Below are positions 1-64,000 of a DNA stretch of 64,000 bases, piece after piece. This DNA comes from Candidatus Staskawiczbacteria bacterium (GTDB taxonomy: Bacteria > Patescibacteriota > Minisyncoccia > Minisyncoccales > Staskawiczbacteraceae). Made by a program: the position numbers and the translations under genes. The notes below the pieces were generated by a model that ran no database searches, was not told where the DNA came from, and saw only the letters and a program-made list of their open reading frames with translations. Position 1 is the first letter of the stretch, and the number at the start of each line of letters is the position of its first letter. The stretch covers positions 25,498-89,497 of the forward strand of contig CAILLM010000008.1 of NCBI GenBank assembly GCA_903835075.1. The letters are read 5' to 3'.

Positions 1-670
1 TAATATCCTGGGCATTTGCAGTGAAATTAGTTTTATTTGCTAAAGTTGAAAAAGTTGTATTTTGGATGAAAGTATTAAGATCGTTGATTGTCTTTATCTG
101 AAGTGATATAGGAGCAACTGTTGGCTGATTAACTGCCGGAGGACAACTGCAATTTGCTAAGGCGGCGGTTGTTGGGTCAGAAAAACTTTCAGTCATACCA
201 TTTCTATCTGTGCATATATAATTTGTGCCGTTACTGGCTATGGCATACCAATTTGAATCACTGACGCTACCTGGGTAACAAGAGTTAGTTGTGTCTCCAT
301 CATTACAAACAAAAGTAGTATAGCCCAGTCCATTCAGTCCACTTTTAATATTGGCGACGGTATTGCCAAGAAGTGACGGAGAATTATTCACACAAAATGC
401 ATAATCACTTTTCCATGACGATATGTTTTTAAAATTAACAGATGCATCATAGAGGGATTGCATTAATTCTTTCGGCGTTGCTGTTGGCACAACAGTAGAA
501 CCAGAGAGTGCAGCAGAAAAAATTTTTATTTGTACTATTAGGGACGCTATTTGTGCTTGAAGTTGGGCAATTATTGAAAGATTACCCGTGCCTTGAGCGC
601 TAACAACGCCACCAAAACATAAAAGTGTTACCGCTAAAATGCCTGTAAAAATTAAATATTTTATTTTCAT
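1..670 (-). CDS. Surface/secreted protein, tandem paralog of the 672..3392 gene; N-terminal part only, the gene runs off the window edge
   Basis: ATG at 670 lies 1 nt after the TAA stop of the upstream gene on the minus strand. Translated N-terminus MKIKYLIFTGILAVTLLCFGGVVSAQ...IAQLQAQIASL nearly repeats the signal peptide plus coiled-coil start of the 672..3392 protein. The frame stays open to position 1. Confidence 0.6.
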   Translation of the reverse strand, partial: MKIKYLIFTGILAVTLLCFGGVVSAQGTGNLSIIAQLQAQIASLIVQIKIFSAALSGSTVVPTATPKELMQSLYDASVNFKNISSWKSDYAFCVNNSPSLLGNTVANIKSGLNGLGYTTFVCNDGDTTNSCYPGSVSDSNWYAIASNGTNYICTDRNGMTESFSDPTTAALANCSCPPAVNQPTVAPISLQIKTINDLNTFIQNTTFSTLANKTNFTANAQDI

Positions 671-671
671 G

Positions 672-3392
672 TTATTTTTTTAATAAAGTTTGAAGTTGAG
701 CAACTAAATTTGCAAGTGCGTCAGAAATTGATGCAACCGAGGTGTTGCCACTAGTAGATGCTGTGGTTGAAGTAATTGTGAAATAATTATCGCTGTGATC
801 ATATGTATCACCCACTTCATACCCAATTGAAATTTTGTAGTTGCTTGATGGGACTATAGATTCGCCCATAGCTCCCGTAGGAATTTTCCATGAATACGTA
901 TGAGCAGCTGCGGAAATCCCAGACGCAACCTGATAAGACATTGTAGCTTGCGACAAACTGTTATAACCAATTAGCCCTATAACAACAGTCTTACCTGCCG
1001 GGACGTTTACCGATGTCCAAGTTATATTGTGCGTCGTTCCTTTCACCCAAGACTCTCCACCATTTGGTGAGGTGATGGTAATTACTGCTTTTGATGCTGA
1101 ACAATTTACTGTTGCGCCATTATTTGGTCCTGTGCAATTCCAAGTCCAAGAATTTAAACTTGTATTGCTAGAAACAGCCGAAGCTGTACCATTTACGCAA
1201 AAACCTGTTGTTGGAGCTGTTGTAATAGCCACCCCGTTTGCCGAACCACATGTAGTTGATGTGGTGATTGCAAATTGATTATCACTGTAATCACGCGTTG
1301 CAAGATCATAGAATACTTGAATTTCATAATCATTAGCATTTGCTATACTTGCATATGCATCTGTAGGGATTGTCCATGAATACGAATTTGCGGATACAGA
1401 TATGTTCTCTGCTATTTGGAACGAATATGTTGCTCCTGAAGAAGTCCCCCTAATAAGCTGTATAGTAACCTTCCCACCTGCCGGAATATTGGCCGATGTC
1501 CAAGTTATATTGTGAGTAGTTCCTTGTTGCCAAGATTCTCCGCCATTTGGCGAGGTAAGCGTGATTGATGGCGCGGTAGTAACTGCTGGTGGAGGTGCAA
1601 TAACTGGTGGAGTGATGACTGTTGGAGTGGTAACTATTGGTGTGGTTGTTGTTTGCGTACAATATTGATATGTTATTGGTTTGTTTGTGGTTACGTTGCA
1701 ATTGTTTGCATCGGTAACTGTTCTTGTTTGAAAACTAGATGCACAAGTCCCCCAAGTTCCGGTTTGCCAATTTGGCGTGCAAACAGTTCCCGATCCAACT
1801 GCATTTACAAGTGGAGTTTTATAATTGTCTAATCCTGAAACCTGATGGTTGCTTACCCCACTAATTACCCAGTCAATTTCACTAATTTTAAAATAAACAT
1901 ATCCTGTCACGCCGGTAGCGGTGGCGCTAACAGTAACCGTTGCGGTTCCTCCATCCCAAATGAGACCCGAGGGTATAGACTGAACATTTTTGATGACACC
2001 AGTAGATGTACAAATATTGCTACTGTTGCAAATCTGTACAGTAACATTACCCTCAGTTATTGGTGGTACCACCCCGCCAATATCTTGAATTTTAAAAGTA
2101 ATAACACCCGTGGCATAACTATTCGCGGGATTTGTTAAATTATTTGTATATGTATTTGTAGCATTTACAAATGACAATATTGCTGTGGGTTGTGGGGTTG
2201 TTGCGGTAATTGTGAAATAATTATCACTAAAATCGTCATCTAAATAATCAGTCATCCCTCCTGGGCCCGTTGTGCCACCAGTCCCCGAAAGCAACAACCA
2301 AACTTTATAATTGCCACTCGAGATGGTTTTTGATATATTTGGACAATTATAACCGCTTGGAGTAAATGTATAGTCTTTATTTGACCCTGACACGGAGCTG
2401 ACATAACACGTTCCGCCATCTGGATATTGTAAATAAATTGCTATCTTGTCATTTCCAACATTACCAGTAGTCGCCCATGTTATATTCATCAATTGGTTTG
2501 GCCCATAGCTCGCTCCTCCGTTTGGTGAAATTACAGTAATTGATGGTTGGGTTGGAGTTGTGCATGAATGGCTAACACAGGTTTGGCCAGAAGCACAGTC
2601 ATAATTAACCACACAAGTTGTCGAAGCAGTAATACTAAAATAGCTGTCGCTGGCATCTAAATAGCTAACTCCATTAATTGAAGTTTTAACTTCCGCCCTG
2701 TACTGACCAACTGGAATATTGCTAGGAAGGGTTGCATAGAAAATACCGCTGTTTAAAACTCCAATATAATCAGATTGCGACGGAACATCAAAATAATATT
2801 CCTGGCCGGAAGAAACATTTCTTAGACGAGCTATCATATAACTACTTGCAGGCATTCCAGTTGTTGTCCACCTTATCGTTTGTGAAGAGCCTTGTGCCCA
2901 CACTTCTCCTCCGTTTGGCGAAGTAACTGTAATAGTTGGCGTAGTTGTGGTTGTTGAACATGCGTAAAGTGTGTTCAATTTTTGTCTTGTAACTGGGCCG
3001 ACCCATCCACTTGCTCTAATCGCATATTTTTTTTGAAGTAATTTGATTGCACCAGAGACTTTACTGCTGTAAACCGTTGGAACCACAACAGGATTATAAA
3101 TGTCTTCCTTATCTAAAATAATAAGCAATGCAGTTAAATCAGCGCTAGATGGATAAACCCCATCAGCTCCAAAGTCTGTATTAAAAGAATAACACCACTT
3201 TGTTGGAGTTGGGTTTGGAGTTGGTGTTTGGTTATTTTGAAGCGCTTGAATTTGTGCCATCAAGCTATCAATTTGTGCTTGAAGCTGAGCAATTAATGCA
3301 GATTTATCTGGGCTTTGTGCACCAACAACTCCGCTAAAACATAAAAGTGCCGTTGCTAAAACAGCTGCGAACATTAGAGATTTTATTTTCAT
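672..3392 (-). CDS. Large secreted cell-surface protein. Signal peptide, N- and C-terminal AQLQAQI-type coiled-coil segments, a putative peptidoglycan-binding segment, Thr/Pro-rich linkers, and four copies of a ~100-aa Ser/Thr-rich repeat domain
   Basis: 906-aa ORF. N-terminus MKIKSLMFAAVLATALLCFSGVVGAQ is signal-like. YAIRASGWVGPVTRQKLNTL resembles a PG_binding_1 motif. Repeats TITVTSPNGGEVWAQGSSQTIRW, SITVISPNGGASYGPNQ..ITW, SITLTSPNGGESWQQGTTHNITW and VITITSPNGGESWVKGTTHNITW. TTTTTP linkers. Confidence 0.7.
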   Translation of the reverse strand: MKIKSLMFAAVLATALLCFSGVVGAQSPDKSALIAQLQAQIDSLMAQIQALQNNQTPTPNPTPTKWCYSFNTDFGADGVYPSSADLTALLIILDKEDIYNPVVVPTVYSSKVSGAIKLLQKKYAIRASGWVGPVTRQKLNTLYACSTTTTTPTITVTSPNGGEVWAQGSSQTIRWTTTGMPASSYMIARLRNVSSGQEYYFDVPSQSDYIGVLNSGIFYATLPSNIPVGQYRAEVKTSINGVSYLDASDSYFSITASTTCVVNYDCASGQTCVSHSCTTPTQPSITVISPNGGASYGPNQLMNITWATTGNVGNDKIAIYLQYPDGGTCYVSSVSGSNKDYTFTPSGYNCPNISKTISSGNYKVWLLLSGTGGTTGPGGMTDYLDDDFSDNYFTITATTPQPTAILSFVNATNTYTNNLTNPANSYATGVITFKIQDIGGVVPPITEGNVTVQICNSSNICTSTGVIKNVQSIPSGLIWDGGTATVTVSATATGVTGYVYFKISEIDWVISGVSNHQVSGLDNYKTPLVNAVGSGTVCTPNWQTGTWGTCASSFQTRTVTDANNCNVTTNKPITYQYCTQTTTTPIVTTPTVITPPVIAPPPAVTTAPSITLTSPNGGESWQQGTTHNITWTSANIPAGGKVTIQLIRGTSSGATYSFQIAENISVSANSYSWTIPTDAYASIANANDYEIQVFYDLATRDYSDNQFAITTSTTCGSANGVAITTAPTTGFCVNGTASAVSSNTSLNSWTWNCTGPNNGATVNCSASKAVITITSPNGGESWVKGTTHNITWTSVNVPAGKTVVIGLIGYNSLSQATMSYQVASGISAAAHTYSWKIPTGAMGESIVPSSNYKISIGYEVGDTYDHSDNYFTITSTTASTSGNTSVASISDALANLVAQLQTLLKK

Positions 3393-3429
3393 TAATTTTT
3401 CCGCCTCAGCGGATAATAAATAATATTAT

Positions 3430-3462
3430 TTAATAATACTCTTACCAAAAAAACAAGTCAAC
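3430..3462 (-). promoter_or_regulatory. Putative sigma70-type promoter of the tandem surface-protein genes (minus strand reads TTGACT-17nt-TATTAT)
   Basis: The reverse complement of this interval contains TTGACTtgtttttttggtaagagTATTAT, about 40 nt upstream of the ATG at 3392. Confidence 0.4.
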
Positions 3463-3506
3463 GTCTTATTTATTGAAAAATGAGCGTTTTGTGGTAATCT
3501 GTTATT

Positions 3507-4814
3507 ATGGAAAGGTTTAAATTTATTACTCAAAAAAACTTTGACGAGCTCCCAAAAACATCGGGAGTTTATTGCCTTGCCTCGCCGAAGCTAAAGGGCG
3601 AAGGCGGGTTTGAGGTAATCTATATTGGCAAAGCTATAAACATAAAAAGCAGAGTTAAAAACCATTTTCAACAGCCAAGCTACCGCGACAATTTATTTAT
3701 TGATAAAGTTAGTAAAATTGGCTACTTGGAGACTAACTCAGAAATTGAAGCCTTAATTTTGGAAGCAAATTTAATTAAAAAATATCAACCCAAGTTCAAT
3801 GTTGTTTGGAAAGACGATAAAAACTATTTTTACGTAGCCATTACACAAGACAAATGCCCAATAGTTTACATTACTCACCAACCCTTCGGCTCCGCTCAGG
3901 GCAAGCCCAAACTACTCACTACAAACTACTCACTACAAACTAAGTATATTGGGCCGTTTGTTGAGGGGACTGCTCTAAAAAAGACTTTAAAATATTTAAG
4001 GCGAGCATTTCCATATTACACCAGCAAGAAGCACCCTAAAACAAAATGCACATGGTGCCATTTGGGACTATGCCCTGGGCCCCGCCTCTTCGAGGCGAGG
4101 CTCGACTCGCCCACTGGCGAGGCGGCAAACCTAAGAAAAGAATACAAAAATAATCTTAAAAAATTAGCCCTAATCTTGCAAGGAAAGCGAAGTGCCGTGC
4201 TTAATTCTCTAAAGCGAGAAATGGCACAATTCTCAAAAGAAAGTAAATTTGAAGAAGCCGGAAAAATCCGCGACCGAATTTATAATCTGCAACAAATTAT
4301 GGCCCACAGCATTGTCATTGAAAATTCCAAAGCCACTCAAGAATCTAATGTTGGAGATATTTTTGCAAAAGTTGAATGTTATGACATTTCAAACATACAA
4401 GGGAAATTTGCAACCGGCTCTATGGTAGTTTTTGTAAATGGAGAGTCAGACAAAAGCCAATACAAAAAATTCAAAATTCGCTTAATGGACACACCAAATG
4501 ACATTGCCATGTTAAGAGAAGTTTTGGAAAGAAGATTCAATCACCCAGAATGGAAATATCCTGAGGTAATTTTAATTGATGGCGGGAAAGCTCAATTAAA
4601 CATTGCCATAAAGGTTAAGAATAAACTGCCCATTAAAATTATTTCAATTGCAAAAGGCAGGCAAGAACTGTTTATTGAAGGCCAAAAAAATCCAATACCG
4701 CTAAAATTATTACCACAAAATATTTACAACTTAATTTTGCAATTAGACAGCGAAGCTCACCGCTTTGCAATCACATATCATAAAAAATTAAGAAAGAAAA
4801 ATTTATTGCAGTAA
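3507..4814 (+). CDS. uvrC: Excinuclease ABC subunit C (UvrC) homolog, short form lacking the C-terminal (HhH)2 domain
   Basis: GIY-YIG motif (GVYCL...VIYIGKAINIKSRVKNHF), Cys-rich region (KCTWCHLGLC), UVR-like helix (AGKIRDRIYNLQQI) and the RNase H-like UvrC endonuclease domain (ECYDISNIQGKFATGSMVVFVNG...YKKFKI). Ends at 435 aa. Carries GC-rich in-frame insertions (PFGSAQGKPK; CPGPRLFEARLDSPTGEAANL). Confidence 0.75.
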   Translation: MERFKFITQKNFDELPKTSGVYCLASPKLKGEGGFEVIYIGKAINIKSRVKNHFQQPSYRDNLFIDKVSKIGYLETNSEIEALILEANLIKKYQPKFNVVWKDDKNYFYVAITQDKCPIVYITHQPFGSAQGKPKLLTTNYSLQTKYIGPFVEGTALKKTLKYLRRAFPYYTSKKHPKTKCTWCHLGLCPGPRLFEARLDSPTGEAANLRKEYKNNLKKLALILQGKRSAVLNSLKREMAQFSKESKFEEAGKIRDRIYNLQQIMAHSIVIENSKATQESNVGDIFAKVECYDISNIQGKFATGSMVVFVNGESDKSQYKKFKIRLMDTPNDIAMLREVLERRFNHPEWKYPEVILIDGGKAQLNIAIKVKNKLPIKIISIAKGRQELFIEGQKNPIPLKLLPQNIYNLILQLDSEAHRFAITYHKKLRKKNLLQ

Positions 4815-4853
4815 TTATTGCTTTTTAGTCAAAAATTTGGTAACATATATTTA

Positions 4854-5243
4854 ATGAGAAGATTACTCTCTAACATTATCTCTGCCACATTGGGATTGTG
4901 GTTGGCACTATTATATGTGCCTAAGGTTGTTATAAGGGCATACCCATCATCTAATTTCTTTGGCGTACCGTTAACAGCTCAATGGGAAATTGTTTTAGTT
5001 TTAGGAATTACTTTGGGATTGCTAAATTATTTCTTAAGACCAGTTCTAAAAGCACTTACTCTACCCTTAGAAATTCTCACTCTTGGACTTTTTACAATAG
5101 TAATAAATATGGGTTTAGTCTGGATTTTGGACTCAATTTTTGATGAATTATATGTCCCAATTCTAATGCCCCTATTGTATACAACACTTATTGTTTGGGG
5201 ATTGAATATTATAATTAGTTTCTTCTTAGTTAAAAACAAATAA
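4854..5243 (+). CDS. Small 4-TM membrane protein, DUF360 / phage-holin-4_2-like family
   Basis: Four predicted hydrophobic helices of YvlD/DUF360 type. The track start at 4818 is a TTG; the first ATG (MRRLLSNII) is at 4854. Confidence 0.45.
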   Translation: MRRLLSNIISATLGLWLALLYVPKVVIRAYPSSNFFGVPLTAQWEIVLVLGITLGLLNYFLRPVLKALTLPLEILTLGLFTIVINMGLVWILDSIFDELYVPILMPLLYTTLIVWGLNIIISFFLVKNK

Positions 5244-5251
5244 TAAAAATT

Positions 5252-5470
5252 ATGAATCAAATTCTATTTTACTCACAAGTTATCACATCTGTAGTTTTAA
5301 TTGTGCTTATTGTAATCCAACAAAGAGGCGCTGCCTTGGGTTCTGGATTTGGAGGTGGTGGTGAAATTTATGCCACAAAACGCGGAGCACAGAAAAAAAT
5401 ATATTACGCTACGGTTGCAGTAGTAACCATTTTCCTAGTTTTGGGCGTATTAAATATATTAATACCGTAG
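5252..5470 (+). CDS. secG: Preprotein translocase subunit SecG
   Basis: 72 aa with two TM helices flanking the Gly-rich SecG loop QQRGAALGSGFGGGGEIYATKRG. Confidence 0.65.
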   Translation: MNQILFYSQVITSVVLIVLIVIQQRGAALGSGFGGGGEIYATKRGAQKKIYYATVAVVTIFLVLGVLNILIP

Positions 5471-5485
5471 GTTTTAAACCAAACA

Positions 5486-7489
5486 ATGGCAAAGTCAAAG
5501 TTTCCTAAACTTTCTCAATGGAAACAACTTTTTAAAATATTGAAAAAACCCGAAAAAATCTTTTTTTTGATTTTTCTGGTGTTGTTTATTGCATCTGCAA
5601 CTTACCTTGTAGTTAATTTTTATATAAATAATACAAAAGCGGTCCCTGCATTTGGCGGAACATATACAGAAGGCGTTGTTGGTCAGCCAAGATTCATAAA
5701 TCCTATTTATGGAGAAACAAATGATGTTGATAGAACTTTAATAGACCTCACCTATTCCGGATTAATGACTTATGATAAAGATGGAAAACTTATAAATGAC
5801 CTAGTAAAAAACTATCAAATTTCCGACAATGGGAAAACCTATACCTTCCAATTAAAAGACAAACTTTACTGGCAAGATGGCTCTCCCCTTACCGTTGATG
5901 ATGTTATCTACACAATAAAAACAATTCAAAATTCCGACTATAAAAGTCCTTTAAGAGCAAATTGGTTAAACGTAGATGCCAAAAAAATTTCTGACATATC
6001 ATTTGCGTTGTCCTTGGGGTCACCTTACAACTCTTTTCTAGAAAACTGTACAATAAAAATAATCCCTCAACATATTTGGAAAAATATTTTGCCTGAAAAC
6101 TTTGCTCTTTCACCGCACAACCTACAACCAGTTGGCTCGGGGCCATATACTCTTTCTGATATACGAGAAAATAAAGACAGCTTTATAACCAACCTAGCGC
6201 TTTCCGTAAATCATAAATATTATAGTAAGCTGCCATATATATCAGAAATTAATTTCAGGTTTTTTGGTAATAAAAATGATTTAATTAGCGCAGCCAACCA
6301 AAAAACAATTGATGGGTTCCCTGTTTCAGACTTAGAAAATAATGAAGCTTTGGCGGAAAAAGATGTCCACCAAGGGTGGAATACAAATGAAAAATTCCAA
6401 GTTTATTCTTTCTCACTGCCAAGATATTTTGCAGTATTCTTCAACTTACAGAATTCTAGAATTTTGTCTGATGGCAACATCACGCAAGCACTTAATTATT
6501 CTGTTAACAAGCAAGAACTTGCCCAAAATGTATATAATAAATTTAAAATAAAAACACCTGTTGTTAATTCCCCTATTTTGCCAGATTATTTTGGCTATTC
6601 ACAACCAAAAACAACTTACGACTACAATGTAGACTCTGCAAACAAACTTTTGGATAAATCTGGATACAAAGATTCAGGAGCTGGGCAAAGGACAAAAGCA
6701 AACAACAAAAAACCAGCATTTCAGTTTACTGGCTACTTGTCTACAAAATCTAAAGGTAATGAAGTTATAGAGCTTCAAGGATGTCTTTCTAGGCTAGACA
6801 GCAGCTTTAAAACTCTTTTGCAAACAGACCCAAGTGGGAAATATGGCGCAGGGACAGAAGCGGCTGTAACGGCATTTCAAAAAAAATATTTGCCAGGAGT
6901 CCCAACCACAGGAGAAACAGGAACTGGCACAAGAAAAGCTCTAAACACAGCTTGTTTTATAGCTCAAAGTAGCTCTTTGCCCCTACAATTCACATTAACC
7001 ACAATCAACCAACCACAAATGGTTTACACTGCCAATCTTTTAAAAAATTATTGGCAAAAAGTTGGGGTGATAGTTACAATAAAAACCGTAGAGCTTTCAG
7101 AATTAAAAAATGTTATTAAAAATCGTGACTACGATGCCCTACTTTATGGTGAGGCCTTTGGAAGTATCCCTGATTTATATCCATTTTGGCATTCCACACA
7201 AATAAATGACCCAGGGCTGAATCTTTCTGAATATCAGAACACAAACGCTGACCAATTATTAAAAGATGCCCGGGAAACGCTGGACAACAATGTGAAAGCT
7301 CAGAAATATGGAATTCTACAAGACACAATACTTTCGGGCTCTCCTGCACTCTTCTTATACAACCCCGACTATCTCTACTGGGCCTCACAAAAAGTGAAAG
7401 GAATTGATACAATTAAAATAGCTGACCCAGCTAAAAGATTTGAAAATATTCAAAATTGGTATATTAACACACATAGAACATGGAAATAA
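5486..7489 (+). CDS. ABC-transporter substrate-binding protein, family 5 (oligopeptide/nickel OppA/DppA-like), N-terminal membrane anchor, with an inserted putative peptidoglycan-binding segment
   Basis: SBP_bac_5-type N-terminal region (GGTYTEGVVGQPRFINPIY...LTYSGLMTYDKDGKL...YTFQLKDKLYWQDGSPLTVDDV). Internal GKYGAGTEAAVTAFQKKYLPGVPTTGETGTGTRKALN resembles PG_binding_1. Confidence 0.7.
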   Translation: MAKSKFPKLSQWKQLFKILKKPEKIFFLIFLVLFIASATYLVVNFYINNTKAVPAFGGTYTEGVVGQPRFINPIYGETNDVDRTLIDLTYSGLMTYDKDGKLINDLVKNYQISDNGKTYTFQLKDKLYWQDGSPLTVDDVIYTIKTIQNSDYKSPLRANWLNVDAKKISDISFALSLGSPYNSFLENCTIKIIPQHIWKNILPENFALSPHNLQPVGSGPYTLSDIRENKDSFITNLALSVNHKYYSKLPYISEINFRFFGNKNDLISAANQKTIDGFPVSDLENNEALAEKDVHQGWNTNEKFQVYSFSLPRYFAVFFNLQNSRILSDGNITQALNYSVNKQELAQNVYNKFKIKTPVVNSPILPDYFGYSQPKTTYDYNVDSANKLLDKSGYKDSGAGQRTKANNKKPAFQFTGYLSTKSKGNEVIELQGCLSRLDSSFKTLLQTDPSGKYGAGTEAAVTAFQKKYLPGVPTTGETGTGTRKALNTACFIAQSSSLPLQFTLTTINQPQMVYTANLLKNYWQKVGVIVTIKTVELSELKNVIKNRDYDALLYGEAFGSIPDLYPFWHSTQINDPGLNLSEYQNTNADQLLKDARETLDNNVKAQKYGILQDTILSGSPALFLYNPDYLYWASQKVKGIDTIKIADPAKRFENIQNWYINTHRTWK

Positions 7490-8478
7490 AAAATATTGAT
7501 AAATTAAACATGAGGGGAGTTATTGTCGCCTCGCCAGAGCAACTTACAAGGGGTTTGGAGTTGGCAAAAAACATAAAAATAAAAGGTGAATTTAAAAATG
7601 TTATTATTTGTGGAATTGGAGGCTCTGCCTTGCCTGCCAATATTTTAGATGCAACCGTAACTACAAAAATTCCCTTATACATACACCGAGATTATGATTT
7701 ACCAGCGTCAGCAAACGAAGACAGCTTAATTGTGTGTATCTCTTATTCTGGTAACACAGAAGAGACTGTTTCAGCTTTAGAGAAAGCAATACACAAAAAT
7801 ATTACTGCTGTAGCAATTACAACTGGAGGTAAACTTGAAAAAATGTGCGAAGAGCACAACATAGCCTTAGCCAAAATTCCAGCAGGAATTCAGCCACGAT
7901 CAGCAACAGGATATTTATTCTCTGCATTATCAACAATTTTAAATAATTGTGGAATAATTGACGATATCTCAGAAGATATTTTAAATACTGCCGAAGAATT
8001 AGAAAAAATAAATTCTAATTTAGAAAAAGAAGGAAAAGCACTTGCCAAAAAATTAGCAGATAAAATTCCTGTTGTCTATGCCTCAAATAATTTTAAAGTA
8101 GCATCTAGAATTTGGAAAATAAAATTTAATGAAAATTCCAAAATTCCAGCATTCCACAACTACTTTCCAGAACTAAACCATAACGAAATGGTGGGCTTCA
8201 CAGATAAAAAAATGGCTAGTGGCTTTTATGTTTTAATAATTAAAGACAAAAAAGACCACGAGAGAACACTTAAAAGAATGGACTTGACTTCTTTAATATT
8301 AAAGAAAAAAGGCATAAAAAATAGCTTTATAGAAACTGTAGATGGTTCAATAATACTAAAATTCTTTGAGATTTTATTGTTAGGCGATTGGACCTCTTAT
8401 TATATCGCTATAAACAATAAAATTGATCCCACGCCAGTTGAGATGGTGGAAGAGTTTAAAGTAATGCTGAATAAATAA
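7480..8478 (+). CDS. Bifunctional phosphoglucose/phosphomannose isomerase (SIS-domain PGI/PMI family)
   Basis: SIS motifs GIGGSALPANIL and ISYSGNTEETV; length and architecture match the archaeal-type bifunctional PGI/PMI. Confidence 0.65.
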   Translation: MEIKNIDKLNMRGVIVASPEQLTRGLELAKNIKIKGEFKNVIICGIGGSALPANILDATVTTKIPLYIHRDYDLPASANEDSLIVCISYSGNTEETVSALEKAIHKNITAVAITTGGKLEKMCEEHNIALAKIPAGIQPRSATGYLFSALSTILNNCGIIDDISEDILNTAEELEKINSNLEKEGKALAKKLADKIPVVYASNNFKVASRIWKIKFNENSKIPAFHNYFPELNHNEMVGFTDKKMASGFYVLIIKDKKDHERTLKRMDLTSLILKKKGIKNSFIETVDGSIILKFFEILLLGDWTSYYIAINNKIDPTPVEMVEEFKVMLNK

Positions 8479-8488
8479 ACTCAATGTT

Positions 8489-8570
8489 GTCGCGGTGGCG
8501 GAACTGGAATACGCGTGCGTCTCAGAAGCGCATCCCGTAAGGGTTGAGGGTTCGACTCCCTCCCGCGGCA
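8489..8570 (+). tRNA. tRNA-Leu (anticodon CAG), class II with long variable arm
   Basis: 7-bp acceptor GTCGCGG/CCGCGGC with one G-U pair. Anticodon stem TGCGT/GCGCA, loop CTCAGAA (U33, CAG, A37). Variable stem-loop CCCGTAAGGG. T-arm GAGGGTTCGACTCCCTC. Discriminator A. No encoded CCA. Confidence 0.75.
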
Positions 8571-8636
8571 CAAAAGTTAGAGGGTTTCCGCCAAAGGCGG
8601 ACCAGCCTCGGGCTGACAAGTCCCTCCCGCGGCACA
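8557..8636 (+). repeat. 16-bp direct repeat of the tRNA-Leu 3' end (TCCCTCCCGCGGCACA at 8557-8572 and 8621-8636) flanking a 48-bp spacer with a CCGCCAAAGGCGG hairpin
   Basis: Exact 16-nt duplication read directly from the sequence. The second copy is not part of a foldable tRNA. Confidence 0.7.
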
Positions 8637-8826
8637 CTTCGCTATAGCTCAGCGTAAACAAATAAAATCTCAATAAAATTAAATTAAAAAAATTAAACAA
8701 TTAAAAATGATTACACAAAGACACCCAGCCAGACCTGGCGGGTACAATAGAAAACCTTTGTCCCCCGCTGGGGCCAAAGAAGGACCACGGGCATATCCCG
8801 CTTGGCCAGAAAATAACCCCGCACCC

Positions 8827-10533
8827 ATGCCTACCGGCAGGCAGGCAATAAAAGTTTGGCGCGGAGATAATTCACTAAAAATAATTCCTCTTGGAGGATG
8901 CGAAGAAGTTGGAAGAAACATGACCTGTTTTGAATATGGACAAGATATTGTTCTGTTAGATATGGGCCTACAATTTCCAGAAGAAGATATGCCAGGAATT
9001 GATTATGTAATTCCAAATGTAGAATATTTAAAAGGAAAAGAAAAAAATATTCGTGGAGTTATATTTTCACACGGGCACTTAGACCACATTGGAGCAGCCG
9101 CAATTTTATTGCCAAAATTGGGCAACCCCCAAATAATTGGCAGGCCACTAACCCTTGAGATGGTAAAGCACCGCGTTGAAGATTTGCAAAGAGGCGCTTC
9201 AAAAAAATTGAAAACTCTTTACATAGAAAATTTGCAACAAAAAATAAATTTGGGATCTTTTACGCTTTCATTTTTCCAAATTGAGCACGCCATTATGGAC
9301 GCTGTTGGAGTAATTTTGGAAACACCAGATGGAACAATAATCCACCCTGGCGACTGGACAATTGAAAAAAATCCACAAGGCAGACCAGAAATTGATTATG
9401 GGCATTTAGCTAACATAAAAAGACCAACAATTTTAATGTTGGAATCTTTGGGGGCCACAAATTCCAAAGAACCTGTTACTGAAGAGGAAATGTTGAATAA
9501 CCTTTATAATTTAATCAACAAAGCACCTGGCAGAATTATTATCGCTACATTTTCTTCACAAATTCAAAGAATAAGACAAATTTTAGAGCACGCGGCAAAA
9601 ACCAACAAAAAAGTTGCGCTAGATGGTTTTTCAATGAAGTTAAACATAGAGCTTGCAACAAAACTTGGCTACATTAAAATTCCTAAAGGAGTAATAATTC
9701 CAATAGATAAAATTCATACAGTACCAGACAACAAAGTTGTTGTAATTTGCACAGGAGGACAAGGTGAAGAAATGGCAGCACTTTCAAGAATTGTTGCCGG
9801 CAACCACAGATTTATTAAAATCAAGAAAGAAGACACCGTTGTCTTTTCCTCATCGGTTATCCCAGGAAACGAGCGCACGGTTCAAAGAGTAAAAGACAAC
9901 CTTTACAGACAAAGCGACAATGTTTACCATTCAGATATTATTGATGTTCACATTTCAGGACACAGCAACATAGATGGAATAAAGCACATGCTAAGAGAAA
10001 TTAAGCCAGATTATTTTATCCCTGTTTATGCTAACCACTACTTCTTAAAAGAAGCTTCAAAAATTGCTCAAGGAATGGGCTTTAGAAAAGACAGAATTTT
10101 TGTGCCAGACAATGGTTCAATTATAAAATTCACCCAAAATAGTGCAGAAATTTTGAAAGAAAAGGTTCCTGTAAATTATGTTTTTGTTGACGGTTTGGGA
10201 GTTGGCGATGTTGGAGAAATTGTTTTACGTGACAGACAAATGTTGGCAGAAGATGGAATGTTTGTTATTGTTACTGTAATAGACAAAAGAACCGGGCAAG
10301 TGCGTGGCAGCCCAGATATTATTTCCCGCGGATTTATTTATTTGCGAGAATCTAAAGATTTGCTTGCTCAAACACGTAAAAAAGTTATTGAAATTGTAGA
10401 TAAATCTGCTGGTCACGGAGGAGCTATAAACTGGACCTATGTTAAAGATGAAATAAGAAACAAAGTTGGCGACTTCTTAGCGACCAAAACCTCCCGCAGA
10501 CCAATGATTTTACCAGTTGTTATTGAAGTTTAA
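8827..10533 (+). CDS. rnj: Ribonuclease J (metallo-beta-lactamase / beta-CASP RNase)
   Basis: LKIIPLGGCEEVGRNMTCFEY, HGHLDHIG and full RNase J architecture. The track start at 8707 adds a GC-rich 40-aa extension with no homology; the in-frame ATG at 8827 (MPTGRQAIKVWRGDNSLKIIPLGG) is the more plausible start, still upstream of the conserved N-terminus. Confidence 0.8.
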   Translation: MPTGRQAIKVWRGDNSLKIIPLGGCEEVGRNMTCFEYGQDIVLLDMGLQFPEEDMPGIDYVIPNVEYLKGKEKNIRGVIFSHGHLDHIGAAAILLPKLGNPQIIGRPLTLEMVKHRVEDLQRGASKKLKTLYIENLQQKINLGSFTLSFFQIEHAIMDAVGVILETPDGTIIHPGDWTIEKNPQGRPEIDYGHLANIKRPTILMLESLGATNSKEPVTEEEMLNNLYNLINKAPGRIIIATFSSQIQRIRQILEHAAKTNKKVALDGFSMKLNIELATKLGYIKIPKGVIIPIDKIHTVPDNKVVVICTGGQGEEMAALSRIVAGNHRFIKIKKEDTVVFSSSVIPGNERTVQRVKDNLYRQSDNVYHSDIIDVHISGHSNIDGIKHMLREIKPDYFIPVYANHYFLKEASKIAQGMGFRKDRIFVPDNGSIIKFTQNSAEILKEKVPVNYVFVDGLGVGDVGEIVLRDRQMLAEDGMFVIVTVIDKRTGQVRGSPDIISRGFIYLRESKDLLAQTRKKVIEIVDKSAGHGGAINWTYVKDEIRNKVGDFLATKTSRRPMILPVVIEV

Positions 10534-10562
10534 TTTAAATTAAAAATTTAAAATTAAAAATT

Positions 10563-11540
10563 ATGCGCATTTTTAGCGGCATCCGCCCTACTGGCGGGCT
10601 ACATATAGGAAATTATTTAGGAGCTATAAAGCAATGGATTGCTTTGCAAGAAACCAATGAATGCATTTTTTGCATTGTTGATTTGCATGCAATCACAACG
10701 CCTTACGACCCCAAAGAACTTCAAAAAAACATACTAGAAGCTACTGCAATTTATTTAGCAGCCGGCATAGATCCCGAAAAATCTATTATTTTTGTGCAAT
10801 CTGAAGTTAAAGAGCATTCTGAGTTAGCTTGGCTTCTAGAAACTATAACCCCAATGGGTGAACTTTCCCGTATGACACAATTTAAAGAAAAGTCTAAACA
10901 ATATAAGGACTATGTAAACGCAGGATTATTTAACTACCCTGTTTTAATGGCTGGTGACATTCTTTTATACCGCGCAAAAGCCGTACCTGTTGGAAAGGAC
11001 CAAGAACAACATGTAGAATTATCTCGCACAATTGCCAGAAAGTTTAATCAGAAATTTGGACAAATTTTTCCAGAACCAGAAACTATTTTACCAAAAACAG
11101 GAGCCAAAATAATGAGCTTAACTGACCCCAAAAAGAAAATGTCTAAGTCAGATGACCCAAAATCATGCATTTCTCTTTTTGACACGCCAGAAGATATTAC
11201 AAAGAAAATAATGTCTGCTGAAACTGATTCTGGCAAAGATGTAATTTACAACGTCACCAAAAAACCTGGCATCTCTAACCTTTTAACTATTTATCATTTA
11301 TTAACCGACACACCAATTCCTGAAATTGAAAAACAATTCAAAGGAAAAGGATACGGCGACTTTAAAAAAGCCTTAGCAAAAGTTGTAGTTGATTATTTGG
11401 AGCCATTCCGAAGAAAACAAAAAGAATTACAAACCCGCGACGTTTATGTAAAAGACATTTTAGAAAAAGGCGCCGAAAGAGCCCGAACAATTGCCGAAAC
11501 CACTATGAAAGAAGTTCATGAAAAAATGGGTCTTTCATAA
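10563..11540 (+). CDS. trpS: Tryptophanyl-tRNA synthetase
   Basis: Class I HIGH-type N-terminus (GIRPTGGLHIGNYLGA), KMSKS (KKMSKSD), ~325 aa. Confidence 0.85.
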   Translation: MRIFSGIRPTGGLHIGNYLGAIKQWIALQETNECIFCIVDLHAITTPYDPKELQKNILEATAIYLAAGIDPEKSIIFVQSEVKEHSELAWLLETITPMGELSRMTQFKEKSKQYKDYVNAGLFNYPVLMAGDILLYRAKAVPVGKDQEQHVELSRTIARKFNQKFGQIFPEPETILPKTGAKIMSLTDPKKKMSKSDDPKSCISLFDTPEDITKKIMSAETDSGKDVIYNVTKKPGISNLLTIYHLLTDTPIPEIEKQFKGKGYGDFKKALAKVVVDYLEPFRRKQKELQTRDVYVKDILEKGAERARTIAETTMKEVHEKMGLS

Positions 11541-11557
11541 ATTAAAACATTAAAAAA

Positions 11558-11596
11558 CAGCCGGGGTACCCATTTGGGTCCCGGCTGTTTTTATTT
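11558..11596. terminator. Bidirectional rho-independent terminator between trpS and the phosphohexomutase gene
   Basis: CAGCCGGGGtacccatttgggTCCCGGCTG hairpin flanked by A-run and T-run. Confidence 0.7.
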
Positions 11597-12924
11597 TATT
11601 TTTTAATCAATTTAGTTAGTTCTTTTATTTTTTGATCTAAAAGTTTTTGCGTGTCAGCCTCAATTGTTAGACGCAACAAGGGCTCAGTATTGGACGGTCG
11701 GGCATTAAACCACCAATCTTCATATCTAACGGTTATGCCGTCTATAAAATCTTGCGACACATCTGAATATTTTTTCTTAATTTTTTCCAAAATAGCTGTT
11801 TTATCGTTAACCGTAAAATTTATTTCGGGCGTTTTGAAATACTTATAAAAAGGTTTCACTATTTCTGAAAGTGGCTGATTGTAAGCAGACAATAATTGAA
11901 GTAAAATTACAAAAGCGATAAATCCGGAATCAGAATAGCCATTGTCGCGAAAACAATAATGCGAAGACAGTTCTCCACCCATGATACTCCCATGCTCACG
12001 CATTAAAGTAGAAATAAATATATATCCAACCCTAGAAGCAATCGCCTCTCCGCCCCATTTTTTGACCATTTCAGGCACTATTTTTGAACACACAACATTG
12101 TAAACAATGCTAGCACCAGGTTCTCTTTCTATAAATAATTTTGCGAGCAAGAGCAATGTTATGTCCGCAGGTATTACAACTCCCCTTTCATCTATAAAAA
12201 TTAGCCTATCAGTGTCTCCATCAAAAATAACACCAAAATCAGCCTTTTCTTTTACGATGGTTTCACAGATTTCTTTTTGTGACTCTGGCAACAACGGGTT
12301 AGAAGGATGAGCAGGAAAATGACCGTCCAATTTAAAATTCAAAGACACTATATTTAACGGCAATCCTTCTGTTAAAATAGGGATTATCTTACCCGCCATG
12401 CCATTACCCGCATCTACCACAACCTTAAATGGTTTTATTTTATCAACGTTGATGAAACTTAAAATATGACTTATAAAGCCCGGCATGATATTCTCTTCTC
12501 TGACCTCACCCTTAACATCGCTAATTTTTTCTGATAAATTTGTTACCTCTTCCAGCATTCCTGATACCACTACCCATTTCATATTTTTTAAAACCATTTT
12601 AAAACCGTTGTAATCAGAAGGATTATGTGAAGCAGTCACCATAATTCCCGCTTCATCTCCCAATTTATTCACGCAAAAATAAACAGCATCAATTGGCACC
12701 AATCCAATATCTTTTACATTTACGCCTTCATCGGTAATGCCATTAATTAGTGCACTTTTAAGCACTGAGCCGGAAAGCCTCATGTCCGAACCCACTGTTA
12801 TTTTTTTAGCCTTAGAATGTTTGGCAAAAGCACGCCCAATCAAATAGGCCGAATTTTCATCAAGCTCAGATGGATATATGCCACGGATATCGTAAGACTT
12901 AAATATGTTATAATTAATTTCCAT
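11596..12924 (-). CDS. Phosphoglucomutase/phosphomannomutase (alpha-D-phosphohexomutase family)
   Basis: Active-site loop TASHNP, SYDIRGIYP N-terminus, four-domain length (442 aa). Confidence 0.8.
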   Translation of the reverse strand: MEINYNIFKSYDIRGIYPSELDENSAYLIGRAFAKHSKAKKITVGSDMRLSGSVLKSALINGITDEGVNVKDIGLVPIDAVYFCVNKLGDEAGIMVTASHNPSDYNGFKMVLKNMKWVVVSGMLEEVTNLSEKISDVKGEVREENIMPGFISHILSFINVDKIKPFKVVVDAGNGMAGKIIPILTEGLPLNIVSLNFKLDGHFPAHPSNPLLPESQKEICETIVKEKADFGVIFDGDTDRLIFIDERGVVIPADITLLLLAKLFIEREPGASIVYNVVCSKIVPEMVKKWGGEAIASRVGYIFISTLMREHGSIMGGELSSHYCFRDNGYSDSGFIAFVILLQLLSAYNQPLSEIVKPFYKYFKTPEINFTVNDKTAILEKIKKKYSDVSQDFIDGITVRYEDWWFNARPSNTEPLLRLTIEADTQKLLDQKIKELTKLIKK

Positions 12925-12979
12925 TTTATTTATTCATATATTATACATAAATAATAATCTAAAATCCAGCAAACAGGGG

Positions 12980-13018
12980 TTGATTTTATAGACATCTTCT
13001 GTTATAATGCGGTATAAT
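12980..13018 (+). promoter_or_regulatory. Putative sigma70 promoter of the rpsF-ssb-rpsR operon (TTGATT-N18-TATAAT, second TATAAT 9 nt downstream)
   Basis: TTGATTttatagacatcttctgtTATAATgcggTATAAT read directly. Confidence 0.5.
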
Positions 13019-13102
13019 AAATTAAATGGAATGTGATCTTCCATGCGTCTGCGTGCAGACGTCTTGAAGCTAAAACTTCAGGATTTCATGTTCTACAAAC
13101 AA
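13019..13102 (+). promoter_or_regulatory. Structured 5' leader of rpsF (two hairpins: CGTCTG..CAGACG and CTGAAG..CTTCAG); candidate S6:S18 autoregulatory leader
   Basis: Two inverted repeats sit between the promoter and the ATG at 13103. A conserved rpsF leader bound by the S6:S18 complex is known in many bacteria. Confidence 0.3.
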
Positions 13103-13618
13103 ATGAAAACATACGAATTAGCGTATATAATTTCTCCGGAAATAACATCCGAAGAAGCCACAGCCAAGGCACAAGAAATAGAATCTGCTATACAAAGCAG
13201 AGAAGGAACAATTGTAAAACAACAAAATCCTGTTGCTAGAACTCTTTCCTATCAAATAGAAAAAAGAGCTTCAGGATATTTTGGAGTTATAGAATTTCAA
13301 TTAGAGCCTGAAAAATTATTAGAAGTAAAAGACATTGTTGCCAAAGATAAAAAAATTGTGAGACATATGCTTGTGATAAAAGAAGCTGCTGAGTTTAAAA
13401 AAGCAAGAAGAACTCGCGAAACTCCAAAAGTAAAAGTAGAAGCCGAAGAACTTTCTGTTTTTTCAACAACGCCTCTTACGGACGAGACAAAAGTAGAAGT
13501 TGAAACTCCAAAAGTAGAAGAAGAGGAAGCAGAAGACTCACCTACCAAAAAAGAAGCTAAAGAAAAAGTTGAATTAAAAGATATTGAACACGAATTAGAC
13601 GAAATATTAGGAGAATAA
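13103..13618 (+). CDS. rpsF: 30S ribosomal protein S6 with acidic/lysine-rich C-terminal extension
   Basis: MKTYELAYIISPE...S6 fold consensus. The track start at 13043 adds 20 aa across the leader hairpin; the ATG at 13103 matches the canonical S6 N-terminus. Confidence 0.85.
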   Translation: MKTYELAYIISPEITSEEATAKAQEIESAIQSREGTIVKQQNPVARTLSYQIEKRASGYFGVIEFQLEPEKLLEVKDIVAKDKKIVRHMLVIKEAAEFKKARRTRETPKVKVEAEELSVFSTTPLTDETKVEVETPKVEEEEAEDSPTKKEAKEKVELKDIEHELDEILGE

Positions 13619-13636
13619 TTAATTTAATAAATTATT

Positions 13637-14182
13637 ATGAATCTAAATAAAGCATTCGTTCTTGGCAACGTCACCCGTGAACCAGAAGTAAAAAATTTGC
13701 CATCGGGGCAACAAGTAACAAACTTTAGCATTGCCACAAACAGATTTCACACTTCGGGATCTGGAGAAAAAAAACAAGAAGCAGAGTTTCATAATATTGT
13801 TTGCTTTGGCAAGTTAGCCGACATATCAGCAAGATATTTAACAAAGGGCGGACTAGTGTTAATAGAAGGAAGAATCCAAACAAGAAATTGGACAAACACC
13901 GCCGGGGCTAAACAATACAGAACAGAAATTATTGCCGAATCTTTGCAATTAGGGCCAAAAGGAGCGAGCATGACAACAGACAGCGGTAGTGGATATTCAA
14001 AAAAATCATATACCCCAAAATCCGAATCAGATGGGCAGGACTTACCACAAATGCCTTCTAATGAAATTCCTATCATTGAAGAAGATTATACTCCACCAGC
14101 AGATGACTCAGGAGACCACAAAACAGTTTCATTTGAAGATGATGCTGCAGATGAGATTGACGTTCGCGATATCCCCTTCTAG
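13637..14182 (+). CDS. ssb: Single-stranded DNA-binding protein
   Basis: OB-fold N-terminal domain (NKAFVLGNVTREPEV...FHNIVCFGKLAD...LVLIEGRIQTRNW), Gly/Ser-rich tail and the canonical acidic C-terminus ending DIPF. Confidence 0.9.
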   Translation: MNLNKAFVLGNVTREPEVKNLPSGQQVTNFSIATNRFHTSGSGEKKQEAEFHNIVCFGKLADISARYLTKGGLVLIEGRIQTRNWTNTAGAKQYRTEIIAESLQLGPKGASMTTDSGSGYSKKSYTPKSESDGQDLPQMPSNEIPIIEEDYTPPADDSGDHKTVSFEDDAADEIDVRDIPF

Positions 14183-14230
14183 AAATTTATCAGCCATATT
14201 AATCAACTTTTAAGTATTAGAGAATATTTT

Positions 14231-14923
14231 ATGTCTTCTAAAGCATACTACTTAAAAAATCGAGACGAAATATTGCGGAAAAAGAGGGCATATTATGAAA
14301 AAAATAAGCCCGTCCTAAAAGAAAAATTAAAACTTTCTGGTAAAAAATGGTACGCAAAGAATAAAGAAAATGTCCAAATATTACATAGGGAATATTACAA
14401 AAATAATATTGCAAAAGAATCTGAACGTCATAAAATAATCTATCTGAAAAATAAGGATAGTATATTAGAAAAAAGTAAAAAATATTATTTGGAAAATTTG
14501 GAAACTATTCGCCTTAGACATAAAAAATATAATAAAGACAATAAAGATAAACTATCTGATTACAAGGGCACGTGGCAAAAAATCAGGAGAAAAATAAACC
14601 CACGGTGGAAATTAGATGAGAATATGGGCAGGGCACTATGGTCATCATTAAAAAGTAAAAAAGCAGGTAAAAAATGGGAGCACTTTGTCGAATATAATCT
14701 AGATCAATTAATGCAACATTTAGAGGGAAAGTTTGACGAAAAAATGAATTGGGATAATTATGGAAGTTATTGGGCAGTTGACCATATAAAACCGAAAACC
14801 TTGTTTTTATACTTTTCTGAAAATGATTCAGAATTTAAACAATGTTGGGCATTAGAAAATTTACAACCATTAGAAAAAGTAGAAAACATTAAAAAAGGTA
14901 ATCGATATATAAGCAATAAATAA
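14231..14923 (+). CDS. HNH endonuclease-domain protein (homing-endonuclease-like) with an N-terminal Lys/Tyr-rich repeat region, inserted between ssb and rpsR
   Basis: C-terminal WAVDHIKP...ENLQPLEKVENIKKGN matches the HNH (HNH_3-type) His-Asn core. The N-terminus has repeated YY-KNK motifs. Markedly AT-rich even for this window. Confidence 0.6.
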   Translation: MSSKAYYLKNRDEILRKKRAYYEKNKPVLKEKLKLSGKKWYAKNKENVQILHREYYKNNIAKESERHKIIYLKNKDSILEKSKKYYLENLETIRLRHKKYNKDNKDKLSDYKGTWQKIRRKINPRWKLDENMGRALWSSLKSKKAGKKWEHFVEYNLDQLMQHLEGKFDEKMNWDNYGSYWAVDHIKPKTLFLYFSENDSEFKQCWALENLQPLEKVENIKKGNRYISNK

Positions 14924-14997
14924 AAAAATAAACAAGCGGAACAAGAAATATTTTCTGGCATAGCCAAAAAATATTTTCGCCCTCTGCTAAAAATAAA

Positions 14998-15192
14998 ATG
15001 TGTTACTTTTGTCAGAAAAATATTGATAGCGTAGATTTCAAAAATATAGAATTGTTATCAAAATTTATTTCAGGTTTTTATAAAATAAAACCAAGAAAAA
15101 AAACCAACCTTTGCATGTATCACCAAAAAAAGGTTGCCACAGCAGTAAAAAGAGCAAGACAATTAGGCTTACTCCCATTTACTCCAAAGTAA
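14998..15192 (+). CDS. rpsR: 30S ribosomal protein S18
   Basis: CYFCQKNIDSVDFKNIELLSKFIS...RARQLGLLPF matches the S18 consensus. Confidence 0.85.
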   Translation: MCYFCQKNIDSVDFKNIELLSKFISGFYKIKPRKKTNLCMYHQKKVATAVKRARQLGLLPFTPK

Positions 15193-15206
15193 GCAAACAA
15201 ATTAAA

Positions 15207-15236
15207 AACAGCCCTTCGCGGGGCTGTTTTTGTTTA
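15207..15236 (+). terminator. Rho-independent terminator after rpsR
   Basis: CAGCCCttcgcgGGGCTG followed by TTTTTGTTT. Confidence 0.7.
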
Positions 15237-15371
15237 GCGAGGTAGTGAATTCGTAGCGTACCCTGCAGGCAATTTTGCAAGGTTCGCCGAAGGCGAAAAA
15301 TTGCCGAAGCCTGAGTGAGTTGCACGCTGGCGCAACGAACGCTAGCGAAGAATTTACTGTCGAGCGATAAA
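15237..15371. repeat. GC-rich ~135-bp intergenic element with imperfect terminal inverted repeats (AGTGAATTCGTAGCG ... CGCTAGCGAAGAATTTACT), related to the dispersed GC-rich repeat family
   Basis: Abrupt GC rise. Ends are reverse-complement-similar. TGAATTCGTAG is also present at 57784 and a related form at 57255. The GCGAAGG/CGAAG cores resemble the elements at 16420-16480 and 59991-60028. Confidence 0.4.
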
Positions 15372-16478
15372 TTACTCTTTTGGCTTTAGTACTTCTTTTT
15401 TTTCTTCACTTGCTTTTAAAGCTGCTGTTCTGACCTCTTTAAATAAATCTTTATCTGCCTTCAAGGCATTTTTTGTTTGTTCTACGCCAACTCCAAGCTT
15501 TCTTTCGCCAAAAGAAAATGTATTACCTGTTTGTTTTATTACTCCATGTAGCAAAGCTACCCTCAAAACATCAGCAGATTTTGAAATACCCTCATTATAA
15601 TAAATATCAAATTCAGCTGTTTTAAAAGGCGCTGCAACTTTATTTTTTACAATTTTTGCTTTTACCCTGTTTCCAATAATTTCTTCACCAGCTTTTATTT
15701 GAGCAGTGCGGGCCAAGTTAATTCTTACTGAAGCGTAAAACTTTAAAGCCAATCCACCAGGAGTTGTTTCGGGATTTCCAAAAACCATTCCAATTTTCAT
15801 TCTGGTTTGGTTTAAGAATATAACCATTGTGTTTGTTTTAGACATTATGGCAGAAAGCTTTCTACAGGCTTGCGACATAAGCCTTGCCTGCAAACCCATG
15901 TGCTGATCTCCAATTTCACCTTCAATTTCTCTTTGTGGAGTTAAAGCAGCAACTGAGTCAACAACAATAACGTCAATTGTGCCTGTTTTTACCAAAGTTT
16001 CCACAATTTGAAGTGCTTGCTCGCCACTATCTGGTTGCGAAATTAAAAGGTTATCCACGTCCACTCCAATGCGTCCGGCATAGTCGGGGTCCATTGCATG
16101 CTCTGCGTCAACAAAAGCACATGTACCGCCCTTTTTTTGCGCTTCAGCTATCACGTGAAGTGACAAAGTGGTCTTACCAGAAGACTCAGCCCCATATATT
16201 TCTATAATTCTTCCTCGAGGCATTCCACCAACGCCCAATGCCAAATCCATGGCAATTGAGCCTGTCGGTACAACATCAACATCAACCGCATGAATTTCGC
16301 GCATTTTCATAATTGCGCCCTCTCCAAAGCGCTCCTTAATTTCATCTAACGCACTATTTAATGCCTTGTTCTCTCCCGGCGCTGTAACTTTTTTTTCTTT
16401 TTTAGTATCTTTTGCCACGGTCTTGTGAGCGAGGCGAACAAGGTTGCTTCGGTCCCGCTGAGCGGGAACGCTGAACAC
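15372..16478 (-). CDS. recA: Recombinase RecA
   Basis: Walker A GAESSGKTT, the L1/L2 loop region and the full RecA core. The track start at 16478 is a GTG whose first 20 aa are encoded by a GC-rich repeat; the canonical N-terminus VAKDTKKEKK... begins at another GTG at 16418. Confidence 0.9.
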   Translation of the reverse strand: MFSVPAQRDRSNLVRLAHKTVAKDTKKEKKVTAPGENKALNSALDEIKERFGEGAIMKMREIHAVDVDVVPTGSIAMDLALGVGGMPRGRIIEIYGAESSGKTTLSLHVIAEAQKKGGTCAFVDAEHAMDPDYAGRIGVDVDNLLISQPDSGEQALQIVETLVKTGTIDVIVVDSVAALTPQREIEGEIGDQHMGLQARLMSQACRKLSAIMSKTNTMVIFLNQTRMKIGMVFGNPETTPGGLALKFYASVRINLARTAQIKAGEEIIGNRVKAKIVKNKVAAPFKTAEFDIYYNEGISKSADVLRVALLHGVIKQTGNTFSFGERKLGVGVEQTKNALKADKDLFKEVRTAALKASEEKKEVLKPKE

Positions 16479-16507
16479 ATTATTCGTTCGCGTTTATTTT
16501 TTAAAAC

Positions 16508-17617
16508 CTATTTTGTAAATTTAAAAGTGGAAAGGAAGCCTTGAAAATCTGCTATATCAAATGCTTGTGCCTCACTTTCTTTAGCAAACAAGGGGCTTGA
16601 AAAAGCTATTGTTACCAAAATTTTATTTGGTTTTTCTATATAAATATTGTAACCCTTATAAAAACCGTAAGGCTCTTGATCCGTTGGTCTTGCCACTCTC
16701 CCAGAAACAAATGTATTAAAAACCGCAGGGAAGCCATTAATATTAGTTTTTTGATAAGATTGATTATTTTTTGCTATATCATCAAGTGTATATCCTTTTT
16801 GAGTTGCAATTTCAAGTTGAGAAGTAGAATTACATTCTGGCGTAAGGTCAAAACAGGTTTGTTTTTGAGTTATTCTTATTGTTGGCATAAAATTACCATC
16901 TTCTTGAGTTGAAATATCTCCCCATTTTAAAGGATACTTAAAAGTAAATCCATATTTTTCATCTGAGTATATTTTCCACCCAGCGGTTTGGTCAATGGTA
17001 TTAGTTTTATTTTCTCTTTTAAAAACACTGACGTTTATATTTTTTTCTAAATTTGGTTGCATTTTTTTCCACTGAATTGAAAGGTCACCGCTTGGCATTG
17101 GAGTGACGGTAAATAAAACATCTCCTTTTTTAAATTGTTTATCTGTGTTATCTGCACCATATGAATCAAAAATAATGTCCATTGGACTTGTAGAATCTTT
17201 TATCGCAACAGCTGCATTAATTCTTGTTAAAGTTTGGAAGCCATCAATATTAACATATGTATATACGTGGCCATCGGCACCATCAACAATAGAAAATTTA
17301 TACATCCAATCTTCATTTGGCGGTGCAGATTCTTCAAATTGATAAGCTCCATACCACGAAAATGGTGCTTTAGTTGCAGATGACAAGCTATTTTGGATAT
17401 TCTTATTTTCAGAAGCCTGTTTTGAAATTAAAAAATATTGCCAGGCAAAAACTCCGCCAAAAACAATACCTGTAAATAATACAATTATTAAAATACCCAC
17501 CCAAGTAGAAATTTGTTTTTTCTGACCTGCCCTGAGCTTGTCGAAGGGTTTAGGCATTATTGGTGGCGTTGGCTGAACCGGCGAATTCATATTTTCTTGA
17601 TTTATATTTGGCTCCAT
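16508..17617 (-). CDS. Hypothetical membrane-anchored extracellular protein
   Basis: N-terminal TM helix (WVGILIIVLFTGIVFGGVFAW), no recognised domain. Contains the in-frame GC-rich insertion encoding PFDKLRAGQ at 17526-17550. Confidence 0.4.
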   Translation of the reverse strand: MEPNINQENMNSPVQPTPPIMPKPFDKLRAGQKKQISTWVGILIIVLFTGIVFGGVFAWQYFLISKQASENKNIQNSLSSATKAPFSWYGAYQFEESAPPNEDWMYKFSIVDGADGHVYTYVNIDGFQTLTRINAAVAIKDSTSPMDIIFDSYGADNTDKQFKKGDVLFTVTPMPSGDLSIQWKKMQPNLEKNINVSVFKRENKTNTIDQTAGWKIYSDEKYGFTFKYPLKWGDISTQEDGNFMPTIRITQKQTCFDLTPECNSTSQLEIATQKGYTLDDIAKNNQSYQKTNINGFPAVFNTFVSGRVARPTDQEPYGFYKGYNIYIEKPNKILVTIAFSSPLFAKESEAQAFDIADFQGFLSTFKFTK

Positions 17618-17641
17618 AAGTTTTTATCTTTTAATTTTAAA

Positions 17642-17800
17642 CTAATTTATTTTTTGAGGATTTATTAATTCATTCGTAAATTCATAATCCGAAATTTCTA
17701 AATCAGAAACTCGCAGATGCTTGAGTTCCCTTTTAGCTTGCTCTAAAAATTCCGTTACTCTTTTTTCATTATTTTTGGTTACTTTTCTTTTTTGTTTCAT
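17642..17800 (-). CDS. Possible small basic protein (52 aa), not in the ORF track
   Basis: ATG at 17800 to TAG at 17642: MKQKRKVTKNNEKRVTEFLEQAKRELKHLRVSDLEISDYEFTNELINPQKIN. It fills the gap between two minus-strand genes. No homology recognised. Confidence 0.2.
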   Translation of the reverse strand: MKQKRKVTKNNEKRVTEFLEQAKRELKHLRVSDLEISDYEFTNELINPQKIN

Positions 17801-17821
17801 ATCACGGGGTTTTCGTTGCAC

Positions 17822-20107
17822 TTAAACCTTCCGCCAGTTGTCACTTTCTTCTTCGGGGATTGCTTCTTCAGACTCTGATTCGTCTGGGCCACCGCCAGGA
17901 ACCAACTCCACATTACCAGAAGTCCGTGGGCGCTCGGCTGACCCCTCATAAACTTCTCTTGGTTTTGCGCCATCTGCGGGCCCAACAATTCCCTGCTCTT
18001 CTAACATGTCTATAAGCCTAGCTGCTCTTGAATAACCAATCCTTAAACGCCTTTGCAAAAATGAAGCTGATGCTTTTTTAGTTTCTCTAACAATCTTTTT
18101 AACTTCTTCGAATAATGGATCTTCATTTGCACCACCAAAAAACTCTCCGGCACCACCTCCATCATCCTTGCCACCTTCAACTCTTTCAAGACTTTCTTCC
18201 AAACTATGGCTTAAGGCCTCTTGAGGATCGCCCAGCTTCTTACCTTGTTCAACAATAAAGGCGGCAACTTTTTGAACTTCTTTTTCAGAAATATATGGCC
18301 CCTGAATACGAGTAATTTTCGAAGACTTTGAAGACAAGAAAAGCATATCTCCTGCACTTAACAATTTTTCAGCACCCGAGGTATCAATAACTGTACGCGA
18401 GTCAATTTGTGAAGAAACCTGAAAAGTTATTCTTGTAGGTACATTAGCCTTAATCAAACCAGTAATAACCTCTACAGAAGGTCTTTGGGTGGCCAACACA
18501 AGGTGAATTCCAGTTGCTCTAGCCATTTGAGCCAACCTTACAATTCCAGCTTCAAGCTCTCTTCCTTTTGCAGCCATTAAGTCAGCCAATTCATCAACCA
18601 CAAAAACAATGTATGGCATTTGCAATCCCGAGGCAATTATAGATTTATTTGAATTGTATGAACCAATATTTCTTGCAGGAACTTCTGAAAAAACTTCAAA
18701 ACGTCTTTCCATTTCGTGAGCCAACCAAGTTAAAGCATTTATTGTTTTTGTGGCGTCATAAATAACCGGGCATAATAAGTGTGGAATATCATTATAGTGT
18801 TGGAATTCCACTCTTTTTGGATCAACCATTATCATTCTTAATTGCTCAGGAGTATATTTATAAAGTAAACTCAAAATTAAACTGTTCAAGAAAATAGTTT
18901 TTCCGGTTCCAGTTGCTCCGGCAACCAACAAATGAGGCCCGTCTGCAATGTCAGTATTAACTGCTGCTCCAGAAACATTTCTGCCCAAAGCAATTAATAA
19001 AGGATTTGTAGAATCTTGAAAAGCTGATTGTGAAATTAAATTTCTCAACGTGACTATAGATCTAACTTTGTTTGGGACTTCAATGCCCACCAAAGATTTT
19101 CCAGGAATTGGAGCTTCAATTCTAATTGGGTGAGCTGCCAAAGCCAAAGCCAAATTATTTGATAATGTTGTAATTTTTGACAATTTTACACCTTCAGCAG
19201 GCTTAAAAGCATATTGCGTAACCGTAGGCCCCACATTAACTTCCGCCATTTCAACAGGAATTCCAAAGTTCTCAAGGGTGCTTTTGATTATCATTGAGTT
19301 TTCCTTGATATTTCCCGAAGTTGGCGCTGCCTCATTCTTATTTAGCAAATCCAGCGGAGGCAAAACATAGCTCCCTTTATTAGCGGTAACTGGTTTTTTA
19401 ATATCTGCTTTTTCAGCCTCTTCATTGCCTTTTTTAAACAAAGTAATTCTTGAAGCTGTGGATGGTTTTATACCCTCTTGCTTTTCCAACCCTTTAATTT
19501 TAGGATTGTCATCGTCTTGTTTGTTAGCTGCAAAAGTTGGCTTGTCTTCTTTTCTTCTTTCTTCCTTGGGAATGTCTTGCCAAATGAATTGCAAAAATAC
19601 AAATAATCCAATTAATAAAATAGCTCCAAATATTATATTTGCCACTAAAATACCAAAAAGCCCAACAAAAAGTTGTGCTAAGCGGATACCAATATTATTA
19701 GTTGGACAAGTAATCCAATTACAAGTTACCAACCCAAAATCTTTGACAGCTAAAATTCCAGCAACGCCCACCAATGAAACAAAAACAGCAATAGCCATGG
19801 CCAAATTCTTTCCTTTTTTTCTGCTTCGTAAAAAAATCAAACCAGCAACAAACAAAAATAATGGAATTGTATAAAATGCATTTCCAAATAAAAAGTCACA
19901 AGATTTTGCAAAAATTTCTCCAGCATATCCTGCTTTATTAAAATTTGGAAAAGATAAGACAATGATTATTGCAAATAAAAACAATACAATTGCCTTTATC
20001 CAACGCTTTGTCCAATTACTCAAAATAGTCTCCGTTGGCTTGTCCTTATTATTTTTTTCTTTAAAATTTTTATATTTTTTTTCTTTTTCCTTGTCTTTTT
20101 TTGCCAT
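17822..20107 (-). CDS. ftsK: DNA translocase FtsK/SpoIIIE
   Basis: N-terminal polytopic membrane domain, motor domain with Walker A (GATGTGKT), C-terminal winged-helix gamma domain (SFLQRRLRIGYSRAARLIDMLEEQGIVGP). ATG at 20107; 20110 is a GTG. Confidence 0.9.
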   Translation of the reverse strand: MAKKDKEKEKKYKNFKEKNNKDKPTETILSNWTKRWIKAIVLFLFAIIIVLSFPNFNKAGYAGEIFAKSCDFLFGNAFYTIPLFLFVAGLIFLRSRKKGKNLAMAIAVFVSLVGVAGILAVKDFGLVTCNWITCPTNNIGIRLAQLFVGLFGILVANIIFGAILLIGLFVFLQFIWQDIPKEERRKEDKPTFAANKQDDDNPKIKGLEKQEGIKPSTASRITLFKKGNEEAEKADIKKPVTANKGSYVLPPLDLLNKNEAAPTSGNIKENSMIIKSTLENFGIPVEMAEVNVGPTVTQYAFKPAEGVKLSKITTLSNNLALALAAHPIRIEAPIPGKSLVGIEVPNKVRSIVTLRNLISQSAFQDSTNPLLIALGRNVSGAAVNTDIADGPHLLVAGATGTGKTIFLNSLILSLLYKYTPEQLRMIMVDPKRVEFQHYNDIPHLLCPVIYDATKTINALTWLAHEMERRFEVFSEVPARNIGSYNSNKSIIASGLQMPYIVFVVDELADLMAAKGRELEAGIVRLAQMARATGIHLVLATQRPSVEVITGLIKANVPTRITFQVSSQIDSRTVIDTSGAEKLLSAGDMLFLSSKSSKITRIQGPYISEKEVQKVAAFIVEQGKKLGDPQEALSHSLEESLERVEGGKDDGGGAGEFFGGANEDPLFEEVKKIVRETKKASASFLQRRLRIGYSRAARLIDMLEEQGIVGPADGAKPREVYEGSAERPRTSGNVELVPGGGPDESESEEAIPEEESDNWRKV

Positions 20108-20276
20108 CACTATAATTTTTAATTATTATGTTATTATATTACAAGTGAGGATAAAGTAAATAAGCCACAGTTTATTTACTTTTGACGAACGCAGTAATAT
20201 ATTCATTCAAGTTGCACCTACTGCGGGCAGGCAGGTAAAAAAAGACCGCAGATAAGACCTGCGGTAGTCGCTAAAA

Positions 20277-20489
20277 CTAGTGTTGTTGATTTATTCTGCT
20301 ACGATACCAATACGTGGCACCAGCAAGGGCGTCGGCAATTCCTAGCCATAAACCCCATTGAAAAAGCCCTTCCCCGCCATACAAACCAATTGCCATCAAA
20401 ATCATGGCAATCATTAGAGAAAAAATCCATACGCCAATGGCAAACCTGGCTAATGGGTTTTTCTTGTTTTTCCTTATGGGTTTAAACAT
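20277..20489 (-). CDS. Small 2-TM membrane protein, hypothetical
   Basis: 70 aa, two hydrophobic helices, ATG start. Confidence 0.3.
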   Translation of the reverse strand: MFKPIRKNKKNPLARFAIGVWIFSLMIAMILMAIGLYGGEGLFQWGLWLGIADALAGATYWYRSRINQQH

Positions 20490-21019
20490 TTTTTTGCTTT
20501 CTTTAGTGCAGCTTCAAGCTCAGCGGATGTAGATATTTCACAATCCACCATTTCAAGAACCCATATGTCTACAAGACTGCCACTTACCGTTCTATGCCAA
20601 TGTGCGCCAATTGCCGACGGGATCAGCTTAAGCGCTTCCACCAACTTCTCAATTGAGGCAATATCGCGGTATCCCATAGATATGGGCACACCATTCTGTA
20701 ATTCAATTATATGATATCGCCTCTTTGCGACTAACGGATGACCAACTTCCCAACGCTTCTTGTCCCGATTATAACAAGCATTTAATGTCTGCCCTTCAAA
20801 TTCCTCGGATCCCTCTTGTTTGGGCACCACCTTAACATCGCGATGAAGAATAACTCCCTCTTTTTTCTCGCCAGCCATGGCATAAACTATCGGTCCGTCT
20901 CTTCCCGTTCTACCCAGTAAAACAACTTCAATTCTAGTTTTCATAATTATATTATCAACCGCGGAGATCTTTCCCGCGTTGCTGTTTGCAATATACCATT
21001 TTTCTATAAAAATGTCCAT
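20474..21019 (-). CDS. Hypothetical protein of unknown function in a GC-elevated island
   Basis: 181 aa from the ATG at 21019 (MDIFIEKW...). GC visibly higher than the surroundings. No motif recognised with confidence. Confidence 0.35.
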   Translation of the reverse strand: MDIFIEKWYIANSNAGKISAVDNIIMKTRIEVVLLGRTGRDGPIVYAMAGEKKEGVILHRDVKVVPKQEGSEEFEGQTLNACYNRDKKRWEVGHPLVAKRRYHIIELQNGVPISMGYRDIASIEKLVEALKLIPSAIGAHWHRTVSGSLVDIWVLEMVDCEISTSAELEAALKKAKKCLNP

Positions 21020-21085
21020 ATTATCACAAACAAAATACCCCCGCACAAGGCAAGAATAATTCTAAAAATATATAAAACATTTTTA

Positions 21086-21115
21086 GTAGTTTTTTGGCTC
21101 GAGCCAAAAAACTAC
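21086..21115. repeat. 30-bp perfect palindrome GTAGTTTTTTGGCTCGAGCCAAAAAACTAC, copy 1
   Basis: Self-complementary. An identical copy lies at 21709-21738. The two copies bracket the 21112..21651 gene. Confidence 0.85.
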
Positions 21116-21651
21116 GATATTCCAAACCTAAATTTAACCTTATCCTGGTTGTCTATAAAATCTAACAACCCAAACCTAACATATTTTTCAATTTTAAATA
21201 ATTTTACAAAATCATCAATTTCCTTCTTACAATCATAAGGATATAAAAAAATACTCTCCTGCAACTCATAAAACCCACCCATTTTTAATCTATAATTAAG
21301 AGCGTTTCGGCCCTTTCTGCATTTATTGGGTATATCAAATGCCACCATACGCCATTTGCCGTCCCATTTTTCTTTTTTATTACTAAGCCTCCTAAATCTA
21401 AAGTTAATGGCTCGCAGAAAACCCCTCTCGGTTAAAGAAACCAAAATCGATCCTTCATAGCTTTTTTTGTTTTCAATTAACTTTTGCCTCTTAAGATCAT
21501 AAACTGCAGAATTTAATTGTTTTGAAGTAAAATTATGAACATCTCTTAACACTTCATTTAAAATAAAAAACCTGCCGTCTCCGCGGGCGCCAACTTTTTG
21601 CTCGGTTTGGTAATAAATGCTCCACAATATTTCATCTAAAATCTCCCTCAT
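21112..21651 (-). CDS. PaaX-like / Cas2-fold-like putative transcriptional regulator (N-terminal winged-helix region plus a WDGKWRMVAFDIP...R..R..L...L...GF..LQESIF module)
   Basis: The motif KWDGKWRMVAFDIPNKCRKGRNALNYRLKMGGFYELQESIFLYP resembles the PaaX central domain, which shares the Cas2-like fold. At 179 aa it is shorter than canonical PaaX. GC-elevated. Confidence 0.4.
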   Translation of the reverse strand: MREILDEILWSIYYQTEQKVGARGDGRFFILNEVLRDVHNFTSKQLNSAVYDLKRQKLIENKKSYEGSILVSLTERGFLRAINFRFRRLSNKKEKWDGKWRMVAFDIPNKCRKGRNALNYRLKMGGFYELQESIFLYPYDCKKEIDDFVKLFKIEKYVRFGLLDFIDNQDKVKFRFGIS

Positions 21652-21708
21652 ACCTTTATTATACCAGAATAAATTAAAGGCATGGTATAGTATAGCTTAA
21701 AAGGGCCC

Positions 21709-21738
21709 GTAGTTTTTTGGCTCGAGCCAAAAAACTAC
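21709..21738. repeat. 30-bp perfect palindrome GTAGTTTTTTGGCTCGAGCCAAAAAACTAC, copy 2
   Basis: Identical to 21086-21115. Confidence 0.85.
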
Positions 21739-21847
21739 TATAATCTGCAATCTTATATTACTTACTGTTATCGCCTAAATTCATAAAAACTATACAAAAT
21801 ATACAAAAAATACCCCACCATTTTGTGGTGAGGTATTTCTATATTTT

Positions 21848-24800
21848 CTATTCTTCTTCTTTTACTCTTGGAATAAATCCTGTTCCAACTGGAATAAGTT
21901 TTCCAATAATCACGTTTTCTTTTAATCCACGTAATTTATCTTCTTTTCCTTCAAGGGAGGCCTTAATCAAAACTCTTGATGTTTGTTGGAAAGAAGCAGC
22001 TGATAAGAATGATTCTGAGTTCAAAGCAACTTCAGAAATCCCCAACAACATTTGCACACCAATTGGTGGCGCCTTCTTTTCTTTTTTCAATCTATCAACT
22101 TCTTCATTGAAAATTTCTCTTTCTATAACCTCTCCCCTTATCCATCCTGAATCTCCCTCTTCCTTAACTTTAATTCTTGAGAACATTTTTTGAATAATTA
22201 TTTCAATATGCTTATCATTTATATCAACTCCTTGTGAAGAATAAATTCTTTGGACTTCCTGCAAAATATATCTTTGAGTTGCTTGGACTCCTGCAGATTT
22301 GTAAAGTTTTTTCAAATCCAAACTTCCATCACATAATGGTTGATTTTCCTTAATTTCTTGACCCTTTCCAACCAAAATTGCAATTCTTCCTGGAATTTTA
22401 TACTCTATTATATCTTTTTTATTTCCAACTTTTTTATCTGCTTGAATTTTAACAATTCTTCTTTCTTCATCAACATCAATAACTTTTCCTTCCACCAAAG
22501 ACATTATTGCTTCTCCTTTTGGAGATCGGCACTCAAAAATTTCTTCAATTCTTGGTAAACCACTGGTAATATCTCCTGCTCCCACAATACCTCCCAAATG
22601 GTGAGTTCTTAATGTAAGCTGAGTTCCAGGTTCTCCAATAGCTTGAGCAGCTACAATTCCAACTGCTTCTCCTGGCTTAACATGAGTGTTTCTTCCCATG
22701 TCCCAGCCATAACATTTCTGACAAACTTTTTGAGAAGATTTACAAGTTAATGGTGAAGCAACAACAACACTGGTGATTCCTATTTCTTCTGCAATTGCCT
22801 TAGCTGCTTGCCAATTGATTGCTTCATTCTTTTTAACAAAAACCATTTTACCATGTTCAACTGTTTCCAAAGCTGTTCTACCAACTATTTTGAACACAAA
22901 GTCTTGTTCAATTGCTTCAGCGTCTTTTTTGTATACAGTTAAACCTGCTTTATCTCCACAGTCTTCTTCAGCAACAATTACGTCGTGTGCAACATCAACC
23001 AATCTTCTAGTTAAATATCCTGCTGAAGATGTTCTTAAAGCTGAGTCTGCAGTACCTTTTCTAGCTCCGTGAGTTGAAATAAAATATTCCAAAACATTAA
23101 AACCTTCCGTGAAAGATGCTTTTACTGGTAATTCTATAATATCTCCTGAAGGATTGTTCACCAAACCTTTCATACCAGCCATTTGAACTGGCTGAGCCCA
23201 AGTAGCCCTAGCACCAGCAGTAATAATAGACATAACTGGTCCATCTTTAGGCAATGTTGTTTTTAACAAAGCTTCAAGTTTTGACTTAACAGTTTGCCAA
23301 ATTAAAATCTTTTGAGATGTCTTTTCATCAGCAGACAAAAGTCCTTTTTCAAAATGATTATCAATTTTTCTTACTTCACCTTCAGCTGCGTCAATTAATT
23401 CTTTCTTTTCTTTTGGAACTATCAAGTCATCCATTCCCCAACTTACTCCAGACAATGTGCAGTATTCAAAACCCAACATTTTTATTTTATCAATAATAAC
23501 AACTGCCTCTTCATTAGGATATTTTTCAATAATTTCCCTAACAATTCCTTTTAATACTTTGTTATCAATTAATTTATTTATGTATGGGTAATCATCTGGC
23601 AAAACTTCGTTTAAAATCAACCTGCCCACTGTGGTTTCAAGTAATTCGTGTTTTCCTTCTGGATGTTTTGGATGGGGAACATAAATAACATCATTTTGAC
23701 CCAAAAACTTATATTCAAAAGCAGTTTTTGCTTCAGAAGCGCTTGAATATGTTTTTATTTTCTTTGGATCTGTCCGGTCTTGAACATTACTTAATTTTGT
23801 TAAATAATAACAACCCAAAGCAATATCTCTAAACGGCCCCATAACTGGCATACCTGTTGCTGGTCTTAAAAGGTTTAGAGTAGAAAGCATAATTTCTCTT
23901 GCTTCTTTTTGAGCCTCATCAGACAAAGGCAAGTAAACAGCCATTTGGTCACCATCAAAGTCAGCATTAAAAGCTTCACAAACCAATGGGTGTAATTTAA
24001 TTGTTTCTCCTTCTGTTAAAATTGGCCTAAAAGCTTGGATACCAAGTCTATGCAAGGTTGGAGCTCTATTTAACAACACCAATTTATCTTTAATTATTTC
24101 TTCCAAAATAGCCCAAACTTCAGGAGTTTTTTCTTCAACTAATCTAGCAGCTCCTCTAATGTTATAGGCTAATTCTTTATCTAAAATTCTTTTAATTACA
24201 AATGGTTTAAAAATTTCCAATGCTAGTGTTTTTGGCAAACCGCATTGTGAAAATTTTAATTCAGGAACAACTGAAATAACCGATCTTCCGGAATAATCAA
24301 CACGTTTTCCCAAAAGGTTTTGTCTAAATCTTCCTTGTTTACCAGCCAACATTGCAGCTAAAGATTTCAACAATCTCTTTCCACCAGTTGTAGCAGTTGT
24401 TGTAACCCCCTTTCTCATTTCGTTATCAATTAAAGCGTCAACAGCTTCCTGCAACATTCTTTTTTCGTTTCTAACAATAACTGGTGGGGCTTTTATTTCT
24501 TGTAAATATTTTAACCTATTATTTCTGTTGATAACTCTTCTGTATAAATCATTTAAGTCCGAAGAAGCATATCTTCCACCATCTAATTGAACCATTGGTC
24601 TTAAATCTGGTGGTAAAACAGGTAAAACATCCATGAACATCCATTCTGGTCTTACATTTGCTCTTAACATTCCTTGAAAAAGTTTCAATCTTCTTAGAAT
24701 CTTTTTCTTTGTTGCCGGAGGTGCTTCTTGAGCTTCTAATTTAATTTTTTCTGTTTCTGCTTCTAAATCAATTTTTGAAAATATTTCTTTTACAACTTCA

Positions 24801-25435
24801 GCTCCTGTGCCTGCCTCAAAAACCTCTCCATATTTCATTGAAATTGTATGATAAACAACTTCAGACAAAATTCTTAAAGGCTTTATGTCTAATAATTCTT
24901 CCTTGGCTTTTTCTCTGGCTTGTTTTAATTCTGTTTTTGCGGCTTCGGTTTTTTCTTTTTTAACTTTTGATTTATATTCTTGTTCAATTGCTTCCATTAT
25001 GGCGTCCCTGGCAGCTTCGTTAACACTGGTAATAATATAAGATGAAAAATAAATAACTTTTTCTAATTGCTGAGAACTTTTATCTAAAACCAAACCCATT
25101 CTTGAGGGAACTCCTCTTAAAAACCAAATATGCGAAACTGGAGTATACAACTTAATGTGCCCCATTCTTTCACGCCTTACAGAAGACTTTGTAACTTCAA
25201 CTCCGCATCTATCACAAACAACTCCTTTATATCTTATTCTTTTGTATTTTCCACAAGCACACTCATAGTCTTTTTCAGGCCCAAAAATTCTTTCATCAAA
25301 AAGTCCGTCCTTTTCAGGTTTTTGCGTGCGGTAGTTAATTGTTTCTGGTTTAATTACTTCGCCATGAGACCAGGACATTATGTCCTCGGGTGAAGCAATT
25401 TTAATTCTGATTGATTCTAAGTCTAATACTCGCAT
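21848..25435 (-). CDS. rpoC: DNA-directed RNA polymerase subunit beta-prime
   Basis: 1195 aa, zinc-binding CX2C...CX2C N-terminus, NADFDGD catalytic motif, trigger-loop region. Confidence 0.95.
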   Translation of the reverse strand: MRVLDLESIRIKIASPEDIMSWSHGEVIKPETINYRTQKPEKDGLFDERIFGPEKDYECACGKYKRIRYKGVVCDRCGVEVTKSSVRRERMGHIKLYTPVSHIWFLRGVPSRMGLVLDKSSQQLEKVIYFSSYIITSVNEAARDAIMEAIEQEYKSKVKKEKTEAAKTELKQAREKAKEELLDIKPLRILSEVVYHTISMKYGEVFEAGTGAEVVKEIFSKIDLEAETEKIKLEAQEAPPATKKKILRRLKLFQGMLRANVRPEWMFMDVLPVLPPDLRPMVQLDGGRYASSDLNDLYRRVINRNNRLKYLQEIKAPPVIVRNEKRMLQEAVDALIDNEMRKGVTTTATTGGKRLLKSLAAMLAGKQGRFRQNLLGKRVDYSGRSVISVVPELKFSQCGLPKTLALEIFKPFVIKRILDKELAYNIRGAARLVEEKTPEVWAILEEIIKDKLVLLNRAPTLHRLGIQAFRPILTEGETIKLHPLVCEAFNADFDGDQMAVYLPLSDEAQKEAREIMLSTLNLLRPATGMPVMGPFRDIALGCYYLTKLSNVQDRTDPKKIKTYSSASEAKTAFEYKFLGQNDVIYVPHPKHPEGKHELLETTVGRLILNEVLPDDYPYINKLIDNKVLKGIVREIIEKYPNEEAVVIIDKIKMLGFEYCTLSGVSWGMDDLIVPKEKKELIDAAEGEVRKIDNHFEKGLLSADEKTSQKILIWQTVKSKLEALLKTTLPKDGPVMSIITAGARATWAQPVQMAGMKGLVNNPSGDIIELPVKASFTEGFNVLEYFISTHGARKGTADSALRTSSAGYLTRRLVDVAHDVIVAEEDCGDKAGLTVYKKDAEAIEQDFVFKIVGRTALETVEHGKMVFVKKNEAINWQAAKAIAEEIGITSVVVASPLTCKSSQKVCQKCYGWDMGRNTHVKPGEAVGIVAAQAIGEPGTQLTLRTHHLGGIVGAGDITSGLPRIEEIFECRSPKGEAIMSLVEGKVIDVDEERRIVKIQADKKVGNKKDIIEYKIPGRIAILVGKGQEIKENQPLCDGSLDLKKLYKSAGVQATQRYILQEVQRIYSSQGVDINDKHIEIIIQKMFSRIKVKEEGDSGWIRGEVIEREIFNEEVDRLKKEKKAPPIGVQMLLGISEVALNSESFLSAASFQQTSRVLIKASLEGKEDKLRGLKENVIIGKLIPVGTGFIPRVKEEE

Positions 25436-25473
25436 GGGTTTAAGTTTTAGTTTATTTTAGAAACTATAAATTT

Positions 25474-28400
25474 TTATCTGTTGTCTCTTCTGTTTTCGCG
25501 TTCGTCATCGCGTTCTAATCTTGGTCTTTCTTTGACTTCTACTGACATACCAAGAGATTTTAACTCAGCAACGAGCAAATTAAAGGAAGCTGGAATATTT
25601 GGATTCCTAATTGGCTCACCTTTTAATATAGACTCGTAAGCTGCGGCTCTTCCTTGGACATCGTCAGATTTAATTGTTAACATTTCCTGCAAAATATGAG
25701 CCACTCCATAACCTTCGAGTGCCCACACCTCCATTTCTCCAAATCTCTGACCTCCAAATTGAGCTTTTCCGCCCAATGGTTGTTGAGTAATTAAAGAATA
25801 AGGCCCAATAGATCTGGCGTGAACTTTATCATCAACCATGTGAATTAATTTCATCACATACATATATCCAACCGTAACTGGAGTTGGAAATGGCAAACCT
25901 GTTCGGCCATCATAAATTGTCATTTGACCAGATTCTGGCAAACCTGCTAATTTTAATTCCCTTTTAACATCTTCTTGGTTGGCCCCAATTAAAGCAGGAG
26001 TAATAGCCAAATATCCCAATGCATGAGCTGCTAATCCAAGGTGAGTTTCTAAAATTTGTCCCAAGTTCATACGAGAAGGAACCGACAATGGGGAAATTAC
26101 CAAATCAACTGGAGTTCCGTCTGCCAAAAATGGCATTTCATGTTCAGCCAAAACTCTTGAGACAACTCCTTTGTTTCCGTGCCTTCCCACCAATTTATCT
26201 CCAACTTTTGCTTTTCTAGATTCAGCAACTTCAACTTTAATTCTTTTTATAACTCCAGGCTCCAATTTGTGACCCAAGTCTCTTGAGAAAATTGTTACAT
26301 TAACAACTTTTCCATTTTTTCCATGCTCCATTCTCAAAGAAGAATCTTTTACATCTTTAGCTTTATCTCCAAAAATTGCTCTTAGCAATCTTTCTTCAGG
26401 AGTTAATTCTGCTTCTCCTTTTGGTGAAATTTTTCCAACCAAAATGTCGTTTGGGCCAACGGCTGCTCCAACCCTTATAATTCCTTCTTCGTCTAAATCT
26501 TTTAATTTTTCTTCTCCAACGTTTGGAATATCACTTGTTGTAACTTCGGGTCCAAGTTTTGTTTCACGCACATCACAAGTAAAATCTTCAATGTGAATTG
26601 ATGTAAATTCATCTTCTTTACCAAGTCTTTCTGAAATTGTCATTGAGTCTTCAAATCCTCCTCCTCTCAAAGGCAAGAAACAAACTAACACATTTCTACC
26701 CAATGCCAATCTTCCTTGAGAAATTGCAGCTCCATCGGCCAAAACATCTCCTTTTTTAACTTTTTCACCTTTTTCAACAATTGGCTTTTGGTGGAAGCAT
26801 GAGTATTGGTTGGTTCTTACAAAAGTTTGCAATTCATAATCTTCTTCTCTAGCTGGTTTTTTGCCAGAAGCTTCGTATTTAACTAAAATATGTTGTCCGT
26901 CAACTTCTTTAATAACTCCATCAGCTTCAGCTAAAATAACTTGCCCAGAATCTCTAGCAACATTTCTTTCTGTTCCTGTTCCAACCAAAGGAGCCTCTGG
27001 TTTTATAAGAGGTACTGCCTGACGTTGCATGTTAGAACCCATCAATGCACGAGATGCGTCGTCATGATTTAAAAATGGAATTAATGAAGTAGCAACTGAA
27101 ATAAATTGCTTTGAAGAAACATCTATATAGTCAATGTCCTCAATTTTAACTTCTTCTGGCTCACCTTTAACTCTAGCCTCAACTTTGTCTGGGGCAATCT
27201 CGGGAAGAATTTTTAATGCATCTGTTAGTGGGACTGAAGCAGGGGCAACATTGTGCCTTTCTTCTTCTTGGGCTGATAAATATTCAACCACGTCAGTGAC
27301 TTTACCATTTTTAACTTTAAAATATGGAGCTTCAATAAAACCATAAGGGTTTATTTTGGCAAAAGTAGCCAAGTGGCCTACCAAACCAACGTTAGGACCT
27401 TCTGGGGTCTCAATAGGACAAATTCTACCATAGTGAGAAGGCTGAACGTCTCTAACTTCAAAACCAGCTCTTTCTCTGGTTAATCCACCAGGTCCTGTTG
27501 TTGTCAATCTTCTTTTATGCTCTAATTCTGCCAATGGATTTTCGTTATCCATAAACTGCGAGAATTGGGATGAAGTAAAAAATTCCTTAACAACTGCAAT
27601 TAGTGGTCTTGGGTTTATAAGCTGTATTGGCGTAATTGTGCTGGCCTCTAATGTGGACATTTTATCTTTTATAATTCTTTCCATTCTCATCAAGCCAACT
27701 CTCAATCTGTTTTGCAAAAGCTCAGACAATGTTCTAACTCTTCTATTTCCTAAGTGGTCAACCTGATCAGCTTTGGCCATTGGGTCGTTGTTCAATCTAA
27801 TAACTTCCTTAACAACTTCCACAATATCTTCAATTTTCAACATTCTATCCTCTTTCTTGATTTCTGAATTTAAATCTTTGGGGGCTAAGTTTGGTAAGCG
27901 CAACCATGTTTTCCATCTTCCAACTTTTGACAAGTCATATCTGTCAAAATTAAAAAACATATTAAAAATTAAATCCTGAGCTGTATCTGGAGTAACCAAA
28001 TCACCTGGTCTTAATCTTCTGTAAACTTCCACTAAAGCTTCTTTTTGGTCTTTACAAGTGTCACGTTTTAATGTTTCTTTTATATATTGTATTTCTCCTG
28101 TATCAATATCTTTGAATGCATCTTCAACTGCTTTAATGTCCTTTAAGCCCAAAGCCATCAACAAGGTTGTTGCAGGAACTTTTCTTTTCCTATTTATTTT
28201 GACTCCAATAAATCCTGACTCTTCTGTTTCAAATTCAAGCCAAGCTCCGCGGTTGGGAATAATCTTAGAACCAAAATAATTTTTTCCTCTCCAAAGTCTG
28301 GCGGTAAAAAATGCTCCCGGAGAACGAATTAACTGTGAAACAATAACTCTTTCAACTCCATTTACAACAAAAGTTGCCCTTTCTGTCATAACAGGGAAAT

Positions 28401-28731
28401 CTGCCAAATAAACCTCTTGTTCTTTTACTTCTTTGGTTTTAAGGTTTACTAATTTAATTTTTACTCTTAAAGACGCCTCAAGAGAACCATTGTTCTTTTT
28501 AGCATCTAAACCATTTTTGTAGTTTGGTTTTGAAAGTTTGTAATCTCCAAAATAAATTTCAAACTCTTTTCCAGTATAATCTCTAATAGGAGATATTTCT
28601 TCTAATAATTCTTTTACTCTAACTTCCCAAAAATCTTCATAAGCCTCTTTTTGCATTGTCAAAAGATGAGGCGTAGAATATTGCAACTTAGATTTTGAAA
28701 AGTTCTTTACTTTACTAATAATTTCTGCCAT
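25474..28731 (-). CDS. rpoB: DNA-directed RNA polymerase subunit beta
   Basis: 1085 aa, conserved beta-subunit blocks (e.g. GEMEVWALEGYGVAHILQE, rifampicin-cluster region). Confidence 0.95.
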   Translation of the reverse strand: MAEIISKVKNFSKSKLQYSTPHLLTMQKEAYEDFWEVRVKELLEEISPIRDYTGKEFEIYFGDYKLSKPNYKNGLDAKKNNGSLEASLRVKIKLVNLKTKEVKEQEVYLADFPVMTERATFVVNGVERVIVSQLIRSPGAFFTARLWRGKNYFGSKIIPNRGAWLEFETEESGFIGVKINRKRKVPATTLLMALGLKDIKAVEDAFKDIDTGEIQYIKETLKRDTCKDQKEALVEVYRRLRPGDLVTPDTAQDLIFNMFFNFDRYDLSKVGRWKTWLRLPNLAPKDLNSEIKKEDRMLKIEDIVEVVKEVIRLNNDPMAKADQVDHLGNRRVRTLSELLQNRLRVGLMRMERIIKDKMSTLEASTITPIQLINPRPLIAVVKEFFTSSQFSQFMDNENPLAELEHKRRLTTTGPGGLTRERAGFEVRDVQPSHYGRICPIETPEGPNVGLVGHLATFAKINPYGFIEAPYFKVKNGKVTDVVEYLSAQEEERHNVAPASVPLTDALKILPEIAPDKVEARVKGEPEEVKIEDIDYIDVSSKQFISVATSLIPFLNHDDASRALMGSNMQRQAVPLIKPEAPLVGTGTERNVARDSGQVILAEADGVIKEVDGQHILVKYEASGKKPAREEDYELQTFVRTNQYSCFHQKPIVEKGEKVKKGDVLADGAAISQGRLALGRNVLVCFLPLRGGGFEDSMTISERLGKEDEFTSIHIEDFTCDVRETKLGPEVTTSDIPNVGEEKLKDLDEEGIIRVGAAVGPNDILVGKISPKGEAELTPEERLLRAIFGDKAKDVKDSSLRMEHGKNGKVVNVTIFSRDLGHKLEPGVIKRIKVEVAESRKAKVGDKLVGRHGNKGVVSRVLAEHEMPFLADGTPVDLVISPLSVPSRMNLGQILETHLGLAAHALGYLAITPALIGANQEDVKRELKLAGLPESGQMTIYDGRTGLPFPTPVTVGYMYVMKLIHMVDDKVHARSIGPYSLITQQPLGGKAQFGGQRFGEMEVWALEGYGVAHILQEMLTIKSDDVQGRAAAYESILKGEPIRNPNIPASFNLLVAELKSLGMSVEVKERPRLERDDERENRRDNR

Positions 28732-29013
28732 TAATTATTTGTGCGAAGAATAGTTCACGCTTCGCGATTAAAAATATTTAAAAATTTTAACTATTAACAC
28801 AAAATACCCTTTTCTTTAGGGCATTTATCCCTCATCTTTTAAATAAAAAAATTTCGGCAATAAAAAATAACCGAGATGAGGGTTTTCGTTTTTCTAGAGT
28901 AAAGTTTGTGTGGCCACTGCTTTTTTATAGCCCGTTGATCAGACAGGCCTTAGTAAATGTATGTTATTCTATTTTTTAAAAAGTGTCAATACCTGCCTGC
29001 CGGCAGGCAGGGT
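28732..29013 (-). promoter_or_regulatory. Long (~280 nt) structured rpoB leader with a candidate promoter (TTGACA-N17-TAACAT on the minus strand, near 28960-28990) and a CCTGCCTGCCGGCAGGCAGG palindrome at 28992-29011
   Basis: Inverted repeats CCCTCATCT...AGATGAGGG, CCCTAAAGAAAAGGG and GCGAAG...CTTCGC in the leader. The 20-bp perfect palindrome sits just upstream of the -35. Confidence 0.35.
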
Positions 29014-29901
29014 CTAAACCACCGATGGTGTCGCCTCTTGAGCTTTATCTTTTTTCAAATTTAAGAAAGCTGAGATAATGAGCAATATTGAAAATAGAAA
29101 TGTAAATGTTAATTTAGGTGAAATTGCACCTAGGATGCTGGTTATAATAATTGGAGTAATCATTAATTGCATACCCGCCTTGTAGGAGCCTTTATATCCA
29201 ATTTTCAATTCTTTAATTTTTGCAATCAGCCATACTAGCAAAGCACCAAATAACAAATAAACCATATGCACCAATACTAAAAAGAATCCCCCTATGTACG
29301 CTCCAATTATGATTATTGGGTAAAGAATGACTAAGTATGGCTTAACTTTATTTACTCCCATAGAAATTATGTCTCTATTTAATGTGACATCTTTAACTTC
29401 CGATAACGGTGCCACTGTGATTGCGCCATCTTTCATATAAATTGCACTGTCTGCGGTTAAAAGTAGGAAAGTTTTGTAGGAATTGAAAGTTGCCACATCA
29501 AATTTATTTTTAGTATCAATTACCACCAAATTATCCAACTGAGTTAATTTATTCGCTGGAATACCGTTTATCTTAGCATCGGACGAATTAAAACCATTAT
29601 TATCCTTAAATGCATCGGGCATTTTTATAAAATAAGGCTCTTGAACGTTTGTAGAAACAACGCCATTTTTAACGCTTATTATAAGTTCTTGTGGAAAATA
29701 ATTAGGCGCCAAAGACAGTTTGCTTGGCAAAGCGCTAACAAATGGGGTAAGTTTTACAGTAGCTACAACTGCAAAAACCACGGCGAAAAGCAACGCAAAA
29801 GCTAACAAAAACTTAAATGAATAAGAAAATGGTTTTTCTAAAACTTCTTTATAATATTTAGGACTGTAAATGCTATTTTTTATTTTTACAAAAATATTCA
29901 T
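29014..29901 (-). CDS. Polytopic membrane protein, hypothetical (DUF1189/YIP1-like appearance)
   Basis: 295 aa with several TM helices. N-terminal IYSPKYYKEVLEKPFSYSFKFLL motif. Confidence 0.35.
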   Translation of the reverse strand: MNIFVKIKNSIYSPKYYKEVLEKPFSYSFKFLLAFALLFAVVFAVVATVKLTPFVSALPSKLSLAPNYFPQELIISVKNGVVSTNVQEPYFIKMPDAFKDNNGFNSSDAKINGIPANKLTQLDNLVVIDTKNKFDVATFNSYKTFLLLTADSAIYMKDGAITVAPLSEVKDVTLNRDIISMGVNKVKPYLVILYPIIIIGAYIGGFFLVLVHMVYLLFGALLVWLIAKIKELKIGYKGSYKAGMQLMITPIIITSILGAISPKLTFTFLFSILLIISAFLNLKKDKAQEATPSVV

Positions 29902-29939
29902 ATTTTTAAGTTTAATTATCTTTAATTATTATACCACAA

Positions 29940-31031
29940 TTATCTCCTTATCTTAATGCTTTGTAAAATTCCGAGGGAAACAAAGTTACCAATTAAGCCC
30001 GAGCCACCATAAGAAATAAACGGCAAATAAATTCCCACAACTGGTAATAAAGATAAATTCATTCCTATATTTATAAAAAATTGAGCAATTAAAATAACTG
30101 CGAAACCAGTTGCAAATAACCGCGGAAAATTAGAACTAGAATCAATAGCAATTTTTAAAACCCGCCATACCAAAAATCCATATGAAAAAAATAACACCAA
30201 AACCCCAAGCATTCCCCATTCTTCAGCAATTACAGAAAAAATAAAATCTGTATGGGGCTCGGGCAAAAATCCATATTGCACCTGACTACCCTTACCCATC
30301 CCCTCCCCTAAAATTTGTCCAGAACCAACTGAAATTTTTGTTTGATTTTGACTCCATGAAGCACCCAAATAATCATATGGGAATAAAAAGGCCGTAACTC
30401 TTTCTTTTTGATAATCTTTAAGAAGAAAAGTCCAAGCAATTCCCGAAACCAACATAAAACATAAAAAAAGTATAAGAAAATGTTTTAGCTTGATACCAGA
30501 CACCAATAAAATCCCCAGCCAAATACAAACTAGCACCATTGTGCCACCCAAATCAGGTTTAATAAACACAAAAATTGCAGGGATTACAACGTAAAGTCCA
30601 GAATAAATAATATGCCTAAATTTATACATTTCAACGTGTCGCATTGAGAAATATTTTGCCAGCAATACCACCAAAACAATCTTAGCTGGCTCAATGGGGT
30701 CTAAAGAAAATATTCCAATTTTATACCACCCCCTAGTTCCACGGATTATTGGTGCAAAGAAATGTAATCCTGCCAACATTAGTACGCAAGCCCCATATAA
30801 AATTAAAATTAGATAAGAGTTGTTTTTTAAAACTCTGTAATCAAAAAAACTTACCAAAAACATTAATACTGCCCCAACAGCAAAAAACATAATCTGCTTT
30901 GTAAGGTAAGAAAAATCGCTCTTCGCAATTGCAACGCTATAAAGAGACACCAACCCAAAACACACCAACACAAAAGCTGATATAATTATTCCCCAATCCA
31001 ATTTTCTGATTTGACTTGATATTATGCCCAT
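29940..31031 (-). CDS. SEDS-family peptidoglycan glycosyltransferase (FtsW/RodA)
   Basis: Ten-TM protein with conserved SEDS motifs (PEPHTDFIFSVIAEEWG, LPFISYGGSGL). Confidence 0.8.
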   Translation of the reverse strand: MGIISSQIRKLDWGIIISAFVLVCFGLVSLYSVAIAKSDFSYLTKQIMFFAVGAVLMFLVSFFDYRVLKNNSYLILILYGACVLMLAGLHFFAPIIRGTRGWYKIGIFSLDPIEPAKIVLVVLLAKYFSMRHVEMYKFRHIIYSGLYVVIPAIFVFIKPDLGGTMVLVCIWLGILLVSGIKLKHFLILFLCFMLVSGIAWTFLLKDYQKERVTAFLFPYDYLGASWSQNQTKISVGSGQILGEGMGKGSQVQYGFLPEPHTDFIFSVIAEEWGMLGVLVLFFSYGFLVWRVLKIAIDSSSNFPRLFATGFAVILIAQFFINIGMNLSLLPVVGIYLPFISYGGSGLIGNFVSLGILQSIKIRR

Positions 31032-31164
31032 TTAAAAAATAACTTACTATTGGTATTTAAACATCGAAAACGCTTATCTCGCACCCTTCATTAAAAAAAT
31101 AAATAAAAGGCTGTTTAATTGATTTGTAAAAATTCCCATTATTTAATAGCCTTTTTATATTTAT

Positions 31165-33222
31165 TTATTCCTGATGATTTCTTTGCCATTCTGAAAATTT
31201 TCTTAATTCCTCTTCCGTCATGCTAAGTAATTTCAAAAAATCTTGCTCCTCAAGAATTGTAATGCCCAGTTCAAGTGCACGCTCGGCCTTGCTTCCTGGT
31301 TCTGATCCTACCACAACATAGCTTGTTTTAGAAGAAACAGATTCTGCTGTATCACCACCCAATTCTCTTATTTTGGCCTTGGCTTGGTCACGCGACATTG
31401 ATTCTAAGCTTCCTGTTAAAACAAAGGTTTTGTCTGCAAACTTCTGGTCGCCCTTTTTATGTTCTGGAGCTATTATTTTTATATGTTTCTCTAATTTTTC
31501 TATAAACCTTAAATTATCTTTGTCAGCAAACCATTCGTAAATAGACTTTGAAACTACTGGCCCAATATCTAAAATTGCCTCAAAATTTTCCAATTCAGCT
31601 TCTTTTATTTTTTTAATACTTGAAAAATGTTTTGCCAAATCAATTGCAGTTTCTTCGCCAACATTTCTAATACCTAAAGCATAAATAAATTTTGCCAAAG
31701 GCACCTCACGTTTTTCTTGAATTGATTTAATTAGATTTTCTGCAGATTTTTCGGCAAACCGCTCTAAACTTTTAACATCAGCTTCTTTTAATTCAAACAA
31801 ATCAGATGGGTCATTAACCAAACCTTCGTCAAATAGTCTATCAATAATTTTAGGCCCTAGGCCATCTATATTAAATGCAGTTCTTGAAACAAAGTGATAA
31901 AAATTTCTTCTTTGTTTGGCAATACATTTTTGATTAGGACATCTTAAAATCGCCTCCCCCTCTAGTTTTACAAGTTTGGCCGAACAGCTAGGACAATTAG
32001 CTGGCATTTTAAAGTTTTTTTCGTGACCGGTTCGTAATTCTGGCAAAACTTTTATAATATTTGGGATAACATCACCTGCCCTACCCACAATTACAGTGTC
32101 TCCAATTTTTAAACCAAGTCTTTCAATTTCATCTTCATTGTGCAAAGTTGCTCTTGTTATGGTAATTCCCGTAACTCCAACTGGTTCCAACACTGCTACG
32201 GGCGTAATTGCCCCAGTCCTGCCCACTTGCACCTTAACATCAAGCACTTTAGTAGTCGCTTCAGCTTGAGGAAATTTATAAGCTATGGCTCCTCTGGGCG
32301 CCTTTCCTACAACACCCAAATTATCAAATATTTTATTATTATTTATTATCACTACAACACCGTCAATTTCATAATCTAATTTTTCTCTTTCTTTTATCCA
32401 ATATTCGCGAAATTCAAAAACTTCTTTTAGCGTTTTACAAAATTTATTATGCTTATTTGTTTTGAACCCCAAATCTTTTAAAATTTTGTGCTTTTCTTCA
32501 TGAGTTATTGCCTCGTCAGTAATTAAATCATAAGCAAAAGAATCTAGCTTTCTTCCTGCTGTTATTTTTGGGTCTAACTGCCTCACCGAACCTGCGGCAA
32601 TATTTCTTGGATTGGCATAAACCGGCAAACCTTTTTCTTTTTGAATTTTATTTATTCTGGCAAACTCCTTTTTTGTTATGAAAACCTCTCCCCTAACAAT
32701 CAAGTCTTTTTTACTTCCCGCCTGTGCAGGCAGGTTGATTGTCAAAGGAATCGCTTCAACTGTTTTTAAATTTTGGGTAATATCTTCACCAACTGTGCCG
32801 TCACCTCTTGTAGCGCCAGTAATAAAATTTCCATTTTTATAAATTAATTCAATTGCCAAGCCATCAATTTTTAATTCGCAATAATAATTAACGTCCTGCC
32901 TTTCTTTTTCGGGAACTAGTTTCATAAATCTTTCTTGCCAATCTTCCATATCTTCTTTTGAAAAAGCGTCGTTAAAAGAAAGCATTCTATGAGAATGTTT
33001 TATTTTTTTAAATTCTTTTAATGGTTTTCCACCGATTCTTTGCGTTGGCGAATCTGCAGTTATTAATTCAGGGCATTCTTGCTCTAAATCAAAAAGTTCT
33101 TTTTTCAAAGAATCTAAAGCTGAGTCAGAAATTTCTTGCCTATCTAATACGTGGTAAAGATAACGATGATGGTTTATCGTTTCCCTTAGTTTTTTTATTC
33201 TTTCTTCTATTTCTTTTTTCAT
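31165..33222 (-). CDS. ligA: NAD-dependent DNA ligase LigA
   Basis: KxDG adenylation motif (ELKIDGLAIEL), OB-fold, Zn-finger Cys cluster (CPSCSAKL...CPNQKC), HhH and BRCT regions. 685 aa. Confidence 0.9.
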   Translation of the reverse strand: MKKEIEERIKKLRETINHHRYLYHVLDRQEISDSALDSLKKELFDLEQECPELITADSPTQRIGGKPLKEFKKIKHSHRMLSFNDAFSKEDMEDWQERFMKLVPEKERQDVNYYCELKIDGLAIELIYKNGNFITGATRGDGTVGEDITQNLKTVEAIPLTINLPAQAGSKKDLIVRGEVFITKKEFARINKIQKEKGLPVYANPRNIAAGSVRQLDPKITAGRKLDSFAYDLITDEAITHEEKHKILKDLGFKTNKHNKFCKTLKEVFEFREYWIKEREKLDYEIDGVVVIINNNKIFDNLGVVGKAPRGAIAYKFPQAEATTKVLDVKVQVGRTGAITPVAVLEPVGVTGITITRATLHNEDEIERLGLKIGDTVIVGRAGDVIPNIIKVLPELRTGHEKNFKMPANCPSCSAKLVKLEGEAILRCPNQKCIAKQRRNFYHFVSRTAFNIDGLGPKIIDRLFDEGLVNDPSDLFELKEADVKSLERFAEKSAENLIKSIQEKREVPLAKFIYALGIRNVGEETAIDLAKHFSSIKKIKEAELENFEAILDIGPVVSKSIYEWFADKDNLRFIEKLEKHIKIIAPEHKKGDQKFADKTFVLTGSLESMSRDQAKAKIRELGGDTAESVSSKTSYVVVGSEPGSKAERALELGITILEEQDFLKLLSMTEEELRKFSEWQRNHQE

Positions 33223-33224
33223 AA

Positions 33225-34370
33225 TTACATACTAGTTGCACAAACCGTAGAAGCAAGAGTGGCTTCTGATGAATTTCCCTGACTGTCAAATGCCTTAATA
33301 CTAAAATTATAGGTGTTGCCAGAGGTGGCATCATTCCATGGCTTTGACCAATCATTTTTACCATTTCCCGATGCCTGCAATGCCAAACCTGCTTCAGGAA
33401 ATTTGTCTGCAACGGCATTTCCCTTATCAAAAGCCGTAACACTGCTTATGTCGTTTGCACCCGTTACTGTAGCTGAAAATTGTATATGCCCGTTACTGTC
33501 ACAAACAACTGATGCATTTGTTATACTGGGGCCAGATGATGACAATACTGAATGGGCATTACTAATAATTTCTTGGTTTTGATTTGTATCTATAACTATT
33601 TGAATTTGCCTGCCTGCTCCAGCATAAAATCCCTTTGAGCTGATTTCAAATTTTTTGGTAGTCCCTTCTGTATAAACACTGGCAGTTGTGGAATAAGTGA
33701 TACCTTTGTCATCATCAAGAATAGTATCAAAAGAAATTGAGCAATCATCACATTTATCTAAATCACAACCATGTGTAGGATCTGTTGTAGTGCCTACTTT
33801 ATAGCCCTGAAATGGCGCGCTAAAAGAAGCGTCCGTAGATGGCTTGCACCTTGTACTTGAGTCATTATTAGTAGCATTGTTGTTACAATAGTTTGTAGTG
33901 TTAATATATTCTCCATGTATCATAGCACACAGACCTCGTGCCACACTTGCCACACAATATCCGTTGACACAAAATGGGTATGGCGAAGAACATCCTGCGT
34001 TATTTCGACAAGAAATTCCATTGCTTGGCTGAACCTGCCTATCGTAATAAAGAACTTTCTCTATTCCGCTGTCAGCGCTATAAAGGCCAACCACAGAGTT
34101 ACCTATATTTCTCATTACTTTCATTTCACTATACAAAAGTGTGCTAATAGACACAACTACTGCCAAAATAATTATCATTATAAATAAAGTGATAATCAAA
34201 GAAACACCTTTTTGATAATTTAAAGTTTTAAGCTTTTTCACATTGTTCTGAGCTCGCACCCTTCTTATGAAAAATATATAAAAGGCTGTAAATAAAGTGA
34301 TAATTAAAGAAACCCCCTTTTCAGAATTTTTAATTTTTAATTTTAAATTTTTAATTAAATAAGCAATCAT
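33225..34370 (-). CDS. Pilin-like secreted protein with Cys-rich and Ig-like C-terminal domains; candidate pilus-associated adhesin / atypical minor pilin
   Basis: N-terminus carries two copies of the prepilin-like hydrophobic segment KGVSLIITLF (a ~105-bp tandem duplication, 34183-34335) lacking Glu5. Followed by a Cys-rich region (CRNNAGCSSPYPFCVNGYC...CDLDKCDDC) and Thr/Ser-rich beta-type repeats. Lies directly downstream of three minor pilin genes. Confidence 0.4.
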   Translation of the reverse strand: MIAYLIKNLKLKIKNSEKGVSLIITLFTAFYIFFIRRVRAQNNVKKLKTLNYQKGVSLIITLFIMIIILAVVVSISTLLYSEMKVMRNIGNSVVGLYSADSGIEKVLYYDRQVQPSNGISCRNNAGCSSPYPFCVNGYCVASVARGLCAMIHGEYINTTNYCNNNATNNDSSTRCKPSTDASFSAPFQGYKVGTTTDPTHGCDLDKCDDCSISFDTILDDDKGITYSTTASVYTEGTTKKFEISSKGFYAGAGRQIQIVIDTNQNQEIISNAHSVLSSSGPSITNASVVCDSNGHIQFSATVTGANDISSVTAFDKGNAVADKFPEAGLALQASGNGKNDWSKPWNDATSGNTYNFSIKAFDSQGNSSEATLASTVCATSM

Positions 34371-35120
34371 TTATTTTATATTAAGGTTTCTTTGTGAAAC
34401 TGTTGTTTGGACTGTTGTTGTAGTTAAGCACCTGTGAGTAGATACATCACACATATCCCCCAGAGGGCAAACAGTAATTGGAGAACAATTAACATTTGTC
34501 GCTTGATTGTCATTGGAAACACCAATATTAAAAAGCATTGTCACCCTTGGCTGAACCGTGTCTGCATTTGAAGCTCCACAGCTGGTGGGATTATCAGCAC
34601 AACCCTGCCCCGCAACCGTGCCGTCTTTCCCATTAATAGAAAACTTAACATAATTTATTTTCAAACCCGCAGAAGTAATTGCTATGGCACCATCATTGTT
34701 GCTTGCCCTATAACCAGGCTCGCTACCCTTTAATTCTTTTAAAACTGGATGCAATGAATCTGCGGTGTTATCTATATAAAATTCCTGACAGTCCCCACTT
34801 GATTGATTAAAAAATCTTATGCCCTCAAAAGTTTGATTATCATTGTCGTGATCTGTTAACAAATAAATATATCCTTTTGGAACACAACTTCCATTAGCAG
34901 TATTGTCTACTGCCGCCATTCTTAATGCTTTTGACATATATTCTTCCACATAACTAATTTGGCTTATAAGTTGCTGTTCAGATAAAACTTTTTTTTGATT
35001 TTGTACAACTGAAATAAAAATGCTAATTGCAACTCCAATTATAAACAAAAATACCCCCATTACAACAATTACTTCTATTAAGGTAAATCCCAAATTGGTT
35101 TTATTTTTTTTAAAAAACAT
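34371..35120 (-). CDS. Type IV minor pilin / pseudopilin (prepilin-type N-terminal cleavage/methylation domain)
   Basis: N-terminus NLGFTLIEVIVVMGVFLFIIG is the class III signal with G|FTLIE. Confidence 0.7.
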   Translation of the reverse strand: MFFKKNKTNLGFTLIEVIVVMGVFLFIIGVAISIFISVVQNQKKVLSEQQLISQISYVEEYMSKALRMAAVDNTANGSCVPKGYIYLLTDHDNDNQTFEGIRFFNQSSGDCQEFYIDNTADSLHPVLKELKGSEPGYRASNNDGAIAITSAGLKINYVKFSINGKDGTVAGQGCADNPTSCGASNADTVQPRVTMLFNIGVSNDNQATNVNCSPITVCPLGDMCDVSTHRCLTTTTVQTTVSQRNLNIK

Positions 35121-35130
35121 ATTTTAAATT

Positions 35131-36126
35131 TTAAGGACTAATAGTGGTCACTGTTATTATGCAGTCTTGTGTTGTTCCGTCAGCGGCGGTAATAGTATAG
35201 GTCACAGGGCTTGAAAAATCATGTTGTTGATGGCTATCTATGCCAACATCTCCGCTTGTTTGCGGGTAGCCGTCAACTGTCACCAAATTACCAGTTGTTG
35301 AGAAAACTGCAGTTAAGTCATGTACATCTACTCCATAATTTGACGATGGTGGGATATTAACATTGATTCTGTGAGGATTTACATTTTCATCTTTTTCATC
35401 AGTTTCACCTGTGGCTGTATAGCCAAAGTTAAAAGTAGTAAAATATTTTGCAGAACCAAGCACTGGATACCAATTATAAAGCGTTCCTTCTGTAGTTATG
35501 CAATTAGAAACATTAAAAGGACAATTATCAGCCCCATCATCGGGGCAACATTTTATTGCCAAAACTCCAGGACTAAGAATTGTTGATTTTTTATCCCAAG
35601 AGGTTTGAACCTTAACCTTTAAAATATGGGGGGTTGGATTATCATCGATATCTTTAATTGGCTCAATTATTATCCTTCTTTTAAATTTTGTTTGCGGTAA
35701 ATTATCATCAGTTGTGGGATAAACATATAAACCCTTATCATTTAAATGCAAATAATCTGAGTTAGAGTTTGAAGTTCTAAGCATTGCAGTTGAAGTATAG
35801 TCTGCCCTACACGAGTTAGTGCCACTATTACTCATACAATCAATTGCTTGGTTAAGCCCAGATAAGGTGAGCCCATCAACCCAAGAAGCCGGACAAGTGT
35901 TACTGGGAGCAATTGCGCAAGCATTCATATCTAACCAATTTGTATCTCTTATATTTCTAACTATTTCCATACCCTCCTGAGATAAATAAGTTGCCGTAAG
36001 CCTGTCAGAAGAATCGGAAGTTAAAATCATTACAACAGAAAGTGCATTAAAAATCCCTATTACAGCAATAGACAAAACAAAAATAGAAACTACAAGTTCA
36101 ATAATGGTAAATCCTTTAGAATTCAT
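35131..36126 (-). CDS. Type IV minor pilin / pseudopilin
   Basis: N-terminus MNSKGFTIIELVVSIFVLSIAVIG. Confidence 0.7.
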   Translation of the reverse strand: MNSKGFTIIELVVSIFVLSIAVIGIFNALSVVMILTSDSSDRLTATYLSQEGMEIVRNIRDTNWLDMNACAIAPSNTCPASWVDGLTLSGLNQAIDCMSNSGTNSCRADYTSTAMLRTSNSNSDYLHLNDKGLYVYPTTDDNLPQTKFKRRIIIEPIKDIDDNPTPHILKVKVQTSWDKKSTILSPGVLAIKCCPDDGADNCPFNVSNCITTEGTLYNWYPVLGSAKYFTTFNFGYTATGETDEKDENVNPHRINVNIPPSSNYGVDVHDLTAVFSTTGNLVTVDGYPQTSGDVGIDSHQQHDFSSPVTYTITAADGTTQDCIITVTTISP

Positions 36127-36131
36127 ATAAT

Positions 36132-36788
36132 TTATTGCACATTTATTAACCCCGATGTATTGACTTTAACAGCCCTGGTGGCAAGGTCTATATTTTTGAA
36201 ACCAACTTCAACTTCTGTTTTTAAATTATTAGGATCAGAAATATTAAGATTATCAATTTTTGTAACTGGCCCTGGGGGGCTAAAATTTATGCTCGTTATG
36301 CCGTTACTAATAATATTAGAAATTGAGTTTATATATAAACTAGAATTTTTTTGAGATATATCAACCACCTCCAAAACGCAATCAGTTGTTCGGGCATAAT
36401 CTTCTGTTTGGGTGGAGACTTCACTGCAAAGAGGATATGACAAATCACCATCATATTTTTGTGTACCCACCCTAACCCCACTATTGTTTTCTGGCCCTGC
36501 CACATCAGCATATATTACATATTCACTTTTATTGTTTGGAAGATTAAAATAAATACCATAACCCTGCACCATTATGGAATAACCATTTTTATCTTTTAAG
36601 GCAATCCCAGACAGACCCAAATCTTGGGCTTTCCTTAAATCTTGAGCAAAATTATAAGAAACCCTAGAAAGTGCAAGTTGTCTTAACATTTTTGGAAAAT
36701 CAGAAATTAAAATAATTGTAAACAAAGCTACAATAAAAATCACCACAACAACCTCAACCAACGTAATACCACGTTCAAATTTCTTCAT
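36132..36788 (-). CDS. Type IV minor pilin / pseudopilin (GspH/FimT-like)
   Basis: N-terminus RGITLVEVVVVIFIVALFTIIL. Confidence 0.65.
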   Translation of the reverse strand: MKKFERGITLVEVVVVIFIVALFTIILISDFPKMLRQLALSRVSYNFAQDLRKAQDLGLSGIALKDKNGYSIMVQGYGIYFNLPNNKSEYVIYADVAGPENNSGVRVGTQKYDGDLSYPLCSEVSTQTEDYARTTDCVLEVVDISQKNSSLYINSISNIISNGITSINFSPPGPVTKIDNLNISDPNNLKTEVEVGFKNIDLATRAVKVNTSGLINVQ

Positions 36789-37552
36789 ATTATAAAAAAA
36801 TTCAAGTACCAGCTAATTATTTGATTACCATGAAGCATAGCTATAAAAGTTCCTGCAATTAGAAACGGGCCAAAAGGTATTGCACTTTTTAGGCTTTTAT
36901 TTTGCCCCAACATCAACATTAAGCCTATTATAGCACCAAAAAAGAATGCCAAAAACAAAGCCACCAAAACATTAGGAAACCCCAATAAAATCCCCATTAA
37001 AAAAACTAGTTCCACATCCCCAAAACCCATTGCTTTTTCTTTAGATATCCAAAAAATTAAAAAGAAAACTCCAGAAGCAATTAACGTTGCTAAAATTGTG
37101 GATAATAAATATTGGCCGTTATACGGTGGGATTAAATTATAAATTATTGTAATTATAATAGCAGGAAATAATGCCACCTCTGGTATTAAATAATGCTTTA
37201 AATCATAAATAAAAATTATAATTAAAAAAATACTTACAATTAAATAAAAAATGGATTGTAAAATGTTTTGAGGATTGAAAATTAACAAAAATAAAATACC
37301 TGTTGCTAATTCTACTAATGGGTATTGAATTGATATTTTTTTATGGCAATAACGGCATTTCCCACGCAAAAATAAAAAGCTTAGCAAGGGAAAAAGGTCT
37401 TGCCAGCTTAAAATATGTTTGCAATGTGGGCAAAAAGATCTACCATTTATGCTTTTCTCTTCTTCCACTCTATAAACCATGCAATTCAAAAAACTGCCAA
37501 TACATAGTCCAAAAAGAAAAATAAAAATATTTATTAATAAGTTTAAAATCAT
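36785..37552 (-). CDS. pilD: Prepilin peptidase (A24 family, PilD)
   Basis: N-terminal CPHC...CRYC zinc tetrad, polytopic membrane domain, conserved GFGDVELVFLMG region. Confidence 0.85.
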   Translation of the reverse strand: MILNLLINIFIFLFGLCIGSFLNCMVYRVEEEKSINGRSFCPHCKHILSWQDLFPLLSFLFLRGKCRYCHKKISIQYPLVELATGILFLLIFNPQNILQSIFYLIVSIFLIIIFIYDLKHYLIPEVALFPAIIITIIYNLIPPYNGQYLLSTILATLIASGVFFLIFWISKEKAMGFGDVELVFLMGILLGFPNVLVALFLAFFFGAIIGLMLMLGQNKSLKSAIPFGPFLIAGTFIAMLHGNQIISWYLNFFII

Positions 37553-37620
37553 TAGGTTATTTTATCATTTTTATAAATAAAAAACACCCCAACAAAGGGG
37601 TGTTTTTATTATAGCCCTTA

Positions 37621-38043
37621 CTACTGACAGGTAAAATGCGTAGCTGAACAAGCTACATTAGCTCCCTTATAGCCTGTGTTATCAACGCAATAGCTGCTAT
37701 ATGTTCCACCAGAAGGCATTGTAGGAACTACTCCACACCATGCCTGAGGGTTTGTATCGGTACTGGCCGCCCCATAACAGGTTAGCGTTCCACCGGCACC
37801 ATTTACTGCAGTAACGATCGAAGTAGCAGTAGCGCAAAAAGCTAAGCCAGTGTATGTATTATCAGGAGTGTCATAATATACTGCTGCATTTGTTAATAAT
37901 GTTGACAAATTACCCTGGATTGCCGCTGCCTTTCCCTTGTTGATGTATTGGGTAACGTTAACCAATACTATTCCTGCCAAAACTGCAATAATAGCAATAA
38001 CCACAATTAATTCTATAATTGTAAAACCTTTTTGTTTATTCAT
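37621..38043 (-). CDS. pilA: Type IV major pilin (PilA-like), copy 2
   Basis: MNKQKGFTIIELIVVIAIIAVLAGIV class III signal; 140 aa with C-terminal Cys pair. Confidence 0.75.
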   Translation of the reverse strand: MNKQKGFTIIELIVVIAIIAVLAGIVLVNVTQYINKGKAAAIQGNLSTLLTNAAVYYDTPDNTYTGLAFCATATSIVTAVNGAGGTLTCYGAASTDTNPQAWCGVVPTMPSGGTYSSYCVDNTGYKGANVACSATHFTCQ

Positions 38044-38194
38044 ATTTTTATTATTTATTTTTTAATTATTTTAAATTTTTCTAAAATTTCGGAAGTCGAC
38101 CTATACCCAATTAAACAGAATTAATTGAGCGTTTTATAGTTTCTTTTATTTTACAAAATTAAAGCATTACAAGCAATAGCACATTTGTGGATAA

Positions 38195-38701
38195 CTATGG
38201 ACACTGATACAAACTTGAATCAAATGCTGAATTTTCTTCCACGTCCTCTTTCATGCCCCTACTGTCCACGCAATAAACATTTTCAGAATTTAAAAAATCT
38301 CTTGCCCAAGCCTTCCAGGCCTGACCAGTATTGGGGTCAACACTACAACAAAGCCCTGCTGGGTTGCCCGCGCCCTCACCTCTTCCTGTAGTTGCCCATG
38401 TAGTAGTATCAACTGGATCATAATAGCAATCTCCATTTATATTTTTGGGCATTTGGGAAATAACATTTTTTATTACATTGTTTGATTCTGGTTCACAAAA
38501 ATCAGTATAGCTGTTACTATTACCATTATAAAAAACTTCTCCTGCTGGAATTAAAATTGCTAAATTACCAGCTATATTTGAATCTTTCCCCTTACTTATA
38601 TATTGTGTAGTAGTAACTAAAATTATTGCAGACAAAACTGCAATTATTGCCACCACCACAACCAACTCTATTAAGGTAAAACCCTTATATTTTTTAATCA
38701 T
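38195..38701 (-). CDS. pilA: Type IV major pilin (PilA-like), copy 1
   Basis: MIKKYKGFTLIELVVVVAIIAVLSAIIL; 168 aa, Cys residues in the C-terminal region. Confidence 0.75.
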   Translation of the reverse strand: MIKKYKGFTLIELVVVVAIIAVLSAIILVTTTQYISKGKDSNIAGNLAILIPAGEVFYNGNSNSYTDFCEPESNNVIKNVISQMPKNINGDCYYDPVDTTTWATTGRGEGAGNPAGLCCSVDPNTGQAWKAWARDFLNSENVYCVDSRGMKEDVEENSAFDSSLYQCP

Positions 38702-39906
38702 ATTGTTCCAAGTGCTCCATAGAGCGGTTCTATTACCGAAATTGCTAAAAATGCAACGCCAATGCCCATAAAAACAATCAAAATTGGCTCTAAAAGTGAT
38801 GTAAACGTTGCAATTGCTCTTTGTACTTCTTTATTATAGAAATTAACTATTTGCATTAAGTTTTTGTCTAAAGTTCCTGTTTCTTCACCAACTTGTACCA
38901 TTTGAACCACAAATGCAGGAGCATAATCGGGATATTTTACCAAAACAGAGCTTATTTTTTCTCCTTCAGAAACTCTTTCTTCGGTTTCAGCTAGAATTCT
39001 CATATAAACAGAATTGCCAACAATGTCTTTTGTAATTTTTAATGCATTAGTAATTGAAAGGCCTGCTCCAATTAAGGTGGAAATATTTTCAGCAAATCTG
39101 ATTAAAAATGTTTTCTTAAGAAACCCTCCAAAAAATGGTATTTTTAAAGAAATTTCATCCCAAGTTTTTCTGCCCTCTTTGGTGGTAAAATAATATATTA
39201 TTCCAGCCAAAATAGCAGCCACTCCAAGTATTAGAACCCAACCATAACTTCCTAAAAATCCGTAGAAATTAATCATTGCCTGAGTAAATGCAGGCGGTTT
39301 TGAGGTTGTTTCTTTCAACAAATCAACAAGCTTTGGCATAACAAACAAAACAACTATTGGAAGCACTATCAACATAATAAAAATAACAAAAGCAGGATAA
39401 ATCATAGCTCCTGTTATTTGAGATGATATATCAGCTTCTCTTTCTAAGTGATCTGATAGGTAAGACAAAGATTCAGAAATTTTTCCCGATGCTTCTCCGG
39501 TTTTCATCAAGCTAATATAAAAAATATTGAACACTTCTGGGTATACAGCCAATGCTTCTGACAAAGGACTTCCCTCTTCAACCAATTGAGCTACTTTAAA
39601 AATTTTTTCTTTGAATGCAGGATTTTTTACTTGCAAAGACAAACTTTTTAAACTTTGCGTAACTGGCACCCTAGATTGCAACATAACTGATAATTCTCTT
39701 GAAAATATTGCTAAATCTTTTTTGGAAACTTTATTTAAAAAACCAACATTTTCCGAACGAAAAATTAAAGGACTTTGCTCTTTTATGGATGTAACATAAA
39801 TATTATATTTTTGTAAAAGAAGTGCAGCTGCATCTTTAGATGAAGCTTCCACTGTCCCTGTTTCCATTTTCCCTTCTTTACTTCTAGCCTGATAAAAATA
39901 TTTCAT
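38698..39906 (-). CDS. pilC: Type IV pilus assembly platform protein PilC (GspF family)
   Basis: 402 aa, two GspF repeats, three TM segments. Confidence 0.85.
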   Translation of the reverse strand: MKYFYQARSKEGKMETGTVEASSKDAAALLLQKYNIYVTSIKEQSPLIFRSENVGFLNKVSKKDLAIFSRELSVMLQSRVPVTQSLKSLSLQVKNPAFKEKIFKVAQLVEEGSPLSEALAVYPEVFNIFYISLMKTGEASGKISESLSYLSDHLEREADISSQITGAMIYPAFVIFIMLIVLPIVVLFVMPKLVDLLKETTSKPPAFTQAMINFYGFLGSYGWVLILGVAAILAGIIYYFTTKEGRKTWDEISLKIPFFGGFLKKTFLIRFAENISTLIGAGLSITNALKITKDIVGNSVYMRILAETEERVSEGEKISSVLVKYPDYAPAFVVQMVQVGEETGTLDKNLMQIVNFYNKEVQRAIATFTSLLEPILIVFMGIGVAFLAISVIEPLYGALGTI

Positions 39907-39912
39907 TTAAAA

Positions 39913-40977
39913 TTAACGTAATAAATTCCTTACTTCTGATGGGTCCACAGCGTAATCCATAGCATTTTTCAAAGATATTTCTTTTCTTCTAACCAAATCA
40001 ACCATTGCTCTATTGGAAGAAATCATTCCCTCTTTTGACGAAGTTTCTATAACAGCAGGAATTTCATGTATTTTATTTTCTCTTATTAAGTTAGAAACTG
40101 CATTATTGTTTATCAAAACTTCGCAAACAGGAATAAACCCACCCTTAATCCTTGGAATCAATCTTTGAGAAACAACCCCCAAAAGAGAAGACGACAATTG
40201 AAATTTTATTTGGTCTTGTTGTTCAGCAGGAAAAACATCAACTATTCTGTGAATTGTTTGAGCAGCAGAATTAGTGTGTAATGTTGCAAAGACCAAATGA
40301 CCTGTTTCAGCAGCAGTTATGGTTGTAGCAATTGTTTCTAAGTCTCTCATCTCTCCCACCATAATTACATCTGGGTTTTGACGAAGCGTTGCTCGCAAAG
40401 CATTGTTAAAATTCAAAGTATCAATTAAAACTTCTCTTTGATCAATAATTGCCCTGTCTGTAGGATAAGTGTATTCAATTGGGTCTTCAACTGTAATAAT
40501 GTGTACAGCCCTAGTATGATTTATTTCATCAATCATGGCTGCCAATGTTGTAGATTTTCCTTGGCTAGTGGCTCCAGTTATTAAAATTAACCCCTGCGGA
40601 CGAGCCAAAAAATCGTGCAAAATTGGTGGCAAACCAAGCTCTTCTATTGTTCTTATTTTAGAAGGTATAAAACGTAAAGCCAAGCTTATGCTACCTCTTT
40701 GAAAAAATATATTTACACGGAATCTACCCTTGTCTTCGTGCTGGTAAGAAAAATCTATTTCTTTTTCTTCCATAAATTTCTTTTGTTGTAATTCTGACAT
40801 TATAGAAAGAGCCATACCCTTAGAATCTTCTGGTGTAACTATCTTTTCTTTGCTCAACGGAACAAGCTGACCAGTTATGCGTATGTTTGGAGCGTGGCCC
40901 ACAGAAATATCTATGTCAGAAGCTTCCTCCTGAACTGCTGTGTCCAAAAGTTTTTTTACATATGTTAAATAATCCAT
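39913..40977 (-). CDS. pilT: Type IV pilus retraction ATPase PilT
   Basis: 354 aa. Walker A GATSQGKST, Asp box, His box GHLVFATLHTNSAAQT; no GspE N-terminal extension. Confidence 0.85.
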   Translation of the reverse strand: MDYLTYVKKLLDTAVQEEASDIDISVGHAPNIRITGQLVPLSKEKIVTPEDSKGMALSIMSELQQKKFMEEKEIDFSYQHEDKGRFRVNIFFQRGSISLALRFIPSKIRTIEELGLPPILHDFLARPQGLILITGATSQGKSTTLAAMIDEINHTRAVHIITVEDPIEYTYPTDRAIIDQREVLIDTLNFNNALRATLRQNPDVIMVGEMRDLETIATTITAAETGHLVFATLHTNSAAQTIHRIVDVFPAEQQDQIKFQLSSSLLGVVSQRLIPRIKGGFIPVCEVLINNNAVSNLIRENKIHEIPAVIETSSKEGMISSNRAMVDLVRRKEISLKNAMDYAVDPSEVRNLLR

Positions 40978-41026
40978 AAGTTAAAATTTTAATATTATAT
41001 TTTAAACTTTTAGTTTAAAATTCCGG

Positions 41027-42766
41027 CTATATATCTCTTTCTTCAGTAACCCTAACCACTTCTTCAATTGTAGTGACACCATTTAAAACCTTTAATATTC
41101 CTTCTTGTTCCATTGTAAGCATGCCCTGTTTTTGAGCTACTTTGAAAATTGCACTTTCCATAGGGTTGGTTTGTATCAACTGTGCCAGCTCATCTGTCAT
41201 AGATAAAACTTCATAAAGACCCACCCTACCCGTGTATCCTATAAACCCACAGGACTCACATCCTTTTGCTGTATATAATAATAATGGGTCATCTATTTTT
41301 AAATCTTTCTTTTCAGATGCGGGAATACTTTTTACTCTTTCTAAAATATAATTTTTTATTTTATCTGATGGATTTATTTTTATTTTACATTGCGGACACA
41401 AAGTTCTGACAAGCCTTTGTGAAATAACCACTCGCAAAGTAGATGGAATTAAAAATGGTTTTACACCCATATCTATTAACCTTGGCACCACGCCAGTTGA
41501 CGAGTTTGTGTGCAACGTAGACAAAACAATATGTCCAGTTAATGCAGCATTTATAACCAAACTAGCTGTTTCCTCATCTCTAATTTCTCCAACCATTATA
41601 ACATTAGGGTCTTGTCTTAAAATTTGTCTCAAACCTTGTGCAAAAGTATAACCTATTTCTGGTCGCACCTGAGACTGGTTAATCCCTGCAATAGAATATT
41701 CTACAGGGTCTTCTATGGTAACAATATTAACTGAATCTTGATTCAAAATACGCAAAATTGCATATTGGGTTGTTGTTTTTCCAGATCCCGTAGGCCCTGT
41801 AAACAAAATCATTCCATATGGTTTTTTTATTGCGTCTTTAACAATTTCCAAACTTCTTGTAGAAAGACCTAGTTGTTCAAAAGTTCTTAATCCAGTTGAA
41901 GGATCCAAAACCCTAAGTTCAGTTTTTTCACCATATAAAGTTGGAAATGTAGCAACCCTAAAATCAATTTCTTTATCATTTATTTTTGTAGAAAATCTTC
42001 CATCTTGAGGAATTCTATTTTCATCTATTTTCAAACCAGAAAGAATCTTAATTCTGGCAACAATAGCCAAGTGAACTTTTAGTGGCAAGGTCAAATTTGA
42101 ATACAAAATACCTCCAATACGAAAACGTACAATTAGCTTGTCTCTATTTGGTTCTATATGCACGTCAGAAGCACCGCTTTCAACTGCATGCCTCAATATA
42201 ACCAAAACCATTTTTATGATTGGGGCTTCTTCTGTTTTTGTTTCGTCTAAGTTGGTTTGGCTTAAATTATCTAATATTTTCTCGGTTTCTTCAGGTAAAG
42301 TTTCCAACACTTTCTTTGTTTCAGTAGATATATTTTTTCTTTGTTTCAAAAGCCTTGCCAAATCTCCTGGGGTTATTAAACATGTTTTATATTTAAAATT
42401 TTCTTGATTAGCCAAAAATCTTAAAGCATTTTGCGCAACAATGTCTTCAGGGTAAACCATGCCAATCATCAAATAATTTTTCTGGCCGTCTAAGTCTTTT
42501 TGTATGGCCATTATTTTATAATTAACAGAAGCTTCTTCTGGTATTAATTCTAAAATATCAGACGATATTTGGTCTGCATCAACTTTTACAAGATTAATTC
42601 CTAAAACTTTACTCTTTAAATCAAAAAGTGTATCTTCTGTAACAATATTATCTTCCAAAATTAAATCCTCCTCTGTTTTTCCGAGTTTTTTTACCTTTTT
42701 TTTATAATCATTCATTTGACTCTCAGATAATAAACCTTGAGCAAATAATTCTTGTAGTAGTTTCAT
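41027..42766 (-). CDS. pilB: Type IV pilus assembly ATPase PilB (GspE family)
   Basis: 579 aa. GspE_N-type N-terminal domain, Walker A GPTGSGKTT, tetracysteine CPQC...CESC motif, His box. Confidence 0.9.
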   Translation of the reverse strand: MKLLQELFAQGLLSESQMNDYKKKVKKLGKTEEDLILEDNIVTEDTLFDLKSKVLGINLVKVDADQISSDILELIPEEASVNYKIMAIQKDLDGQKNYLMIGMVYPEDIVAQNALRFLANQENFKYKTCLITPGDLARLLKQRKNISTETKKVLETLPEETEKILDNLSQTNLDETKTEEAPIIKMVLVILRHAVESGASDVHIEPNRDKLIVRFRIGGILYSNLTLPLKVHLAIVARIKILSGLKIDENRIPQDGRFSTKINDKEIDFRVATFPTLYGEKTELRVLDPSTGLRTFEQLGLSTRSLEIVKDAIKKPYGMILFTGPTGSGKTTTQYAILRILNQDSVNIVTIEDPVEYSIAGINQSQVRPEIGYTFAQGLRQILRQDPNVIMVGEIRDEETASLVINAALTGHIVLSTLHTNSSTGVVPRLIDMGVKPFLIPSTLRVVISQRLVRTLCPQCKIKINPSDKIKNYILERVKSIPASEKKDLKIDDPLLLYTAKGCESCGFIGYTGRVGLYEVLSMTDELAQLIQTNPMESAIFKVAQKQGMLTMEQEGILKVLNGVTTIEEVVRVTEERDI

Positions 42767-42799
42767 TGATAAAAAATTTTAATTTTAATTTTTTAATTT

Positions 42800-43258
42800 T
42801 TATGGCGTTGTTGATGAAGCTGCCGCAGGAGTCACTGGCGGTACAACGGGAGCTGCCACAACAGTATAATATGGCACAAAAGGATTGTCTCTGCCAAGCT
42901 TAACTTCTTCTAAGAAAGTTACCGTTAACCCCATCCCCTCTAATGTTTTTTTTGCTTCGTCTACTGATTCAGCAGAGATAAACCCTGTTTCAACAATTTT
43001 GCTTCTATTCAATGCCCTATAATTGTACTGGAATCCCATAACAGGAGAATCATGAAGATTTCTGAATCTCTGAGAATCAAAAATACTCATATCAATGTTG
43101 ATTTTTGATTTATTAAAAACTACTGATGGTGAAACTGCTTTTGGCTTAGCAAAAAAAATTCCCAAAGAAATAAATCCTATAAACAATAAAAATCCCAATG
43201 TGATTATCACAAAAAATGCCCTTTGTCTTTTCTTTGGTGATATAAAAACTACTGCCAT
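42800..43258 (-). CDS. Membrane-anchored hypothetical protein in the pilus cluster (possibly PilP-like)
   Basis: N-terminal TM, Pro/Val-rich C-terminus; assigned only by position between pilB and the pilO-like gene. Confidence 0.3.
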   Translation of the reverse strand: MAVVFISPKKRQRAFFVIITLGFLLFIGFISLGIFFAKPKAVSPSVVFNKSKINIDMSIFDSQRFRNLHDSPVMGFQYNYRALNRSKIVETGFISAESVDEAKKTLEGMGLTVTFLEEVKLGRDNPFVPYYTVVAAPVVPPVTPAAASSTTP

Positions 43259-43263
43259 GCTTT

Positions 43264-43794
43264 TTAGTATGAATAAGTTTTTACTTGTAAACTAAAATTA
43301 TATGGTGGCCCTGATTGCGTTCCAAAAGAAATGCTAGTTACTTCAAAAATTCGTGAGGAATCCTCTAGGGCAATCATAAATCCTTCAAGCGAAGGGTAAC
43401 CCCCCAATAAATCTAGAGAAAAAGTTATTTCTTTAGTGGTTGCCCCTTTGCTAGCAGTTCCACCCTGTGCTGATTTTGACAAAAATAAACTTTTTACAAT
43501 TAAACCATTTTTCTTGGCTGTTTCCTGTAAATAATAAACTGTTTTGCCAAGATTTGGATCTGAAGACAGGGCGTCATCTATTTTTCCAATATCGCTTTTT
43601 CTATTTTCTAAATCATAATAAATTTTGTCTATTGCTGCATAATAATCGTGCTGGGCAACATATTCTGCCATTTTTTCTCCAAGTTGCGACTGTAACTTCT
43701 TAAATGTGTTGTATTCTGGCATTACTAGAAAAAATACCAATAACAAAATTATTATAACAATTAAGCCAATAGCAATGGGTCTATCAAGTGTCAT
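43264..43794 (-). CDS. PilO-like type IV pilus biogenesis protein
   Basis: N-terminal TM, coiled-coil, C-terminal ferredoxin-like region; size and position match PilO. Confidence 0.45.
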   Translation of the reverse strand: MTLDRPIAIGLIVIIILLLVFFLVMPEYNTFKKLQSQLGEKMAEYVAQHDYYAAIDKIYYDLENRKSDIGKIDDALSSDPNLGKTVYYLQETAKKNGLIVKSLFLSKSAQGGTASKGATTKEITFSLDLLGGYPSLEGFMIALEDSSRIFEVTSISFGTQSGPPYNFSLQVKTYSY

Positions 43795-43798
43795 ATAA

Positions 43799-44878
43799 TT
43801 ATTTTCTAGGAATGCCGTTCATATTTTTTTTATTTCGACCTCTTATTAAAAACAAAGCAACAAGTAAAATTATTACTACCGCAACCACAACTAACCCCAA
43901 TATAATTATAATTTTAGAATTACTGGATTTATTATTTTTTTGATCAACGGCAACCGGAGGGGCTAATATCACTTTTACCTGATAATTCTGAGCTGAATTG
44001 TCTGAAGCAATAACGCTATAAGTTACAGGCTCTGTGAAATCTTGTGGGAGAAGAGAAGCAGGCGCCACCGTTGTTCCAGGAGAAACTACTATGGCAGGAG
44101 TTAAATTCTTGATATCTGTATCATGCGGGACAGTTAATGTGATTATATGAGTTGTTTGATCTACCTGCCCTATAACTTCTGGGTCTAACAAAATATGGAA
44201 TGATGTTATTAACTTTTGACCATTATTAATGAGAGTAACGGCTGGTTGTTTTGTACTTGGCGGGGCGGTATTAGTGATTACAAGTGGCGTTGTTGTGGTT
44301 GCAGATTGTTCCGATGTTGCACTATTCTGTGCTGAAGCTATGTCGGAAAGATAATTAAATATAGAAGAATCTAACACAAGCCCTATATTAAACTCTGTTC
44401 TAGCAGACTGACCCAATGAAGAGTTAAATGTTCCTATATTTTTAACATATTTATTTTGTTCAAGTGAAGCAACCTGCCTAGAAAAAGCATCTAAGTTATC
44501 TGATTCGCCATTTAGCTGCACAGCTCCATTTTTTTCATCTAAGCTGAACTGACTAAACCAAATATTCGGCATGGTTTGCGCTTGCATAAAAGCGAAAACG
44601 TTAGAAGCAAACTCATGATTTTTCAACAACACTGTAAAATCATTAATTTTTTTCTGATAACTCATGACTTCTGTTTCATGTTGTTTTTGTTGTAGGGTGC
44701 CTACACCTTGTAAGGATGTCGCCTCATCTTTAATTTGCTGTCTTATCATTCCATTTTTAAACATAAAAATAAAATAACAAAGAACTGTAGCTATCAACAG
44801 AGACATCACAAAATAGAAGATGACATCCATCCACCAGAATTTCTTGGTCCTTAGTTGAAAAATCACGGAAAGGTCCAT
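43799..44878 (-). CDS. PilN-like type IV pilus biogenesis protein with extended Thr-rich C-terminal region and C-terminal TM
   Basis: N-terminal short cytoplasmic segment, TM and coiled-coil as in PilN. Lies between the pilM and pilO-like genes. Confidence 0.4.
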   Translation of the reverse strand: MDLSVIFQLRTKKFWWMDVIFYFVMSLLIATVLCYFIFMFKNGMIRQQIKDEATSLQGVGTLQQKQHETEVMSYQKKINDFTVLLKNHEFASNVFAFMQAQTMPNIWFSQFSLDEKNGAVQLNGESDNLDAFSRQVASLEQNKYVKNIGTFNSSLGQSARTEFNIGLVLDSSIFNYLSDIASAQNSATSEQSATTTTPLVITNTAPPSTKQPAVTLINNGQKLITSFHILLDPEVIGQVDQTTHIITLTVPHDTDIKNLTPAIVVSPGTTVAPASLLPQDFTEPVTYSVIASDNSAQNYQVKVILAPPVAVDQKNNKSSNSKIIIILGLVVVAVVIILLVALFLIRGRNKKNMNGIPRK

Positions 44879-44938
44879 TTCTATTTATTTATTATACCTG
44901 CCCGTCTACAGGCAGGCAACTAATTAGTTTGATATGCA

Positions 44939-46054
44939 TTACGTTTCTAGCCCACCTAGGGCCACGCCCATTGCCACTGAAAAGCTTGGTGCTATTTTCT
45001 CAAGAGTGTTTCCCAAAATTGGCGGATACAAAAGCTCGGAGAAGCAATTTGGAATTTCTACTTTTATTTTCAAAACTTCAGCAAAATACTCTTTAAGGCC
45101 TGGTAAATTTGAAGTGCCACCTGTTAAATAAATTGCGTCTATTTCTTTTCCTTCTTGTTGATAAAAATCAGATAATACTTTTTTAACTTCAATTATCAAA
45201 GGGTCAATTAATAAATACAAAGTTTTAGAAATTTCTTCCTTAGAAGAGGTCAGTCCTTCTTTATTTTTCAATTCTTCTGCTTGTTCATGACCCAAATCTA
45301 AAGCCGAAGCAATACTATATGTAAGCTGGCTTCCTGCAAAATTAAAACTATAGCTTTTCTTCAAAGAACCTTTTCCAATAATATTAATGGTTGTGCTCTG
45401 AACTCCAATGTCTATTAAGCAAACATAATTTCGATTCCCTCTAACCAGTGACCTCACCAAACCCAAAGCTTCCGCCTCTACAGCATAAAGGTCTATACCT
45501 GCCAATTGAGCGACTTTTTGATAATCTTGGATTACTTGGTTTGGGATCGCAACCAAAAATATTTTAAGTCCAGACTGTTTATCCCCTGGGGTGCCACCTA
45601 TTAATTGCCAATCTAGTGTTGTTTCTGAAACTGGTAATGGTATGTACTGAGACGCATTGTAATAAACCGCATCTTTTAGTTCATTTGCATTCATTGGCGG
45701 TAATTCAAAAGATGTGCAAAAAGTTGAAAAATCTGGGATTGAGAATATTACTGCCCTTGTCTTTATTTTTGCCTCATCTAAAACAGCTCTCACTGCCCTA
45801 GAAACAAAATAATTAGAAAGTAAATAGCTCCCCTTTTCTACGCCACGAAACGGCTCTTTATAAAGAGAAGATGACTTAATTTCTGCATAATTCTCTAATG
45901 TTTTTCCCTGACCCCAGCGCGACAATTCTACAACCTTAATTCCAGCTGTACCAATATCAATTCCTACCATTTTTTTAGGGAAAAACATCTTCAAGGGATT
46001 AGAGAAAATATTCAATTTATCTATATTAAATTTTTCAAGCGGATTTGATGCCAT
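44939..46054 (-). CDS. pilM: Type IV pilus assembly protein PilM (actin-like ATPase)
   Basis: MVGIDIGTAGIKVVEL N-terminus, FtsA/actin-like fold, 371 aa. Confidence 0.8.
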   Translation of the reverse strand: MASNPLEKFNIDKLNIFSNPLKMFFPKKMVGIDIGTAGIKVVELSRWGQGKTLENYAEIKSSSLYKEPFRGVEKGSYLLSNYFVSRAVRAVLDEAKIKTRAVIFSIPDFSTFCTSFELPPMNANELKDAVYYNASQYIPLPVSETTLDWQLIGGTPGDKQSGLKIFLVAIPNQVIQDYQKVAQLAGIDLYAVEAEALGLVRSLVRGNRNYVCLIDIGVQSTTINIIGKGSLKKSYSFNFAGSQLTYSIASALDLGHEQAEELKNKEGLTSSKEEISKTLYLLIDPLIIEVKKVLSDFYQQEGKEIDAIYLTGGTSNLPGLKEYFAEVLKIKVEIPNCFSELLYPPILGNTLEKIAPSFSVAMGVALGGLET

Positions 46055-46094
46055 AATTAATTTTATTATATAATTAAATCAATACAAAAACACT

Positions 46095-46829
46095 GTGGAT
46101 AACTTTAAAGACTTTTTGCTCAATTTAATCTTCCCAAAATTCTGCTTGGGGTGCCAAAAAGAAGGCATTTATTTGTGCGATGATTGTCGACATGTTTTAG
46201 ATATTAATGAATTCAATTACTGCCTTTGTGATAATATGCCCAATCGCCTTCCCCAAAATCAAACAAGTGGCAAGTGTAGTAGATGCCAAAACAAAAATCT
46301 TTCTGGGATTTATTCTGCCCTTTCTTACAAACAACAACTAGTTAAAAAATTAATTTATCAATTTAAATATCAGCCATATTTAAAAGACTTATCACAAACT
46401 TTAGCAAGTATTGTTGTAGAGTGCTTATTTTTAGCAGGAAAAAATACAGAAGAAGTTTGGCAAAACTCTATTTTGATTCCCGTGCCCACAGATAAAAAGA
46501 AATTAAAAAATAGAGGATACAACCAATCTAAAGAATTAGCTGAAGAATTATCAAAAATTTTAAAAATTCCTGTAGTTACCGACACATTAATTAAAATTAA
46601 ACCAACAAAACCCCAAATGGAATTAAATAAAATTGAAAGAGAAAAAAATTTACTGGATGCTTTCTGTATAAATACAAATTTGGCTAAGTCCGACTTAACC
46701 AAATTTTCTAAGATATTTTTAGTTGATGATGTTTATACAACGGGATCTACAATGGAAGAATGTGCGAAAATTCTTAAGCGCGCCGGAGCAAAAGAAATTT
46801 GGGGTATCGTGATTGCTCGCGAAGGCTGA
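46095..46829 (+). CDS. comFC: ComF family competence protein (ComFC-type phosphoribosyltransferase with N-terminal zinc finger)
   Basis: CLGCQKEG...CDDCRH and CSRC zinc-ribbon Cys pairs; C-terminal PRTase motif IFLVDDVYTTGSTM. The start is a GTG. Confidence 0.8.
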   Translation: MDNFKDFLLNLIFPKFCLGCQKEGIYLCDDCRHVLDINEFNYCLCDNMPNRLPQNQTSGKCSRCQNKNLSGIYSALSYKQQLVKKLIYQFKYQPYLKDLSQTLASIVVECLFLAGKNTEEVWQNSILIPVPTDKKKLKNRGYNQSKELAEELSKILKIPVVTDTLIKIKPTKPQMELNKIEREKNLLDAFCINTNLAKSDLTKFSKIFLVDDVYTTGSTMEECAKILKRAGAKEIWGIVIAREG

Positions 46830-46848
46830 CCAATGATTGAAAATAAAA

Positions 46849-46870
46849 TAAAAAAAATCGGGGTGCATGC
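46849..46870. terminator. Hairpin (CGGGGTGCATGCACGCCCG) between convergent comFC and the phosphatidyltransferase gene
   Basis: Near-perfect palindrome preceded by an A-run. Confidence 0.4.
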
Positions 46871-46899
46871 ACGCCCGACAACTACTTCATGAAAGGAAT

Positions 46900-47481
46900 T
46901 TATCCAACAAGCCCCTGGCTATGGCGCCAAAAACTCATGATTCCAAACATCGCTGCAGCCAAAAGTACAAAAAATACTGTTGGCGTTGCACAAAATGAAA
47001 TCTTAACACCAAGGTGGTGTTCAACAATAACAATTGCAGGGCAAGCGAGAACACCTATACAAGCAGCAATCATTTTAAATTTGCCCCACTTACCAGCAGA
47101 GACATCTTTATTATGAACTAGGGCAACAACCCACGTGACACACAAACCCAATTCAATGACTACTAAAAGCCATGCAATGTATTTTAATTCGTAAGCTATG
47201 CGTGCGTCCAAAATTATGAACGCATACATTACGAACTGAAGATACTTGTCCGCAAGACGATCGGCGGCCTTTCCAAATTGGCTAACAATGTTATTTTTGC
47301 GAGCAATGTATCCGTCTACGCCATCAGTTAGGGCTGCAATTAGGCCAATTGTGAAAATTGACCAAATCATCTGGCGGTGCCATATAACCTGCCAAAGCAG
47401 AAAAGTTGTAAGCCAAACTCTGCACATAGTCACAATGTTAGCTAGGTTTCTTTGAAACCAGGTCTTTTTACTTGTGTTCAT
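46900..47481 (-). CDS. CDP-alcohol phosphatidyltransferase (PgsA-like)
   Basis: D-G-x2-A-R...G...D...D motif: DGVDGYIARKNNIVSQFGKAADRLADK. Multi-TM. An AGGAGG Shine-Dalgarno sits 8 nt upstream of the ATG. Confidence 0.75.
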   Translation of the reverse strand: MNTSKKTWFQRNLANIVTMCRVWLTTFLLWQVIWHRQMIWSIFTIGLIAALTDGVDGYIARKNNIVSQFGKAADRLADKYLQFVMYAFIILDARIAYELKYIAWLLVVIELGLCVTWVVALVHNKDVSAGKWGKFKMIAACIGVLACPAIVIVEHHLGVKISFCATPTVFFVLLAAAMFGIMSFWRHSQGLVG

Positions 47482-47584
47482 TTGAGTAATTCCTCCTCTT
47501 TTTTGCTATATTATCAAAGGGCTTTTCCCTTTGTTTCTGATTATAAATATTAAAATAATTTATGTTTTAAGTCAACAAAAAAGC

Positions 47585-47617
47585 GACCCAGAACTTGTCG
47601 AAGGATCGCTTTTTTAA
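47585..47617 (-). terminator. Terminator-like hairpin downstream of the 47622 gene, containing the CTTGTCGAAGG repeat core
   Basis: AAAAAAGCGACCCAGAACTTGTCGAAGGATCGCTTTTTT: imperfect stem with flanking A/T runs. It shares CTTGTCGAAGG with 17536-17547. Confidence 0.45.
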
Positions 47618-47621
47618 TTTT

Positions 47622-48014
47622 CTATATTTTTTCTACTGTTTCCCAATCACCCTCCACCCAAAGCAAAATAACCTCTACAGGGAAACCAAAAGACTCAACA
47701 GCTTCTTTACATTTTTTCAATTGCTCTATTTGTTCTTCTTTTGGTACGGGATTGCCAGCACAACCAAAATGTCCTGCAACTGCAACAACTTTTGATCCAT
47801 GGTGTTCAACGGAAATTGCCACTCTTTTTTTGATATCTTCTATTATGGCCATATCACAAGCCTCATGATTACAAATAATTCTATTAGGGCCAGGTTCAGT
47901 TACCATGTCCACGTAATCAACGCTGTAATTATTTTTCATATAATTTTTAACAGCGTCTTGGACTCTACCATCCATGCAATTTATTGCACATGCAAATGTT
48001 TTATCTGATATCAT
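47622..48014 (-). CDS. Beta-class carbonic anhydrase-like protein (short)
   Basis: CMDGR and GHFGCAG correspond to the C-x-D-x-R and H-x-x-C-G zinc-ligand motifs of beta-CAs. The ATG at 48014 is taken as the start (the track start at 48059 is a TTG). At 130 aa it is shorter than typical. Confidence 0.4.
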   Translation of the reverse strand: MISDKTFACAINCMDGRVQDAVKNYMKNNYSVDYVDMVTEPGPNRIICNHEACDMAIIEDIKKRVAISVEHHGSKVVAVAGHFGCAGNPVPKEEQIEQLKKCKEAVESFGFPVEVILLWVEGDWETVEKI

Positions 48015-48103
48015 ATTATTAAGCGAGGCAATAAACTTTTTGCAGGCCTCAGGACACAAAGTGCCTGATAGCCGGAAAAAAGATTGTTGCCGAGCTATAA
48101 TTA

Positions 48104-48685
48104 CTATTTATGAAAGCCTAGGTCTGCTGGGTTATTTCCGCCAGAAATTAAGGTAATTTTCCCGCCTCTAGACTCAAATTCTTTTCTTAATTTTTTAACT
48201 TCAACTGACAAATTTACTGTTTCTTCCCCTATTTCATATTTAACATGACCTTTTGACCAATATTCTACAACTAATTTACTGTCACCAAAAATCTTACCAG
48301 CCCTGAGTCGCGTCGAAGGGTCTTTCATTTCTTTTAATGCTAATTCCAAGGCTTTTTTACAAGCAAGTAATTCTCCATAATTATTTGTAACACCATGCCC
48401 CAAATTTTCTCGTAAAAAACTTTTCCCATTTTTATCAGCCACCTGAATTTCAACTCCTTCGCCACTCCCCGTGCCCGCGTCAAAATAAATTCCGTCTTCA
48501 ACAGCAATATTTTTTATTTTATAATCAGCCCCTGCATTTAGCCAAGCCTCGGCCGCCTCTTCTGTTTCAAAACCTTTAAATTTTGCGCCATTTTTACCTG
48601 CAACAATTTCTTGGCATTCTGGCCAGTTATCAGTTATCCCCTGCTTGCCATCAACTAAATATGCATAATATTTTCTTTTTGCCAT
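48104..48685 (-). CDS. rnhA: Ribonuclease HI with N-terminal hybrid-binding (caulimovirus viroplasmin-like) domain
   Basis: N-terminal YYAYLVDGKQGITDNWPECQEIVAGKNGAKFKGFETEEAAEAWL; RNase H core DAGTG...TNNYGELLACKKAL...GDSKLV. Contains the in-frame GC-rich insertion PSTRLRAGK. Confidence 0.75.
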   Translation of the reverse strand: MAKRKYYAYLVDGKQGITDNWPECQEIVAGKNGAKFKGFETEEAAEAWLNAGADYKIKNIAVEDGIYFDAGTGSGEGVEIQVADKNGKSFLRENLGHGVTNNYGELLACKKALELALKEMKDPSTRLRAGKIFGDSKLVVEYWSKGHVKYEIGEETVNLSVEVKKLRKEFESRGGKITLISGGNNPADLGFHK

Positions 48686-48692
48686 TTCAAAA

Positions 48693-49034
48693 TTAAGCTA
48701 ATGATAAAAATATAATTGAAATCAAACCTAATATAATTCCCAAAATTCCAAATGAACTAACTGTTTCTTTAAATATTATTAATCCAATAGAAACAATTCC
48801 TACGTAAAGCATTACTGCCCACATTGCGCCAACAATAGAAAGTTCATTCTTCTGCAAAATTGCCGGCAACCAGAATAGCGTTCCAATTGCATAAACTATT
48901 GATATTATAACAACATACCTCCAGCTTGGGCTCAAGGCAAATTTTTTAGAAAGATAATCTCCATACATAGTAACTAAAACAGACAAAAGCAACCAAACAA
49001 TGTAATTTACCGATGATAATGATTTTAAAATCAT
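48693..49034 (-). CDS. Small multidrug-resistance / DMT-superfamily 4-TM transporter
   Basis: 113 aa, four TM helices, EamA/SMR-like. Confidence 0.5.
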   Translation of the reverse strand: MILKSLSSVNYIVWLLLSVLVTMYGDYLSKKFALSPSWRYVVIISIVYAIGTLFWLPAILQKNELSIVGAMWAVMLYVGIVSIGLIIFKETVSSFGILGIILGLISIIFLSLA

Positions 49035-49038
49035 AAAT

Positions 49039-50433
49039 TTAAAATTTTACAACTTGTATTAAACCGTCTATCTTATCTTCTCCAAATGTTAAAGTATATT
49101 TATATTCTCCATAAGTTTGAACTTCCACTTCAATTGTTACATTCTTCTCTCCAATTTTATAAGAATATGGTGAATTCATTTTATTTCTAAGCATATCAAC
49201 AATAACCTTTTTGTCTATTCTTGCATAAAACTGCCCTTTATTGTTGGCGTGCCTATGAAATACCAACGGGTCAGCCACCAACATTTTAATCGAATCCATA
49301 AATCTGTTCCTCGCCCTATCTCTAATTTCCGCCCACTTTCTATTACTCTCTTCGTTTTTTAATTTTCTTTGCGCAGCAACGTTTACCTCGCCCGACGAGC
49401 TTATTCTCGATTGTAATATTTGCGATTCAGACAGTCTCTTTGCAATACGATTCCAATTATTAAGTGGTTCCCTTCGTAAAATATTTACAATTTCTTCTTT
49501 AGTACTAAAAATTTTTTCCAGTTCACGTATCGCCTTCACTGCATTGAGGACCATTTTCCTGTATTTATCATCACTAACGCCATTTTTCTCATGAAATTTA
49601 TAATTCTTAATCAAAATTGTATCAATTGCATTAAAAGAATATTCCTCGTCAACATCAGCTTCAATATAAAAAGACAGCAATTCGTCGCGAGTGGATCTTT
49701 CTAACTTGGAATCAGTCAAAATTGCATCTATATTTATAACCGAAAATTCTTTATGCTGGATTTCGTGCTTAAGCGTAGACTCAGAATTCATTGATGTGGC
49801 AGTCAAAGGAACACCGTCATAATGATAACTAAGCCCAACTCCAGAAAGATTTCTTTTTATTCCTTTATGATTTTTTTCAACAAATAATTCAAAGTCTACT
49901 TGTTTTTCAAATATAAAATCAAAAGAAAGTGCATTTCTAACAATTTTATACCCACCATGTAACTTTGCTTCTGACAAACGCCAAGCAGAATATCTTTTTA
50001 ACAAGTCTTCGTCGGGGTGCAATGACGCACGCTTGATCACAGAATAATCAGAATCAAAATTACGGAGAATCCGTGTGGCTATTTGGCGATCATCTTCCGT
50101 AAAATCCGGATCATCAAAAAGTTGGTCTATGTGAGCAGTCAATAAAATGCTGGTCAGCGTTCCGCGACTATGTTGCTGTCTTATATATTCAAAAATTCCA
50201 GCCTGCAATTCAGCAATTTTTAATCTTTTCTCGACCAATTTTTCTTTCAGCGACTCCAGCCCTGCCTCTCTTAAATAGCTAGGCAATTTTAATACGTCCG
50301 AAGGTTTTTTAAGTCCTTCAAATTTTAATTCTTGCTCGGGTTCTAGGGGTTCCTGAACAATGGTCATTTCTGCTTCTGCTTCTACTGTGTTATTAGGTGG
50401 CTCCGAACGGTCGCCTGAAATAAATTCATTCAT
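49039..50433 (-). CDS. Hypothetical protein with an HExxH motif
   Basis: 464 aa from the ATG at 50433 (MNEFISGD...); the track start at 50487 is a GTG overlapping recQ. Single HEIQH; no other recognisable domain. GC somewhat elevated. Confidence 0.35.
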   Translation of the reverse strand: MNEFISGDRSEPPNNTVEAEAEMTIVQEPLEPEQELKFEGLKKPSDVLKLPSYLREAGLESLKEKLVEKRLKIAELQAGIFEYIRQQHSRGTLTSILLTAHIDQLFDDPDFTEDDRQIATRILRNFDSDYSVIKRASLHPDEDLLKRYSAWRLSEAKLHGGYKIVRNALSFDFIFEKQVDFELFVEKNHKGIKRNLSGVGLSYHYDGVPLTATSMNSESTLKHEIQHKEFSVINIDAILTDSKLERSTRDELLSFYIEADVDEEYSFNAIDTILIKNYKFHEKNGVSDDKYRKMVLNAVKAIRELEKIFSTKEEIVNILRREPLNNWNRIAKRLSESQILQSRISSSGEVNVAAQRKLKNEESNRKWAEIRDRARNRFMDSIKMLVADPLVFHRHANNKGQFYARIDKKVIVDMLRNKMNSPYSYKIGEKNVTIEVEVQTYGEYKYTLTFGEDKIDGLIQVVKF

Positions 50434-50464
50434 ATTAGATTCAAAATAATATTTATTGATTATA

Positions 50465-51970
50465 CTACAAATTCTCCGTATGGTCACGGATAACTTTCAT
50501 AAATTGCCTGCCAAATTGCTCTAGTTTACGGTCGGCTACGCCGTAAATTTCCAAAAAATCTTCTGGGGTTTCTGGCATATCTTTGGCCATTTGGATTAAA
50601 GCTCTATCGCCAAAAACTACATAGGGTGGCACGTGCAGACGTTGCGCTTCTTGAGTTCTTAATATTTTTAATTTTTCAAACAATGTTTTATCATAATCTT
50701 CATTTTCAATATCAACTTGTTGCGCCAATGTATTTTTTACTCCACTAAGAAAAGAAGGCAATCCTGAATTACTGTTAGTCGCAGACTTTCCCACGCATTT
50801 ATCACAATTCCCGCAATTTTCTTCTTGGTAATCTTCATTGAAATAATTAAGCAAAAATTTACGCCGACAGCTGTTTAAATTTCCATAATTTAAAACCTGA
50901 TTAAGATTTTCCTGAGCCTTTTCCCGTTCATCATAGTCTTTGATATTATTTATGAAATAATCCTGCTTAAATTTATCAGCATATGAAAAAAATAAAACGC
51001 ATTTAGCCGGCAACCCATCTCTTCCCGCACGTCCGGTCTCCTGATAATAACCTTCAATAGATTTTGGCAAACTGTGATGAATAACCAGTCTCACATCGGG
51101 TTTATCTATTCCCATCCCAAAAGCAATTGTGGCAACAATAATGCCAACTTCGTCCTTAATAAATTTTTCCTGATTTTCTTTTCTAGTTTTGGCATTCAAC
51201 CCAGCGTGGTAAGCAGCGGCACTAAAACCATAACTTTTTAATTTACCCACCATTGCTTCGGTATCATTACGCGAAAAGCAATAAATAATTATACTGGAAT
51301 TTTTATGCTCGCGCACAAGATTTAAAATTGAAGCAAAAGAATCTTTTTTAGGCAACACTTCATAGCTTAAATTCGGGCGATTAAAACTGGAAATAAACAT
51401 TTTGGGATTTTCAAGTGAAAGCTGTTTTACAATATCTACCCGCACTTCTTCGGTAGCGGTGGCTGTTAGTGCAATAATCGGAACGCCGGGAAAATTTTCG
51501 CGCAACACTGTTAAATTGCGATATTCTGGTCTAAAATCATGCCCCCATTGCGAGATACAATGGGCCTCGTCAATTGCAATAACGTTAATGCAAAGAGCAT
51601 GTAAAAAATCTTCAAATCCAGGAACGCCAAGTCTTTCGGGAGCTATATAAATAATTTTTAATTTTCCAGTACTCGCACGTTCCATAACTTCCGCATTTTT
51701 TTGGGGTGTAAGACTGCTGTTAATAAAATCAGCCGAAATACCATTCGCAACAAGTGAATCCACCTGGTCTTTCATTAACGAAATAAGAGGAGAAATTACA
51801 ATTGCAACGCCTTCTAAAATCAAGGCCGGCAACTGAAAACACAAAGATTTTCCGCCTCCCGTGGGCATCAAAACCACAGAGTCATTCCCCATCAACACCC
51901 TTTCAATAATTTCTTTTTGTAACGGCCGAAATGTTTCGTATCCAAAATATTTTTTTAATATATTTTCCAT
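50465..51970 (-). CDS. recQ: ATP-dependent DNA helicase RecQ
   Basis: DEAH box (DEAHCISQWGHDFRPEY), helicase motifs I-VI, zinc-binding RQC Cys cluster and C-terminal HRDC-like region. ATG at 51970; the track start at 52006 is a TTG. Confidence 0.9.
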   Translation of the reverse strand: MENILKKYFGYETFRPLQKEIIERVLMGNDSVVLMPTGGGKSLCFQLPALILEGVAIVISPLISLMKDQVDSLVANGISADFINSSLTPQKNAEVMERASTGKLKIIYIAPERLGVPGFEDFLHALCINVIAIDEAHCISQWGHDFRPEYRNLTVLRENFPGVPIIALTATATEEVRVDIVKQLSLENPKMFISSFNRPNLSYEVLPKKDSFASILNLVREHKNSSIIIYCFSRNDTEAMVGKLKSYGFSAAAYHAGLNAKTRKENQEKFIKDEVGIIVATIAFGMGIDKPDVRLVIHHSLPKSIEGYYQETGRAGRDGLPAKCVLFFSYADKFKQDYFINNIKDYDEREKAQENLNQVLNYGNLNSCRRKFLLNYFNEDYQEENCGNCDKCVGKSATNSNSGLPSFLSGVKNTLAQQVDIENEDYDKTLFEKLKILRTQEAQRLHVPPYVVFGDRALIQMAKDMPETPEDFLEIYGVADRKLEQFGRQFMKVIRDHTENL

Positions 51971-52024
51971 AAAGTTATTGTAACAAAAAAATTGCCGAAA
52001 AGGCAATTTTTTATAAATAGGCAG

Positions 52025-52372
52025 TTATTTTATCAAATAATTCAGAGTTGGCACAATGGAATTACGACCTGCGAGACACTCCTTAATAAGATATTCCTCT
52101 CCCGTATCCTTAAAAATATAAAGCCAATCATAAGCATGTGGCTTTGTCTTTTTTACTACATAACCCTTTGAATTAGAATGAATTCTTCTTAGGGCGACTT
52201 CTTTTGTACTACTATATCTAACCTGCACTTTATTTAATTTTTTACCCACATCAACAACCAAATCATATGAAGCAGACTCCGTAACAGGTATTGAAACGTC
52301 GAAGCCCATTTTTGTAAATCTTGCGATTGCCTGTGCAACCGCTATGTCGCCCTTTCTTTGTGTAGTTCTCAT
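52025..52372 (-). CDS. Small PD-(D/E)XK-like (Hjc/YraN-like) nuclease-fold protein, possibly catalytically degenerate
   Basis: KGDIAVAQAIARFTKMGFDVSIPVTESASYDLVV...KVQVRY follows the Hjc/YraN core pattern but has Q/R in place of the E-x-K residues. A hairpin terminator (ATTGCCgaaaaGGCAAT) lies just downstream at 51987-52012. Confidence 0.3.
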   Translation of the reverse strand: MRTTQRKGDIAVAQAIARFTKMGFDVSIPVTESASYDLVVDVGKKLNKVQVRYSSTKEVALRRIHSNSKGYVVKKTKPHAYDWLYIFKDTGEEYLIKECLAGRNSIVPTLNYLIK

Positions 52373-52464
52373 TAGCTTAATTATAAACGGTATGCAATAC
52401 TGGTGTCAATAATGTTTTCATGAATTGACTTCAAGCTATTTTAGGGTTAGAATAAAAGTCAATT

Positions 52465-52552
52465 GGAGGAGTCGCATAGCGGCTATTGCACTTGTCTTGA
52501 AAACAAGAATCCTTTACGGGATTCGTGGGTTCGAGTCCCACCTCCTCCGCCA
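52465..52552 (+). tRNA. tRNA-Ser (anticodon TGA), class II, CCA encoded
   Basis: Acceptor GGAGGAG/CTCCTCC, anticodon loop CTTGAAA, long variable arm AATCCTTTACGGGATT, T-arm GTGGGTTCGAGTCCCAC, discriminator G then CCA. Confidence 0.8.
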
Positions 52553-52571
52553 AGACAATACAATTTAATAT

Positions 52572-52655
52572 GGAGGAGTCGTATAATGGTTATTACAAGA
52601 GATTGCTAATCTCTGCCCCGTAAGGGGCTTGTGGGTTCGAGTCCCACCTCCTCCG
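52572..52655 (+). tRNA. tRNA-Ser (anticodon GCT), class II
   Basis: Same acceptor and T-arm as the preceding tRNA. Anticodon stem AGAGA/TCTCT, loop TTGCTAA; variable arm GCCCCGTAAGGGGC. Confidence 0.8.
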
Positions 52656-52681
52656 CCGACAATCTCTCGTCGCAAACTTAA

Positions 52682-52753
52682 GTCCCCGTAGCTCAATGGA
52701 TAGAGCGCAACCCTGCGAAGGTTGAAATGCAGGTTCAACTCCTACCGGGGACA
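52682..52753 (+). tRNA. tRNA-Arg, anticodon reads GCG (unusual for bacterial tRNA-Arg); one C-A mismatch in the T-stem
   Basis: Acceptor GTCCCCG/CGGGGAC, D-arm TAGCTCAATGGATAGAGC, anticodon stem CAACC/GGTTG, loop CTGCGAA, 4-nt variable loop, T-loop TTCAACT, discriminator A. Confidence 0.6.
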
Positions 52754-52763
52754 CATCAAAAAT

Positions 52764-53510
52764 ATGAACTCAAAAAAAAGAACATCCTTAATTATAATTT
52801 TAGTTTTGTTAGCTGGGGTTGGAGTAGCTAGTTATTTTTATTTTAATGTACCAAATTTATCAAAAAAATCTACTCCTAGTCAGCTTACAAAAATAACTAT
52901 TCAGGATAAAACAATAAACGACAATACAAATCCATTTGTTATAAAAATTACTTATCCAGAAATTGCAGGACTAACTGACTTCAACCAAAAAGCAAAAGCA
53001 ATTGTTGATAAAGAAATTTTAGATTTTAAAAAAAACTCTTTAGCGAATGATGCAGCAGTAAAAGCAACAGATCCCACCGGCTACGCACAGTTTCCAAGAC
53101 AATACGAACTAGATATTAGCTATGATAAGGGCGAAATAGACAACAATATTACAAGTGTTGTTTTTAATATTTATAATTTTGAAGGCGGAGCTCATGGAGC
53201 AAGCTATTTTATTCCGTTAAATTACGACATAAAAAATAAAAAACAAATGGTGCTTGATGATTTATTCCCTAACCAGCTAAATTTCTTACAAAAAATTTCT
53301 GACTACTGCATCAAAGATTTAGAAAAACAAATGGTTGCTAATGGATCAATAGACATGTCAGATAACTCTTGGATACAAGAAGGAGCTGGACCCAAGGGAG
53401 AAAATTATAGAAGTTTTTTAATCAATAAAAATAATATTATTTTCTATTTCCAACAATACCAAGTAGCGGCTGGAGCTGCCGGAGACTTTAAAGTCACAAT
53501 GCCCCGCTAA
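52764..53510 (+). CDS. DUF3298/DUF4163 (RsiV/PdaC-like) domain protein, membrane-anchored
   Basis: N-terminal TM after the ATG at 52764 (the track start at 52722 overlaps tRNA-Arg). Central DISYDKGEIDNNITSVVFNIYNFEGGAHGASYF segment typical of DUF3298. Confidence 0.45.
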   Translation: MNSKKRTSLIIILVLLAGVGVASYFYFNVPNLSKKSTPSQLTKITIQDKTINDNTNPFVIKITYPEIAGLTDFNQKAKAIVDKEILDFKKNSLANDAAVKATDPTGYAQFPRQYELDISYDKGEIDNNITSVVFNIYNFEGGAHGASYFIPLNYDIKNKKQMVLDDLFPNQLNFLQKISDYCIKDLEKQMVANGSIDMSDNSWIQEGAGPKGENYRSFLINKNNIIFYFQQYQVAAGAAGDFKVTMPR

Positions 53511-53529
53511 CAAAATCCGCGTGCAAACA

Positions 53530-53562
53530 AAAATCCGCTTTTTATATAGCGGATTTTTATTA
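53530..53562. terminator. Bidirectional terminator (ATCCGCTttttatatAGCGGAT plus T-run)
   Basis: Read directly, between convergent genes. Confidence 0.65.
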
Positions 53563-53564
53563 GT

Positions 53565-54239
53565 TTAATTCTTTTTGTCAAGCCTACCCCCAGGTTTTTT
53601 TTCATCTTGTTTTCGATCTAAGATGCCCACCTCCTTGGAAGGTTCCATAATAGGAGCAGGCGGTTCAAATAGTTTTGTTTTTTGAAATCTTGCGATAAAA
53701 TCCTGCTGTTCTCTATTTGCCTTAGTTGCGGCCTCCATTTCTAATTTTTGTTTCTCCACTCCAGCTATCCAAGCATCTGAGGATTTCTTTTCAAGAACTT
53801 TTATTTCCCGTTGATTGTCAATGCCAGTAACATAATCTAAAAACCCAACAAAACCAGTAGTATGCTTCTTGCCAGAAAACAAAGATCCTAATCTAGTAAA
53901 TATATTATTCTTAAGAGGGTTGCTCAACTTCTTTATCTCCGCTTCAAGTTCTTCATAACTCCGCCCATCTGAATCTTGTGATTCTTGATGCATACTCTCG
54001 GTAACCTCACGAGGCGCAGTAGAGGGCTCAGTAATTCCTGCTTTTAACGATGCTATTTGTTGCTCTACTTCAGCATCTTGTGTTTCTTTATCAGGTGCTT
54101 TTCGCTTTCCAAATCTTACGTCCTTCACTGCACGACCTTCAGCCTGCGCAGCTAACCCCATTAAAGCCTCTGACACCTCTTTTTGCTCTGGAGTTTCTGC
54201 TGCTTCTTCAGGGGTAACTAATTTTTCTGTTTTTACCAT
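53565..54239 (-). CDS. Acidic hypothetical protein (coiled-coil-like), GC-elevated
   Basis: 224 aa, Glu/Gln/Ala-rich. Shares a duplicated promoter module with the 54502 gene. Confidence 0.35.
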   Translation of the reverse strand: MVKTEKLVTPEEAAETPEQKEVSEALMGLAAQAEGRAVKDVRFGKRKAPDKETQDAEVEQQIASLKAGITEPSTAPREVTESMHQESQDSDGRSYEELEAEIKKLSNPLKNNIFTRLGSLFSGKKHTTGFVGFLDYVTGIDNQREIKVLEKKSSDAWIAGVEKQKLEMEAATKANREQQDFIARFQKTKLFEPPAPIMEPSKEVGILDRKQDEKKPGGRLDKKN

Positions 54240-54240
54240 A

Positions 54241-54300
54241 TTTTTAAAATTTAATTATTTTTATTTAATTCTATACCCACCAAAATAAAAGTCAATAATT
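54241..54300 (-). promoter_or_regulatory. Promoter module copy A (minus strand TTGACT-N16-TAGAAT, then ~30-nt AT-rich leader) upstream of 53565..54239
   Basis: The ~60-bp segment atttttaaaatttaattatttttatttaa..t.tat.cc..ccaaaataaaagtcaataatttt is nearly identical to 54795-54860. Confidence 0.5.
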
Positions 54301-54308
54301 TTATTATT

Positions 54309-54389
54309 TTGGTTACTCCAGGTTAACATATGTTAACCTGATTTTTTAGTTCTTTCATTCTTTTATACTTTTTCACGTGACGTGAAAAA
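54309..54389. promoter_or_regulatory. Two perfect palindromes, CAGGTTAACATATGTTAACCTG (54309-54330) and TTTTTCACGTGACGTGAAAAA (54369-54389), upstream of promoter copy A; candidate operator sites
   Basis: Exact dyad symmetry, 22 and 21 bp. Confidence 0.4.
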
Positions 54390-54461
54390 ACATACCACAT
54401 CATATTTTCAGCGATAGCGTAAATTATGATGCTACTAAATAAACAATTTAAAACACAAAAA

Positions 54462-54496
54462 ATCCGTCCTAAATTTATTGCAGGACGGATTTTTTA
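54462..54496 (-). terminator. Terminator downstream of 54502..54792 (AATCCGTCCT...AGGACGGATT plus T-run)
   Basis: 10-bp stem. Confidence 0.6.
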
Positions 54497-54501
54497 TTAA
54501 A

Positions 54502-54792
54502 TTAATTATTTTTTTCTACTGGGTTCCTTCCATTCAATTCGTCTATATACTTTTTTTGCTCGGCCGTTAATTCTGCAATACGATTTTCCGCTTCACGCAC
54601 GCTCGCCTCTGCTAGTGCTATGTCTTCTGCCGTTGAAGAATTCTTTGCACTAACAACCCTTAAATAGCTTTTTAAATCTTCTACATCAATCCCCTGTATT
54701 TCATAAAAAAACTCGTTGGCTTTTTCAGCTAATTCTCTTTCGCTTAGAGTAGTTAAGTCTTCTATGATAGGCTCTCCTGATTCTTGTAACAT
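54502..54792 (-). CDS. Small acidic hypothetical protein
   Basis: 96 aa. Same promoter module as 53565..54239. Confidence 0.35.
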   Translation of the reverse strand: MLQESGEPIIEDLTTLSERELAEKANEFFYEIQGIDVEDLKSYLRVVSAKNSSTAEDIALAEASVREAENRIAELTAEQKKYIDELNGRNPVEKNN

Positions 54793-54794
54793 AT

Positions 54795-54860
54795 TTTTAA
54801 AATTTAATTATTTTTATTTAAGTTTATGCCTGCCAAAATAAAAGTCAATAATTTTTGTTT
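54795..54860 (-). promoter_or_regulatory. Promoter module copy B (minus strand TTGACT-N16-TAAACT) upstream of 54502..54792
   Basis: Near-identical duplicate of 54241-54300. Confidence 0.5.
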
Positions 54861-54893
54861 ACATTGAGCCTGCCGAAATGATAATATAAACAC

Positions 54894-57158
54894 ATGATTA
54901 CATTGGCGACCAAGATAGAGGAAATTCCTAAAGTTGGCGTAGCTTACGCAAAAAAGTTAAAGAAGTTTGGCATAAAAACTGTGCAGGATTTGCTTTTTTA
55001 TTTTCCTGCGCGATACGACGACTTTTCAGAAATAATTTCAATTAAAGAAGCCAAGCAAAGATTGGGTGAAACTGTTTGCGTGCAAGGGCAAATTATCCAA
55101 ATGGAGAGCTCTAACTCTTTTAGAAAATTTATGAGTTTAACGCAAGTCATTATTCAGGATGACACTGGAGAAATTGGCATTATTTGGTACAATCAGCCTT
55201 ATTTAGCAAAGTCTTTAAAAGAAGATGATTTTATTTGCGTGGCAGGGAAAATAAGCTTAGGCAAAGAAGGCATTTATTTTGCTTCACCAACTTATGAACG
55301 CATAAATTATATTGGCGAAAACGAAGAACTAACTCACACAGGCCGAATTGTACCGGTTTATGCCGAAACCCGCGGCGTTACTTCCCGCTGGTTGCGATAT
55401 GTTATAAAACCATTGCTTTACAGGTTTTGTGAACAAATACAAGAATCTTTACCAAAAGAAATAATTAAAAAATACAAATTTTTGCCAATTCAGGAAGCTG
55501 TTTGGCAACTGCATTTTCCAGAATCTTTTGAACATGCCGATGCTGCCAAAGCAAGATTTTCTTTTGAAGAACTTTTTTTAATCCAGCTGAATGTTTTAAA
55601 AGAAAAAATTAAATTAATGGTAAAAAAAGCACATGCTTGCCCAATGGACAATGATTTGCTTAAAAAATTTACCGATTCTTTACCGTTTCAACTAACAGAT
55701 TCTCAAAAAAAATGCGCCTATGCAATTTTAAAGGATTTAGAAAAAACTGTTCCAATGTCGCGGTTGCTTGAAGGCGATGTTGGAAGTGGCAAAACAGTTG
55801 TAGCGGCAATGGCCGCGCTAAACGTAGTCAAAAGCGGGCATGCCGCCTCCGCCAAAGGCTACGGCGAGCCAAGGCAAGTAGCTTTTATGGCTCCAACGGA
55901 AATTTTGGCAAAACAACATTTTAAGTCGATTTCTGAAATGGTAAAACCGTTTGGGGTTACAACCGGCATGTTAACTGGGAAAGATGCTAGAATTTGCAGA
56001 AGCGGAGAAGTCTTTGAGGTTTCCAAAAAAAGTTTACTGGGTGATTTGGAGAATGGCCAGATTGATATTATTATCGGAACTCACTCACTGATACAAAAAG
56101 GAGTAGAATTTTCCCGCCAGGGGCGGGATCCCGCTGGGGCGGGAAAAGATTTGGCTTTAGTAATTTTAGACGAGCAACATCGGTTTGGCGTGGAACAGCG
56201 TGACCACTTAATAAAAAATAAAAAGATTGTCCCCCATTTGCTTTCAATGACCGCCACCCCAATTCCAAGAACTTTGGCTTTAACTGCTTATGGTGATTTA
56301 GATTTATCTTTGATTGATGAAATGCCTGCCAACAGAAAAAAAGTTAAAACAATTATTGTTGAACCACAACAGAGAAAACAAGCTTATGAGTTTATAAAAA
56401 AAGAAGTTTCCGAAGGCAAGGGCGTTTTTGTTATTTTTCCTAAAATAGAAAGCGCTGCTTCAAAACTTGCTGAAACAATTAAAGAAAAAGGCCCAATTAC
56501 AGGGTCAGCAGGATTTGCTGTACAAAATTACCCTACTGCCCCACTTTCTTTGTCATCTTTGGCCATAAACGAAGTTAAATCCTTAAAGGAAGAATACGAA
56601 AGATTGTCAAAAGAAGTTTTCCCGGATTTACGAATTACAATGCTTCACGGAAAAATGAAAGCCCCCGAAAAGGAACGCATTATGTTAGATTTTAAAAAAG
56701 GTGAGATTGATATTTTGCTTTCCACTTCAGTTGTTGAAGTTGGAGTTGATGTTCCCCGCGCCACTATAATGATGATTGAGGGAGCCGAACGTTTTGGGCT
56801 TTCACAACTTCACCAATTCCGCGGACGCGTTGGCCGAAGTGACATGCAATCTTATTGCTTTTTGTTCACCACAGACCCAAGTATGTTAAACAGAAAACGG
56901 TTAAAAGCATTGGTGGAGTCTAACAATGGTTTTGAATTAGCAGAAAAAGATTTGGAAATTAGGGGCCCGGGCAGTTTATATGGCACACAGCAATGGGGAA
57001 TTCCCGACATGGCAATGCAAGGTTTAAATAATATATTTTTGGTTGAAAAAACGCGAGCAGCTGCAAAAGAAATTTTAGAAAAAGATCCAAAACTAGAAAA
57101 GTACCCCGAGCTAAAAGAGCGCCTAAAAGAATTCCAAAAAAGAATTCACTTTGAATAA
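54894..57158 (+). CDS. recG: ATP-dependent DNA helicase RecG
   Basis: N-terminal wedge domain, helicase motifs (GDVGSGKT, DEQHRFG, C-terminal RecG motifs). Contains an in-frame GC-rich nested palindrome at 56109-56147 encoding FSRQGRDPAGAGKD. Confidence 0.9.
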   Translation: MITLATKIEEIPKVGVAYAKKLKKFGIKTVQDLLFYFPARYDDFSEIISIKEAKQRLGETVCVQGQIIQMESSNSFRKFMSLTQVIIQDDTGEIGIIWYNQPYLAKSLKEDDFICVAGKISLGKEGIYFASPTYERINYIGENEELTHTGRIVPVYAETRGVTSRWLRYVIKPLLYRFCEQIQESLPKEIIKKYKFLPIQEAVWQLHFPESFEHADAAKARFSFEELFLIQLNVLKEKIKLMVKKAHACPMDNDLLKKFTDSLPFQLTDSQKKCAYAILKDLEKTVPMSRLLEGDVGSGKTVVAAMAALNVVKSGHAASAKGYGEPRQVAFMAPTEILAKQHFKSISEMVKPFGVTTGMLTGKDARICRSGEVFEVSKKSLLGDLENGQIDIIIGTHSLIQKGVEFSRQGRDPAGAGKDLALVILDEQHRFGVEQRDHLIKNKKIVPHLLSMTATPIPRTLALTAYGDLDLSLIDEMPANRKKVKTIIVEPQQRKQAYEFIKKEVSEGKGVFVIFPKIESAASKLAETIKEKGPITGSAGFAVQNYPTAPLSLSSLAINEVKSLKEEYERLSKEVFPDLRITMLHGKMKAPEKERIMLDFKKGEIDILLSTSVVEVGVDVPRATIMMIEGAERFGLSQLHQFRGRVGRSDMQSYCFLFTTDPSMLNRKRLKALVESNNGFELAEKDLEIRGPGSLYGTQQWGIPDMAMQGLNNIFLVEKTRAAAKEILEKDPKLEKYPELKERLKEFQKRIHFE

Positions 57159-57215
57159 TTTATAGACTACGCTTACACTGACTTTTCTCCAAACGTTACG
57201 CGTTTTGTAAGGAAC

Positions 57216-57246
57216 AAAAAAACCGCCGAAGGGCGGTTTTTTTAAT
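57216..57246. terminator. Bidirectional terminator (AAAAAAACCGCCgaagGGCGGTTTTTTT) after recG; also closes the minus-strand GC-rich island transcript
   Basis: Perfect 6-bp GC stem with A/T runs on both sides. Confidence 0.8.
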
Positions 57247-57411
57247 TTCAACTATGAATTCGCCAGTGTAGAACTGATGCGCTCAAGTGTTGGGAGAACT
57301 TATCGCGTTCTCCATGTTTTGTGGCAAGCCACACGTCGGATTGGTTACCGAAGGTATTCGAGAATATGGTCTCAATACCTATGTCGCCTTTACAAAAGAC
57401 GAAAAACGAAT

Positions 57412-57663
57412 TCAGTTATTCAGTGGCAACCCAGCCATTGGACCGCTCAAGATCTGGGCGACGACAGTGCCGTCATCCAGCCTGACGGCCAGATTGTTCC
57501 AATCATACGGCGGCGCGGACGGCATGCTGCCATCCGCCCGGGGATACGGCGTGTGGGAGCTAACCCACATGGCACCTTCGGGCTGGGAGGTGGGGTTGCA
57601 GAGCCATGTGTTCATGCCATCGGTGATAAGGTTCGGACCAATTCGTTTCATTGTGGTTTTCAT
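57412..57663 (-). CDS. Small ORF (83 aa) with ~75% GC at third codon positions inside a GC-rich island; coding status uncertain (the region could instead be a structured RNA)
   Basis: ATG at 57663 ... TGA at 57412. It sits between a consensus promoter (57879-57907) and the terminator at 57216-57246. Two other frames on the opposite strand are also open, which GC-rich DNA can produce by chance. Confidence 0.3.
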   Translation of the reverse strand: MKTTMKRIGPNLITDGMNTWLCNPTSQPEGAMWVSSHTPYPRADGSMPSAPPYDWNNLAVRLDDGTVVAQILSGPMAGLPLNN

Positions 57664-57878
57664 GATATCAGTATTTTTTTGATTGTTGTTGGAAAGCTGT
57701 TTTAACTTCTTCGATTGTAAAATCTGTTATTGCCTTTCGGCGAATCGAAGTAGTCAATCAAAGCCTACAGGATGGCTCCCTGAATTCGTAGTGAACGCAG
57801 GTTGCTGTGCCTTTTAGAGAAAAGGCACATAAATCTGCGCTCACTTGCTATGTTTTCAATGTACTCTACTATGTCTCT

Positions 57879-57907
57879 ATTATACCACCATTCAGCCACC
57901 TTGTCAA
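57879..57907 (-). promoter_or_regulatory. Perfect-consensus sigma70 promoter on the minus strand (TTGACA-N17-TATAAT) driving transcription into the GC-rich island
   Basis: The minus strand reads TTGACAaggtggctgaatggtggTATAAT; the predicted TSS near 57872 gives a ~210-nt leader before the ATG at 57663. Confidence 0.6.
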
Positions 57908-57991
57908 GGGGTAGAGGACTTTCTACTTCCCTGGCCCAAAACAACAAAAAACCGACCGCTTGGCCAGTTTTTCTATCTTATTATCTTTATT

Positions 57992-58228
57992 TTAATATTC
58001 TAATTTAATTCCGAGTTTTTCAGCAATTTGTAAAAGCCACTTCTCGTGCCGATCAACTTTATGAGAAAGCATTACCAACTCATCAAAAAATTTGTCAGCT
58101 TTTGTTGAGTAAGCATCAACTGAATTCTGAAGTAAATTAAAATTATCCTTTAATTCCTTAAAATCGCTGGCTATTTTGCCAAACTTTTCGTCAAGATATT
58201 CTACTAATTCTGATAAATCTTCTTTCAT
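57992..58228 (-). CDS. Small helical hypothetical protein (78 aa), probably translated from a leaderless or near-leaderless mRNA
   Basis: ATG at 58228 (MKEDLSELVEYLDEKF...); the track start at 58249 is a TTG that overlaps the -10 box. Confidence 0.4.
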   Translation of the reverse strand: MKEDLSELVEYLDEKFGKIASDFKELKDNFNLLQNSVDAYSTKADKFFDELVMLSHKVDRHEKWLLQIAEKLGIKLEY

Positions 58229-58234
58229 ATTTTT

Positions 58235-58262
58235 ATTATACTCTAGCAAAAGTGACTGTCAA
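58235..58262 (-). promoter_or_regulatory. Consensus sigma70 promoter (TTGACA-N16-TATAAT) whose -10 ends 6 nt before the ATG at 58228
   Basis: The minus strand reads TTGACAgtcacttttgctagagTATAATaaaaatATG. Confidence 0.55.
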
Positions 58263-58345
58263 ATTTTTATTTCCTAATTTTTTCTGTAACCACAAAAACG
58301 TCGCTTCGCTCCTTCAAAACCCACGGTTTTGAATAATTTCCTACA

Positions 58346-58370
58346 CGGGAGGATTTACTAAATCCTCCCG
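58346..58370 (-). terminator. Hairpin CGGGAGGATTTactAAATCCTCCCG downstream of the GT2 gene
   Basis: 11-bp perfect stem. Confidence 0.5.
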
Positions 58371-58390
58371 ACCCCTCCTAAGATTTTGGG

Positions 58391-59980
58391 TCACTTTCGA
58401 ATCTTCTCAGTGACCCAAAATCCCATGTATTTGCCTAGCATCAAACGAATTTGGGCGTCCAAGGCGGGCAGCGAACCAAAGACAATTAATGTAACTGGTA
58501 AAAATATCCATTGCAAAAATACTGAAGCGCGCTTTCCAATTCTTTTATACCATTTTATGGTTTTTGGAATTGGTGGCAAAAGCATTGTGCTTAAAATTGC
58601 TGAAACCATCATGCCTGCCAAAGAAACAGTCATAATTTGCCCAGTTAAAATGGGCAAATTAAAAGACAAAATTGTAAAATTAAATTGATGCCCACCCAAA
58701 AGAATTGGCAACCAGCCGAGCATAAAAAGCAAAAGTGAAGCTGTTGCCCAAGACCAAAATCCATCTAAAATTGTGTAAATGTGACCAATTTTTTCGCGCA
58801 AAGGAATTTTTTTGTTTTGAATAAATCCAAACATTATATACGGAATTTCGGCACAACCCCAAGCCCAACGTTTTTGTTGTTTGTATTGATTGATTGCTGT
58901 TCTCCAAACACTTTTTGCCATAACAGCATCCATGGAAGCCAAATAATACATTGGCACAACTCTGTACTTTGCATCATAATTTAAATATGCACGCCAGAAA
59001 ATTCGCGAGTCATCGGAAACAACATTTGCAGGATACCCCACTTCAAAAAATACTTTTGCGGGAGTGGAATGCGAAGAGTATGTTGTAAGTTTTTCTGAGC
59101 GCTCTTGCTGAATCATTTGCCAAAAAGTATTTGAAGTTGAAACAACTCTGGCAAAAGCAGAAGCTGTCCAAATGTTGTTGTTGTAAACAGGAATTGGCTG
59201 ATAGCTGGCACTCTCTGGGTTTTCTTCTGTTAAATATAAATAAGTCAGCCGTGCAAAATATTGCGGAAAAACTTTTGTATCTATGTCAAAAGTAGAAATT
59301 AAAATATTTTCGTAAGGAATTCTTAATTCATCAATTATTTTTTCTTTTACTTGCTTACCTGCATATGCGGTATTTGAACCCTTACCTGCGATTTCACCCT
59401 CTATATTGTCTGGGTGCACAACAACCATAAATTTATAAAATTCGTGAGAATGTTTATTGGCAATAATTCTGGCTTGTTTTTCAAAGTTTTCACCAGCCCT
59501 GGCCTCAACCGCCAAAACAATAATCATTTTTTCTTTGGGATAATCACACTTGATTAAGGTTTCCAAACTTTCTTCTATCAAATCTTCTTCTTCTTGGTAT
59601 GTTGGTAAAATAATTACATGATAAATATTTTTCCAGCTTGCCCTGAGCGACCTGCCCTGAGTGAAGTCGAAGGGAGTCGAAGGGTTTTTCAATTCTTTCA
59701 ATTCTTTTAGCCAATCAACCTTCATATTTTTTTTAACTCTAAAATATCCTACAACTTGGTGCAAAGAAAAATAAAAAACTCTAAAAAGATAGTAAAAACA
59801 AAAACAAATAATAAAAATAGCAATTTGTGCTGGAAACAACCACGACAAAATAAGCACGCCAAAAAGCGTGCTTAAACTCATAACACCGGGAATAATCTCA
59901 AAAAATCTGTAAAGTCTTCTGTCTTTCGGATTTTTTAAGTCCGAAGCTTTTGAGATGTCTAAATAATCTTTTTTCTCCAT
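58391..59980 (-). CDS. Processive family-2 glycosyltransferase (cellulose/chitin-synthase-like integral membrane GT2)
   Basis: N-terminal TM helices, GT-A catalytic region with D..D, and the Q-x-x-R-W motif (QQKRWAWG) followed by C-terminal TM helices. Contains the in-frame GC-rich insertion FDFTQGRSLRAS at 59641-59690. Confidence 0.65.
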   Translation of the reverse strand: MEKKDYLDISKASDLKNPKDRRLYRFFEIIPGVMSLSTLFGVLILSWLFPAQIAIFIICFCFYYLFRVFYFSLHQVVGYFRVKKNMKVDWLKELKELKNPSTPFDFTQGRSLRASWKNIYHVIILPTYQEEEDLIEESLETLIKCDYPKEKMIIVLAVEARAGENFEKQARIIANKHSHEFYKFMVVVHPDNIEGEIAGKGSNTAYAGKQVKEKIIDELRIPYENILISTFDIDTKVFPQYFARLTYLYLTEENPESASYQPIPVYNNNIWTASAFARVVSTSNTFWQMIQQERSEKLTTYSSHSTPAKVFFEVGYPANVVSDDSRIFWRAYLNYDAKYRVVPMYYLASMDAVMAKSVWRTAINQYKQQKRWAWGCAEIPYIMFGFIQNKKIPLREKIGHIYTILDGFWSWATASLLLFMLGWLPILLGGHQFNFTILSFNLPILTGQIMTVSLAGMMVSAILSTMLLPPIPKTIKWYKRIGKRASVFLQWIFLPVTLIVFGSLPALDAQIRLMLGKYMGFWVTEKIRK

Positions 59981-59990
59981 GATATAAACT

Positions 59991-60028
59991 GGCTTGCCCT
60001 GAGCGAGCGAAGCGAGTCGAAGAGTGGC
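59991..60028. repeat. Intergenic full-length copy of the GC-rich element: GGCTTGCCCTGAGCGAGCGAAGCGAGTCGAAGAGTGGCC
   Basis: The termini CTTGCCCTGAG...GTCGAAG(G) match the in-frame copies in uvrC, tsaD, rnhA, the GT2 gene and the 16508 gene. Confidence 0.7.
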
Positions 60029-60089
60029 CCTACCGGGATTTGAACCCGGGTTTTATGCTTGAAAAGCACGCGTCCTAGACCAGGCTAGA
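60015..60089 (-). tRNA. tRNA-Glu (anticodon TTC)
   Basis: Minus strand: acceptor GGCCCTA/TAGGGCC, D-arm TCGTCTAGCCTGGTCTAGGAC typical of tRNA-Glu, anticodon loop TTTTCAA, T-arm CCGGGTTCAAATCCCGG, discriminator A. Confidence 0.7.
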
Positions 60090-60161
60090 CGATAGGGCCT
60101 TGTCATATATAAATAAATACTAACCCGAAAATTGAAATAATTCAAGGTTTGGTGTAAGATT

Positions 60162-61364
60162 ATGCATAAAAGCATGAAAATATTAGCCATAGAAACATCT
60201 TGTGATGACACGGGAGTTGCTGTTTTAGAGGTTTCTAAAACCAGTAATTTTAAAGTTTTATCTAATGTCATTGCCTCACAAATAAAAGTCCACCAAAAAT
60301 ATGGCGGAGTTTTTCCCATGATGGCGAAGCGTGAACACCAGCGCAATTTAGTTCCTGTTTTTATGCGCGCGCTAAAACAGGCTAAATTGCTGAAAATTTC
60401 TAATTCCCAATTTCTAATTTCTAAAACAGAAAAAATAAAAGAAATCTTAGGGCGGGAACCGGAACTTTATAAAAAATTAGTTTCTTTTCTAAAAAAATAT
60501 GATAAGCCAAAAGTAGATTTTATCTCGGTTACAAATGGCCCGGGGCTAGAACCATGTCTTTGGGTTGGAGTTAATTTTGCAAAAGCCTTGTCTTACGTTT
60601 GGGATATTCCAGTAATTCCTGTTAACCACATAGAGGGGCATATTTTGGTAAACTTTCTTAATCCTAGACCCCATGCCCTAAATCCTAAATCCTTCCCCGC
60701 TATTGCTCTAGTTGTTTCTGGGGGGCATACACAAATTATTTTAGTTAGAAAACCCTTCGGCGCGGCTCAGGGCAAGTTGTTCAGTTATGAAATTTTAGGT
60801 GAAACCAGAGATGACGCTGCTGGTGAATGTTTTGATAAATGCGCAAAAATTTTAGGATTGGGTTATCCTGGCGGACCAATTATTTCAAAAATGGCTGAAG
60901 GCATAAAACCAACAAACACCCTCCCCCGCCCAATGTTTAATACAAAAGATTATGATTTTAGTTTTTCAGGATTAAAAACAGCCGTGTTATATGCCGACAG
61001 AAAGGTTGCAAACAAAAATATAAATTATAAGCGCGCGATGTCTGCTGAAGTTCAGCAAGCAATAATAGATGTTTTAATTAAAAAAACTACAAAAGCAATT
61101 AAAGATTTTGGTGCTAAATCTTTAATTTTAGGGGGAGGAGTTTCAGCGAATAAAGAACTGCGAAAACAATTTAAGGCCTGCCTACTCGGGCAGGAAAAAC
61201 TCATAGACACAGAATTAATTTTCCCCGAACCAAAACTATCAACAGACAACGGGTTAATGATTGCAGTAACAGGATATTTTAACAGAAGAAATAGCCTTCA
61301 ACCCGGCTCAGTCCAAGCCAAAAAATGGGAAAAAATTGTTGCAAACGGAAACTTAAGAATTTAA
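60162..61364 (+). CDS. tsaD: tRNA N6-adenosine threonylcarbamoyltransferase TsaD (Kae1/YgjD)
   Basis: MKILAIETSCDDTGVAVL (canonical start probably the ATG at 60174), metal-binding HIEGHI, ASKH-fold. Contains a ~50-aa insertion and the in-frame GC-rich element PFGAAQGKLF at 60753-60776. Confidence 0.85.
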   Translation: MHKSMKILAIETSCDDTGVAVLEVSKTSNFKVLSNVIASQIKVHQKYGGVFPMMAKREHQRNLVPVFMRALKQAKLLKISNSQFLISKTEKIKEILGREPELYKKLVSFLKKYDKPKVDFISVTNGPGLEPCLWVGVNFAKALSYVWDIPVIPVNHIEGHILVNFLNPRPHALNPKSFPAIALVVSGGHTQIILVRKPFGAAQGKLFSYEILGETRDDAAGECFDKCAKILGLGYPGGPIISKMAEGIKPTNTLPRPMFNTKDYDFSFSGLKTAVLYADRKVANKNINYKRAMSAEVQQAIIDVLIKKTTKAIKDFGAKSLILGGGVSANKELRKQFKACLLGQEKLIDTELIFPEPKLSTDNGLMIAVTGYFNRRNSLQPGSVQAKKWEKIVANGNLRI

Positions 61365-61374
61365 AAAAAATCCG

Positions 61375-61746
61375 TTAAGGTCTTTCGACTTTAACGGCAT
61401 TAGAGGGGCCATGCTTGGCAGTTTCTTTTCTCCCAAGCATATTTGCCTCCTCTTTAAGACAACACATTTTGCAAACTCCAAATGAACCTTCAGGATTGCT
61501 TTTTGTAAAAGCTTCGTGACAAGTGGCACAGGTGATACCATCGCCTCCAAATTTAGCCATTATTGCATCGGGCGCAAAAAAGTCCATGGGCACACTCTTC
61601 GGTGTCATGCAAAGGGCAATCAGCGATATGACCATAAGGATAACCCCGTAGAAAAGCGCAAGCTCAATTCCAAAATATGGGCCAAAAATTGCGACAAGTG
61701 CTCCTGAGAGAAACGCAATCACCTCAATAATCGTTTTGATTTTCAT
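61375..61746 (-). CDS. Small membrane protein with C-terminal Cys-rich zinc-ribbon-like tail (CATCHEAF...CKMCC)
   Basis: Two N-terminal TM helices; the C-terminal C-x2-C-H and C-x2-C-C suggest a metal-binding knuckle. Confidence 0.3.
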   Translation of the reverse strand: MKIKTIIEVIAFLSGALVAIFGPYFGIELALFYGVILMVISLIALCMTPKSVPMDFFAPDAIMAKFGGDGITCATCHEAFTKSNPEGSFGVCKMCCLKEEANMLGRKETAKHGPSNAVKVERP

Positions 61747-61750
61747 GACA

Positions 61751-61957
61751 TTAGTTTTTCTGTAATTTTGATTGTTCGTCCTTCAGTGCGGTAGTTTGGT
61801 TGGTAAGGTTTTGCGCAAAAAGACCCAATCCTATCCAAGCTAAATCCGCTGCCAATATGACAATTCCGACAATTCCCACCCATATATGTCCGCAAATTCC
61901 ACCGCATACCATGGTGATGATGGCTAATATAATCCAAACGCAATCAATAGGTTTCAT
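61751..61957 (-). CDS. Small 2-TM membrane protein
   Basis: 68 aa. Its stop is 5 nt upstream of the next gene's start, forming a two-gene membrane cassette. Confidence 0.3.
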   Translation of the reverse strand: MKPIDCVWIILAIITMVCGGICGHIWVGIVGIVILAADLAWIGLGLFAQNLTNQTTALKDEQSKLQKN

Positions 61958-62092
61958 GATAGTTCCCTTCTATGATTAAAATGTTTTCAAGATGCTGTCG
62001 AATGTGGAATATTATTATTTTATTTTTACGCTTATTAAAAATTTATGCAAGCCCCGTGACATAAAACAATAATTTTGATAATATAAAAACAT

Positions 62093-64000
62093 ATGGAATT
62101 ACCTTCTAATTACAACTCAAAAGAAGTTGAAGATAAAATTTACCAGCTTTGGGAAAAGAGTGGTTTTTTTGCGCCCGAGGCGCACCAACCTAGGGCTGGT
62201 AATCCAAACAGAAATAAAACTTTCTGCATAATAATGCCCCCAACAAACGCCAATGGAAATTTGCATGCTGGCCATGCTTTGGTTATGACAATTGAGGACA
62301 TTATGACCCGCTACAAAAGAATGCGAGGCTATAAAACTTTGTGGTTACCAGGACTAGACCACGCCGGATTTGAAACGCAAGTTGTTTATGAAAAAAAACT
62401 GGAAAAAGAAGGAAAAAGCCGTTTTAAAATGGCTCCCGAAGAATTATATAAAGAAATTACCGGGTTCACCAATGAGAACAAAAAAAATATAACCAACCAA
62501 GTTAAAAAAATGGGAGCCAGTTGTGATTGGAGCCGAGAACAATTTACCTTAGATAAAAATATAATAAAAATTGTTTATAATACTTTTGAAAAACTTTACA
62601 AAGATAATTTAATTTACAGGGGTAAGAAAATAATAAACTGGTGTACAAAGCATCAAACTTCCCTTTCAGACCTAGAAACCGCTGACGTTGAAAAACAAGA
62701 TAAGTTTTATTATTTAAAATATGGCCCATTTACAATTGCCACTGCTCGCCCCGAAACAAAATTTGGTGATAAATATGTGGTAATGCATCCAAAAGACAAA
62801 CGATATTCAGATTACACAGACGGTCAAAAAATTGACTTAGAATGGATAAATGGCCCCATAACTGCGACTGTAATTAAAGACGAAGCCATAGACATGGATT
62901 TTGGAACGGGTGTTATGACAATTACACCTTGGCACGATGCAGTAGACTTTGGAATTGCCGAACGTCACAATTTAGAAAAAGAACAAATTATAGATTTCTA
63001 TGGAAAACTTTTGCCAATTGCAGGAGAATTTTCTGGCATGAAAATTACAGAAGCCCGACCTTTAATTATTGATAAATTACAAGCAAAAGGATTGGTTGAA
63101 AAAATAGAAGAAAACTATAAACACGTTGTAAAAACTTGTTATAAGTGTGGTTCTTTAATAGAACCACAAATAAAAGAACAGTGGTTTTTAAAAATGTCCG
63201 CCCAAGGTGGATCCGCCTCGGGCGGAAAGTCTTTGGCAAAACCTGCGATAGACGCAATTAAGTCGGGAAAAATTAAATTTATCCCAGAACACTATAAAAA
63301 AATTGCCCTACATTGGCTAAATAATATTATTGATTGGAATATTTCTAGGCAAATTGTTTGGGGCATACCAATTCCGGCAAAAACTTGTGAGAAGTGTAAC
63401 GAAATTTTTATTGATGTTGAAGACAAAATAACTTCTTGCAAAAAATGTGGCGGAAATTTAATAAAAGAAACCGACACTTTTGACACTTGGTTTTCTTCGG
63501 GACAATGGCCGTATGCAGTTTTAGACTACCCAAAGGGTAAAGATTTTAAAACTTTTTATCCCACTGACATTATGGAAACTGGAGGAGACTTAATTTTCTT
63601 TTGGGTGAGCAGAATGATAATGTTTTCTTTGTATAACACGGGCAAAATTCCGTTTAAAATAGTTTACTTGCACGGGCTGGTTATGGATGCCAAGGGACAA
63701 AAAATGTCAAAATCTAAAGGAAATGTTATAAACCCCTTAGACCTAACAGATAAATTTGGCACAGATGCTTTACGAATTGGTTTGGTTGTTGGCAACACTC
63801 CTGGCACTTCCCTGCCGTTAGATGAAAATAAAATAAAAGCATACAGAAATTTTGCTACAAAAATTTGGAACGCCAGCAGGTTTGTTCTAATGAACTTAGA
63901 AGGCTACAACGAAAATGCAAAAATCGCATTTACCGCAAACGACAAAAAAATATTGGGAGAATTTAAAAAAATAACAAAAGAAATAACCAAAGAAATGGAT
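62093..64000 (+). CDS. valS: Valyl-tRNA synthetase (N-terminal ~635 aa; continues beyond the window)
   Basis: MELPSNYNSKEVEDKIYQLWEKSGFF, HIGH-type PPTNANGNLHAGHA, KMSKSKGN at ~63700. The frame is open to the window end. Confidence 0.85.
   Translation, partial: MELPSNYNSKEVEDKIYQLWEKSGFFAPEAHQPRAGNPNRNKTFCIIMPPTNANGNLHAGHALVMTIEDIMTRYKRMRGYKTLWLPGLDHAGFETQVVYEKKLEKEGKSRFKMAPEELYKEITGFTNENKKNITNQVKKMGASCDWSREQFTLDKNIIKIVYNTFEKLYKDNLIYRGKKIINWCTKHQTSLSDLETADVEKQDKFYYLKYGPFTIATARPETKFGDKYVVMHPKDKRYSDYTDGQKIDLEWINGPITATVIKDEAIDMDFGTGVMTITPWHDAVDFGIAERHNLEKEQIIDFYGKLLPIAGEFSGMKITEARPLIIDKLQAKGLVEKIEENYKHVVKTCYKCGSLIEPQIKEQWFLKMSAQGGSASGGKSLAKPAIDAIKSGKIKFIPEHYKKIALHWLNNIIDWNISRQIVWGIPIPAKTCEKCNEIFIDVEDKITSCKKCGGNLIKETDTFDTWFSSGQWPYAVLDYPKGKDFKTFYPTDIMETGGDLIFFWVSRMIMFSLYNTGKIPFKIVYLHGLVMDAKGQKMSKSKGNVINPLDLTDKFGTDALRIGLVVGNTPGTSLPLDENKIKAYRNFATKIWNASRFVLMNLEGYNENAKIAFTANDKKILGEFKKITKEITKEMD

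Follow-up and report, generated by a model that had tools for sequence, protein, structure and literature searches.

A candidate cognate system of a Cas2-like winged-helix protein and its flanking palindromes in Candidatus Staskawiczbacteria

Between rpoC and ftsK in a Candidatus Staskawiczbacteria genome, a gene for a 179-aa protein lies between two identical palindromes, and this raises the question of whether the arrangement is a small acquired island, as a preliminary description had supposed, or the local form of something more general. We analyzed the 64-kb stretch of DNA that contains this locus (the window) together with homologous loci in related genomes. The reading we favor, with a probability of roughly 0.55, is that the protein and the palindromes constitute a cognate DNA-binding protein/palindrome system, which would comprise an autoregulatory operator, a copy at the stop codon, and REP-like dispersed copies. 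The support for it is the co-location of genes and palindromes.

A scan of the window indicated that GTAGTTTTTTGGCTCGAGCCAAAAAACTAC, a 30-bp perfect palindrome, is present in two exact copies, with the minus-strand ORF of the 179-aa protein between them and the TAG stop codon of that ORF within one of them (Table 1). There was no further match to GTAGTTTTTTGGCTCGAGCCAAAAAACTAC in the 64 kb at up to 3 mismatches, none in 100 shuffles, and no array-like repetition of the palindrome within the window. RNA folding predicted a 13-bp hairpin for the downstream copy (whole folded region: −30 kcal/mol; z = −4.8), and neither this part of the window nor the module at a homologous locus (L011) matched Rfam. 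An extended −10 element, TGGTATAAT, is readable immediately upstream of the gene, the mRNA of which is probably leaderless, judging from this spacing.

Table 1. Positions of the features of the locus in the window
Feature	Position	Strand	Details
179-aa wHTH + Cas2-like (PaaX_M) protein	21112..21651	-	Pfam PaaX_M; AF2 model; Foldseek
Upstream palindrome copy, proposed operator	21709..21738	.	GTAG-T6-GGCTC, dyad, GAGCC-A6-CTAC; exact match
Downstream palindrome copy with TAG stop codon (21114..21112)	21086..21115	.	Exact match
Extended −10 element TGGTATAAT	21658..21666	-	Ends 6 nt before ATG; read from sequence
Orphan protein, mostly beta, variable cargo	20474..21046	-	Maximal ORF 190 aa
70-aa two-TM protein	20277..20489	-	Overlaps 3' end of orphan
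rpoC intrinsic terminator, upstream boundary of unit	21806..21840	-	15-bp stem + T-run
Weak terminator-like hairpin + T-run	21036..21058	-	Between downstream palindrome and next gene; consensus scan, RNA fold
Intrinsic terminator closing orphan/two-TM unit, before ftsK promoter	20245..20265	-	9-bp stem, 5 GC pairs, T-run

The 179-aa protein matched Pfam PaaX_M with 68.8 bits (cut-off 24; 4.5e-19) and gave a weak Pfam wHTH match, and PaaX_C was absent by Pfam, the protein ending at residue 179. The AF2 model (pLDDT 80) consisted of helices and a wing followed by a beta-alpha-beta-beta-alpha-beta unit, and its best Foldseek matches were E. coli PaaX (8a39) and Rv0674 (3kfw), followed by many Cas2 structures. 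The PaaX/Cas2-fold protein with an N-terminal HTH that had been recognized from the sequence was hence borne out by both profile and structure searches; its bracketing by the two palindromes had been confirmed by the scan of the window. Against the dedicated models the protein scored 30.7 bits for TIGR02277 (PaaX equivalog; cut-off 264.55) and 19.3 bits for TIGR01573 (Cas2; cut-off 24.5), the Cas2 HMMs aligning to residues 101–136. Within this part, D106 in VAFDIP was conserved in at least 90% of the aligned homologues, and Q131 and S133 in LQESIF, which are likewise Cas2 signature positions, were nearly invariant, as was D106. No invariant or nearly invariant His was present among 42 aligned homologues, the protein showed no Pfam Y1_Tnp match and no HUH motif, and a PDB sequence search with the Cas2-like half returned no matches. 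We found 452 homologues, of which all named ones belong to Ca. Staskawiczbacteria, with none on viral contigs or plasmids. Pairwise identity in the homologue set was 75% in the Cas2-like half versus 41% in the N-terminal head. The family is under strong purifying selection. With respect to the genomic surroundings, neither cas1 nor a CRISPR array was present in the window, no cas genes were among the called neighbours, and there was no paa operon near the gene, its neighbours in the window being rpoC, the orphan gene, and ftsK. At other loci, the neighbours were genes for T4SS-like proteins, a tRNA synthetase, dnaE, or RNase J.

To determine how general the arrangement is, we surveyed about 80 homologous loci of Ca. 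Staskawiczbacteria with 47–100% identity. A palindrome was found upstream at 57 of 75 loci, downstream at 60 of 79, and on both sides at 45 of 70, at least one being undetected at about a third of evaluable loci, and these pairing statistics are partly circular because the palindrome set was picked with a palindrome finder. The pair occurred whatever the genomic context, so that the earlier suggestion that identical hairpins mark a single-gene unit applies to the relatives as well. The two copies of a locus were 92% identical, versus 55% between loci, indicating lineage-specific pairs. The build was common to the family, with a variable outer arm, T5–6, a 5-nt GC-rich half core, the dyad, and the mirror image, the outer arms lying about 30 bp apart centre to centre. 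No outer half-site motif was conserved across the family (information content was low), and ATAGT-type arms recurred at a constant distance in several clades. The variable head of the protein (41%) is paralleled by the variable outer arms, and the Cas2-like core (75%) by the constant inner geometry. A fixed TIR-like orientation of the two copies was rejected, as the informative loci were split about evenly between direct and flipped asymmetric centres.

The two copies of a pair were positioned by different landmarks. Of 45 loci, 34 had the sequence TGnTATAAT, and 11 of 43 had TATAAT-N6-ATG. The centre of the upstream palindrome lay most often 36 nt before TGnTATAAT (13 of 43 loci) and 30–42 nt before the extended −10 in about 24–29 loci (29 of 48 in one count), even though the spacing from the −10 to the ATG ranged over 6–118 nt. 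The upstream copy is placed relative to the extended −10 and not to the ATG, which is operator-like. The window is an outlier in this respect, its upstream palindrome being centred 60 nt before the −10 instead of 36, so that the −35 would not be covered there. The downstream copy is tied to the stop codon, relative to whose end it mostly starts between −6 and +5 nt (extremes about −33 and +35). It is no promoter element, since it was promoter-coupled in 1 of 51 cases, with no coupling in the reverse direction either. It was also rejected as the operator of the next gene, on this count and from locus L006, at which a clear terminator followed by a separate promoter sets that gene apart from the palindrome.

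The palindromes are a low-copy dispersed, REP-like repeat family in these genomes. At least three PaaX-like paralogues were present in one genome, each with its own palindrome type; one of them (P0045) was predicted to carry CACGTGGCGTG-type palindromes, which was then confirmed, and the third paralogue had a third type. Dispersed copies were found after unrelated genes and also in frame within uvrC, tsaD, and PsbP-like genes, where they add about 10–14 residues in linkers or loops, some orthologues being without the insert; the uvrC and tsaD genes of the window are themselves empty sites. One copy adjoins dnaE. Presence/absence polymorphism of the copies was seen, and solo copies lay mostly 20–110 nt past ORF 3' ends and showed no promoter coupling. 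In one genome, identical 36–40-bp palindromes occurred at seven or more sites, and contigs break there. About 2–8 exact-core copies per type per genome were recovered from the incomplete genome sequences scanned. At a homologous uvrC site the palindrome stayed perfect while evolving by compensatory changes. As the GC core varies by compensatory change and the Cas2-like domain is near-invariant, selection for self-complementarity, as in a hairpin or cruciform, fits better than a base-specific reading of the duplex. Furthermore, a perfect 40-bp palindrome that lies within coding sequence and is unchanged at seven or more sites of one genome implies some means of spreading at the DNA level, for which a plain regulon gives no account. 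Core matches in Bacteroidota, Chloroflexota, Burkholderiales, Rhodobacteraceae, and Saprospiraceae had no extended arms and were put down to chance, and the only palindrome core match on viral contigs was also judged to be chance.

The part of the locus beyond the downstream copy is of a different character. The orphan ORF matched no Pfam, NCBIfam, PADLOC, or PHROG family, in agreement with the initial impression, and its AF2 model (pLDDT 74) had no significant fold match in the PDB. It had a single homologue cluster among 1.84 billion representatives, with 42% identity from Met35. Because the homologue aligns only from this residue, the start is probably the ATG at 20944, giving a protein of 156 aa rather than 181 or 190. 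The small two-TM protein said to adjoin it was found as an ORF overlapping its end and forms a two-gene module with it; the only homologue of the orphan is also followed by an overlapping small two-TM ORF. In relatives at 79–82% identity, the order rpoC, PaaX-like gene, ftsK is kept. The position of the orphan and two-TM genes is taken in relatives by a His_Phos-like gene or a 550-aa unknown, or ftsK follows directly. They are a rare, variable downstream cargo, unlinked to the PaaX-like gene elsewhere.

These data bear on the possibility, raised in the preliminary description, that the locus is a horizontally acquired cassette, such as a toxin-antitoxin or defence pair, bounded by recombination sites or paired terminators. 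The GC content is indeed raised, at 0.42–0.45, over about 20250–21000, which covers the orphan and two-TM ORFs; these genes are nearly unique in public data and variable between close relatives, and this part may have been recently acquired. The rise had been described as extending over 20474–21651, but the PaaX-like gene, with a GC of 0.27–0.36, is at or below the local background, and comparable peaks occur elsewhere in the window, for example at 16050–16500 and 17700–18150 (0.46–0.47). The palindromes flank the regulator and not the orphan, and the regulator and its palindromes are a family-wide architecture, syntenic with rpoC and ftsK. Synteny of both genes across relatives had been considered as well, and it held for the PaaX-like gene and failed for the orphan. 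A toxin-antitoxin or defence pair is not supported, given the change of downstream partner between relatives and the lack of a defence or toxin-antitoxin family match, PADLOC and PHROGs searches for a defence, toxin-antitoxin, or phage origin having given nothing useful beyond weak Cas2 similarity from PADLOC. Paired terminators do not fit either, since the palindromes have the geometry T-run, stem, A-run, opposite to the A-run, stem, T-run of the real terminators in the window. The same comparison rules out the palindrome as a generic intrinsic terminator, and thus, of the expectation that it might recur in that role at many unrelated sites, only the occurrence at such sites in related genomes was confirmed. 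No cassette array was seen. Because the architecture recurs in relatives, and lineage-specific palindromes are dispersed even within genes, a conserved system is indicated rather than an acquired island, and we regard the cassette as very improbable.

In the cognate system that we propose, the protein would combine the variable winged-helix head with the highly conserved Cas2-like domain, the latter presumably being the dimerisation core, and each family member would recognise its own lineage-specific perfect palindrome, of which two cognate copies flank the gene. A dimer bound to the upstream copy, with the promoter-proximal half-site over the −35, would repress transcription of its own gene, as PaaX does at Px. 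The downstream copy could serve as a second binding site, acting with the upstream one via looping or as a roadblock or insulator, and may also form a 3' hairpin in the mRNA. The orphan and two-TM genes would be variable cargo that has no relation to the system and is served by a promoter and a terminator of its own.

It may alternatively be that the palindromes are mobile REP-like elements and that the protein is a dedicated mobilising or processing enzyme, whose conserved acidic site of the Cas2 type would cleave or nick DNA folded into hairpins or cruciforms, in the role of a RAYT, autoregulation from the upstream copy being a side function, like that of transposases binding their own terminal repeats. 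Each point of the architecture has its counterpart in REPtrons (PMC3733652): repeats flank the gene, one of them providing its TAG stop, and a genome with several repeat families has repeat-specific protein variants. Solo copies at 20–110 nt past ORF 3' ends, copies within the excision-repair gene uvrC and beside dnaE, presence/absence polymorphism with empty sites, the seven or more sites of one genome that carry identical 36–40-bp copies and at which contigs break, and the flipping of asymmetric centres between copies all fit this explanation, as do the compensatory evolution that keeps self-complementarity and the nearly invariant D106, Q131, and S133. However, the family has no HUH motif and no conserved histidine, and we know of no Cas2-fold protein that transposes DNA. 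At most about 8 copies per type per genome were seen, compared with the more than 100 of classical REPs. The protein has no viral or plasmid relatives, it evolves under strong purifying selection, and its gene keeps its synteny in close relatives. An ordinary regulatory role for the upstream copy already follows from its fixed spacing to the promoter. Moreover, no dedicated enzyme would be needed if the palindromes were kept symmetric and homogeneous by gene conversion or by repair templated on hairpins. We therefore consider this explanation rather unlikely, and we would put forward only as a speculation, slightly less likely still, the broader proposition that CPR palindromes are spread and kept symmetric and homogeneous by a cognate wHTH/Cas2-fold nuclease whose gene sits between two copies of its own palindrome, with several orthogonal pairs per genome. 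A third explanation places the main role of the palindromes in RNA, where they would be stabilising 3' hairpins or sites of processing for the mRNA of the regulator and for other transcripts, and links them to the protein indirectly. It draws on the 13-bp hairpin of the downstream copy, which would be transcribed because it overlaps the stop codon, on the position of most solo copies just past ORFs, and on the terminator geometry of some downstream copies (L046, L057, and L100), which have outer A-run/T-run extensions. The upstream copy, however, is as conserved as the downstream one and 92% identical to it, and it lies 5' of the −10, so that it is absent from the mRNA of the regulator. A T-rich tail was found at just 11 of 53 downstream copies, the same proportion as at upstream copies, paralogue-specific types require a specific reader, and Rfam gave no match; an RNA-level role as the main one is accordingly improbable.

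The genomes of CPR/Patescibacteria are tiny, and recognisable regulators and known mobile elements are few in them. In the literature searched we found no description of such a protein/palindrome system, which is apparently a previously undescribed conserved one. The family is widespread, with hundreds of homologues and several paralogues per genome, and has a clear, testable cis/trans logic, each protein having its own perfect palindrome at its promoter and stop codon and at a few further sites, some of them within uvrC and tsaD. If the protein is simply a regulator, the pairs would be ready-made orthogonal repressor/operator pairs, and uncultured bacteria would gain a first defined regulon. 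Should the palindromes be acted upon by the Cas2-like domain, they would represent a new solution to the REP/RAYT problem, with a bearing on the roles of the Cas2 fold outside CRISPR; a palindrome-mobilising nuclease, in particular, would be a new hairpin-processing or mobilising class unrelated to HUH transposases and would give the Cas2 fold a non-CRISPR role in sequence-specific DNA transactions. In practical terms, the palindromes break MAG assemblies and add 10–14 residues to conserved proteins.

Among known systems, PaaX, the phenylacetyl-CoA-responsive repressor of E. coli and Pseudomonas (PDB 8a39 and 3l09; Pfam PaaX, PaaX_M, and PaaX_C), is the best structural match, with a winged helix followed by a Cas2-like PaaX_M in both. 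E. coli PaaX represses its own promoter and binds inverted half-sites, TGATTC-N27-GAATCA, with a spacing of about 33 bp (PMC9493321). The outer arms of our palindromes are similarly spaced and the upstream copy is promoter-coupled, a geometry compatible with such binding. The 179-aa protein differs in lacking the ligand-binding PaaX_C (179 versus about 305 aa) and a paa operon nearby, and its site is a perfect palindrome without interruption, built of T/A tracts around a GC core and having a second copy at the stop codon, several paralogue/site pairs per genome, and dispersed and intragenic copies. With the ferredoxin-fold nucleases Cas2 and VapD it shares the fold and the nearly invariant (F/Y)D(I/V) and Q-x-S-(V/I)-F motifs, including the conserved Asp at the end of beta1 (D106) found in Cas2, but here the domain is fused to a wHTH, scores below the Cas2 cut-off (19.3 against 24.5), and occurs without cas1 or a CRISPR array in the window. 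The in-frame inserts of about 10–14 residues, missing from some orthologues, resemble Rickettsia palindromic elements (RPEs) and intragenic REPs, from which they differ in staying perfect palindromes, by compensatory changes at the homologous uvrC site, and in being tied to a cognate protein gene. REPs are typically present in more than 100 copies per genome, mostly extragenic and near 3' ends. REPtrons are RAYT genes (HUH Y1 transposase) flanked by REP/REPIN palindromes, and the likeness extends from the single gene between cognate palindromes, with the repeat terminus providing a TAG stop, to repeat-specific protein variants in a single genome, copies scattered close to ORF 3' ends and in repair/replication genes, and, as in GTAG-tagged REPs, the common GTAG-like start of the arms (PMC3733652). 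The system described here departs from them in that the GTAG base-pairs with CTAC instead of forming an unpaired head, there are about 2–8 copies per type and not hundreds, the protein is wHTH plus Cas2-like, without a conserved His, and not a transposase of the HUH Y1 kind, and the spacing of the upstream copy to a promoter is fixed.

The 179-aa protein matched the "Cas2-like" central domain PaaX_M of Pfam with 68.8 bits, and its winged-helix match was weak. Because its scores for the NCBIfam models of PaaX (30.7 bits, cut-off 264.55) and Cas2 (19.3 bits, cut-off 24.5) both fell below the cut-off, its sequence places it outside both the PaaX orthologues and Cas2. The AF2 model, for which 42 homologues were used (pLDDT 80, above 90 in the C-terminal half), had a helical head with a wing, followed by a beta-alpha-beta-beta-alpha-beta unit, and Foldseek ranked E. 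coli PaaX (8a39) and Rv0674 (3kfw) at the top, followed by many Cas2 structures; the C-terminal effector domain of PaaX is absent. In the family alignment, mean pairwise identity was 75% in the Cas2-like half compared with 41% in the head, and D106 (VAFDIP) and Q131/S133 (LQESIF), at positions that we take to be the Cas2 signature motifs, were invariant or nearly so. No histidine was conserved in that alignment, and therefore an HUH/RAYT-type active site was excluded. All homologues with a source name were from Candidatus Staskawiczbacteria. A search for viral relatives of the family found none, and a literature search found no paper linking PaaX with Cas2.

The gene lies on a contig of low GC content from a CPR bacterium, in a unit on the minus strand whose features are listed in the table. 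The 30-bp palindrome occurred exactly twice in the 64 kb in an exact-match scan, and allowing up to three mismatches gave no further match in the window, or in shuffles; further copies, for which the preliminary description proposed a search, were found in related Staskawiczbacteria loci. Copies A and B are the longest palindromes of the window and the only ones with the order T-run, stem, A-run, and all of its real terminators (15204, 37580, 51986, 57216) have the order A-run, stem, T-run. No Rfam family was found for the palindrome regions, nor, in a literature search, any description of such palindromes in Patescibacteria. The GC rise described earlier across the whole island was reproduced over the orphan and two-TM ORFs (0.42-0.45) but not over the regulator gene (0.27-0.36), and equal peaks occur elsewhere. 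The window also contains a 72-nt direct repeat (54231-54302 and 54784-54855, 90% identical), whose copies are the upstream regions of the tandem minus-strand genes 53565..54239 and 54502..54792 and which looks like a duplicated promoter or 5' region.

Features of the regulator-palindrome unit and its downstream genes
Feature	Position	Strand	Remark
Unit boundaries	rpoC terminator 21806-21840 to ftsK promoter	minus	
Palindrome copy B	21709-21738		first in minus-strand order
Extended -10 element TGGTATAAT	21666-21658	minus	ends 6 nt before ATG
179-aa gene	21651..21112	minus	
Palindrome copy A	21086-21115		holds TAG stop of 179-aa gene
Weak terminator-like hairpin	21058-21036	minus	
Orphan ORF	21046 or, more probably, 20944, to 20474	minus	
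70-aa two-TM ORF	20489..20277	minus	overlaps orphan ORF
Good terminator	20265-20245	minus	

A pair of palindromes characterizes the family and is not peculiar to this locus. The relative loci L006 (82% identity homologue) and L007 (71%) shared the arrangement and the core TTTTTTGGCTCGAGCCAAAAAA of the window, with one palindrome upstream and the other holding the TAG stop, and the T4SS-like neighbourhood of L007 is unrelated to that of the window. Among 80 further metagenome loci (47-77% identity) scanned for palindromes, 57 of the 75 that could be evaluated had the upstream palindrome, 60 of 79 had the downstream one and 45 of 70 had both. The build was constant (variable outer arm, T5-6, half core, dyad and mirror image, with a half core of 5 nt in 80%), and the sequence varied by lineage, with cores including GGCTCGAGCC, GCCTCGAGGC, GCCACGTGGC, GTCTCCAGAC, CACTCGAGTG, GCGGCCGC, GCCGAACGGC and CACGTGGCGTG. 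Over 30 nt, copies of the same locus were 92% identical, compared with 55% between loci. Arm complementarity was at least 92% to position 14, with all four pair types used, in a set picked by a palindrome finder, and therefore the independent evidence is the location of the palindromes and the frequency of their recurrence. Asymmetric centres were flipped between copies in about half of the loci that had them (L046, L056, L060, L077, L079, L103, L116) and direct in the other half (L038, L048, L059, L066, L082, L092), a flip/flop pattern. The surroundings of the L007 homologue (1-8540) comprise TrwB/VirD4-like ATPases, a HepT/MNT toxin-antitoxin pair and two cysteine-rich paralogues of 550-571 aa (MxSETxQCQNC...), and may belong to a conjugative or an integrated element.

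The two copies probably have different jobs, and the upstream one is coupled to a promoter. In 29 of 48 loci, a strong -10 (mostly TGnTATAAT) directed toward the gene lay 30-42 nt from the upstream palindrome centre, and the distance was exactly 36 nt in 13 of 43, which sets the centre near -48 and the promoter-proximal outer arm over the -35 position; the window is atypical, with 60 nt between centre and -10. The distance from -10 to ATG varied from 6 to 118 nt in related loci. TATAAT-N6-ATG was found in 11 of 43 of them and in the window (21649-21666), and because this leaves no Shine-Dalgarno spacing, it suggests that such regulators are translated from leaderless mRNAs. The downstream copy had no promoter coupling in either direction (1/51 and 0/53 loci) and was fixed at the stop codon, its first base lying in most cases between -6 and +5 nt relative to the codon's end. 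Since in L006 this copy is followed by a true terminator and then by a separate promoter before the next gene begins, a role as that gene's operator was ruled out.

Evidence for cognate pairs was obtained from MAG_39_33, the genome of one relative, in which the GGCTCGAGCC type flanks one paralogue (L023) and a solo CACGTGGCGTG-type palindrome occurs in L016. Since this type is that of the L048/P0071 subfamily, to which P0045, the second MAG_39_33 paralogue, also belongs, we predicted CACGTGGCGTG-type palindromes around P0045. One was present upstream and another, with its centre flipped, at the stop codon; a third lies beside dnaE. Of all the evidence that a protein of this family may read its own palindrome, this result is the strongest. 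A third, more divergent PaaX_M paralogue on the same contig had yet another palindrome, abutting TGGTATAAT, and the family is probably much wider than the subfamily of the window. At this paralogue (L116, 9994-10540), the palindrome is A-run-first (TCTCGGTAAAAACTACGCCATGGCGTAGTTTTTACCGAGA), 12 nt before TGGTATAAT, with TATAAT-N6-ATG.

Palindromes also occurred away from regulators. A scan of species-representative genomes with the 20-nt core gave 14 Staskawiczbacteria loci, and MAG_39_33 had an identical or nearly identical 36-40-bp palindrome at at least seven sites. These sites surround the regulator and a NUDIX gene (there inside a repeated module of ~130 bp), follow a His_Phos gene and rpoC, or lie at contig ends. 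Solo copies lay mostly 20-110 nt past ORF ends, with no promoter coupling. In L011, two modules of ~130 bp (5700-5860 and 6480-6640), each with flank, palindrome and a second hairpin differing by compensatory changes, bracket the NUDIX gene and had no Rfam match. The contigs L022, L023 and L029 of MAG_39_33 end at or beside a palindrome; metagenome assembly seems to be interrupted by the repeat, for instance between rpoC and the regulator. Palindromes were read through in frame in UvrC (..EIVTFLARAKKVTIL..), two PsbP-like paralogues (..NSKFFGSSQKTNQ..) and TsaD (..NSEFFGSSQKTHQ..). Among 120 UvrC orthologues, this same linker position was occupied in many lineages by translated palindromes, which differed in type, and was empty in others. 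The corresponding DNA of L012, L111, L114 and L115 held perfect palindromes with differing cores, and the left flank GAAGAAATAG, common to three of them, therefore points to a single ancestral site with compensatory evolution. The window has empty sites in uvrC (3507-4814; short linker, no palindrome) and tsaD (60162-61364), and the 10 residues FGSSQKTHQL, encoded by the palindrome in L030, are precisely those missing from the TsaD of the window. L030 is labelled Saccharibacteria, yet its TsaD is 61% identical to that of the window and its palindrome is of the Staskawiczbacteria type; its binning or taxonomy may be wrong. The 369-aa DUF5991 protein of the window (16508-17617), without a palindrome insert, ends in ...STFKFTK, as do PsbP_2-like proteins with intragenic palindromes (L015, L019).

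In a search of 1.84 billion representatives, the orphan ORF had a single homologue cluster (42% identity, from Met35), likewise followed by an overlapping two-TM ORF. Its predicted structure was mostly beta, and no known fold matching the model was found. Relatives had other genes or no gene at this position; the orphan is variable cargo, and this portion of the proposed island may well be recently acquired.

Taken together, we consider it probable (about 0.85) that the regulator and its palindromes form a cognate system in which the upstream copy acts together with the promoter. The acquired toxin-antitoxin or defence cassette of the preliminary description is contradicted by the regulator-palindrome unit being conserved and syntenic in relatives and is highly improbable, and a role of the palindromes as RNA only, which leaves the untranscribed upstream copy unexplained, is improbable. 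The combination is one of a PaaX-family regulator and REP-like palindromes, both of known kinds, and a more distinct palindrome system is doubtful.

As to mechanism, we slightly favor, by analogy, a PaaX-style dimer whose variable wHTH heads would contact the two outer arms, spaced about 30 bp, and which would repress its own promoter, with the stop-codon copy possibly serving both as an auxiliary site, by looping or as a roadblock, and as a 3' hairpin. The binding site of E. coli PaaX, which represses Px, is TGATTC-N27-GAATCA (PMC9493321). Repression by such a dimer leaves unexplained why the self-complementarity of the GC core stays perfect while its sequence changes, and why identical 40-bp palindromes lie within coding regions. 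Because of their close likeness to the present system, REPtrons provide the rival, an analogue in which the Cas2-like domain would process the palindromes; this is rather unlikely, and it is compatible with the repressor reading. The REP/RAYT REPtrons (PMC3733652) match the system in core self-complementarity, intragenic palindromes, overlap with the TAG stop, repeat-specific paralogues and preference for repair genes.

Follow-up and report, generated by a model that had tools for sequence, protein, structure and literature searches.

Why does the last gene of a bacterial pilus operon carry the segment KGVSLIITLF twice? The locus lies in a stretch of 64,000 nucleotides of Candidatus Staskawiczbacteria (contig CAILLM010000008.1, positions 25,498 to 89,497), hereafter the window, in whose coordinates all positions are given (Table 1).

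Table 1. Coordinates and assignments of the pilus genes and of the repeated segments in the window.
Feature	Position	Strand	Basis
comF-family gene (ComFC/GntX-like)	46095..46829	+	Pfam Pribosyltran 6e-9 and DZR_2
pilM	44939..46054	-	PF11104 E ~1e-38 to 5e-38; TIGR01175 175 bits (cut-off 133)
pilN-like gene	43799..44878	-	PilN PF05137 E 0.003 (below cut-off)
pilO-like gene	43264..43794	-	PilO PF04350 E 0.0013, below cut-off, whole profile covered
152-aa membrane-anchored protein, not PilP	42800..43258	-	precomputed weak PF28597 T2SSF_N match; identical gene in L001
pilB (extension ATPase)	41027..42766	-	T2SSE 7.5e-127 and MshEN; TIGR02538 2.9e-162
pilT (retraction ATPase)	39913..40977	-	TIGR01420 451 bits (cut-off 319)
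pilC (platform protein)	38698..39906	-	T2SSF 6.9e-57, two stretches; GspF/PilC models 1e-90, 2e-85
pilin, 168 aa (KG|FTLIE)	38195..38701	-	N_methyl 8e-9; TIGR02532
pilin, 140 aa (KG|FTIIE)	37621..38043	-	N_methyl 7e-10; TIGR02532
pilD (prepilin peptidase)	36785..37552	-	A24_N_bact 3e-32 and Peptidase_A24 1e-16
minor pilin, 218 aa (G|ITLVE)	36132..36788	-	N_methyl 2e-4; weak ComGD/GspH N-terminal matches
minor pilin, 331 aa (G|FTIIE), DUF5018-like C-terminus	35131..36126	-	N_methyl 2e-5; PilV TIGR02523 1e-4
minor pilin, 249 aa (G|FTLIE)	34371..35120	-	N_methyl 3e-5; weak ComGE/GspG-type N-terminal matches
PilX_N-type E5-less modular minor pilin, 381 aa	33225..34370	-	PilX_N (PF14341) E 0.003, residues 54-104
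A1, upstream target copy	34289..34344	-	codes first KGVSLIITLF; ends exactly at X 5' edge
X copy 1, 37 nt	34252..34288	-	nhmmer E 6.6e-15; same element at >60 other loci
A2, downstream target copy	34181..34236	-	codes second KGVSLIITLF, the canonical mature pilin start
X copy 2	31077..31113	-	nhmmer E 3e-10; between ligA stop (31165) and ftsW start (31031)
A1 of copy 2, relic ftsW 5' end	31114..31139	-	ATGGGAATTTTTACAAATCAATTAAA, MGIFTNQL; 108 nt upstream of ftsW ATG

The pilus operon

The minus strand of positions 33225-46829 carries pilM, pilN/O-like genes, pilB, pilT, pilC, two pilin genes, pilD, minor pilin genes and a PilX_N-type gene, with comF divergent from them. Family matches and synteny identify this block as the single pilus operon, type IVa-like and without a secretin, of an ultrasmall bacterium of Candidatus Staskawiczbacteria (Patescibacteria/CPR); systems of this kind are already known in CPR bacteria. 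This supports an earlier, sequence-only reading, which proposed a type IV pilus operon of a CPR bacterium, complete and with its genes in one direction, and whose ORFs were found again at the same positions, on the minus strand for the pilus genes. Pfam and NCBIfam matches bear out PilM, PilB, PilT, PilC and PilD, and the two pilins and three minor pilins all have the N_methyl/GFxxxE motif. PilN-like and PilO-like proteins do have matches to their families, but these are weak and below threshold (E 0.003 and 0.001); the pilN-like product also carries a C-terminal DUF5018-type Ig-like domain (DUF5018, 1e-8) and a second, C-terminal membrane segment. The 152-aa protein once taken for possibly PilP-like gave no PilP signal and no Pfam or NCBIfam match. 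The product of the divergent gene, named comFC earlier, is indeed ComF-like, with a PRTase domain and a double zinc ribbon, but its match to NCBIfam TIGR00201 comF (1.6e-25) is, like that to GntX (2.6e-26), under the curated cut-off.

With PilM and the N/O-like proteins, the ATPases PilB and PilT and the platform protein PilC would build and pull back a filament made of one or both small pilins after their processing by PilD. The four genes downstream of pilD are the core minor-pilin set. The order pilD, minor pilins, pilX-like gene, ligA, ftsW is conserved, and the pilX-like gene is in every case the last of the pilus operon, directly before ligA.

The 381-aa product of the last gene

PilX_N is matched by 30 of the 119 homologues of the 381-aa protein, whose own score of 17.9 bits is under the Pfam cut-off of 25.5 bits. 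The protein has an extended leader (residues 1-55), a helix (54-110), a Cys-rich lobe (~116-207), a four-stranded sheet (210-262) and an Ig-like sandwich (282-371). Its hydrophobic N-terminal segment without Glu5 and its Cys-rich content had been recognized from the start. Of the "Ig-like repeats" also announced, the C-terminal β-sandwich holds, and the other part is a single four-stranded pilin-type sheet in the AlphaFold model. AF2 models (pLDDT 81 and 85) combine a 55-residue helix, the four-stranded sheet and the β-sandwich in a lollipop topology. Foldseek searches with the protein gave matches to Ig-like domains but did not confirm the pilin fold, the core having no significant match in the PDB (best E 0.27). 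Comparison of homologues reveals conservation of the N-terminal 200 residues and a variable C-terminus.

The PilX_N match, the model and synteny agree with the view that the last gene codes for a pilin-like, E5-less protein with the position and architecture expected for a tip-located minor pilin. Since it lacks Glu5, as GspK and PilX do, the protein is most likely found at the very tip of the pilus, judging from its sequence, gene position, model and this analogy. There its disulfide-rich lobe and the hypervariable Ig-like domain at its C-terminus would be presented to a ligand, and a role as adhesin is plausible.

A block of this type might instead be mainly a Com-type DNA-uptake pseudopilus, the 381-aa protein being a DNA receptor and not a host adhesin. 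The divergent comF adjoins the block, recA, recQ, recG, ligA and ftsK are found in the same window, Saccharibacteria are naturally competent, and in competent bacteria Com proteins act jointly with T4P (PMC10633639). Against this, the block has the retraction ATPase PilT and PilM/N/O-like genes, and a look-up of comEC and comEA found neither among the scanned ORFs of at least 200 aa of the window outside the pilus block. A hypervariable C-terminal domain is also more in keeping with a variable surface ligand than with DNA. Competence in Saccharibacteria is separable both from T4P essentiality and from binding to the host: comEC is required for transformation, com genes make no fitness contribution and T4P essentiality is apparently unrelated to competence (PMC10633639), while T4P-2 pilin mutants have wild-type competence (PMC11623550). 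Given these data, the former claim of T4P-based competence as an "established" way to scavenge nucleotides goes too far, and we regard a mainly DNA-uptake function as unlikely. Roles in DNA uptake and in adhesion or motility are not mutually exclusive.

A repeated element in the pilX-like gene

The two KGVSLIITLF segments do exist. They are coded by a 56-nt direct repeat (A1 and A2; 80% identity, spacing 108 nt in a repeat search). The insert amounts to 108 nt, in frame and without stop codons, made of the 37-nt palindromic X (CAGCCTTTTATATATTTTTCATAAGAAGGGTGCGAGC, read in frame as (T)AFYIFFIRRVRA) and ~70 nt of duplicated target. In homologues without X the protein starts ~10 aa ahead of the A2 KGVSLIITLF motif.

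A second copy of X lies 3.2 kb away, ahead of ftsW, and the 108-nt period recurs there. In its N-terminal type, the A1 of this copy matches FtsW of L077 and L078, the nearest relatives, and the phylogenetic affinity of ftsW to the right of X is discordant. X (INTERSPERSED) is also present at 61 metagenomic loci unrelated to one another, and it occurs in four copies at unrelated sites of one Staskawiczbacteria MAG. A repeat of at least 15/20 nt abuts the X 5' edge in 34 of 63 distinct loci, against 20/1320 at random control positions, and 31 of these 34 repeats (31/63 distinct loci) have a period of 107-112 nt. One locus is a tandem array of three copies (X-69 nt-X-69 nt-X). The target motif TTTR|HAA has T at -2 in 31/33 sites and R at -1 in 32/33. 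X lands at gene ends, with a ~70-base copy of the adjoining sequence, in both orientations relative to genes (~16 copies at 5' ends, ~15 at 3' ends of convergent genes).

Empty sites are found in the nearest relatives (LigA 83-89% identical), whose pilX-like genes have short leaders and no X; their 39 kb of syntenic DNA contains no X anywhere. There ftsW adjoins ligA directly (L078 and L079) or is separated from it by an acyltransferase gene (L077). Among PilX homologues X is scattered and not clade-limited.

Comparison between loci thus shows X to be a 37-nt (perhaps up to ~42-nt) interspersed palindromic element inserted after a TTTR|HAA site. By the same comparison, the two KGVSLIITLF segments are the product of the insertion of this small element and of target duplication, not of an event of local origin in the pilX-like gene.

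Two simpler accounts of the repeat were considered. Mis-assembly can create repeats, and an assembly artefact had been envisaged from the outset. The identical 381-aa gene is present on 15 contigs of several samples and several naming styles (k141_, -scaffold_, Logan), with the same arrangement in 8/8 loci with DNA, and the same insert architecture recurs in 42-47% identical homologues of other samples, which rules out an assembly or chimera artefact with near certainty. Replication slippage, implied by the earlier description of a ~105-bp tandem duplication (34183-34335) of possibly variable copy number, would yield two 56-nt copies, in frame and 108 nt apart, as observed. The order is however A-X-A and not AB-AB: the direct repeat flanks a 37-nt sequence (34252-34288) unrelated to what follows the second copy. 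Tandem Repeats Finder detected no array of that period, and copy number is constant among the 8 loci with DNA. The presence of X ahead of ftsW and at >60 unrelated loci, with locus-specific flanking repeats, refutes a local tandem duplication, to which we leave hardly any probability.

Translation of the insert

An SD motif is missing from all 21 genes checked, each of which has an ATG start. The upstream stop codon directly adjoins the ATG at 34370, the ancestral A2 ATG is CAG in the window and L009 has no in-frame start codon from X to A2. The insert is open and in frame in 6/6 full-length X-bearing genes (those of the window, P0004, P0009, P0010, P0013 and L023), and the P0022 gene starts inside A1. 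We infer that the extension in the window gene is translated from the ATG at 34370. The insertion site lies in the signal-peptide coding region, and the insert would be read within the 55-residue leader. PilD would cut at the second G|V (predicted site G55|V56), therefore leaving a normal mature pilin and making the insertion tolerated; the insert most likely just lengthens a cleavable leader. A point against this reading is a 16-residue hydrophobic stretch in the leader that could disturb membrane insertion.

The N-terminal extension could also be functional, with two prepilin-type sites. PilD acting at both would free a 36-residue hydrophobic, basic peptide, and cleavage at the first site only would give a membrane-retained alternative form regulating tip-complex assembly. 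The stop-free frame in the six genes, the G at -1 retained in both copies and an AF2 helix at residues 18-44 (pLDDT ~80) speak in its favor. Yet the open frame is cheap to maintain because consensus X, read by eye, is open in all three forward frames. The extension is absent from most family members, nearest relatives included, and an ATG directly after X in L023, P0041 and P0009 allows a normal short leader. X inserts in the same mode at many unrelated genes, where it is untranslated. A functional extension is consequently given a low probability.

Mobile element or host site

X is probably a selfish element that inserts non-autonomously, or else the site of an integrase, with cuts made ~70 bp apart, and X-bearing alleles would later have been swapped between lineages through homologous recombination. 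Against this reading, no transposase or integrase that might serve as autonomous partner was identified. We know of no characterised transposition system with a near-constant ~70-bp target duplication. Simple decay of two copies does not account for A1 and A2, a further point against the insertion model: outside PilX genes they differ in coding sequence by 96 synonymous and 18 non-synonymous changes, and their identity falls from 0.90 beside the junction to background at ~60-70 nt, so that an extra assumption is needed, namely recombination with other lineages or else selection acting on A1.

The alternative is that X is a host regulatory or recognition site (promoter, operator, RNA element, recombinase site) kept in place since an early ancestor, the flanking repeats being a by-product of the recombinational copying of such sites from gene to gene or lineage to lineage. 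X is indeed strongly alike between loci whose flanking coding DNA is 72-90% identical, and its 3' arm GAAGGGTGCRAGC hardly varies while 5'-arm changes are uncompensated, suggesting recognition of sequence rather than structure; the degree of conservation is overstated, however, because many "invariant" columns were imposed by the search pattern. X is mostly 45-55 nt upstream of a start codon, one subfamily has GGAGG 14 nt ahead of ATG, and the discordant affinity of ftsW to the right of X would also fit. A host site agrees less well with the presence of X at both 5' and convergent 3' gene ends, with the specific insertion motif and constant insert length, with the absence of X from syntenic DNA of the nearest relatives and with its scatter among PilX homologues. 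Neither X copy in the window overlaps a sigma-70-like promoter or terminator, and X has no Rfam match. We therefore hold a host site for a minority possibility and infer a mobile, selfish origin of the insert.

Altogether, we consider it probable that an ordinary secretin-less operon with an E5-less tip pilin received an X insertion with ~70-nt target duplication, and that the insert sits in a tolerated leader.

Comparison with known systems

The operon resembles Saccharibacteria T4P-1 and T4P-2 in its PilB, PilT, PilC, PilD, PilM and small GFxxxE pilins (PMC11623550, PMC10633639), as well as in the elaborated globular parts of several minor pilins, the lack of a secretin and the presence of com genes nearby. 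It differs by its lineage (Staskawiczbacteria, on the Parcubacteria side), by a single observed locus with all parts in one 13.6-kb operon, and by a PilN-like protein with an extra Ig-like domain and second membrane segment. The largest minor pilins of Saccharibacteria are PilX1 and PilX2, which have accessory domains at the C-terminus and a signal peptide of non-canonical type; efficient host binding depends on PilX2 (PMC11623550). They are the closest experimental analogues of the 381-aa protein, likened to it by architecture and not by sequence homology: it is the largest minor pilin of its locus, with a lollipop core and C-terminal accessory domain, a non-canonical (E5-less) signal and a candidate role as tip adhesin. 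The accessory domains are a Cys-rich lobe and an Ig-like sandwich here, versus a jelly roll or seven-bladed propeller in PilX1/PilX2. The protein shares with the GspK/PilX class of E5-less tip (pseudo)pilins (PF14341 PilX_N) its place at the end of a set of four core minor pilins, G at -1, a size larger than its partners and a hydrophobic helix without Glu5, whereas its PilX_N match is below threshold and its globular part is unrelated by sequence, with no significant Foldseek match.

X is an apparently undescribed tiny repeated element: no match or description was found in Rfam, the literature or viral sequences. In CRISPR spacer integration Cas1-Cas2 duplicate the repeat at each insertion. 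The resemblance, an analogy only, lies in ~37-nt DNA between two copies of a fixed-length pre-existing sequence and in the short X array of one locus; in contrast, what is inserted at X loci never differs in sequence, the duplicated piece depends on the locus and is ~70 nt long, most X loci have no arrays and no cas genes were seen. IS1634/IS1549-type elements are autonomous, 1.5-2 kb long, with unusually long direct repeats and variable duplications. X shares with them target duplications far above the usual 2-14 bp, but is 37 nt long, its insert length hardly varies and no transposase was identified. Rickettsia palindromic elements, which insert in frame in coding genes, Neisseria Correia elements and REP/BIME are small non-autonomous insertion elements located inside genes or beside them. 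Like them, X is short, palindromic, non-coding, multicopy and tolerated inside ORFs, where it can be translated without destroying the protein. These elements are known to give a target duplication of 2 bp (TA) or none at all, whereas X, much shorter at 37-42 nt, has a near-constant ~70-nt target duplication and a defined TTTR|HAA target.

The duplication at the start of the pilX-like gene

The last gene of the pilus operon codes for a 381-aa PilX-like protein, whose 5' end had been read from the sequence alone as a tandem duplication of ~105 bp. The coding strand has a different order. The ATG (34370) opens a first leader followed by GVSLIITLF, together forming segment A1, which ends at 34289. 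Next come the element termed X, CAGCCTTTTATATATTTTTCATAAGAAGGGTGCGAGC (34288-34252), and 15 nt of further sequence, then a second leader with GVSLIITLF, segment A2, which ends at 34181 and leads into the remainder of the gene. A1 and A2, each 56 nt long, are 80% identical and spaced by exactly 108 nt. X is unrelated to the sequence after A2, which makes the arrangement A-X-A rather than a tandem duplication; TRF detects no tandem array of 105-108 nt. The two-copy arrangement itself is real, the identical 381-aa gene being present on 15 contigs from several samples and with several contig-naming styles. Among the 8 loci with DNA its copy number does not vary, as had been thought possible: all have the same sequence.

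The same extension is present in other family members that are only 39-47% identical overall, namely P0004, P0009, P0010, P0013, P0022, whose start falls inside A1, and the gene of locus L023. Its consensus is ...G VSLIITfF | TAfYiFfirRVrAxNN..K.K.L...G | VSLIITfF IMIII. The DNA of X is near-identical in the window and in loci L009 and L010, even at third codon positions and at the rare codons AGG, GTG and CGA. The flagged duplication leads to a small element that is undescribed as far as could be checked.

The insert is 108 nt long and stop-free in all full-length X-bearing PilX genes. No gap separates the ATG at 34370 from the stop codon of the minor pilin upstream, the ancestral A2 start (ATG in L023, P0041 and P0009) is CAG in the window, and L009 has no in-frame start codon between X and A2. 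From these start codons we infer a window protein made with a 55-residue leader, in which a K-rich N-terminus precedes 16 hydrophobic residues and RRVRAQNNVKKLKTLNYQK-G follows them. The first hydrophobic stretch probably remains on the cytoplasmic side because basic residues flank it on both sides, and PilD would cut at G55|V56 to yield a canonical mature pilin. PilD might conceivably cut at G19|V20 as well, or the released peptide might have a function. With cleavage at G55|V56, the insert would be a natural case of a class III signal peptide tolerating a 36-residue insertion.

Occurrence, duplication and target of X

X is an INTERSPERSED element; its arms, CAGCCTTC and GAAGGGTG, make up an imperfect palindrome. 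A degenerate X pattern, run against 185,579 species representatives, found four copies at unrelated places in one Staskawiczbacteria MAG. A slightly looser pattern retrieved 61 loci from a metagenome collection, beside many different genes including atpD, nusB, an L28-like gene, an ABC ATPase gene and clpB-like and hisS-like genes. About two thirds of the 37 positions of X are fixed or restricted by the search pattern, so the invariance of its columns overstates conservation; copies found by HMM differ at 2-3 of these positions. The second window copy, detected with an HMM of the X core (E 3e-10), falls in the gap from the ligA stop to the ftsW start. X is found in both orientations relative to genes.

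To score a flanking duplication, we required that the 20 nt abutting X on its 5' side reappear downstream with 15 or more of 20 positions matching. Of 63 distinct loci, 34 have such a duplication, against 20 of 1320 random-position controls. In 31 of these 34 loci the period lies at 107-112 nt (108 nt in 11, 109 nt in 9), and at loci under the threshold the best period still tends to 105-115 nt. The ftsW copy has a period of exactly 108 nt (relic ATG at 31139, ftsW ATG at 31031), with a 26-nt relic of the ftsW 5' end upstream of X. Reconstructed sites share the insertion motif TTTR|HAA, with T at -2 in 31 of 33, R at -1 in 32 of 33, never G at +1 and A at +3 in 24 of 33. The duplication usually takes in either a start codon and the 19-81 nt at the beginning of a gene, or the stop codon and final 19-58 nt of a convergent gene, so that the disrupted gene end is restored.

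Locus L054 (1206-1530) carries three tandem X copies spaced by 105-106 nt, the last two 'spacers' being identical 69-nt copies of the flanking target; this mini-array suggests repeated insertion or unequal crossing-over at one site. A subfamily (CAGCCTCC...) with extended conserved flanks is present in L019 (1427-1463 and 3146-3182), L020 and L065. In reverse orientation it places GGAGG 14 nt upstream of gene starts; the L019 genes behind it are an NYN-domain-like gene and one for a large membrane protein.

Empty sites and a proposed exchange between lineages

The nearest relatives by LigA are loci L077, L078 and L079, with 89, 87 and 83% identity by BLASTP and 90.8, 87.6 and 85.3% in global alignment. 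Their pilX-like genes lack X and encode a short leader (MVQNSKNKKG|VSLIITLF...), the site reading ...ATTATCACATTGTTTA|TCATGATAATT. Their ftsW gene overlaps or abuts the ligA stop in L078 and L079, and an acyltransferase gene lies between the two in L077. X is not detectable across the 39 kb of DNA of these three loci. Both window copies are, given these empty sites, insertions relative to the closest known relatives.

Were A1 a neutrally decaying relic, most of its differences from A2 should be non-synonymous. Leaving the PilX genes aside, we count 96 synonymous against 18 non-synonymous differences, which rejects this explanation; with one locus per orthologous group, our own tally from the count table gives ~58 against 11. 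At several loci nearly all codons differ synonymously (nusB 9:0, L061 7:0). A1/A2 identity falls from 0.90 beside the junction to background by 60-70 nt, and in the orthologous loci compared A1 is conserved only somewhat below A2. Within the PilX genes, A2 leaders are homologous in all X-bearing lineages (NNxRKFKILKxExG) and A1 leaders are lineage-specific; A1 equals A2 (67 nt, 97% identity) in L009 only. The window A1 leader, IKNLKLKIKNSEKG, resembles the native leader of the X-less homologue P0116, and the X-bearing PilX genes are not mutual nearest neighbours in the family.

At ftsW, A1 (MGIFTNQL) is of the type of the nearest relatives L077 and L078, and A2 (MGIISSQIRKLDWG) of the L079 type. 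FtsW of the window, encoded immediately right of X copy 2, is 82.9% identical in amino acids to that of L079 against 78% to those of L077 and L078, the opposite order of relatedness to that of LigA, PilD and RpoB. This discordance, seen at the protein level only, suggests a recombinational replacement bounded by X; within ftsW no clear nucleotide-level breakpoint was found, all relatives being 75-79% identical.

The most economical reading of the A1/A2 pattern is an exchange of X-bearing alleles by recombination. After a founding insertion, homologous recombination, using X and the gene body as homology, would swap such alleles between diverged lineages, and the sequences left and right of X would often come from different lineages.

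The PilX-like protein

The family of the 381-aa protein counts at least 180 members, nearly all named ones, like those of LigA, from Candidatus Staskawiczbacteria (Patescibacteria/CPR). The N-terminal part is strongly conserved (QKG|VSLIITFFIMIIILAVVLSIS...YSEIKVIRNIGNSV..FYAADSGIEKVLYYD), as are six cysteines, and the C-terminal third is hypervariable. PilX_N (PF14341) aligns its positions 1-51 to residues 54-104 with E 0.003 and 17.9 bits, under the cut-off of 25.5. It matches 30 of 119 homologues at E<=0.01 (best 5.4e-6), and one homologue is named 'PilX N-terminal domain-containing protein' at NCBI. The lack of Glu5 seen in the sequence-only reading is confirmed: the mature protein starts VSLII, with I at +5. 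This feature, together with its place as last of a four-member minor-pilin set, is as in the PilX_N/GspK-like minor pilins lacking E5.

An AlphaFold2 model with the family alignment (pLDDT 81) predicts a helix (54-110) followed by a small lobe rich in Cys, an antiparallel sheet of four strands (210-262) and a beta-sandwich (282-371); a second model restricted to residues 56-265 (pLDDT 85) again has a lollipop topology. Foldseek against the PDB aligns the full model to Ig-like domains only (SiiE BIg, 8.7e-4) and finds no significant match for the core (best E 0.27). A PilX-like profile run against PDB chain sequences gives only spurious ubiquitin or Ig matches. Given these searches, the model is consistent with a pilin fold, which structural matching does not demonstrate. 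Neither a PilY1-like propeller nor a vWA domain was found with Pfam and Foldseek. Directly after the pilin helix, at residues 120-140, lies a four-Cys module (C-x5-C-x6/7-C-x4/5-C), a knottin-like insert of variable copy number that is present once in the window protein, two to four times in some homologues and not at all in others (P0015 and P0024 were compared).

[quoted passage not shown] From the architecture and this analogy, the proposal that the 381-aa protein is a tip adhesin is reasonable, if unproven, and the protein is a reasonable target in the search for host-recognition determinants of uncultivated Parcubacteria.

The pilus operon and neighbouring genes

The pilus ORFs called in the sequence-only reading are all present with their boundaries on the minus strand, packed tightly or overlapping. 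The claim of a full T4P core holds at profile level for PilM, PilB, PilT, PilC, PilD, the pilins and the minor pilins; PilN-like (E 0.003) and PilO-like (E 0.0013) proteins, which with PilM would make up the alignment subcomplex, have Pfam matches under the cut-off. The pilins fit the class III signal as usually defined (G at -1, F or M at +1, E at +5). The possible pilP-like gene, located between the pilO-like gene and pilB, encodes instead a membrane-anchored 152-aa protein without PilP signal, whose soluble part resembles the N-terminal domain of PilC/GspF through a weak precomputed match to T2SSF_N (PF28597). The PilN-like protein has a second membrane segment at its end, unusual for PilN, and shares with the 331-aa minor pilin a DUF5018-type Ig-like C-terminal segment (...PVTY.V/I.A.D...). 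No PilQ secretin domain was detected in the operon or in the scanned ORFs of at least 200 aa outside it, an absence expected for envelopes without outer membrane, as in other CPR systems. The divergent ComF-family protein scores 90 bits with TIGR00201 against a cut-off of 233, which limits its assignment to family level.

Features of the window discussed in the text
Feature	Position (nt)	Strand	Profile match or motif
uvrC	3507-4814
906-aa ORF	672-3392		Kre9/KNH-like Ig-like domain
recA	15372-16478
ftsK	17822-20110
ftsW	29940-31031
X copy 2	31077-31113	minus
X copy 2 with ftsW relic	31077-31139	minus
pilX-like gene	33225-34370	minus	PilX_N
X copy 1	34252-34288	minus
331-aa minor pilin	35131-36126	minus
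Three minor pilins		minus	GFxxxE motif, G|xTxxE
PilD prepilin peptidase		minus	A24_N_bact 3e-32, Peptidase_A24 1e-16
Two small pilins		minus	class III signals KG|FTLIE and KG|FTIIE
PilC platform protein		minus	T2SSF 6.9e-57, two repeats
PilT retraction ATPase		minus	TIGR01420 451 bits (cut-off 319)
PilB assembly ATPase		minus	T2SSE 7.5e-127, TIGR02538 2.9e-162
152-aa protein	42800-43258	minus
PilN-like protein	43799-44878	minus
PilM		minus	PF11104 5e-38, TIGR01175 above cut-off
ComF-family protein	46095-46829	plus, divergent	Pribosyltran 6e-9 (PRTase), DZR_2 7e-5 (double zinc ribbon)
recQ	50465-52006
recG	54894-57158

The order pilD, three minor pilins, pilX-like, ligA, ftsW is kept in every related locus retrieved, with the pilX-like gene always closing the pilus operon. 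The minor-pilin set varies from lineage to lineage in a modular way: L010 has four pilin genes against two in the window, and at 8267-9973 codes for a 568-aa protein with DUF2341 and Laminin_G_3 in place of the third minor pilin. The operon is a member of a well-known kind and adds little beyond showing, in Staskawiczbacteria, pilus machinery of the usual CPR type together with a PilX-type tip candidate that is hypervariable and disulfide-rich.

ComEC and ComEA, which were to be sought elsewhere in the genome, are not among the scanned ORFs of at least 200 aa outside the pilus block. The premise that T4P-based competence is the established scavenging route needs tempering: in Saccharibacteria transformation needs comEC, yet com genes are not fitness determinants, and T4P essentiality is apparently independent of competence (PMC10633639). 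RecA, FtsK, RecQ, RecG, UvrC and LigA are all encoded in the window; recombination and repair genes are notably clustered here, within 30 kb of the pilus/comF locus. The 906-aa ORF, with a sole Pfam match, possibly encodes another surface protein. All 21 gene starts examined between 21848 and 46054 are ATG, none has a Shine-Dalgarno motif and the upstream regions are A/T-rich; the genome seems to lack SD-led initiation in this region.

The nature of X

X is multicopy and has a defined target motif, a near-constant insert length, empty sites in relatives and both orientations. A role of X as RNA hairpin is weakened by the window copy, which folds like its shuffles (z 0.1) in spite of a consensus at -11.9 kcal/mol (z -3.1), and by 5'-arm variants without compensation. 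A role as promoter or terminator finds no support: neither window copy overlaps a sigma-70-like site or a terminator, and X occurs in both gene orientations. Rfam 15 reports only 4 tRNAs at gathering threshold in the whole window and no credible match for X at E<=10 in 34050-34450. The invariant 3' arm, GAAGGGTGCRAGC (window 34252-34264, GAAGGGTGCGAGC), often followed by GTT, may resemble the universally conserved 16S rRNA segment (GGAGGGTGCAAGCGTT / GTAGGGTGCGAGCGTT) that adjoins helix 18 immediately 3' of the 530 loop, and CAGCC of X may resemble the 5' side of that segment; the retrieved DNA contains no 16S rRNA gene, and the Rfam scans give no SSU match. Viral contigs have no X matches, and a literature search on CPR with target-site duplication, or for the X core sequence, found nothing relevant.

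At somewhat less than even chances for the whole, X could be the signature of a so far undescribed insertion mechanism of Patescibacteria that makes a ruler-like duplication of ~70 bp at TTTR|HAA, followed by spread through recombination. The palindromic element, of 37-42 nt, would integrate at these sites, and a ruler-like staggered cleavage, or copying, of ~70 bp would duplicate the target. A duplication so long and near-fixed implies two cleavages or a copying step ~70 bp apart (~6.5-7 helical turns), set by a molecular ruler. Homologous recombination, in organisms that are naturally competent, would then spread X-bearing alleles among diverged lineages, so that X would be flanked by a native relic of the gene end on one side and by an imported gene end on the opposite side. 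The main rival, in which X would be a recognition site of the host that recombination has spread, we consider unlikely beside the target motif and the empty sites.

Under the insertion mechanism, a very short element repeatedly enters gene ends without killing the gene since ~70 nt of target are duplicated, which would explain how X survives in the outermost 20-80 nt of essential genes. If X is mobile, its integration chemistry would be new, since a long near-fixed stagger is implied, and X would serve as a marker tracing recombination between CPR lineages. Annotators would then be warned that some 'extended N-termini' or 'tandem duplications' at gene starts of CPR MAGs may be insertion footprints. 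Overall, the interest of the locus is moderate and lies in X and not in the pilus genes.

Like MITE-type elements, X is short, non-coding and multicopy at unrelated loci. MITEs have a short fixed target duplication and a known transposase family, whereas X has a ~70-nt duplication (period 107-112 nt) unlike that of any transposable-element family known to us. PATE elements, derived from IS200/IS605, and REP-RAYT elements make no target duplication and have a replication strand bias; X has the duplication at 34/63 loci and no orientation bias relative to local GC skew (19 vs 27, p 0.30), which leaves single-stranded DNA transposition of IS200/IS605 type without support. A CRISPR array has regular identical repeats and unique spacers, whereas X is mostly single-copy and its L054 spacers duplicate the flanking target. 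To our knowledge, long target duplications occur only in IS1634-type elements, where they are variable, and fixed ruler-type duplications only in the CRISPR repeat duplication by Cas1-Cas2, at 28-37 bp; the duplication made at X differs from both.

Follow-up and report, generated by a model that had tools for sequence, protein, structure and literature searches.

What is the GC-rich island that lies downstream of recG in the window, the 64,000-nt stretch of Candidatus Staskawiczbacteria DNA analysed here? Its neighbours are recG itself, a glycosyltransferase gene (GT), and p85, which encodes a 78-aa coiled-coil protein. The initial annotation read it either as a gene recently acquired from a high-GC donor and placed under a native strong promoter, or as a highly expressed structured RNA. 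The account that we consider probable, with good confidence, is that horizontal transfer brought in the island as a stand-alone expression cassette, which encodes a small cytoplasmic protein (Table 1).

The compositional signal is narrower than it had seemed. The GC content of 57250-57960 is 47.8%, not the ~55% initially estimated, and the jump is confined to an 83-codon ORF (57.9%); the leader upstream of it has 39% and the 3′ region 44%. The ORF region is the GC maximum of the window, ~4.6 SD over the mean. Nor are all three long frames open on both strands, as had been stated: when the six were tested some proved to be interrupted, with longest open stretches of 164, 134, and 75 codons on the plus strand and 104, 55, and 54 on the minus strand. 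Three copies of GAATTCG are indeed present (57256, 57407, 57782), but they do not mark the segment, since the motif is not enriched (5 observed in the 64-kb window vs. 5.7 expected); the supposed match between the copy placed at 57784 and a site at 15250 is an 11-nt chance similarity (E = 10), and comparison of the island with the remaining window gave chance matches only, of at most 15 nt. The shorter GAATTC is also at its expected frequency in the window (24 observed vs. 22.65 expected); 7 of these 24 fall within 56998-58127, a local cluster with p ~1e-4 by a rough scan-corrected Poisson estimate.

Table 1. Features of the island and its borders, in window coordinates.
Feature	Position	Strand	Description
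Whole island	57159..57991		recG stop (57158) to p85 stop (57992)
Bidirectional intrinsic terminator	57216..57246	recG (+)/cassette (-)	perfect 12-bp stem, A/T runs either side
3′ untranslated region	57247..57411	-	165 nt, three hairpins
In-frame continuation past TGA	57379..57411	-	IRFSSFVKAT, then TAG
83-codon gene and TGA stop	57412..57663	-	relatives P0003 and P0004; conserved sense frame
A/C-rich linker up to AUG	57664..57701	-	mostly unpaired by prediction
Domain P2	57702..57757	-	outer stem UUGACUACUUCGAUU / AAUCGAAGAAGUUAA around GAAA-tetraloop hairpin GCCGAAAGGCA
Invariant GCCGAAAGGCA hairpin	57741..57731	-	GAAA tetraloop (GCC-GAAA-GGC), inside P2
Hairpin P1	57790..57845	-	11 bp, 5x5 internal loop, 10 bp, CUCU loop; 21 bp total
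5′ single-stranded leader part	57846..57872	-	carries GUACAUUGAAAACAU box
Sigma-70 promoter	57879..57907	-	TTGACA-N17-TGgTATAAT; exact 12/12 consensus, TG extended -10
p85 intrinsic terminator	57946..57973	-	12-pair stem, then T run

The 83-aa ORF proposed on the minus strand is present, with its ATG 215 nt past the -10 element. Its GC content by codon position is 0.51/0.52/0.70; the third-position value is high, as had been noted, although the measured 0.70 falls short of the ~75% then given. An exhaustive phmmer search against 1.84 billion representative proteins found two relatives, each aligned over the whole ORF: P0003 (103 aa, 42% identity, E 3.6e-6; JGI metagenomes 3300050046/-113/-078/-173) and P0004 (93 aa, 44% identity, E 2.2e-5; Logan SRR26192781). 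On the relatives' loci, tblastn gave E 3e-11 and 2e-8. The three-member alignment has 24 invariant positions, including the patterns TW..N.T..P.G and H.PYP..DG, and the sense frame is the only one that no stop codon interrupts in any of the three. By these comparisons the ORF is a genuine coding gene.

The family has three distinct members among ~15 billion proteins, so that comparative statements made here are for n = 3. A word-indexed protein search with the ORF returned an identical copy only, a profile search for further family members added none, scans of metagenome contigs and viral contigs yielded no relatives, and in phage and plasmid collections tblastn found no match with an E-value under 0.4. 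None of the three members was matched by Pfam, NCBIfam, PHROG, or PADLOC profiles (best PHROG E 0.068), and the best E in a PDB profile search was 1.3. Judged from these databases, the protein family is undescribed and very rare. AlphaFold2 predicts an all-beta protein of six strands (best pLDDT ~80, other models 45-79), a topology that the predictions for P0003 and P0004 have in common with it; no fold could be assigned, as three structure searches with two AlphaFold2 models returned no significant match. Of five AlphaFold2 models for P0004, two agree. A phmmer comparison with the 2038-aa protein P0002, whose repeats carry the Pfam label MBG_2/AgI_II_C2 (MBG, YGX-type repeat domain), gave E 1.4e-17, summed over 10 repeats and involving residues 10-46 only; against a single P0002 repeat the hhalign probability was 20%.

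The likeness among the three members extends beyond the proteins. The genes for P0003 and P0004 also lie in stand-alone transcription units, with the same type of promoter (TTGACA-N16-TGnTATACT at locus L046, TTGACA-N18-TGnTATAAT at L045) and a leader of the same architecture containing GCCGAAAGGCA. In all three loci the order is promoter, leader, long hairpin, GCCGAAAGGCA domain, A/C-rich stretch, AUG and ORF, terminator, while the flanking genes differ: recG/p85, polA/holA-like, and NDK/DUF2238. Compared in this way, one cassette layout is conserved in all three loci. This does not fit the earlier suggestion that the gene was captured by a native strong promoter: because the extended -10 promoter and the leader accompany the gene again in two genomic contexts that are unrelated, they belong to the transferred unit.

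The island is absent from every sister genome compared (~30 Staskawiczbacteria), and blastn of it against 43 sister recG loci gave no match. By tblastn synteny the recG-GT gap in the sisters is variable, from 7 bp to 2 kb: in many it is 7-60 bp, others carry unrelated genes, and one (L041) has recG-p85-GT without the island. On this evidence, cargo insertion in this lineage has a hot spot at the recG/glycosyltransferase junction. At L045, the polA-holA gap is 586 nt with the cassette vs. 22 nt in relatives whose flanks are 92-96% identical in nucleotides. The locus comparisons establish the cassette as an insertion, with clean presence/absence in two lineages. The 833-bp insert in the window contains no recombinase ORF, and no target-site duplication, attachment-site duplication, or terminal repeats were found at it; direct repeats at its borders amount to a single pair of terminator-like 30-mers, 70% alike. 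The L045 insertion likewise showed no flanking duplication. In having varying cargo at a convergent gene junction, the locus resembles the strain-variable islets found at conserved junctions, but what it carries here is one very small gene that has a promoter, leader, and terminator of its own.

The composition of the gene is foreign by the codon-position counts: GC3 is 0.70 vs. 0.27±0.04 (maximum 0.36) for host genes in the window, and the L045 cassette gene is shifted likewise (0.48 vs. 0.30). That of L046 is native-like (0.61 vs. 0.53-0.72), and the composition of P0003 is native to its genome, which has 52% GC. Composition thus points to a higher-GC donor, and the original idea of acquisition from such a donor has held up, given real protein relatives, the GC3 contrast, and the lack of a sister copy. 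Its corollary, that the donor was the organism's own host, has not: the relatives occur only on contigs that are also Shine-Dalgarno-less, one of them at 52% GC.

A past transfer might also have left a dying or dead remnant, its C-terminus lost to a nonsense mutation and without function here now. In the alignment the window ORF stops ~10 residues before the ends of P0003 and P0004, which are 10-20 residues longer than the window protein, and it lacks their predicted C-terminal helix (at 84-91 in the P0004 model); past the TGA, the in-frame tail IRFSSFVKAT is possibly what is left of that helix (..QIRQIQN / ..QRRLIKGL in the homologues). The terminators of P0003 and P0004 directly follow the stop codon, whereas in the window the 165-nt 3′ region (minus-strand fold z = -3.65), which has no counterpart in the homologues, lies between the two. 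The composition is unadjusted to the host, and within the clade only one genome was found to carry the cassette. Against this, the promoter matches the consensus at 12/12 positions and has a TG extension, the rest of the ORF is intact and keeps 24 of the 24 family-invariant residues, P1 and P2 are perfect helices, and conservation within the family is lowest in the C-terminal tail, which is modelled with low confidence. On balance we think it unlikely that the gene is a remnant.

As to expression, the exact TTGACA-N17-TATAAT promoter proposed on the minus strand was found at the expected place and carries in addition a TG extended -10. There are three such perfect sites in the 64 kb vs. 0.08 expected, the other two immediately before ATGs; many window ATGs lie 6-10 nt downstream of a TATAAT. 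The promoter probably fires, with transcription starting at about 57872. The p85 terminator isolates the putative transcript from read-through, and at the other end the proposed bidirectional recG terminator was located, its perfect 12-bp stem at 57216-57243. A Shine-Dalgarno site precedes just 3 of the 51 window genes, and the anti-Shine-Dalgarno motif is missing from a Parcubacteria subgroup (PMC9297842). Judged from these spacings, mRNAs in this genome are otherwise leaderless or short-leader, which makes a long leader exceptional.

Both hairpins proposed in that leader are present (P1 and P2) and much stabler than shuffled sequences (z = -4.9 for the leader, -5.6 for 57700-57875). The leaders of the three loci are about 160-210 nt long, with z = -4.9, -3.7, and -5.0. 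Base-pair probabilities in P1 are ~1, and both L046 and L045 carry hairpins of 21-23 bp at its position, of unrelated sequence. The 11-mer GCCGAAAGGCA is identical in all three cassettes, each time inside an outer stem, and occurs once in the window; the chance of an 11-mer being common to three 200-nt sequences is estimated at ~4e-7. The GUACAUUGAAAACAU box near the 5′ end is weakly similar to GCACAUUGA in L046 and GCACUUUAAAACAU in L045. Taken together, the ~210-nt leader really is, to judge from predicted folds and conservation, a conserved structured RNA element. No Shine-Dalgarno site was found in the linker or the rest of the leader, as in nearly all of this genome's genes, and the leaders at the other two loci lack one as well.

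Beyond the 11-mer, conservation of leader sequence is weak, and the arrangement of internal loops in P2 differs in the window from those in L045 and L046. The three members are inconsistent in how accessible the AUG is predicted to be, and base-pair probabilities reveal no sequestering helix common to the three mRNAs. A pairing of the 5′ box with the start codon was dropped for that reason, no such pairing being common to the three. A 10-bp pairing of the leader with the end of the ORF (ACGAAUUCAG/CUGAAUUCGU) was also rejected: 650 nt would contain ~0.2 such pairings by chance, and nothing corresponds to it in the homologues. Five matches to the leader motif GCCGAAAGGCANAAATCT in the viral contigs scanned, none near an ORF of this family, were taken as chance.

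So strongly structured and conserved a leader, exceptional in length among leaderless and short-leader mRNAs, might itself be the product: a separate small RNA, or a dual-function transcript acting in trans, with the ORF riding along. At none of the three loci, however, does a terminator separate P2 from the AUG. The leader was never seen without the ORF among the sequences examined, and the other copies of the 11-mer, in L006 and L014, lie in unrelated hairpins. This makes a trans-acting product rather improbable.

A more radical version would make the whole ~650-nt transcript a large structured non-coding RNA, with the ORF incidental. OLE, GOLLD, ROOL, HEARO, and raiA are likewise GC-rich intergenic islands with their own promoter and terminator and a strong fold, and a GC-rich island in an AT-rich genome, between a strong promoter and a terminator and with a whole-transcript fold of z = -6.8, invites the comparison. 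That value is inflated, however, because the shuffles blend GC-rich with AT-rich parts; the ORF segment has z = -2.0, inside the range of control coding regions. The protein-level relatives differ in nucleotide sequence, and it is the sense frame alone that is open in all three. No Rfam family matched on either strand, at gathering or E≤10 thresholds: the gathering scan of the whole window found 4 tRNAs only, the permissive scan of 57100-58100 only sub-threshold terminator-like matches. ARAGORN found no tmRNA, and the two programs agree with the initial annotation that there is no tmRNA, RNase P RNA, or SRP RNA; 6S and the five large RNAs named above were also unmatched, and the GC-rich part of the island codes for protein. 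The structured-RNA proposal thus survives for the leader and fails for the island as a whole, for which it is largely refuted and very improbable.

TIGR arrays consist of tandem units with a box C (RUGAUGA) and a box D, beside a tas (Nop-domain) gene, and tigRNA arrays have been described in Staskawiczbacteria (bioRxiv 10.64898/2026.09.09.750476). This identity was rejected: 57159-57991 contains no RUGAUGA and no tandem repeat family, and its neighbours are recG, the coiled-coil gene, and the glycosyltransferase.

An assembly chimera, in which a foreign high-GC fragment had been joined into a Staskawiczbacteria contig, would account for so extreme a compositional outlier and for the uniqueness of the island to this genome, but it is highly improbable: an independent 779-bp ENA contig, from 3 samples and 100% identical, covers the recG end, terminator, ORF, and some of the leader, the terminators and promoter that frame the cassette are in the host's own style, and a homologous cassette is embedded likewise in another low-GC genome. 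That one of the long plus-strand ORFs (131-142 aa, 57277-57705) is instead the real gene can be dismissed with near certainty: two frames are open there (134 and 164 codons), the 134-codon one sharing its wobble position, and so its periodicity, with the minus-strand ORF, but a GC3-rich gene is expected to leave antisense frames open, those of the L046 homologue contain 2-9 stops, a search for a plus-strand promoter at the island found none, and the 134-aa frame has no homologue in a word-indexed search and no Pfam match.

The cassette reading has partial parallels among known mRNAs. In cspA-type mRNAs (Rfam RF01766), a strong promoter and a long structured 5′ UTR precede the gene for a small beta-barrel protein. 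The apparent likeness is of design only: a strong promoter, a structured leader of 160-210 nt, and an all-beta protein of ~70-100 aa. RF01766 itself touches only the terminator (10.7 bits vs. a gathering score of 78), and the cassette protein has no cold-shock-domain match and no fold match. RNase III recognises helices about two helical turns long. P1, an uninterrupted or nearly uninterrupted 5′ UTR helix of 21-23 bp, has that size and in this may be likened to RNase III-processed leader hairpins such as those of E. coli rnc and pnp. The likeness is one of helix length; the distance of P1 from the 5′ end is 27-41 nt.

If the cassette works as its layout suggests, the extended -10 promoter would start an mRNA of ~650 nt that ends at the terminator common to recG. 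The first ~210 nt would form the cassette's structured leader, with a single-stranded 5′ end, P1, P2, and an open A/C-rich stretch before the AUG, from which translation would start without a Shine-Dalgarno site to give the 83-aa protein with its predicted all-beta fold. This promoter-to-terminator unit would have been inserted beside recG, at the hot-spot junction, from an organism with much higher GC3. The conserved 200-nt leader is likely functional, because mRNAs of the hosts otherwise have no leader or a very short one and no Shine-Dalgarno site; it presumably acts after transcription, perhaps on the stability or processing of the mRNA or as the protein's own operator.

A bolder generalisation, that this is a new minimal, recombinase-free mobile cassette of Shine-Dalgarno-less Patescibacteria-like genomes, inserting where two genes meet, together with a new class of cis-regulatory leader (long hairpin and GCC-GAAA-GGC domain), is doubtful. 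If true, the leader could be, for example, an operator for the downstream all-beta protein, or a ligand or temperature sensor. With three members, the practical importance of the finding is limited for now. It does bring to notice a small-protein family and a conserved leader RNA, both undescribed, and it would make the strongest GC outlier in the window a freshly imported protein gene rather than a hidden housekeeping or giant non-coding RNA. For the biology of these organisms, it would provide a clean case of gene gain in a reduced genome, through cassettes of ~0.6-0.8 kb that bring their own promoter, leader, and terminator into two lineages.

The window derives from a Candidatus Staskawiczbacteria relative (Parcubacteria/Patescibacteria), its RecG sharing 88% identity with that of MAG JBAZUH01 and 65-84% with those of ~30 other Staskawiczbacteria-type MAGs. 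The island between the recG and p85 stops carries a minus-strand cassette of promoter, leader, 83-codon ORF and terminator. For p85, the listed TTG start (58249) is probably wrong, the ATG at 58228 being likelier.

Features of the recG-GT529 region in window coordinates, with the promoters of two related cassettes on other contigs
Feature	Position	Strand	Remarks
Perfect promoter	52380-52409	-	TTGACA-N16-18-TATAAT, 6-8 nt ahead of ATG
recG	54894-57158	+	First in local gene order
Island	57159..57991		Between recG and p85
Terminator	57216-57246	both	Bidirectional, 12-bp perfect stem
83-codon ORF	57663..57412	-	
Cassette promoter	57907..57879	-	TTGACA-N17-TATAAT, plus TG extended -10
Terminator	57973..57946	-	
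p85	57992-58228	-	78-aa coiled-coil gene
Perfect promoter	58235-58262	-	TTGACA-N16-18-TATAAT, 6-8 nt ahead of ATG
GT529	58391-59980	-	529-aa family-2 glycosyltransferase, after p85
tRNA-Glu		-	After GT529
tsaD		+	After tRNA-Glu
L046 cassette promoter			TTGACA-N16-TGnTATACT
L045 cassette promoter			TTGACA-N18-TGnTATAAT

The initial annotation had proposed either a gene from a high-GC donor or a structured RNA. Its 83-codon ORF is present and, judged by sequence comparison, is a real gene. A word-indexed protein search gave a sole match, the identical 79-aa product of a 779-bp ENA contig; an exhaustive HMMER search, taking in 1.84 billion representatives, found two relatives aligning over the whole ORF, P0003 (103 aa, 42% identity, E 3.6e-6) and P0004 (93 aa, 44% identity, E 2.2e-5). 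The three members share 24 invariant residues, including ..GP.L.T.G..TW..N.T..P.G......H.PYP..DG, and the window ORF is intact with all of them. The third HMMER match, P0002 (2038 aa, adhesin-like, with MBG-type repeats), reaches its E-value only as the sum of ten weak matches to the repeats, and hhalign against a single repeat gave only 20% probability. The sense frame alone is free of stop codons in all three genes; the antisense frames open in the window have 2-9 stops in the L046 counterpart, and their openness here is a common side effect of high GC3 in a gene. The plus-strand ORFs of the island had no relatives in the protein search and no Pfam match.

For RNA, Rfam at the gathering threshold found four tRNAs and nothing else in the whole window, a permissive scan of 57100-58100 gave only sub-threshold terminator look-alikes, and ARAGORN found no tmRNA. 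Folded in full, the putative transcript has z=-6.8, a value inflated because shuffling spreads its GC-rich core across AT-rich flanks; taken by segment, z is -5.6 for the leader, -3.65 for the 3' region and only -2.0 for the ORF, against a range of +1.2 to -3.2 in control coding regions. A giant non-coding RNA was rejected, since the ORF has protein relatives and folds like control coding sequence, and no Rfam family was matched. The island was also weighed as a TIGR array, a type of locus recently described in Staskawiczbacteria, and this reading was likewise rejected.

The GC content first ascribed to 57250-57960 (~55%) was too high: it measures 47.8%. The ORF region has the highest GC anywhere in the window (57.9% for the ORF, as against 39% for the leader and 35.6% for the window), with three-base periodicity (0.51/0.52/0.70 by codon position). 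Its GC3 of 0.70 compares with 0.27±0.04 (maximum 0.36) for 27 long host ORFs; the L045 cassette gene has 0.48 vs 0.30, while that of L046, a 52%-GC genome, is native-looking (0.61 vs 0.53-0.72). This composition is consistent with import from a GC-richer donor. GAATTCG, proposed as a mark of the island, occurs at chance level in the window (5 seen, 5.7 expected), and the match reported at 15250 proves to be an 11-mer only (E=10). GAATTC is neither depleted nor over-represented genome-wide (24 in the whole window, 22.65 expected); locally, 7 of the 24 sites lie inside 56998-58127, a 1.13-kb span with three of them at the 3' end of recG, another three within the island and the last in p85.

The exact consensus promoter reported for the island was confirmed, and is one of three perfect sites of this type in 64 kb (0.08 expected). 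The other two finish just ahead of ORF ATGs (52372, 58228), implying leaderless mRNAs, so that perfect promoters are a native feature of the organism, where they normally drive such messages. Many window ATGs sit a few nt downstream of a -10 box, and just 3 of 51 window genes have a Shine-Dalgarno motif, in line with the anti-Shine-Dalgarno motif being reported as missing from a subgroup of Parcubacteria (PMC9297842). In such a host, the missing Shine-Dalgarno site at the 83-codon ORF is normal. The ~210-nt leader, in contrast, is abnormal in this genome, which argues that it is under selection. Elsewhere, two adjacent minus-strand genes (53565-54239 and 54502-54792) have an identical ~29-nt stretch ahead of their ATGs (TTAAATAAAAATAATTAAATTTTAAAAAT), a duplicated 5' region or promoter.

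The P0004 gene lies between polA and a holA-like gene (L045), and the P0003 gene between ndk and a DUF2238 gene (L046-L048 plus a 362-kb contig), neighbours unrelated to those in the window. In L045 and L046 the promoter is followed by a leader without a Shine-Dalgarno site, the ORF and a terminator. Counted from inferred transcription starts, the leaders are 176 nt (L046), 161 nt (L045) and 209 nt (window) long, and at the three loci all are far more stable than shuffles (z = -4.9 in the window, -3.7 and -5.0 in the others). Each is predicted to begin with 27-41 unpaired nt, followed by one 21-23-bp hairpin of completely different sequence in each, then a second stem around an identical 11-mer, GCCGAAAGGCA, itself a GAAA-looped stem of 3 bp; the stretch that precedes the AUG is A/C-rich (..AAACAAY..). 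Both hairpins initially noted in the window leader do exist. By our own estimate, an 11-mer would be common to three 200-nt sequences by chance with a probability of ~4e-7. No homology among the three loci was found upstream of the -35 or past the terminators, so the conserved unit runs from promoter through terminator.

No part of the island was found at any sister locus. Across L004-L042, the gap between the recG and GT529 homologues varies: nine sisters have 7-17 bp, others 50-180 bp, and the remainder 0.3-2.1 kb occupied by unrelated genes (among them methyltransferase-like, P-loop kinase-like, Nudix and coiled-coil ones). L041 reads recG, 12 nt, p85, 11 nt, GT529, lacking the island. This variable gap and the L041 layout mark the junction as a cargo hot spot, with the cassette one more insertion there. 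L045 is a second, independent presence/absence case: its polA-holA spacing is 586 nt, with the cassette inside, and 22 nt in three contigs with 92-96% identical flanks. No sign of a recombinase, a target duplication or terminal repeats was found. As separate observations, L021 has a RecG C-terminal fragment duplicated next to GT529 (5153-5308), and the closest sister, L002 (RecG 88% identical), has lost recG-GT529 synteny and, downstream of recG (8559-13337), carries a 76-aa ORF as well as the gene for a repeat-rich surface-type protein of 1592 aa. In L014, a relatively GC-rich stretch upstream of recG, after two tRNA genes (5480-5960), has hairpins (e.g., CUGCCGAAAGGAGG..) and a ~100-codon ORF, and is unrelated to the island.

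A separate ~130-nt element adjoins the GT529 stop (window 58263-58425; L022 8113-8290; L028 8205-8385), ~85% conserved in three genomes, despite RecG identity to the window of only 65-81%. It contains decayed copies of the GT529 (VTEKIRK*) and recG (SFKTHGFE*) 3' ends; for the latter, the exact 12-mer TTTGAATAATTT is present at both 57150-57161 and 58328-58339. Its appearance is that of a convergent junction that was duplicated, the scar of a past insertion or excision. It could instead be a structured 3' UTR, as double changes at 4 pairs would suggest; there is also a perfect palindrome (58346-58370), in which L022 shows a compensatory change, and a 12-bp inverted repeat surrounds the GT529 stop.

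The cassette has all parts of a transcription unit (host-style promoter, conserved structured leader, intact ORF and terminator), and its leader would act after transcription. The long hairpin (57790..57845) matches RNase III substrates in length. A switch hiding the AUG found no support: the start region is predicted to be 46-72% unpaired, with no pairing partner common to the three mRNAs. As read from the sequences, the protein lacks both a signal peptide and hydrophobic segments, and AlphaFold2 predicts six beta strands (best pLDDT ~80), to which the longer relatives add a C-terminal helix. We would guess at self-regulation, the protein binding its own leader. The design is reminiscent of cspA-type mRNAs and of RNase III-controlled or protein-autoregulated leaders; none of the membership tests run placed it in a known system. 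The window copy may be slightly damaged: its ORF ends ~10 residues before its relatives (..QIRQIQN or ..QRRLIKGL), with an in-frame tail, IRFSSFVKAT, beyond the TGA, and it is followed by 165 nt of structured 3' sequence absent from the relatives.

The island is thus a real feature, now largely explained: from comparison of three members, the cassette is an imported small-protein gene of a very rare, undescribed family, with an undescribed conserved leader.
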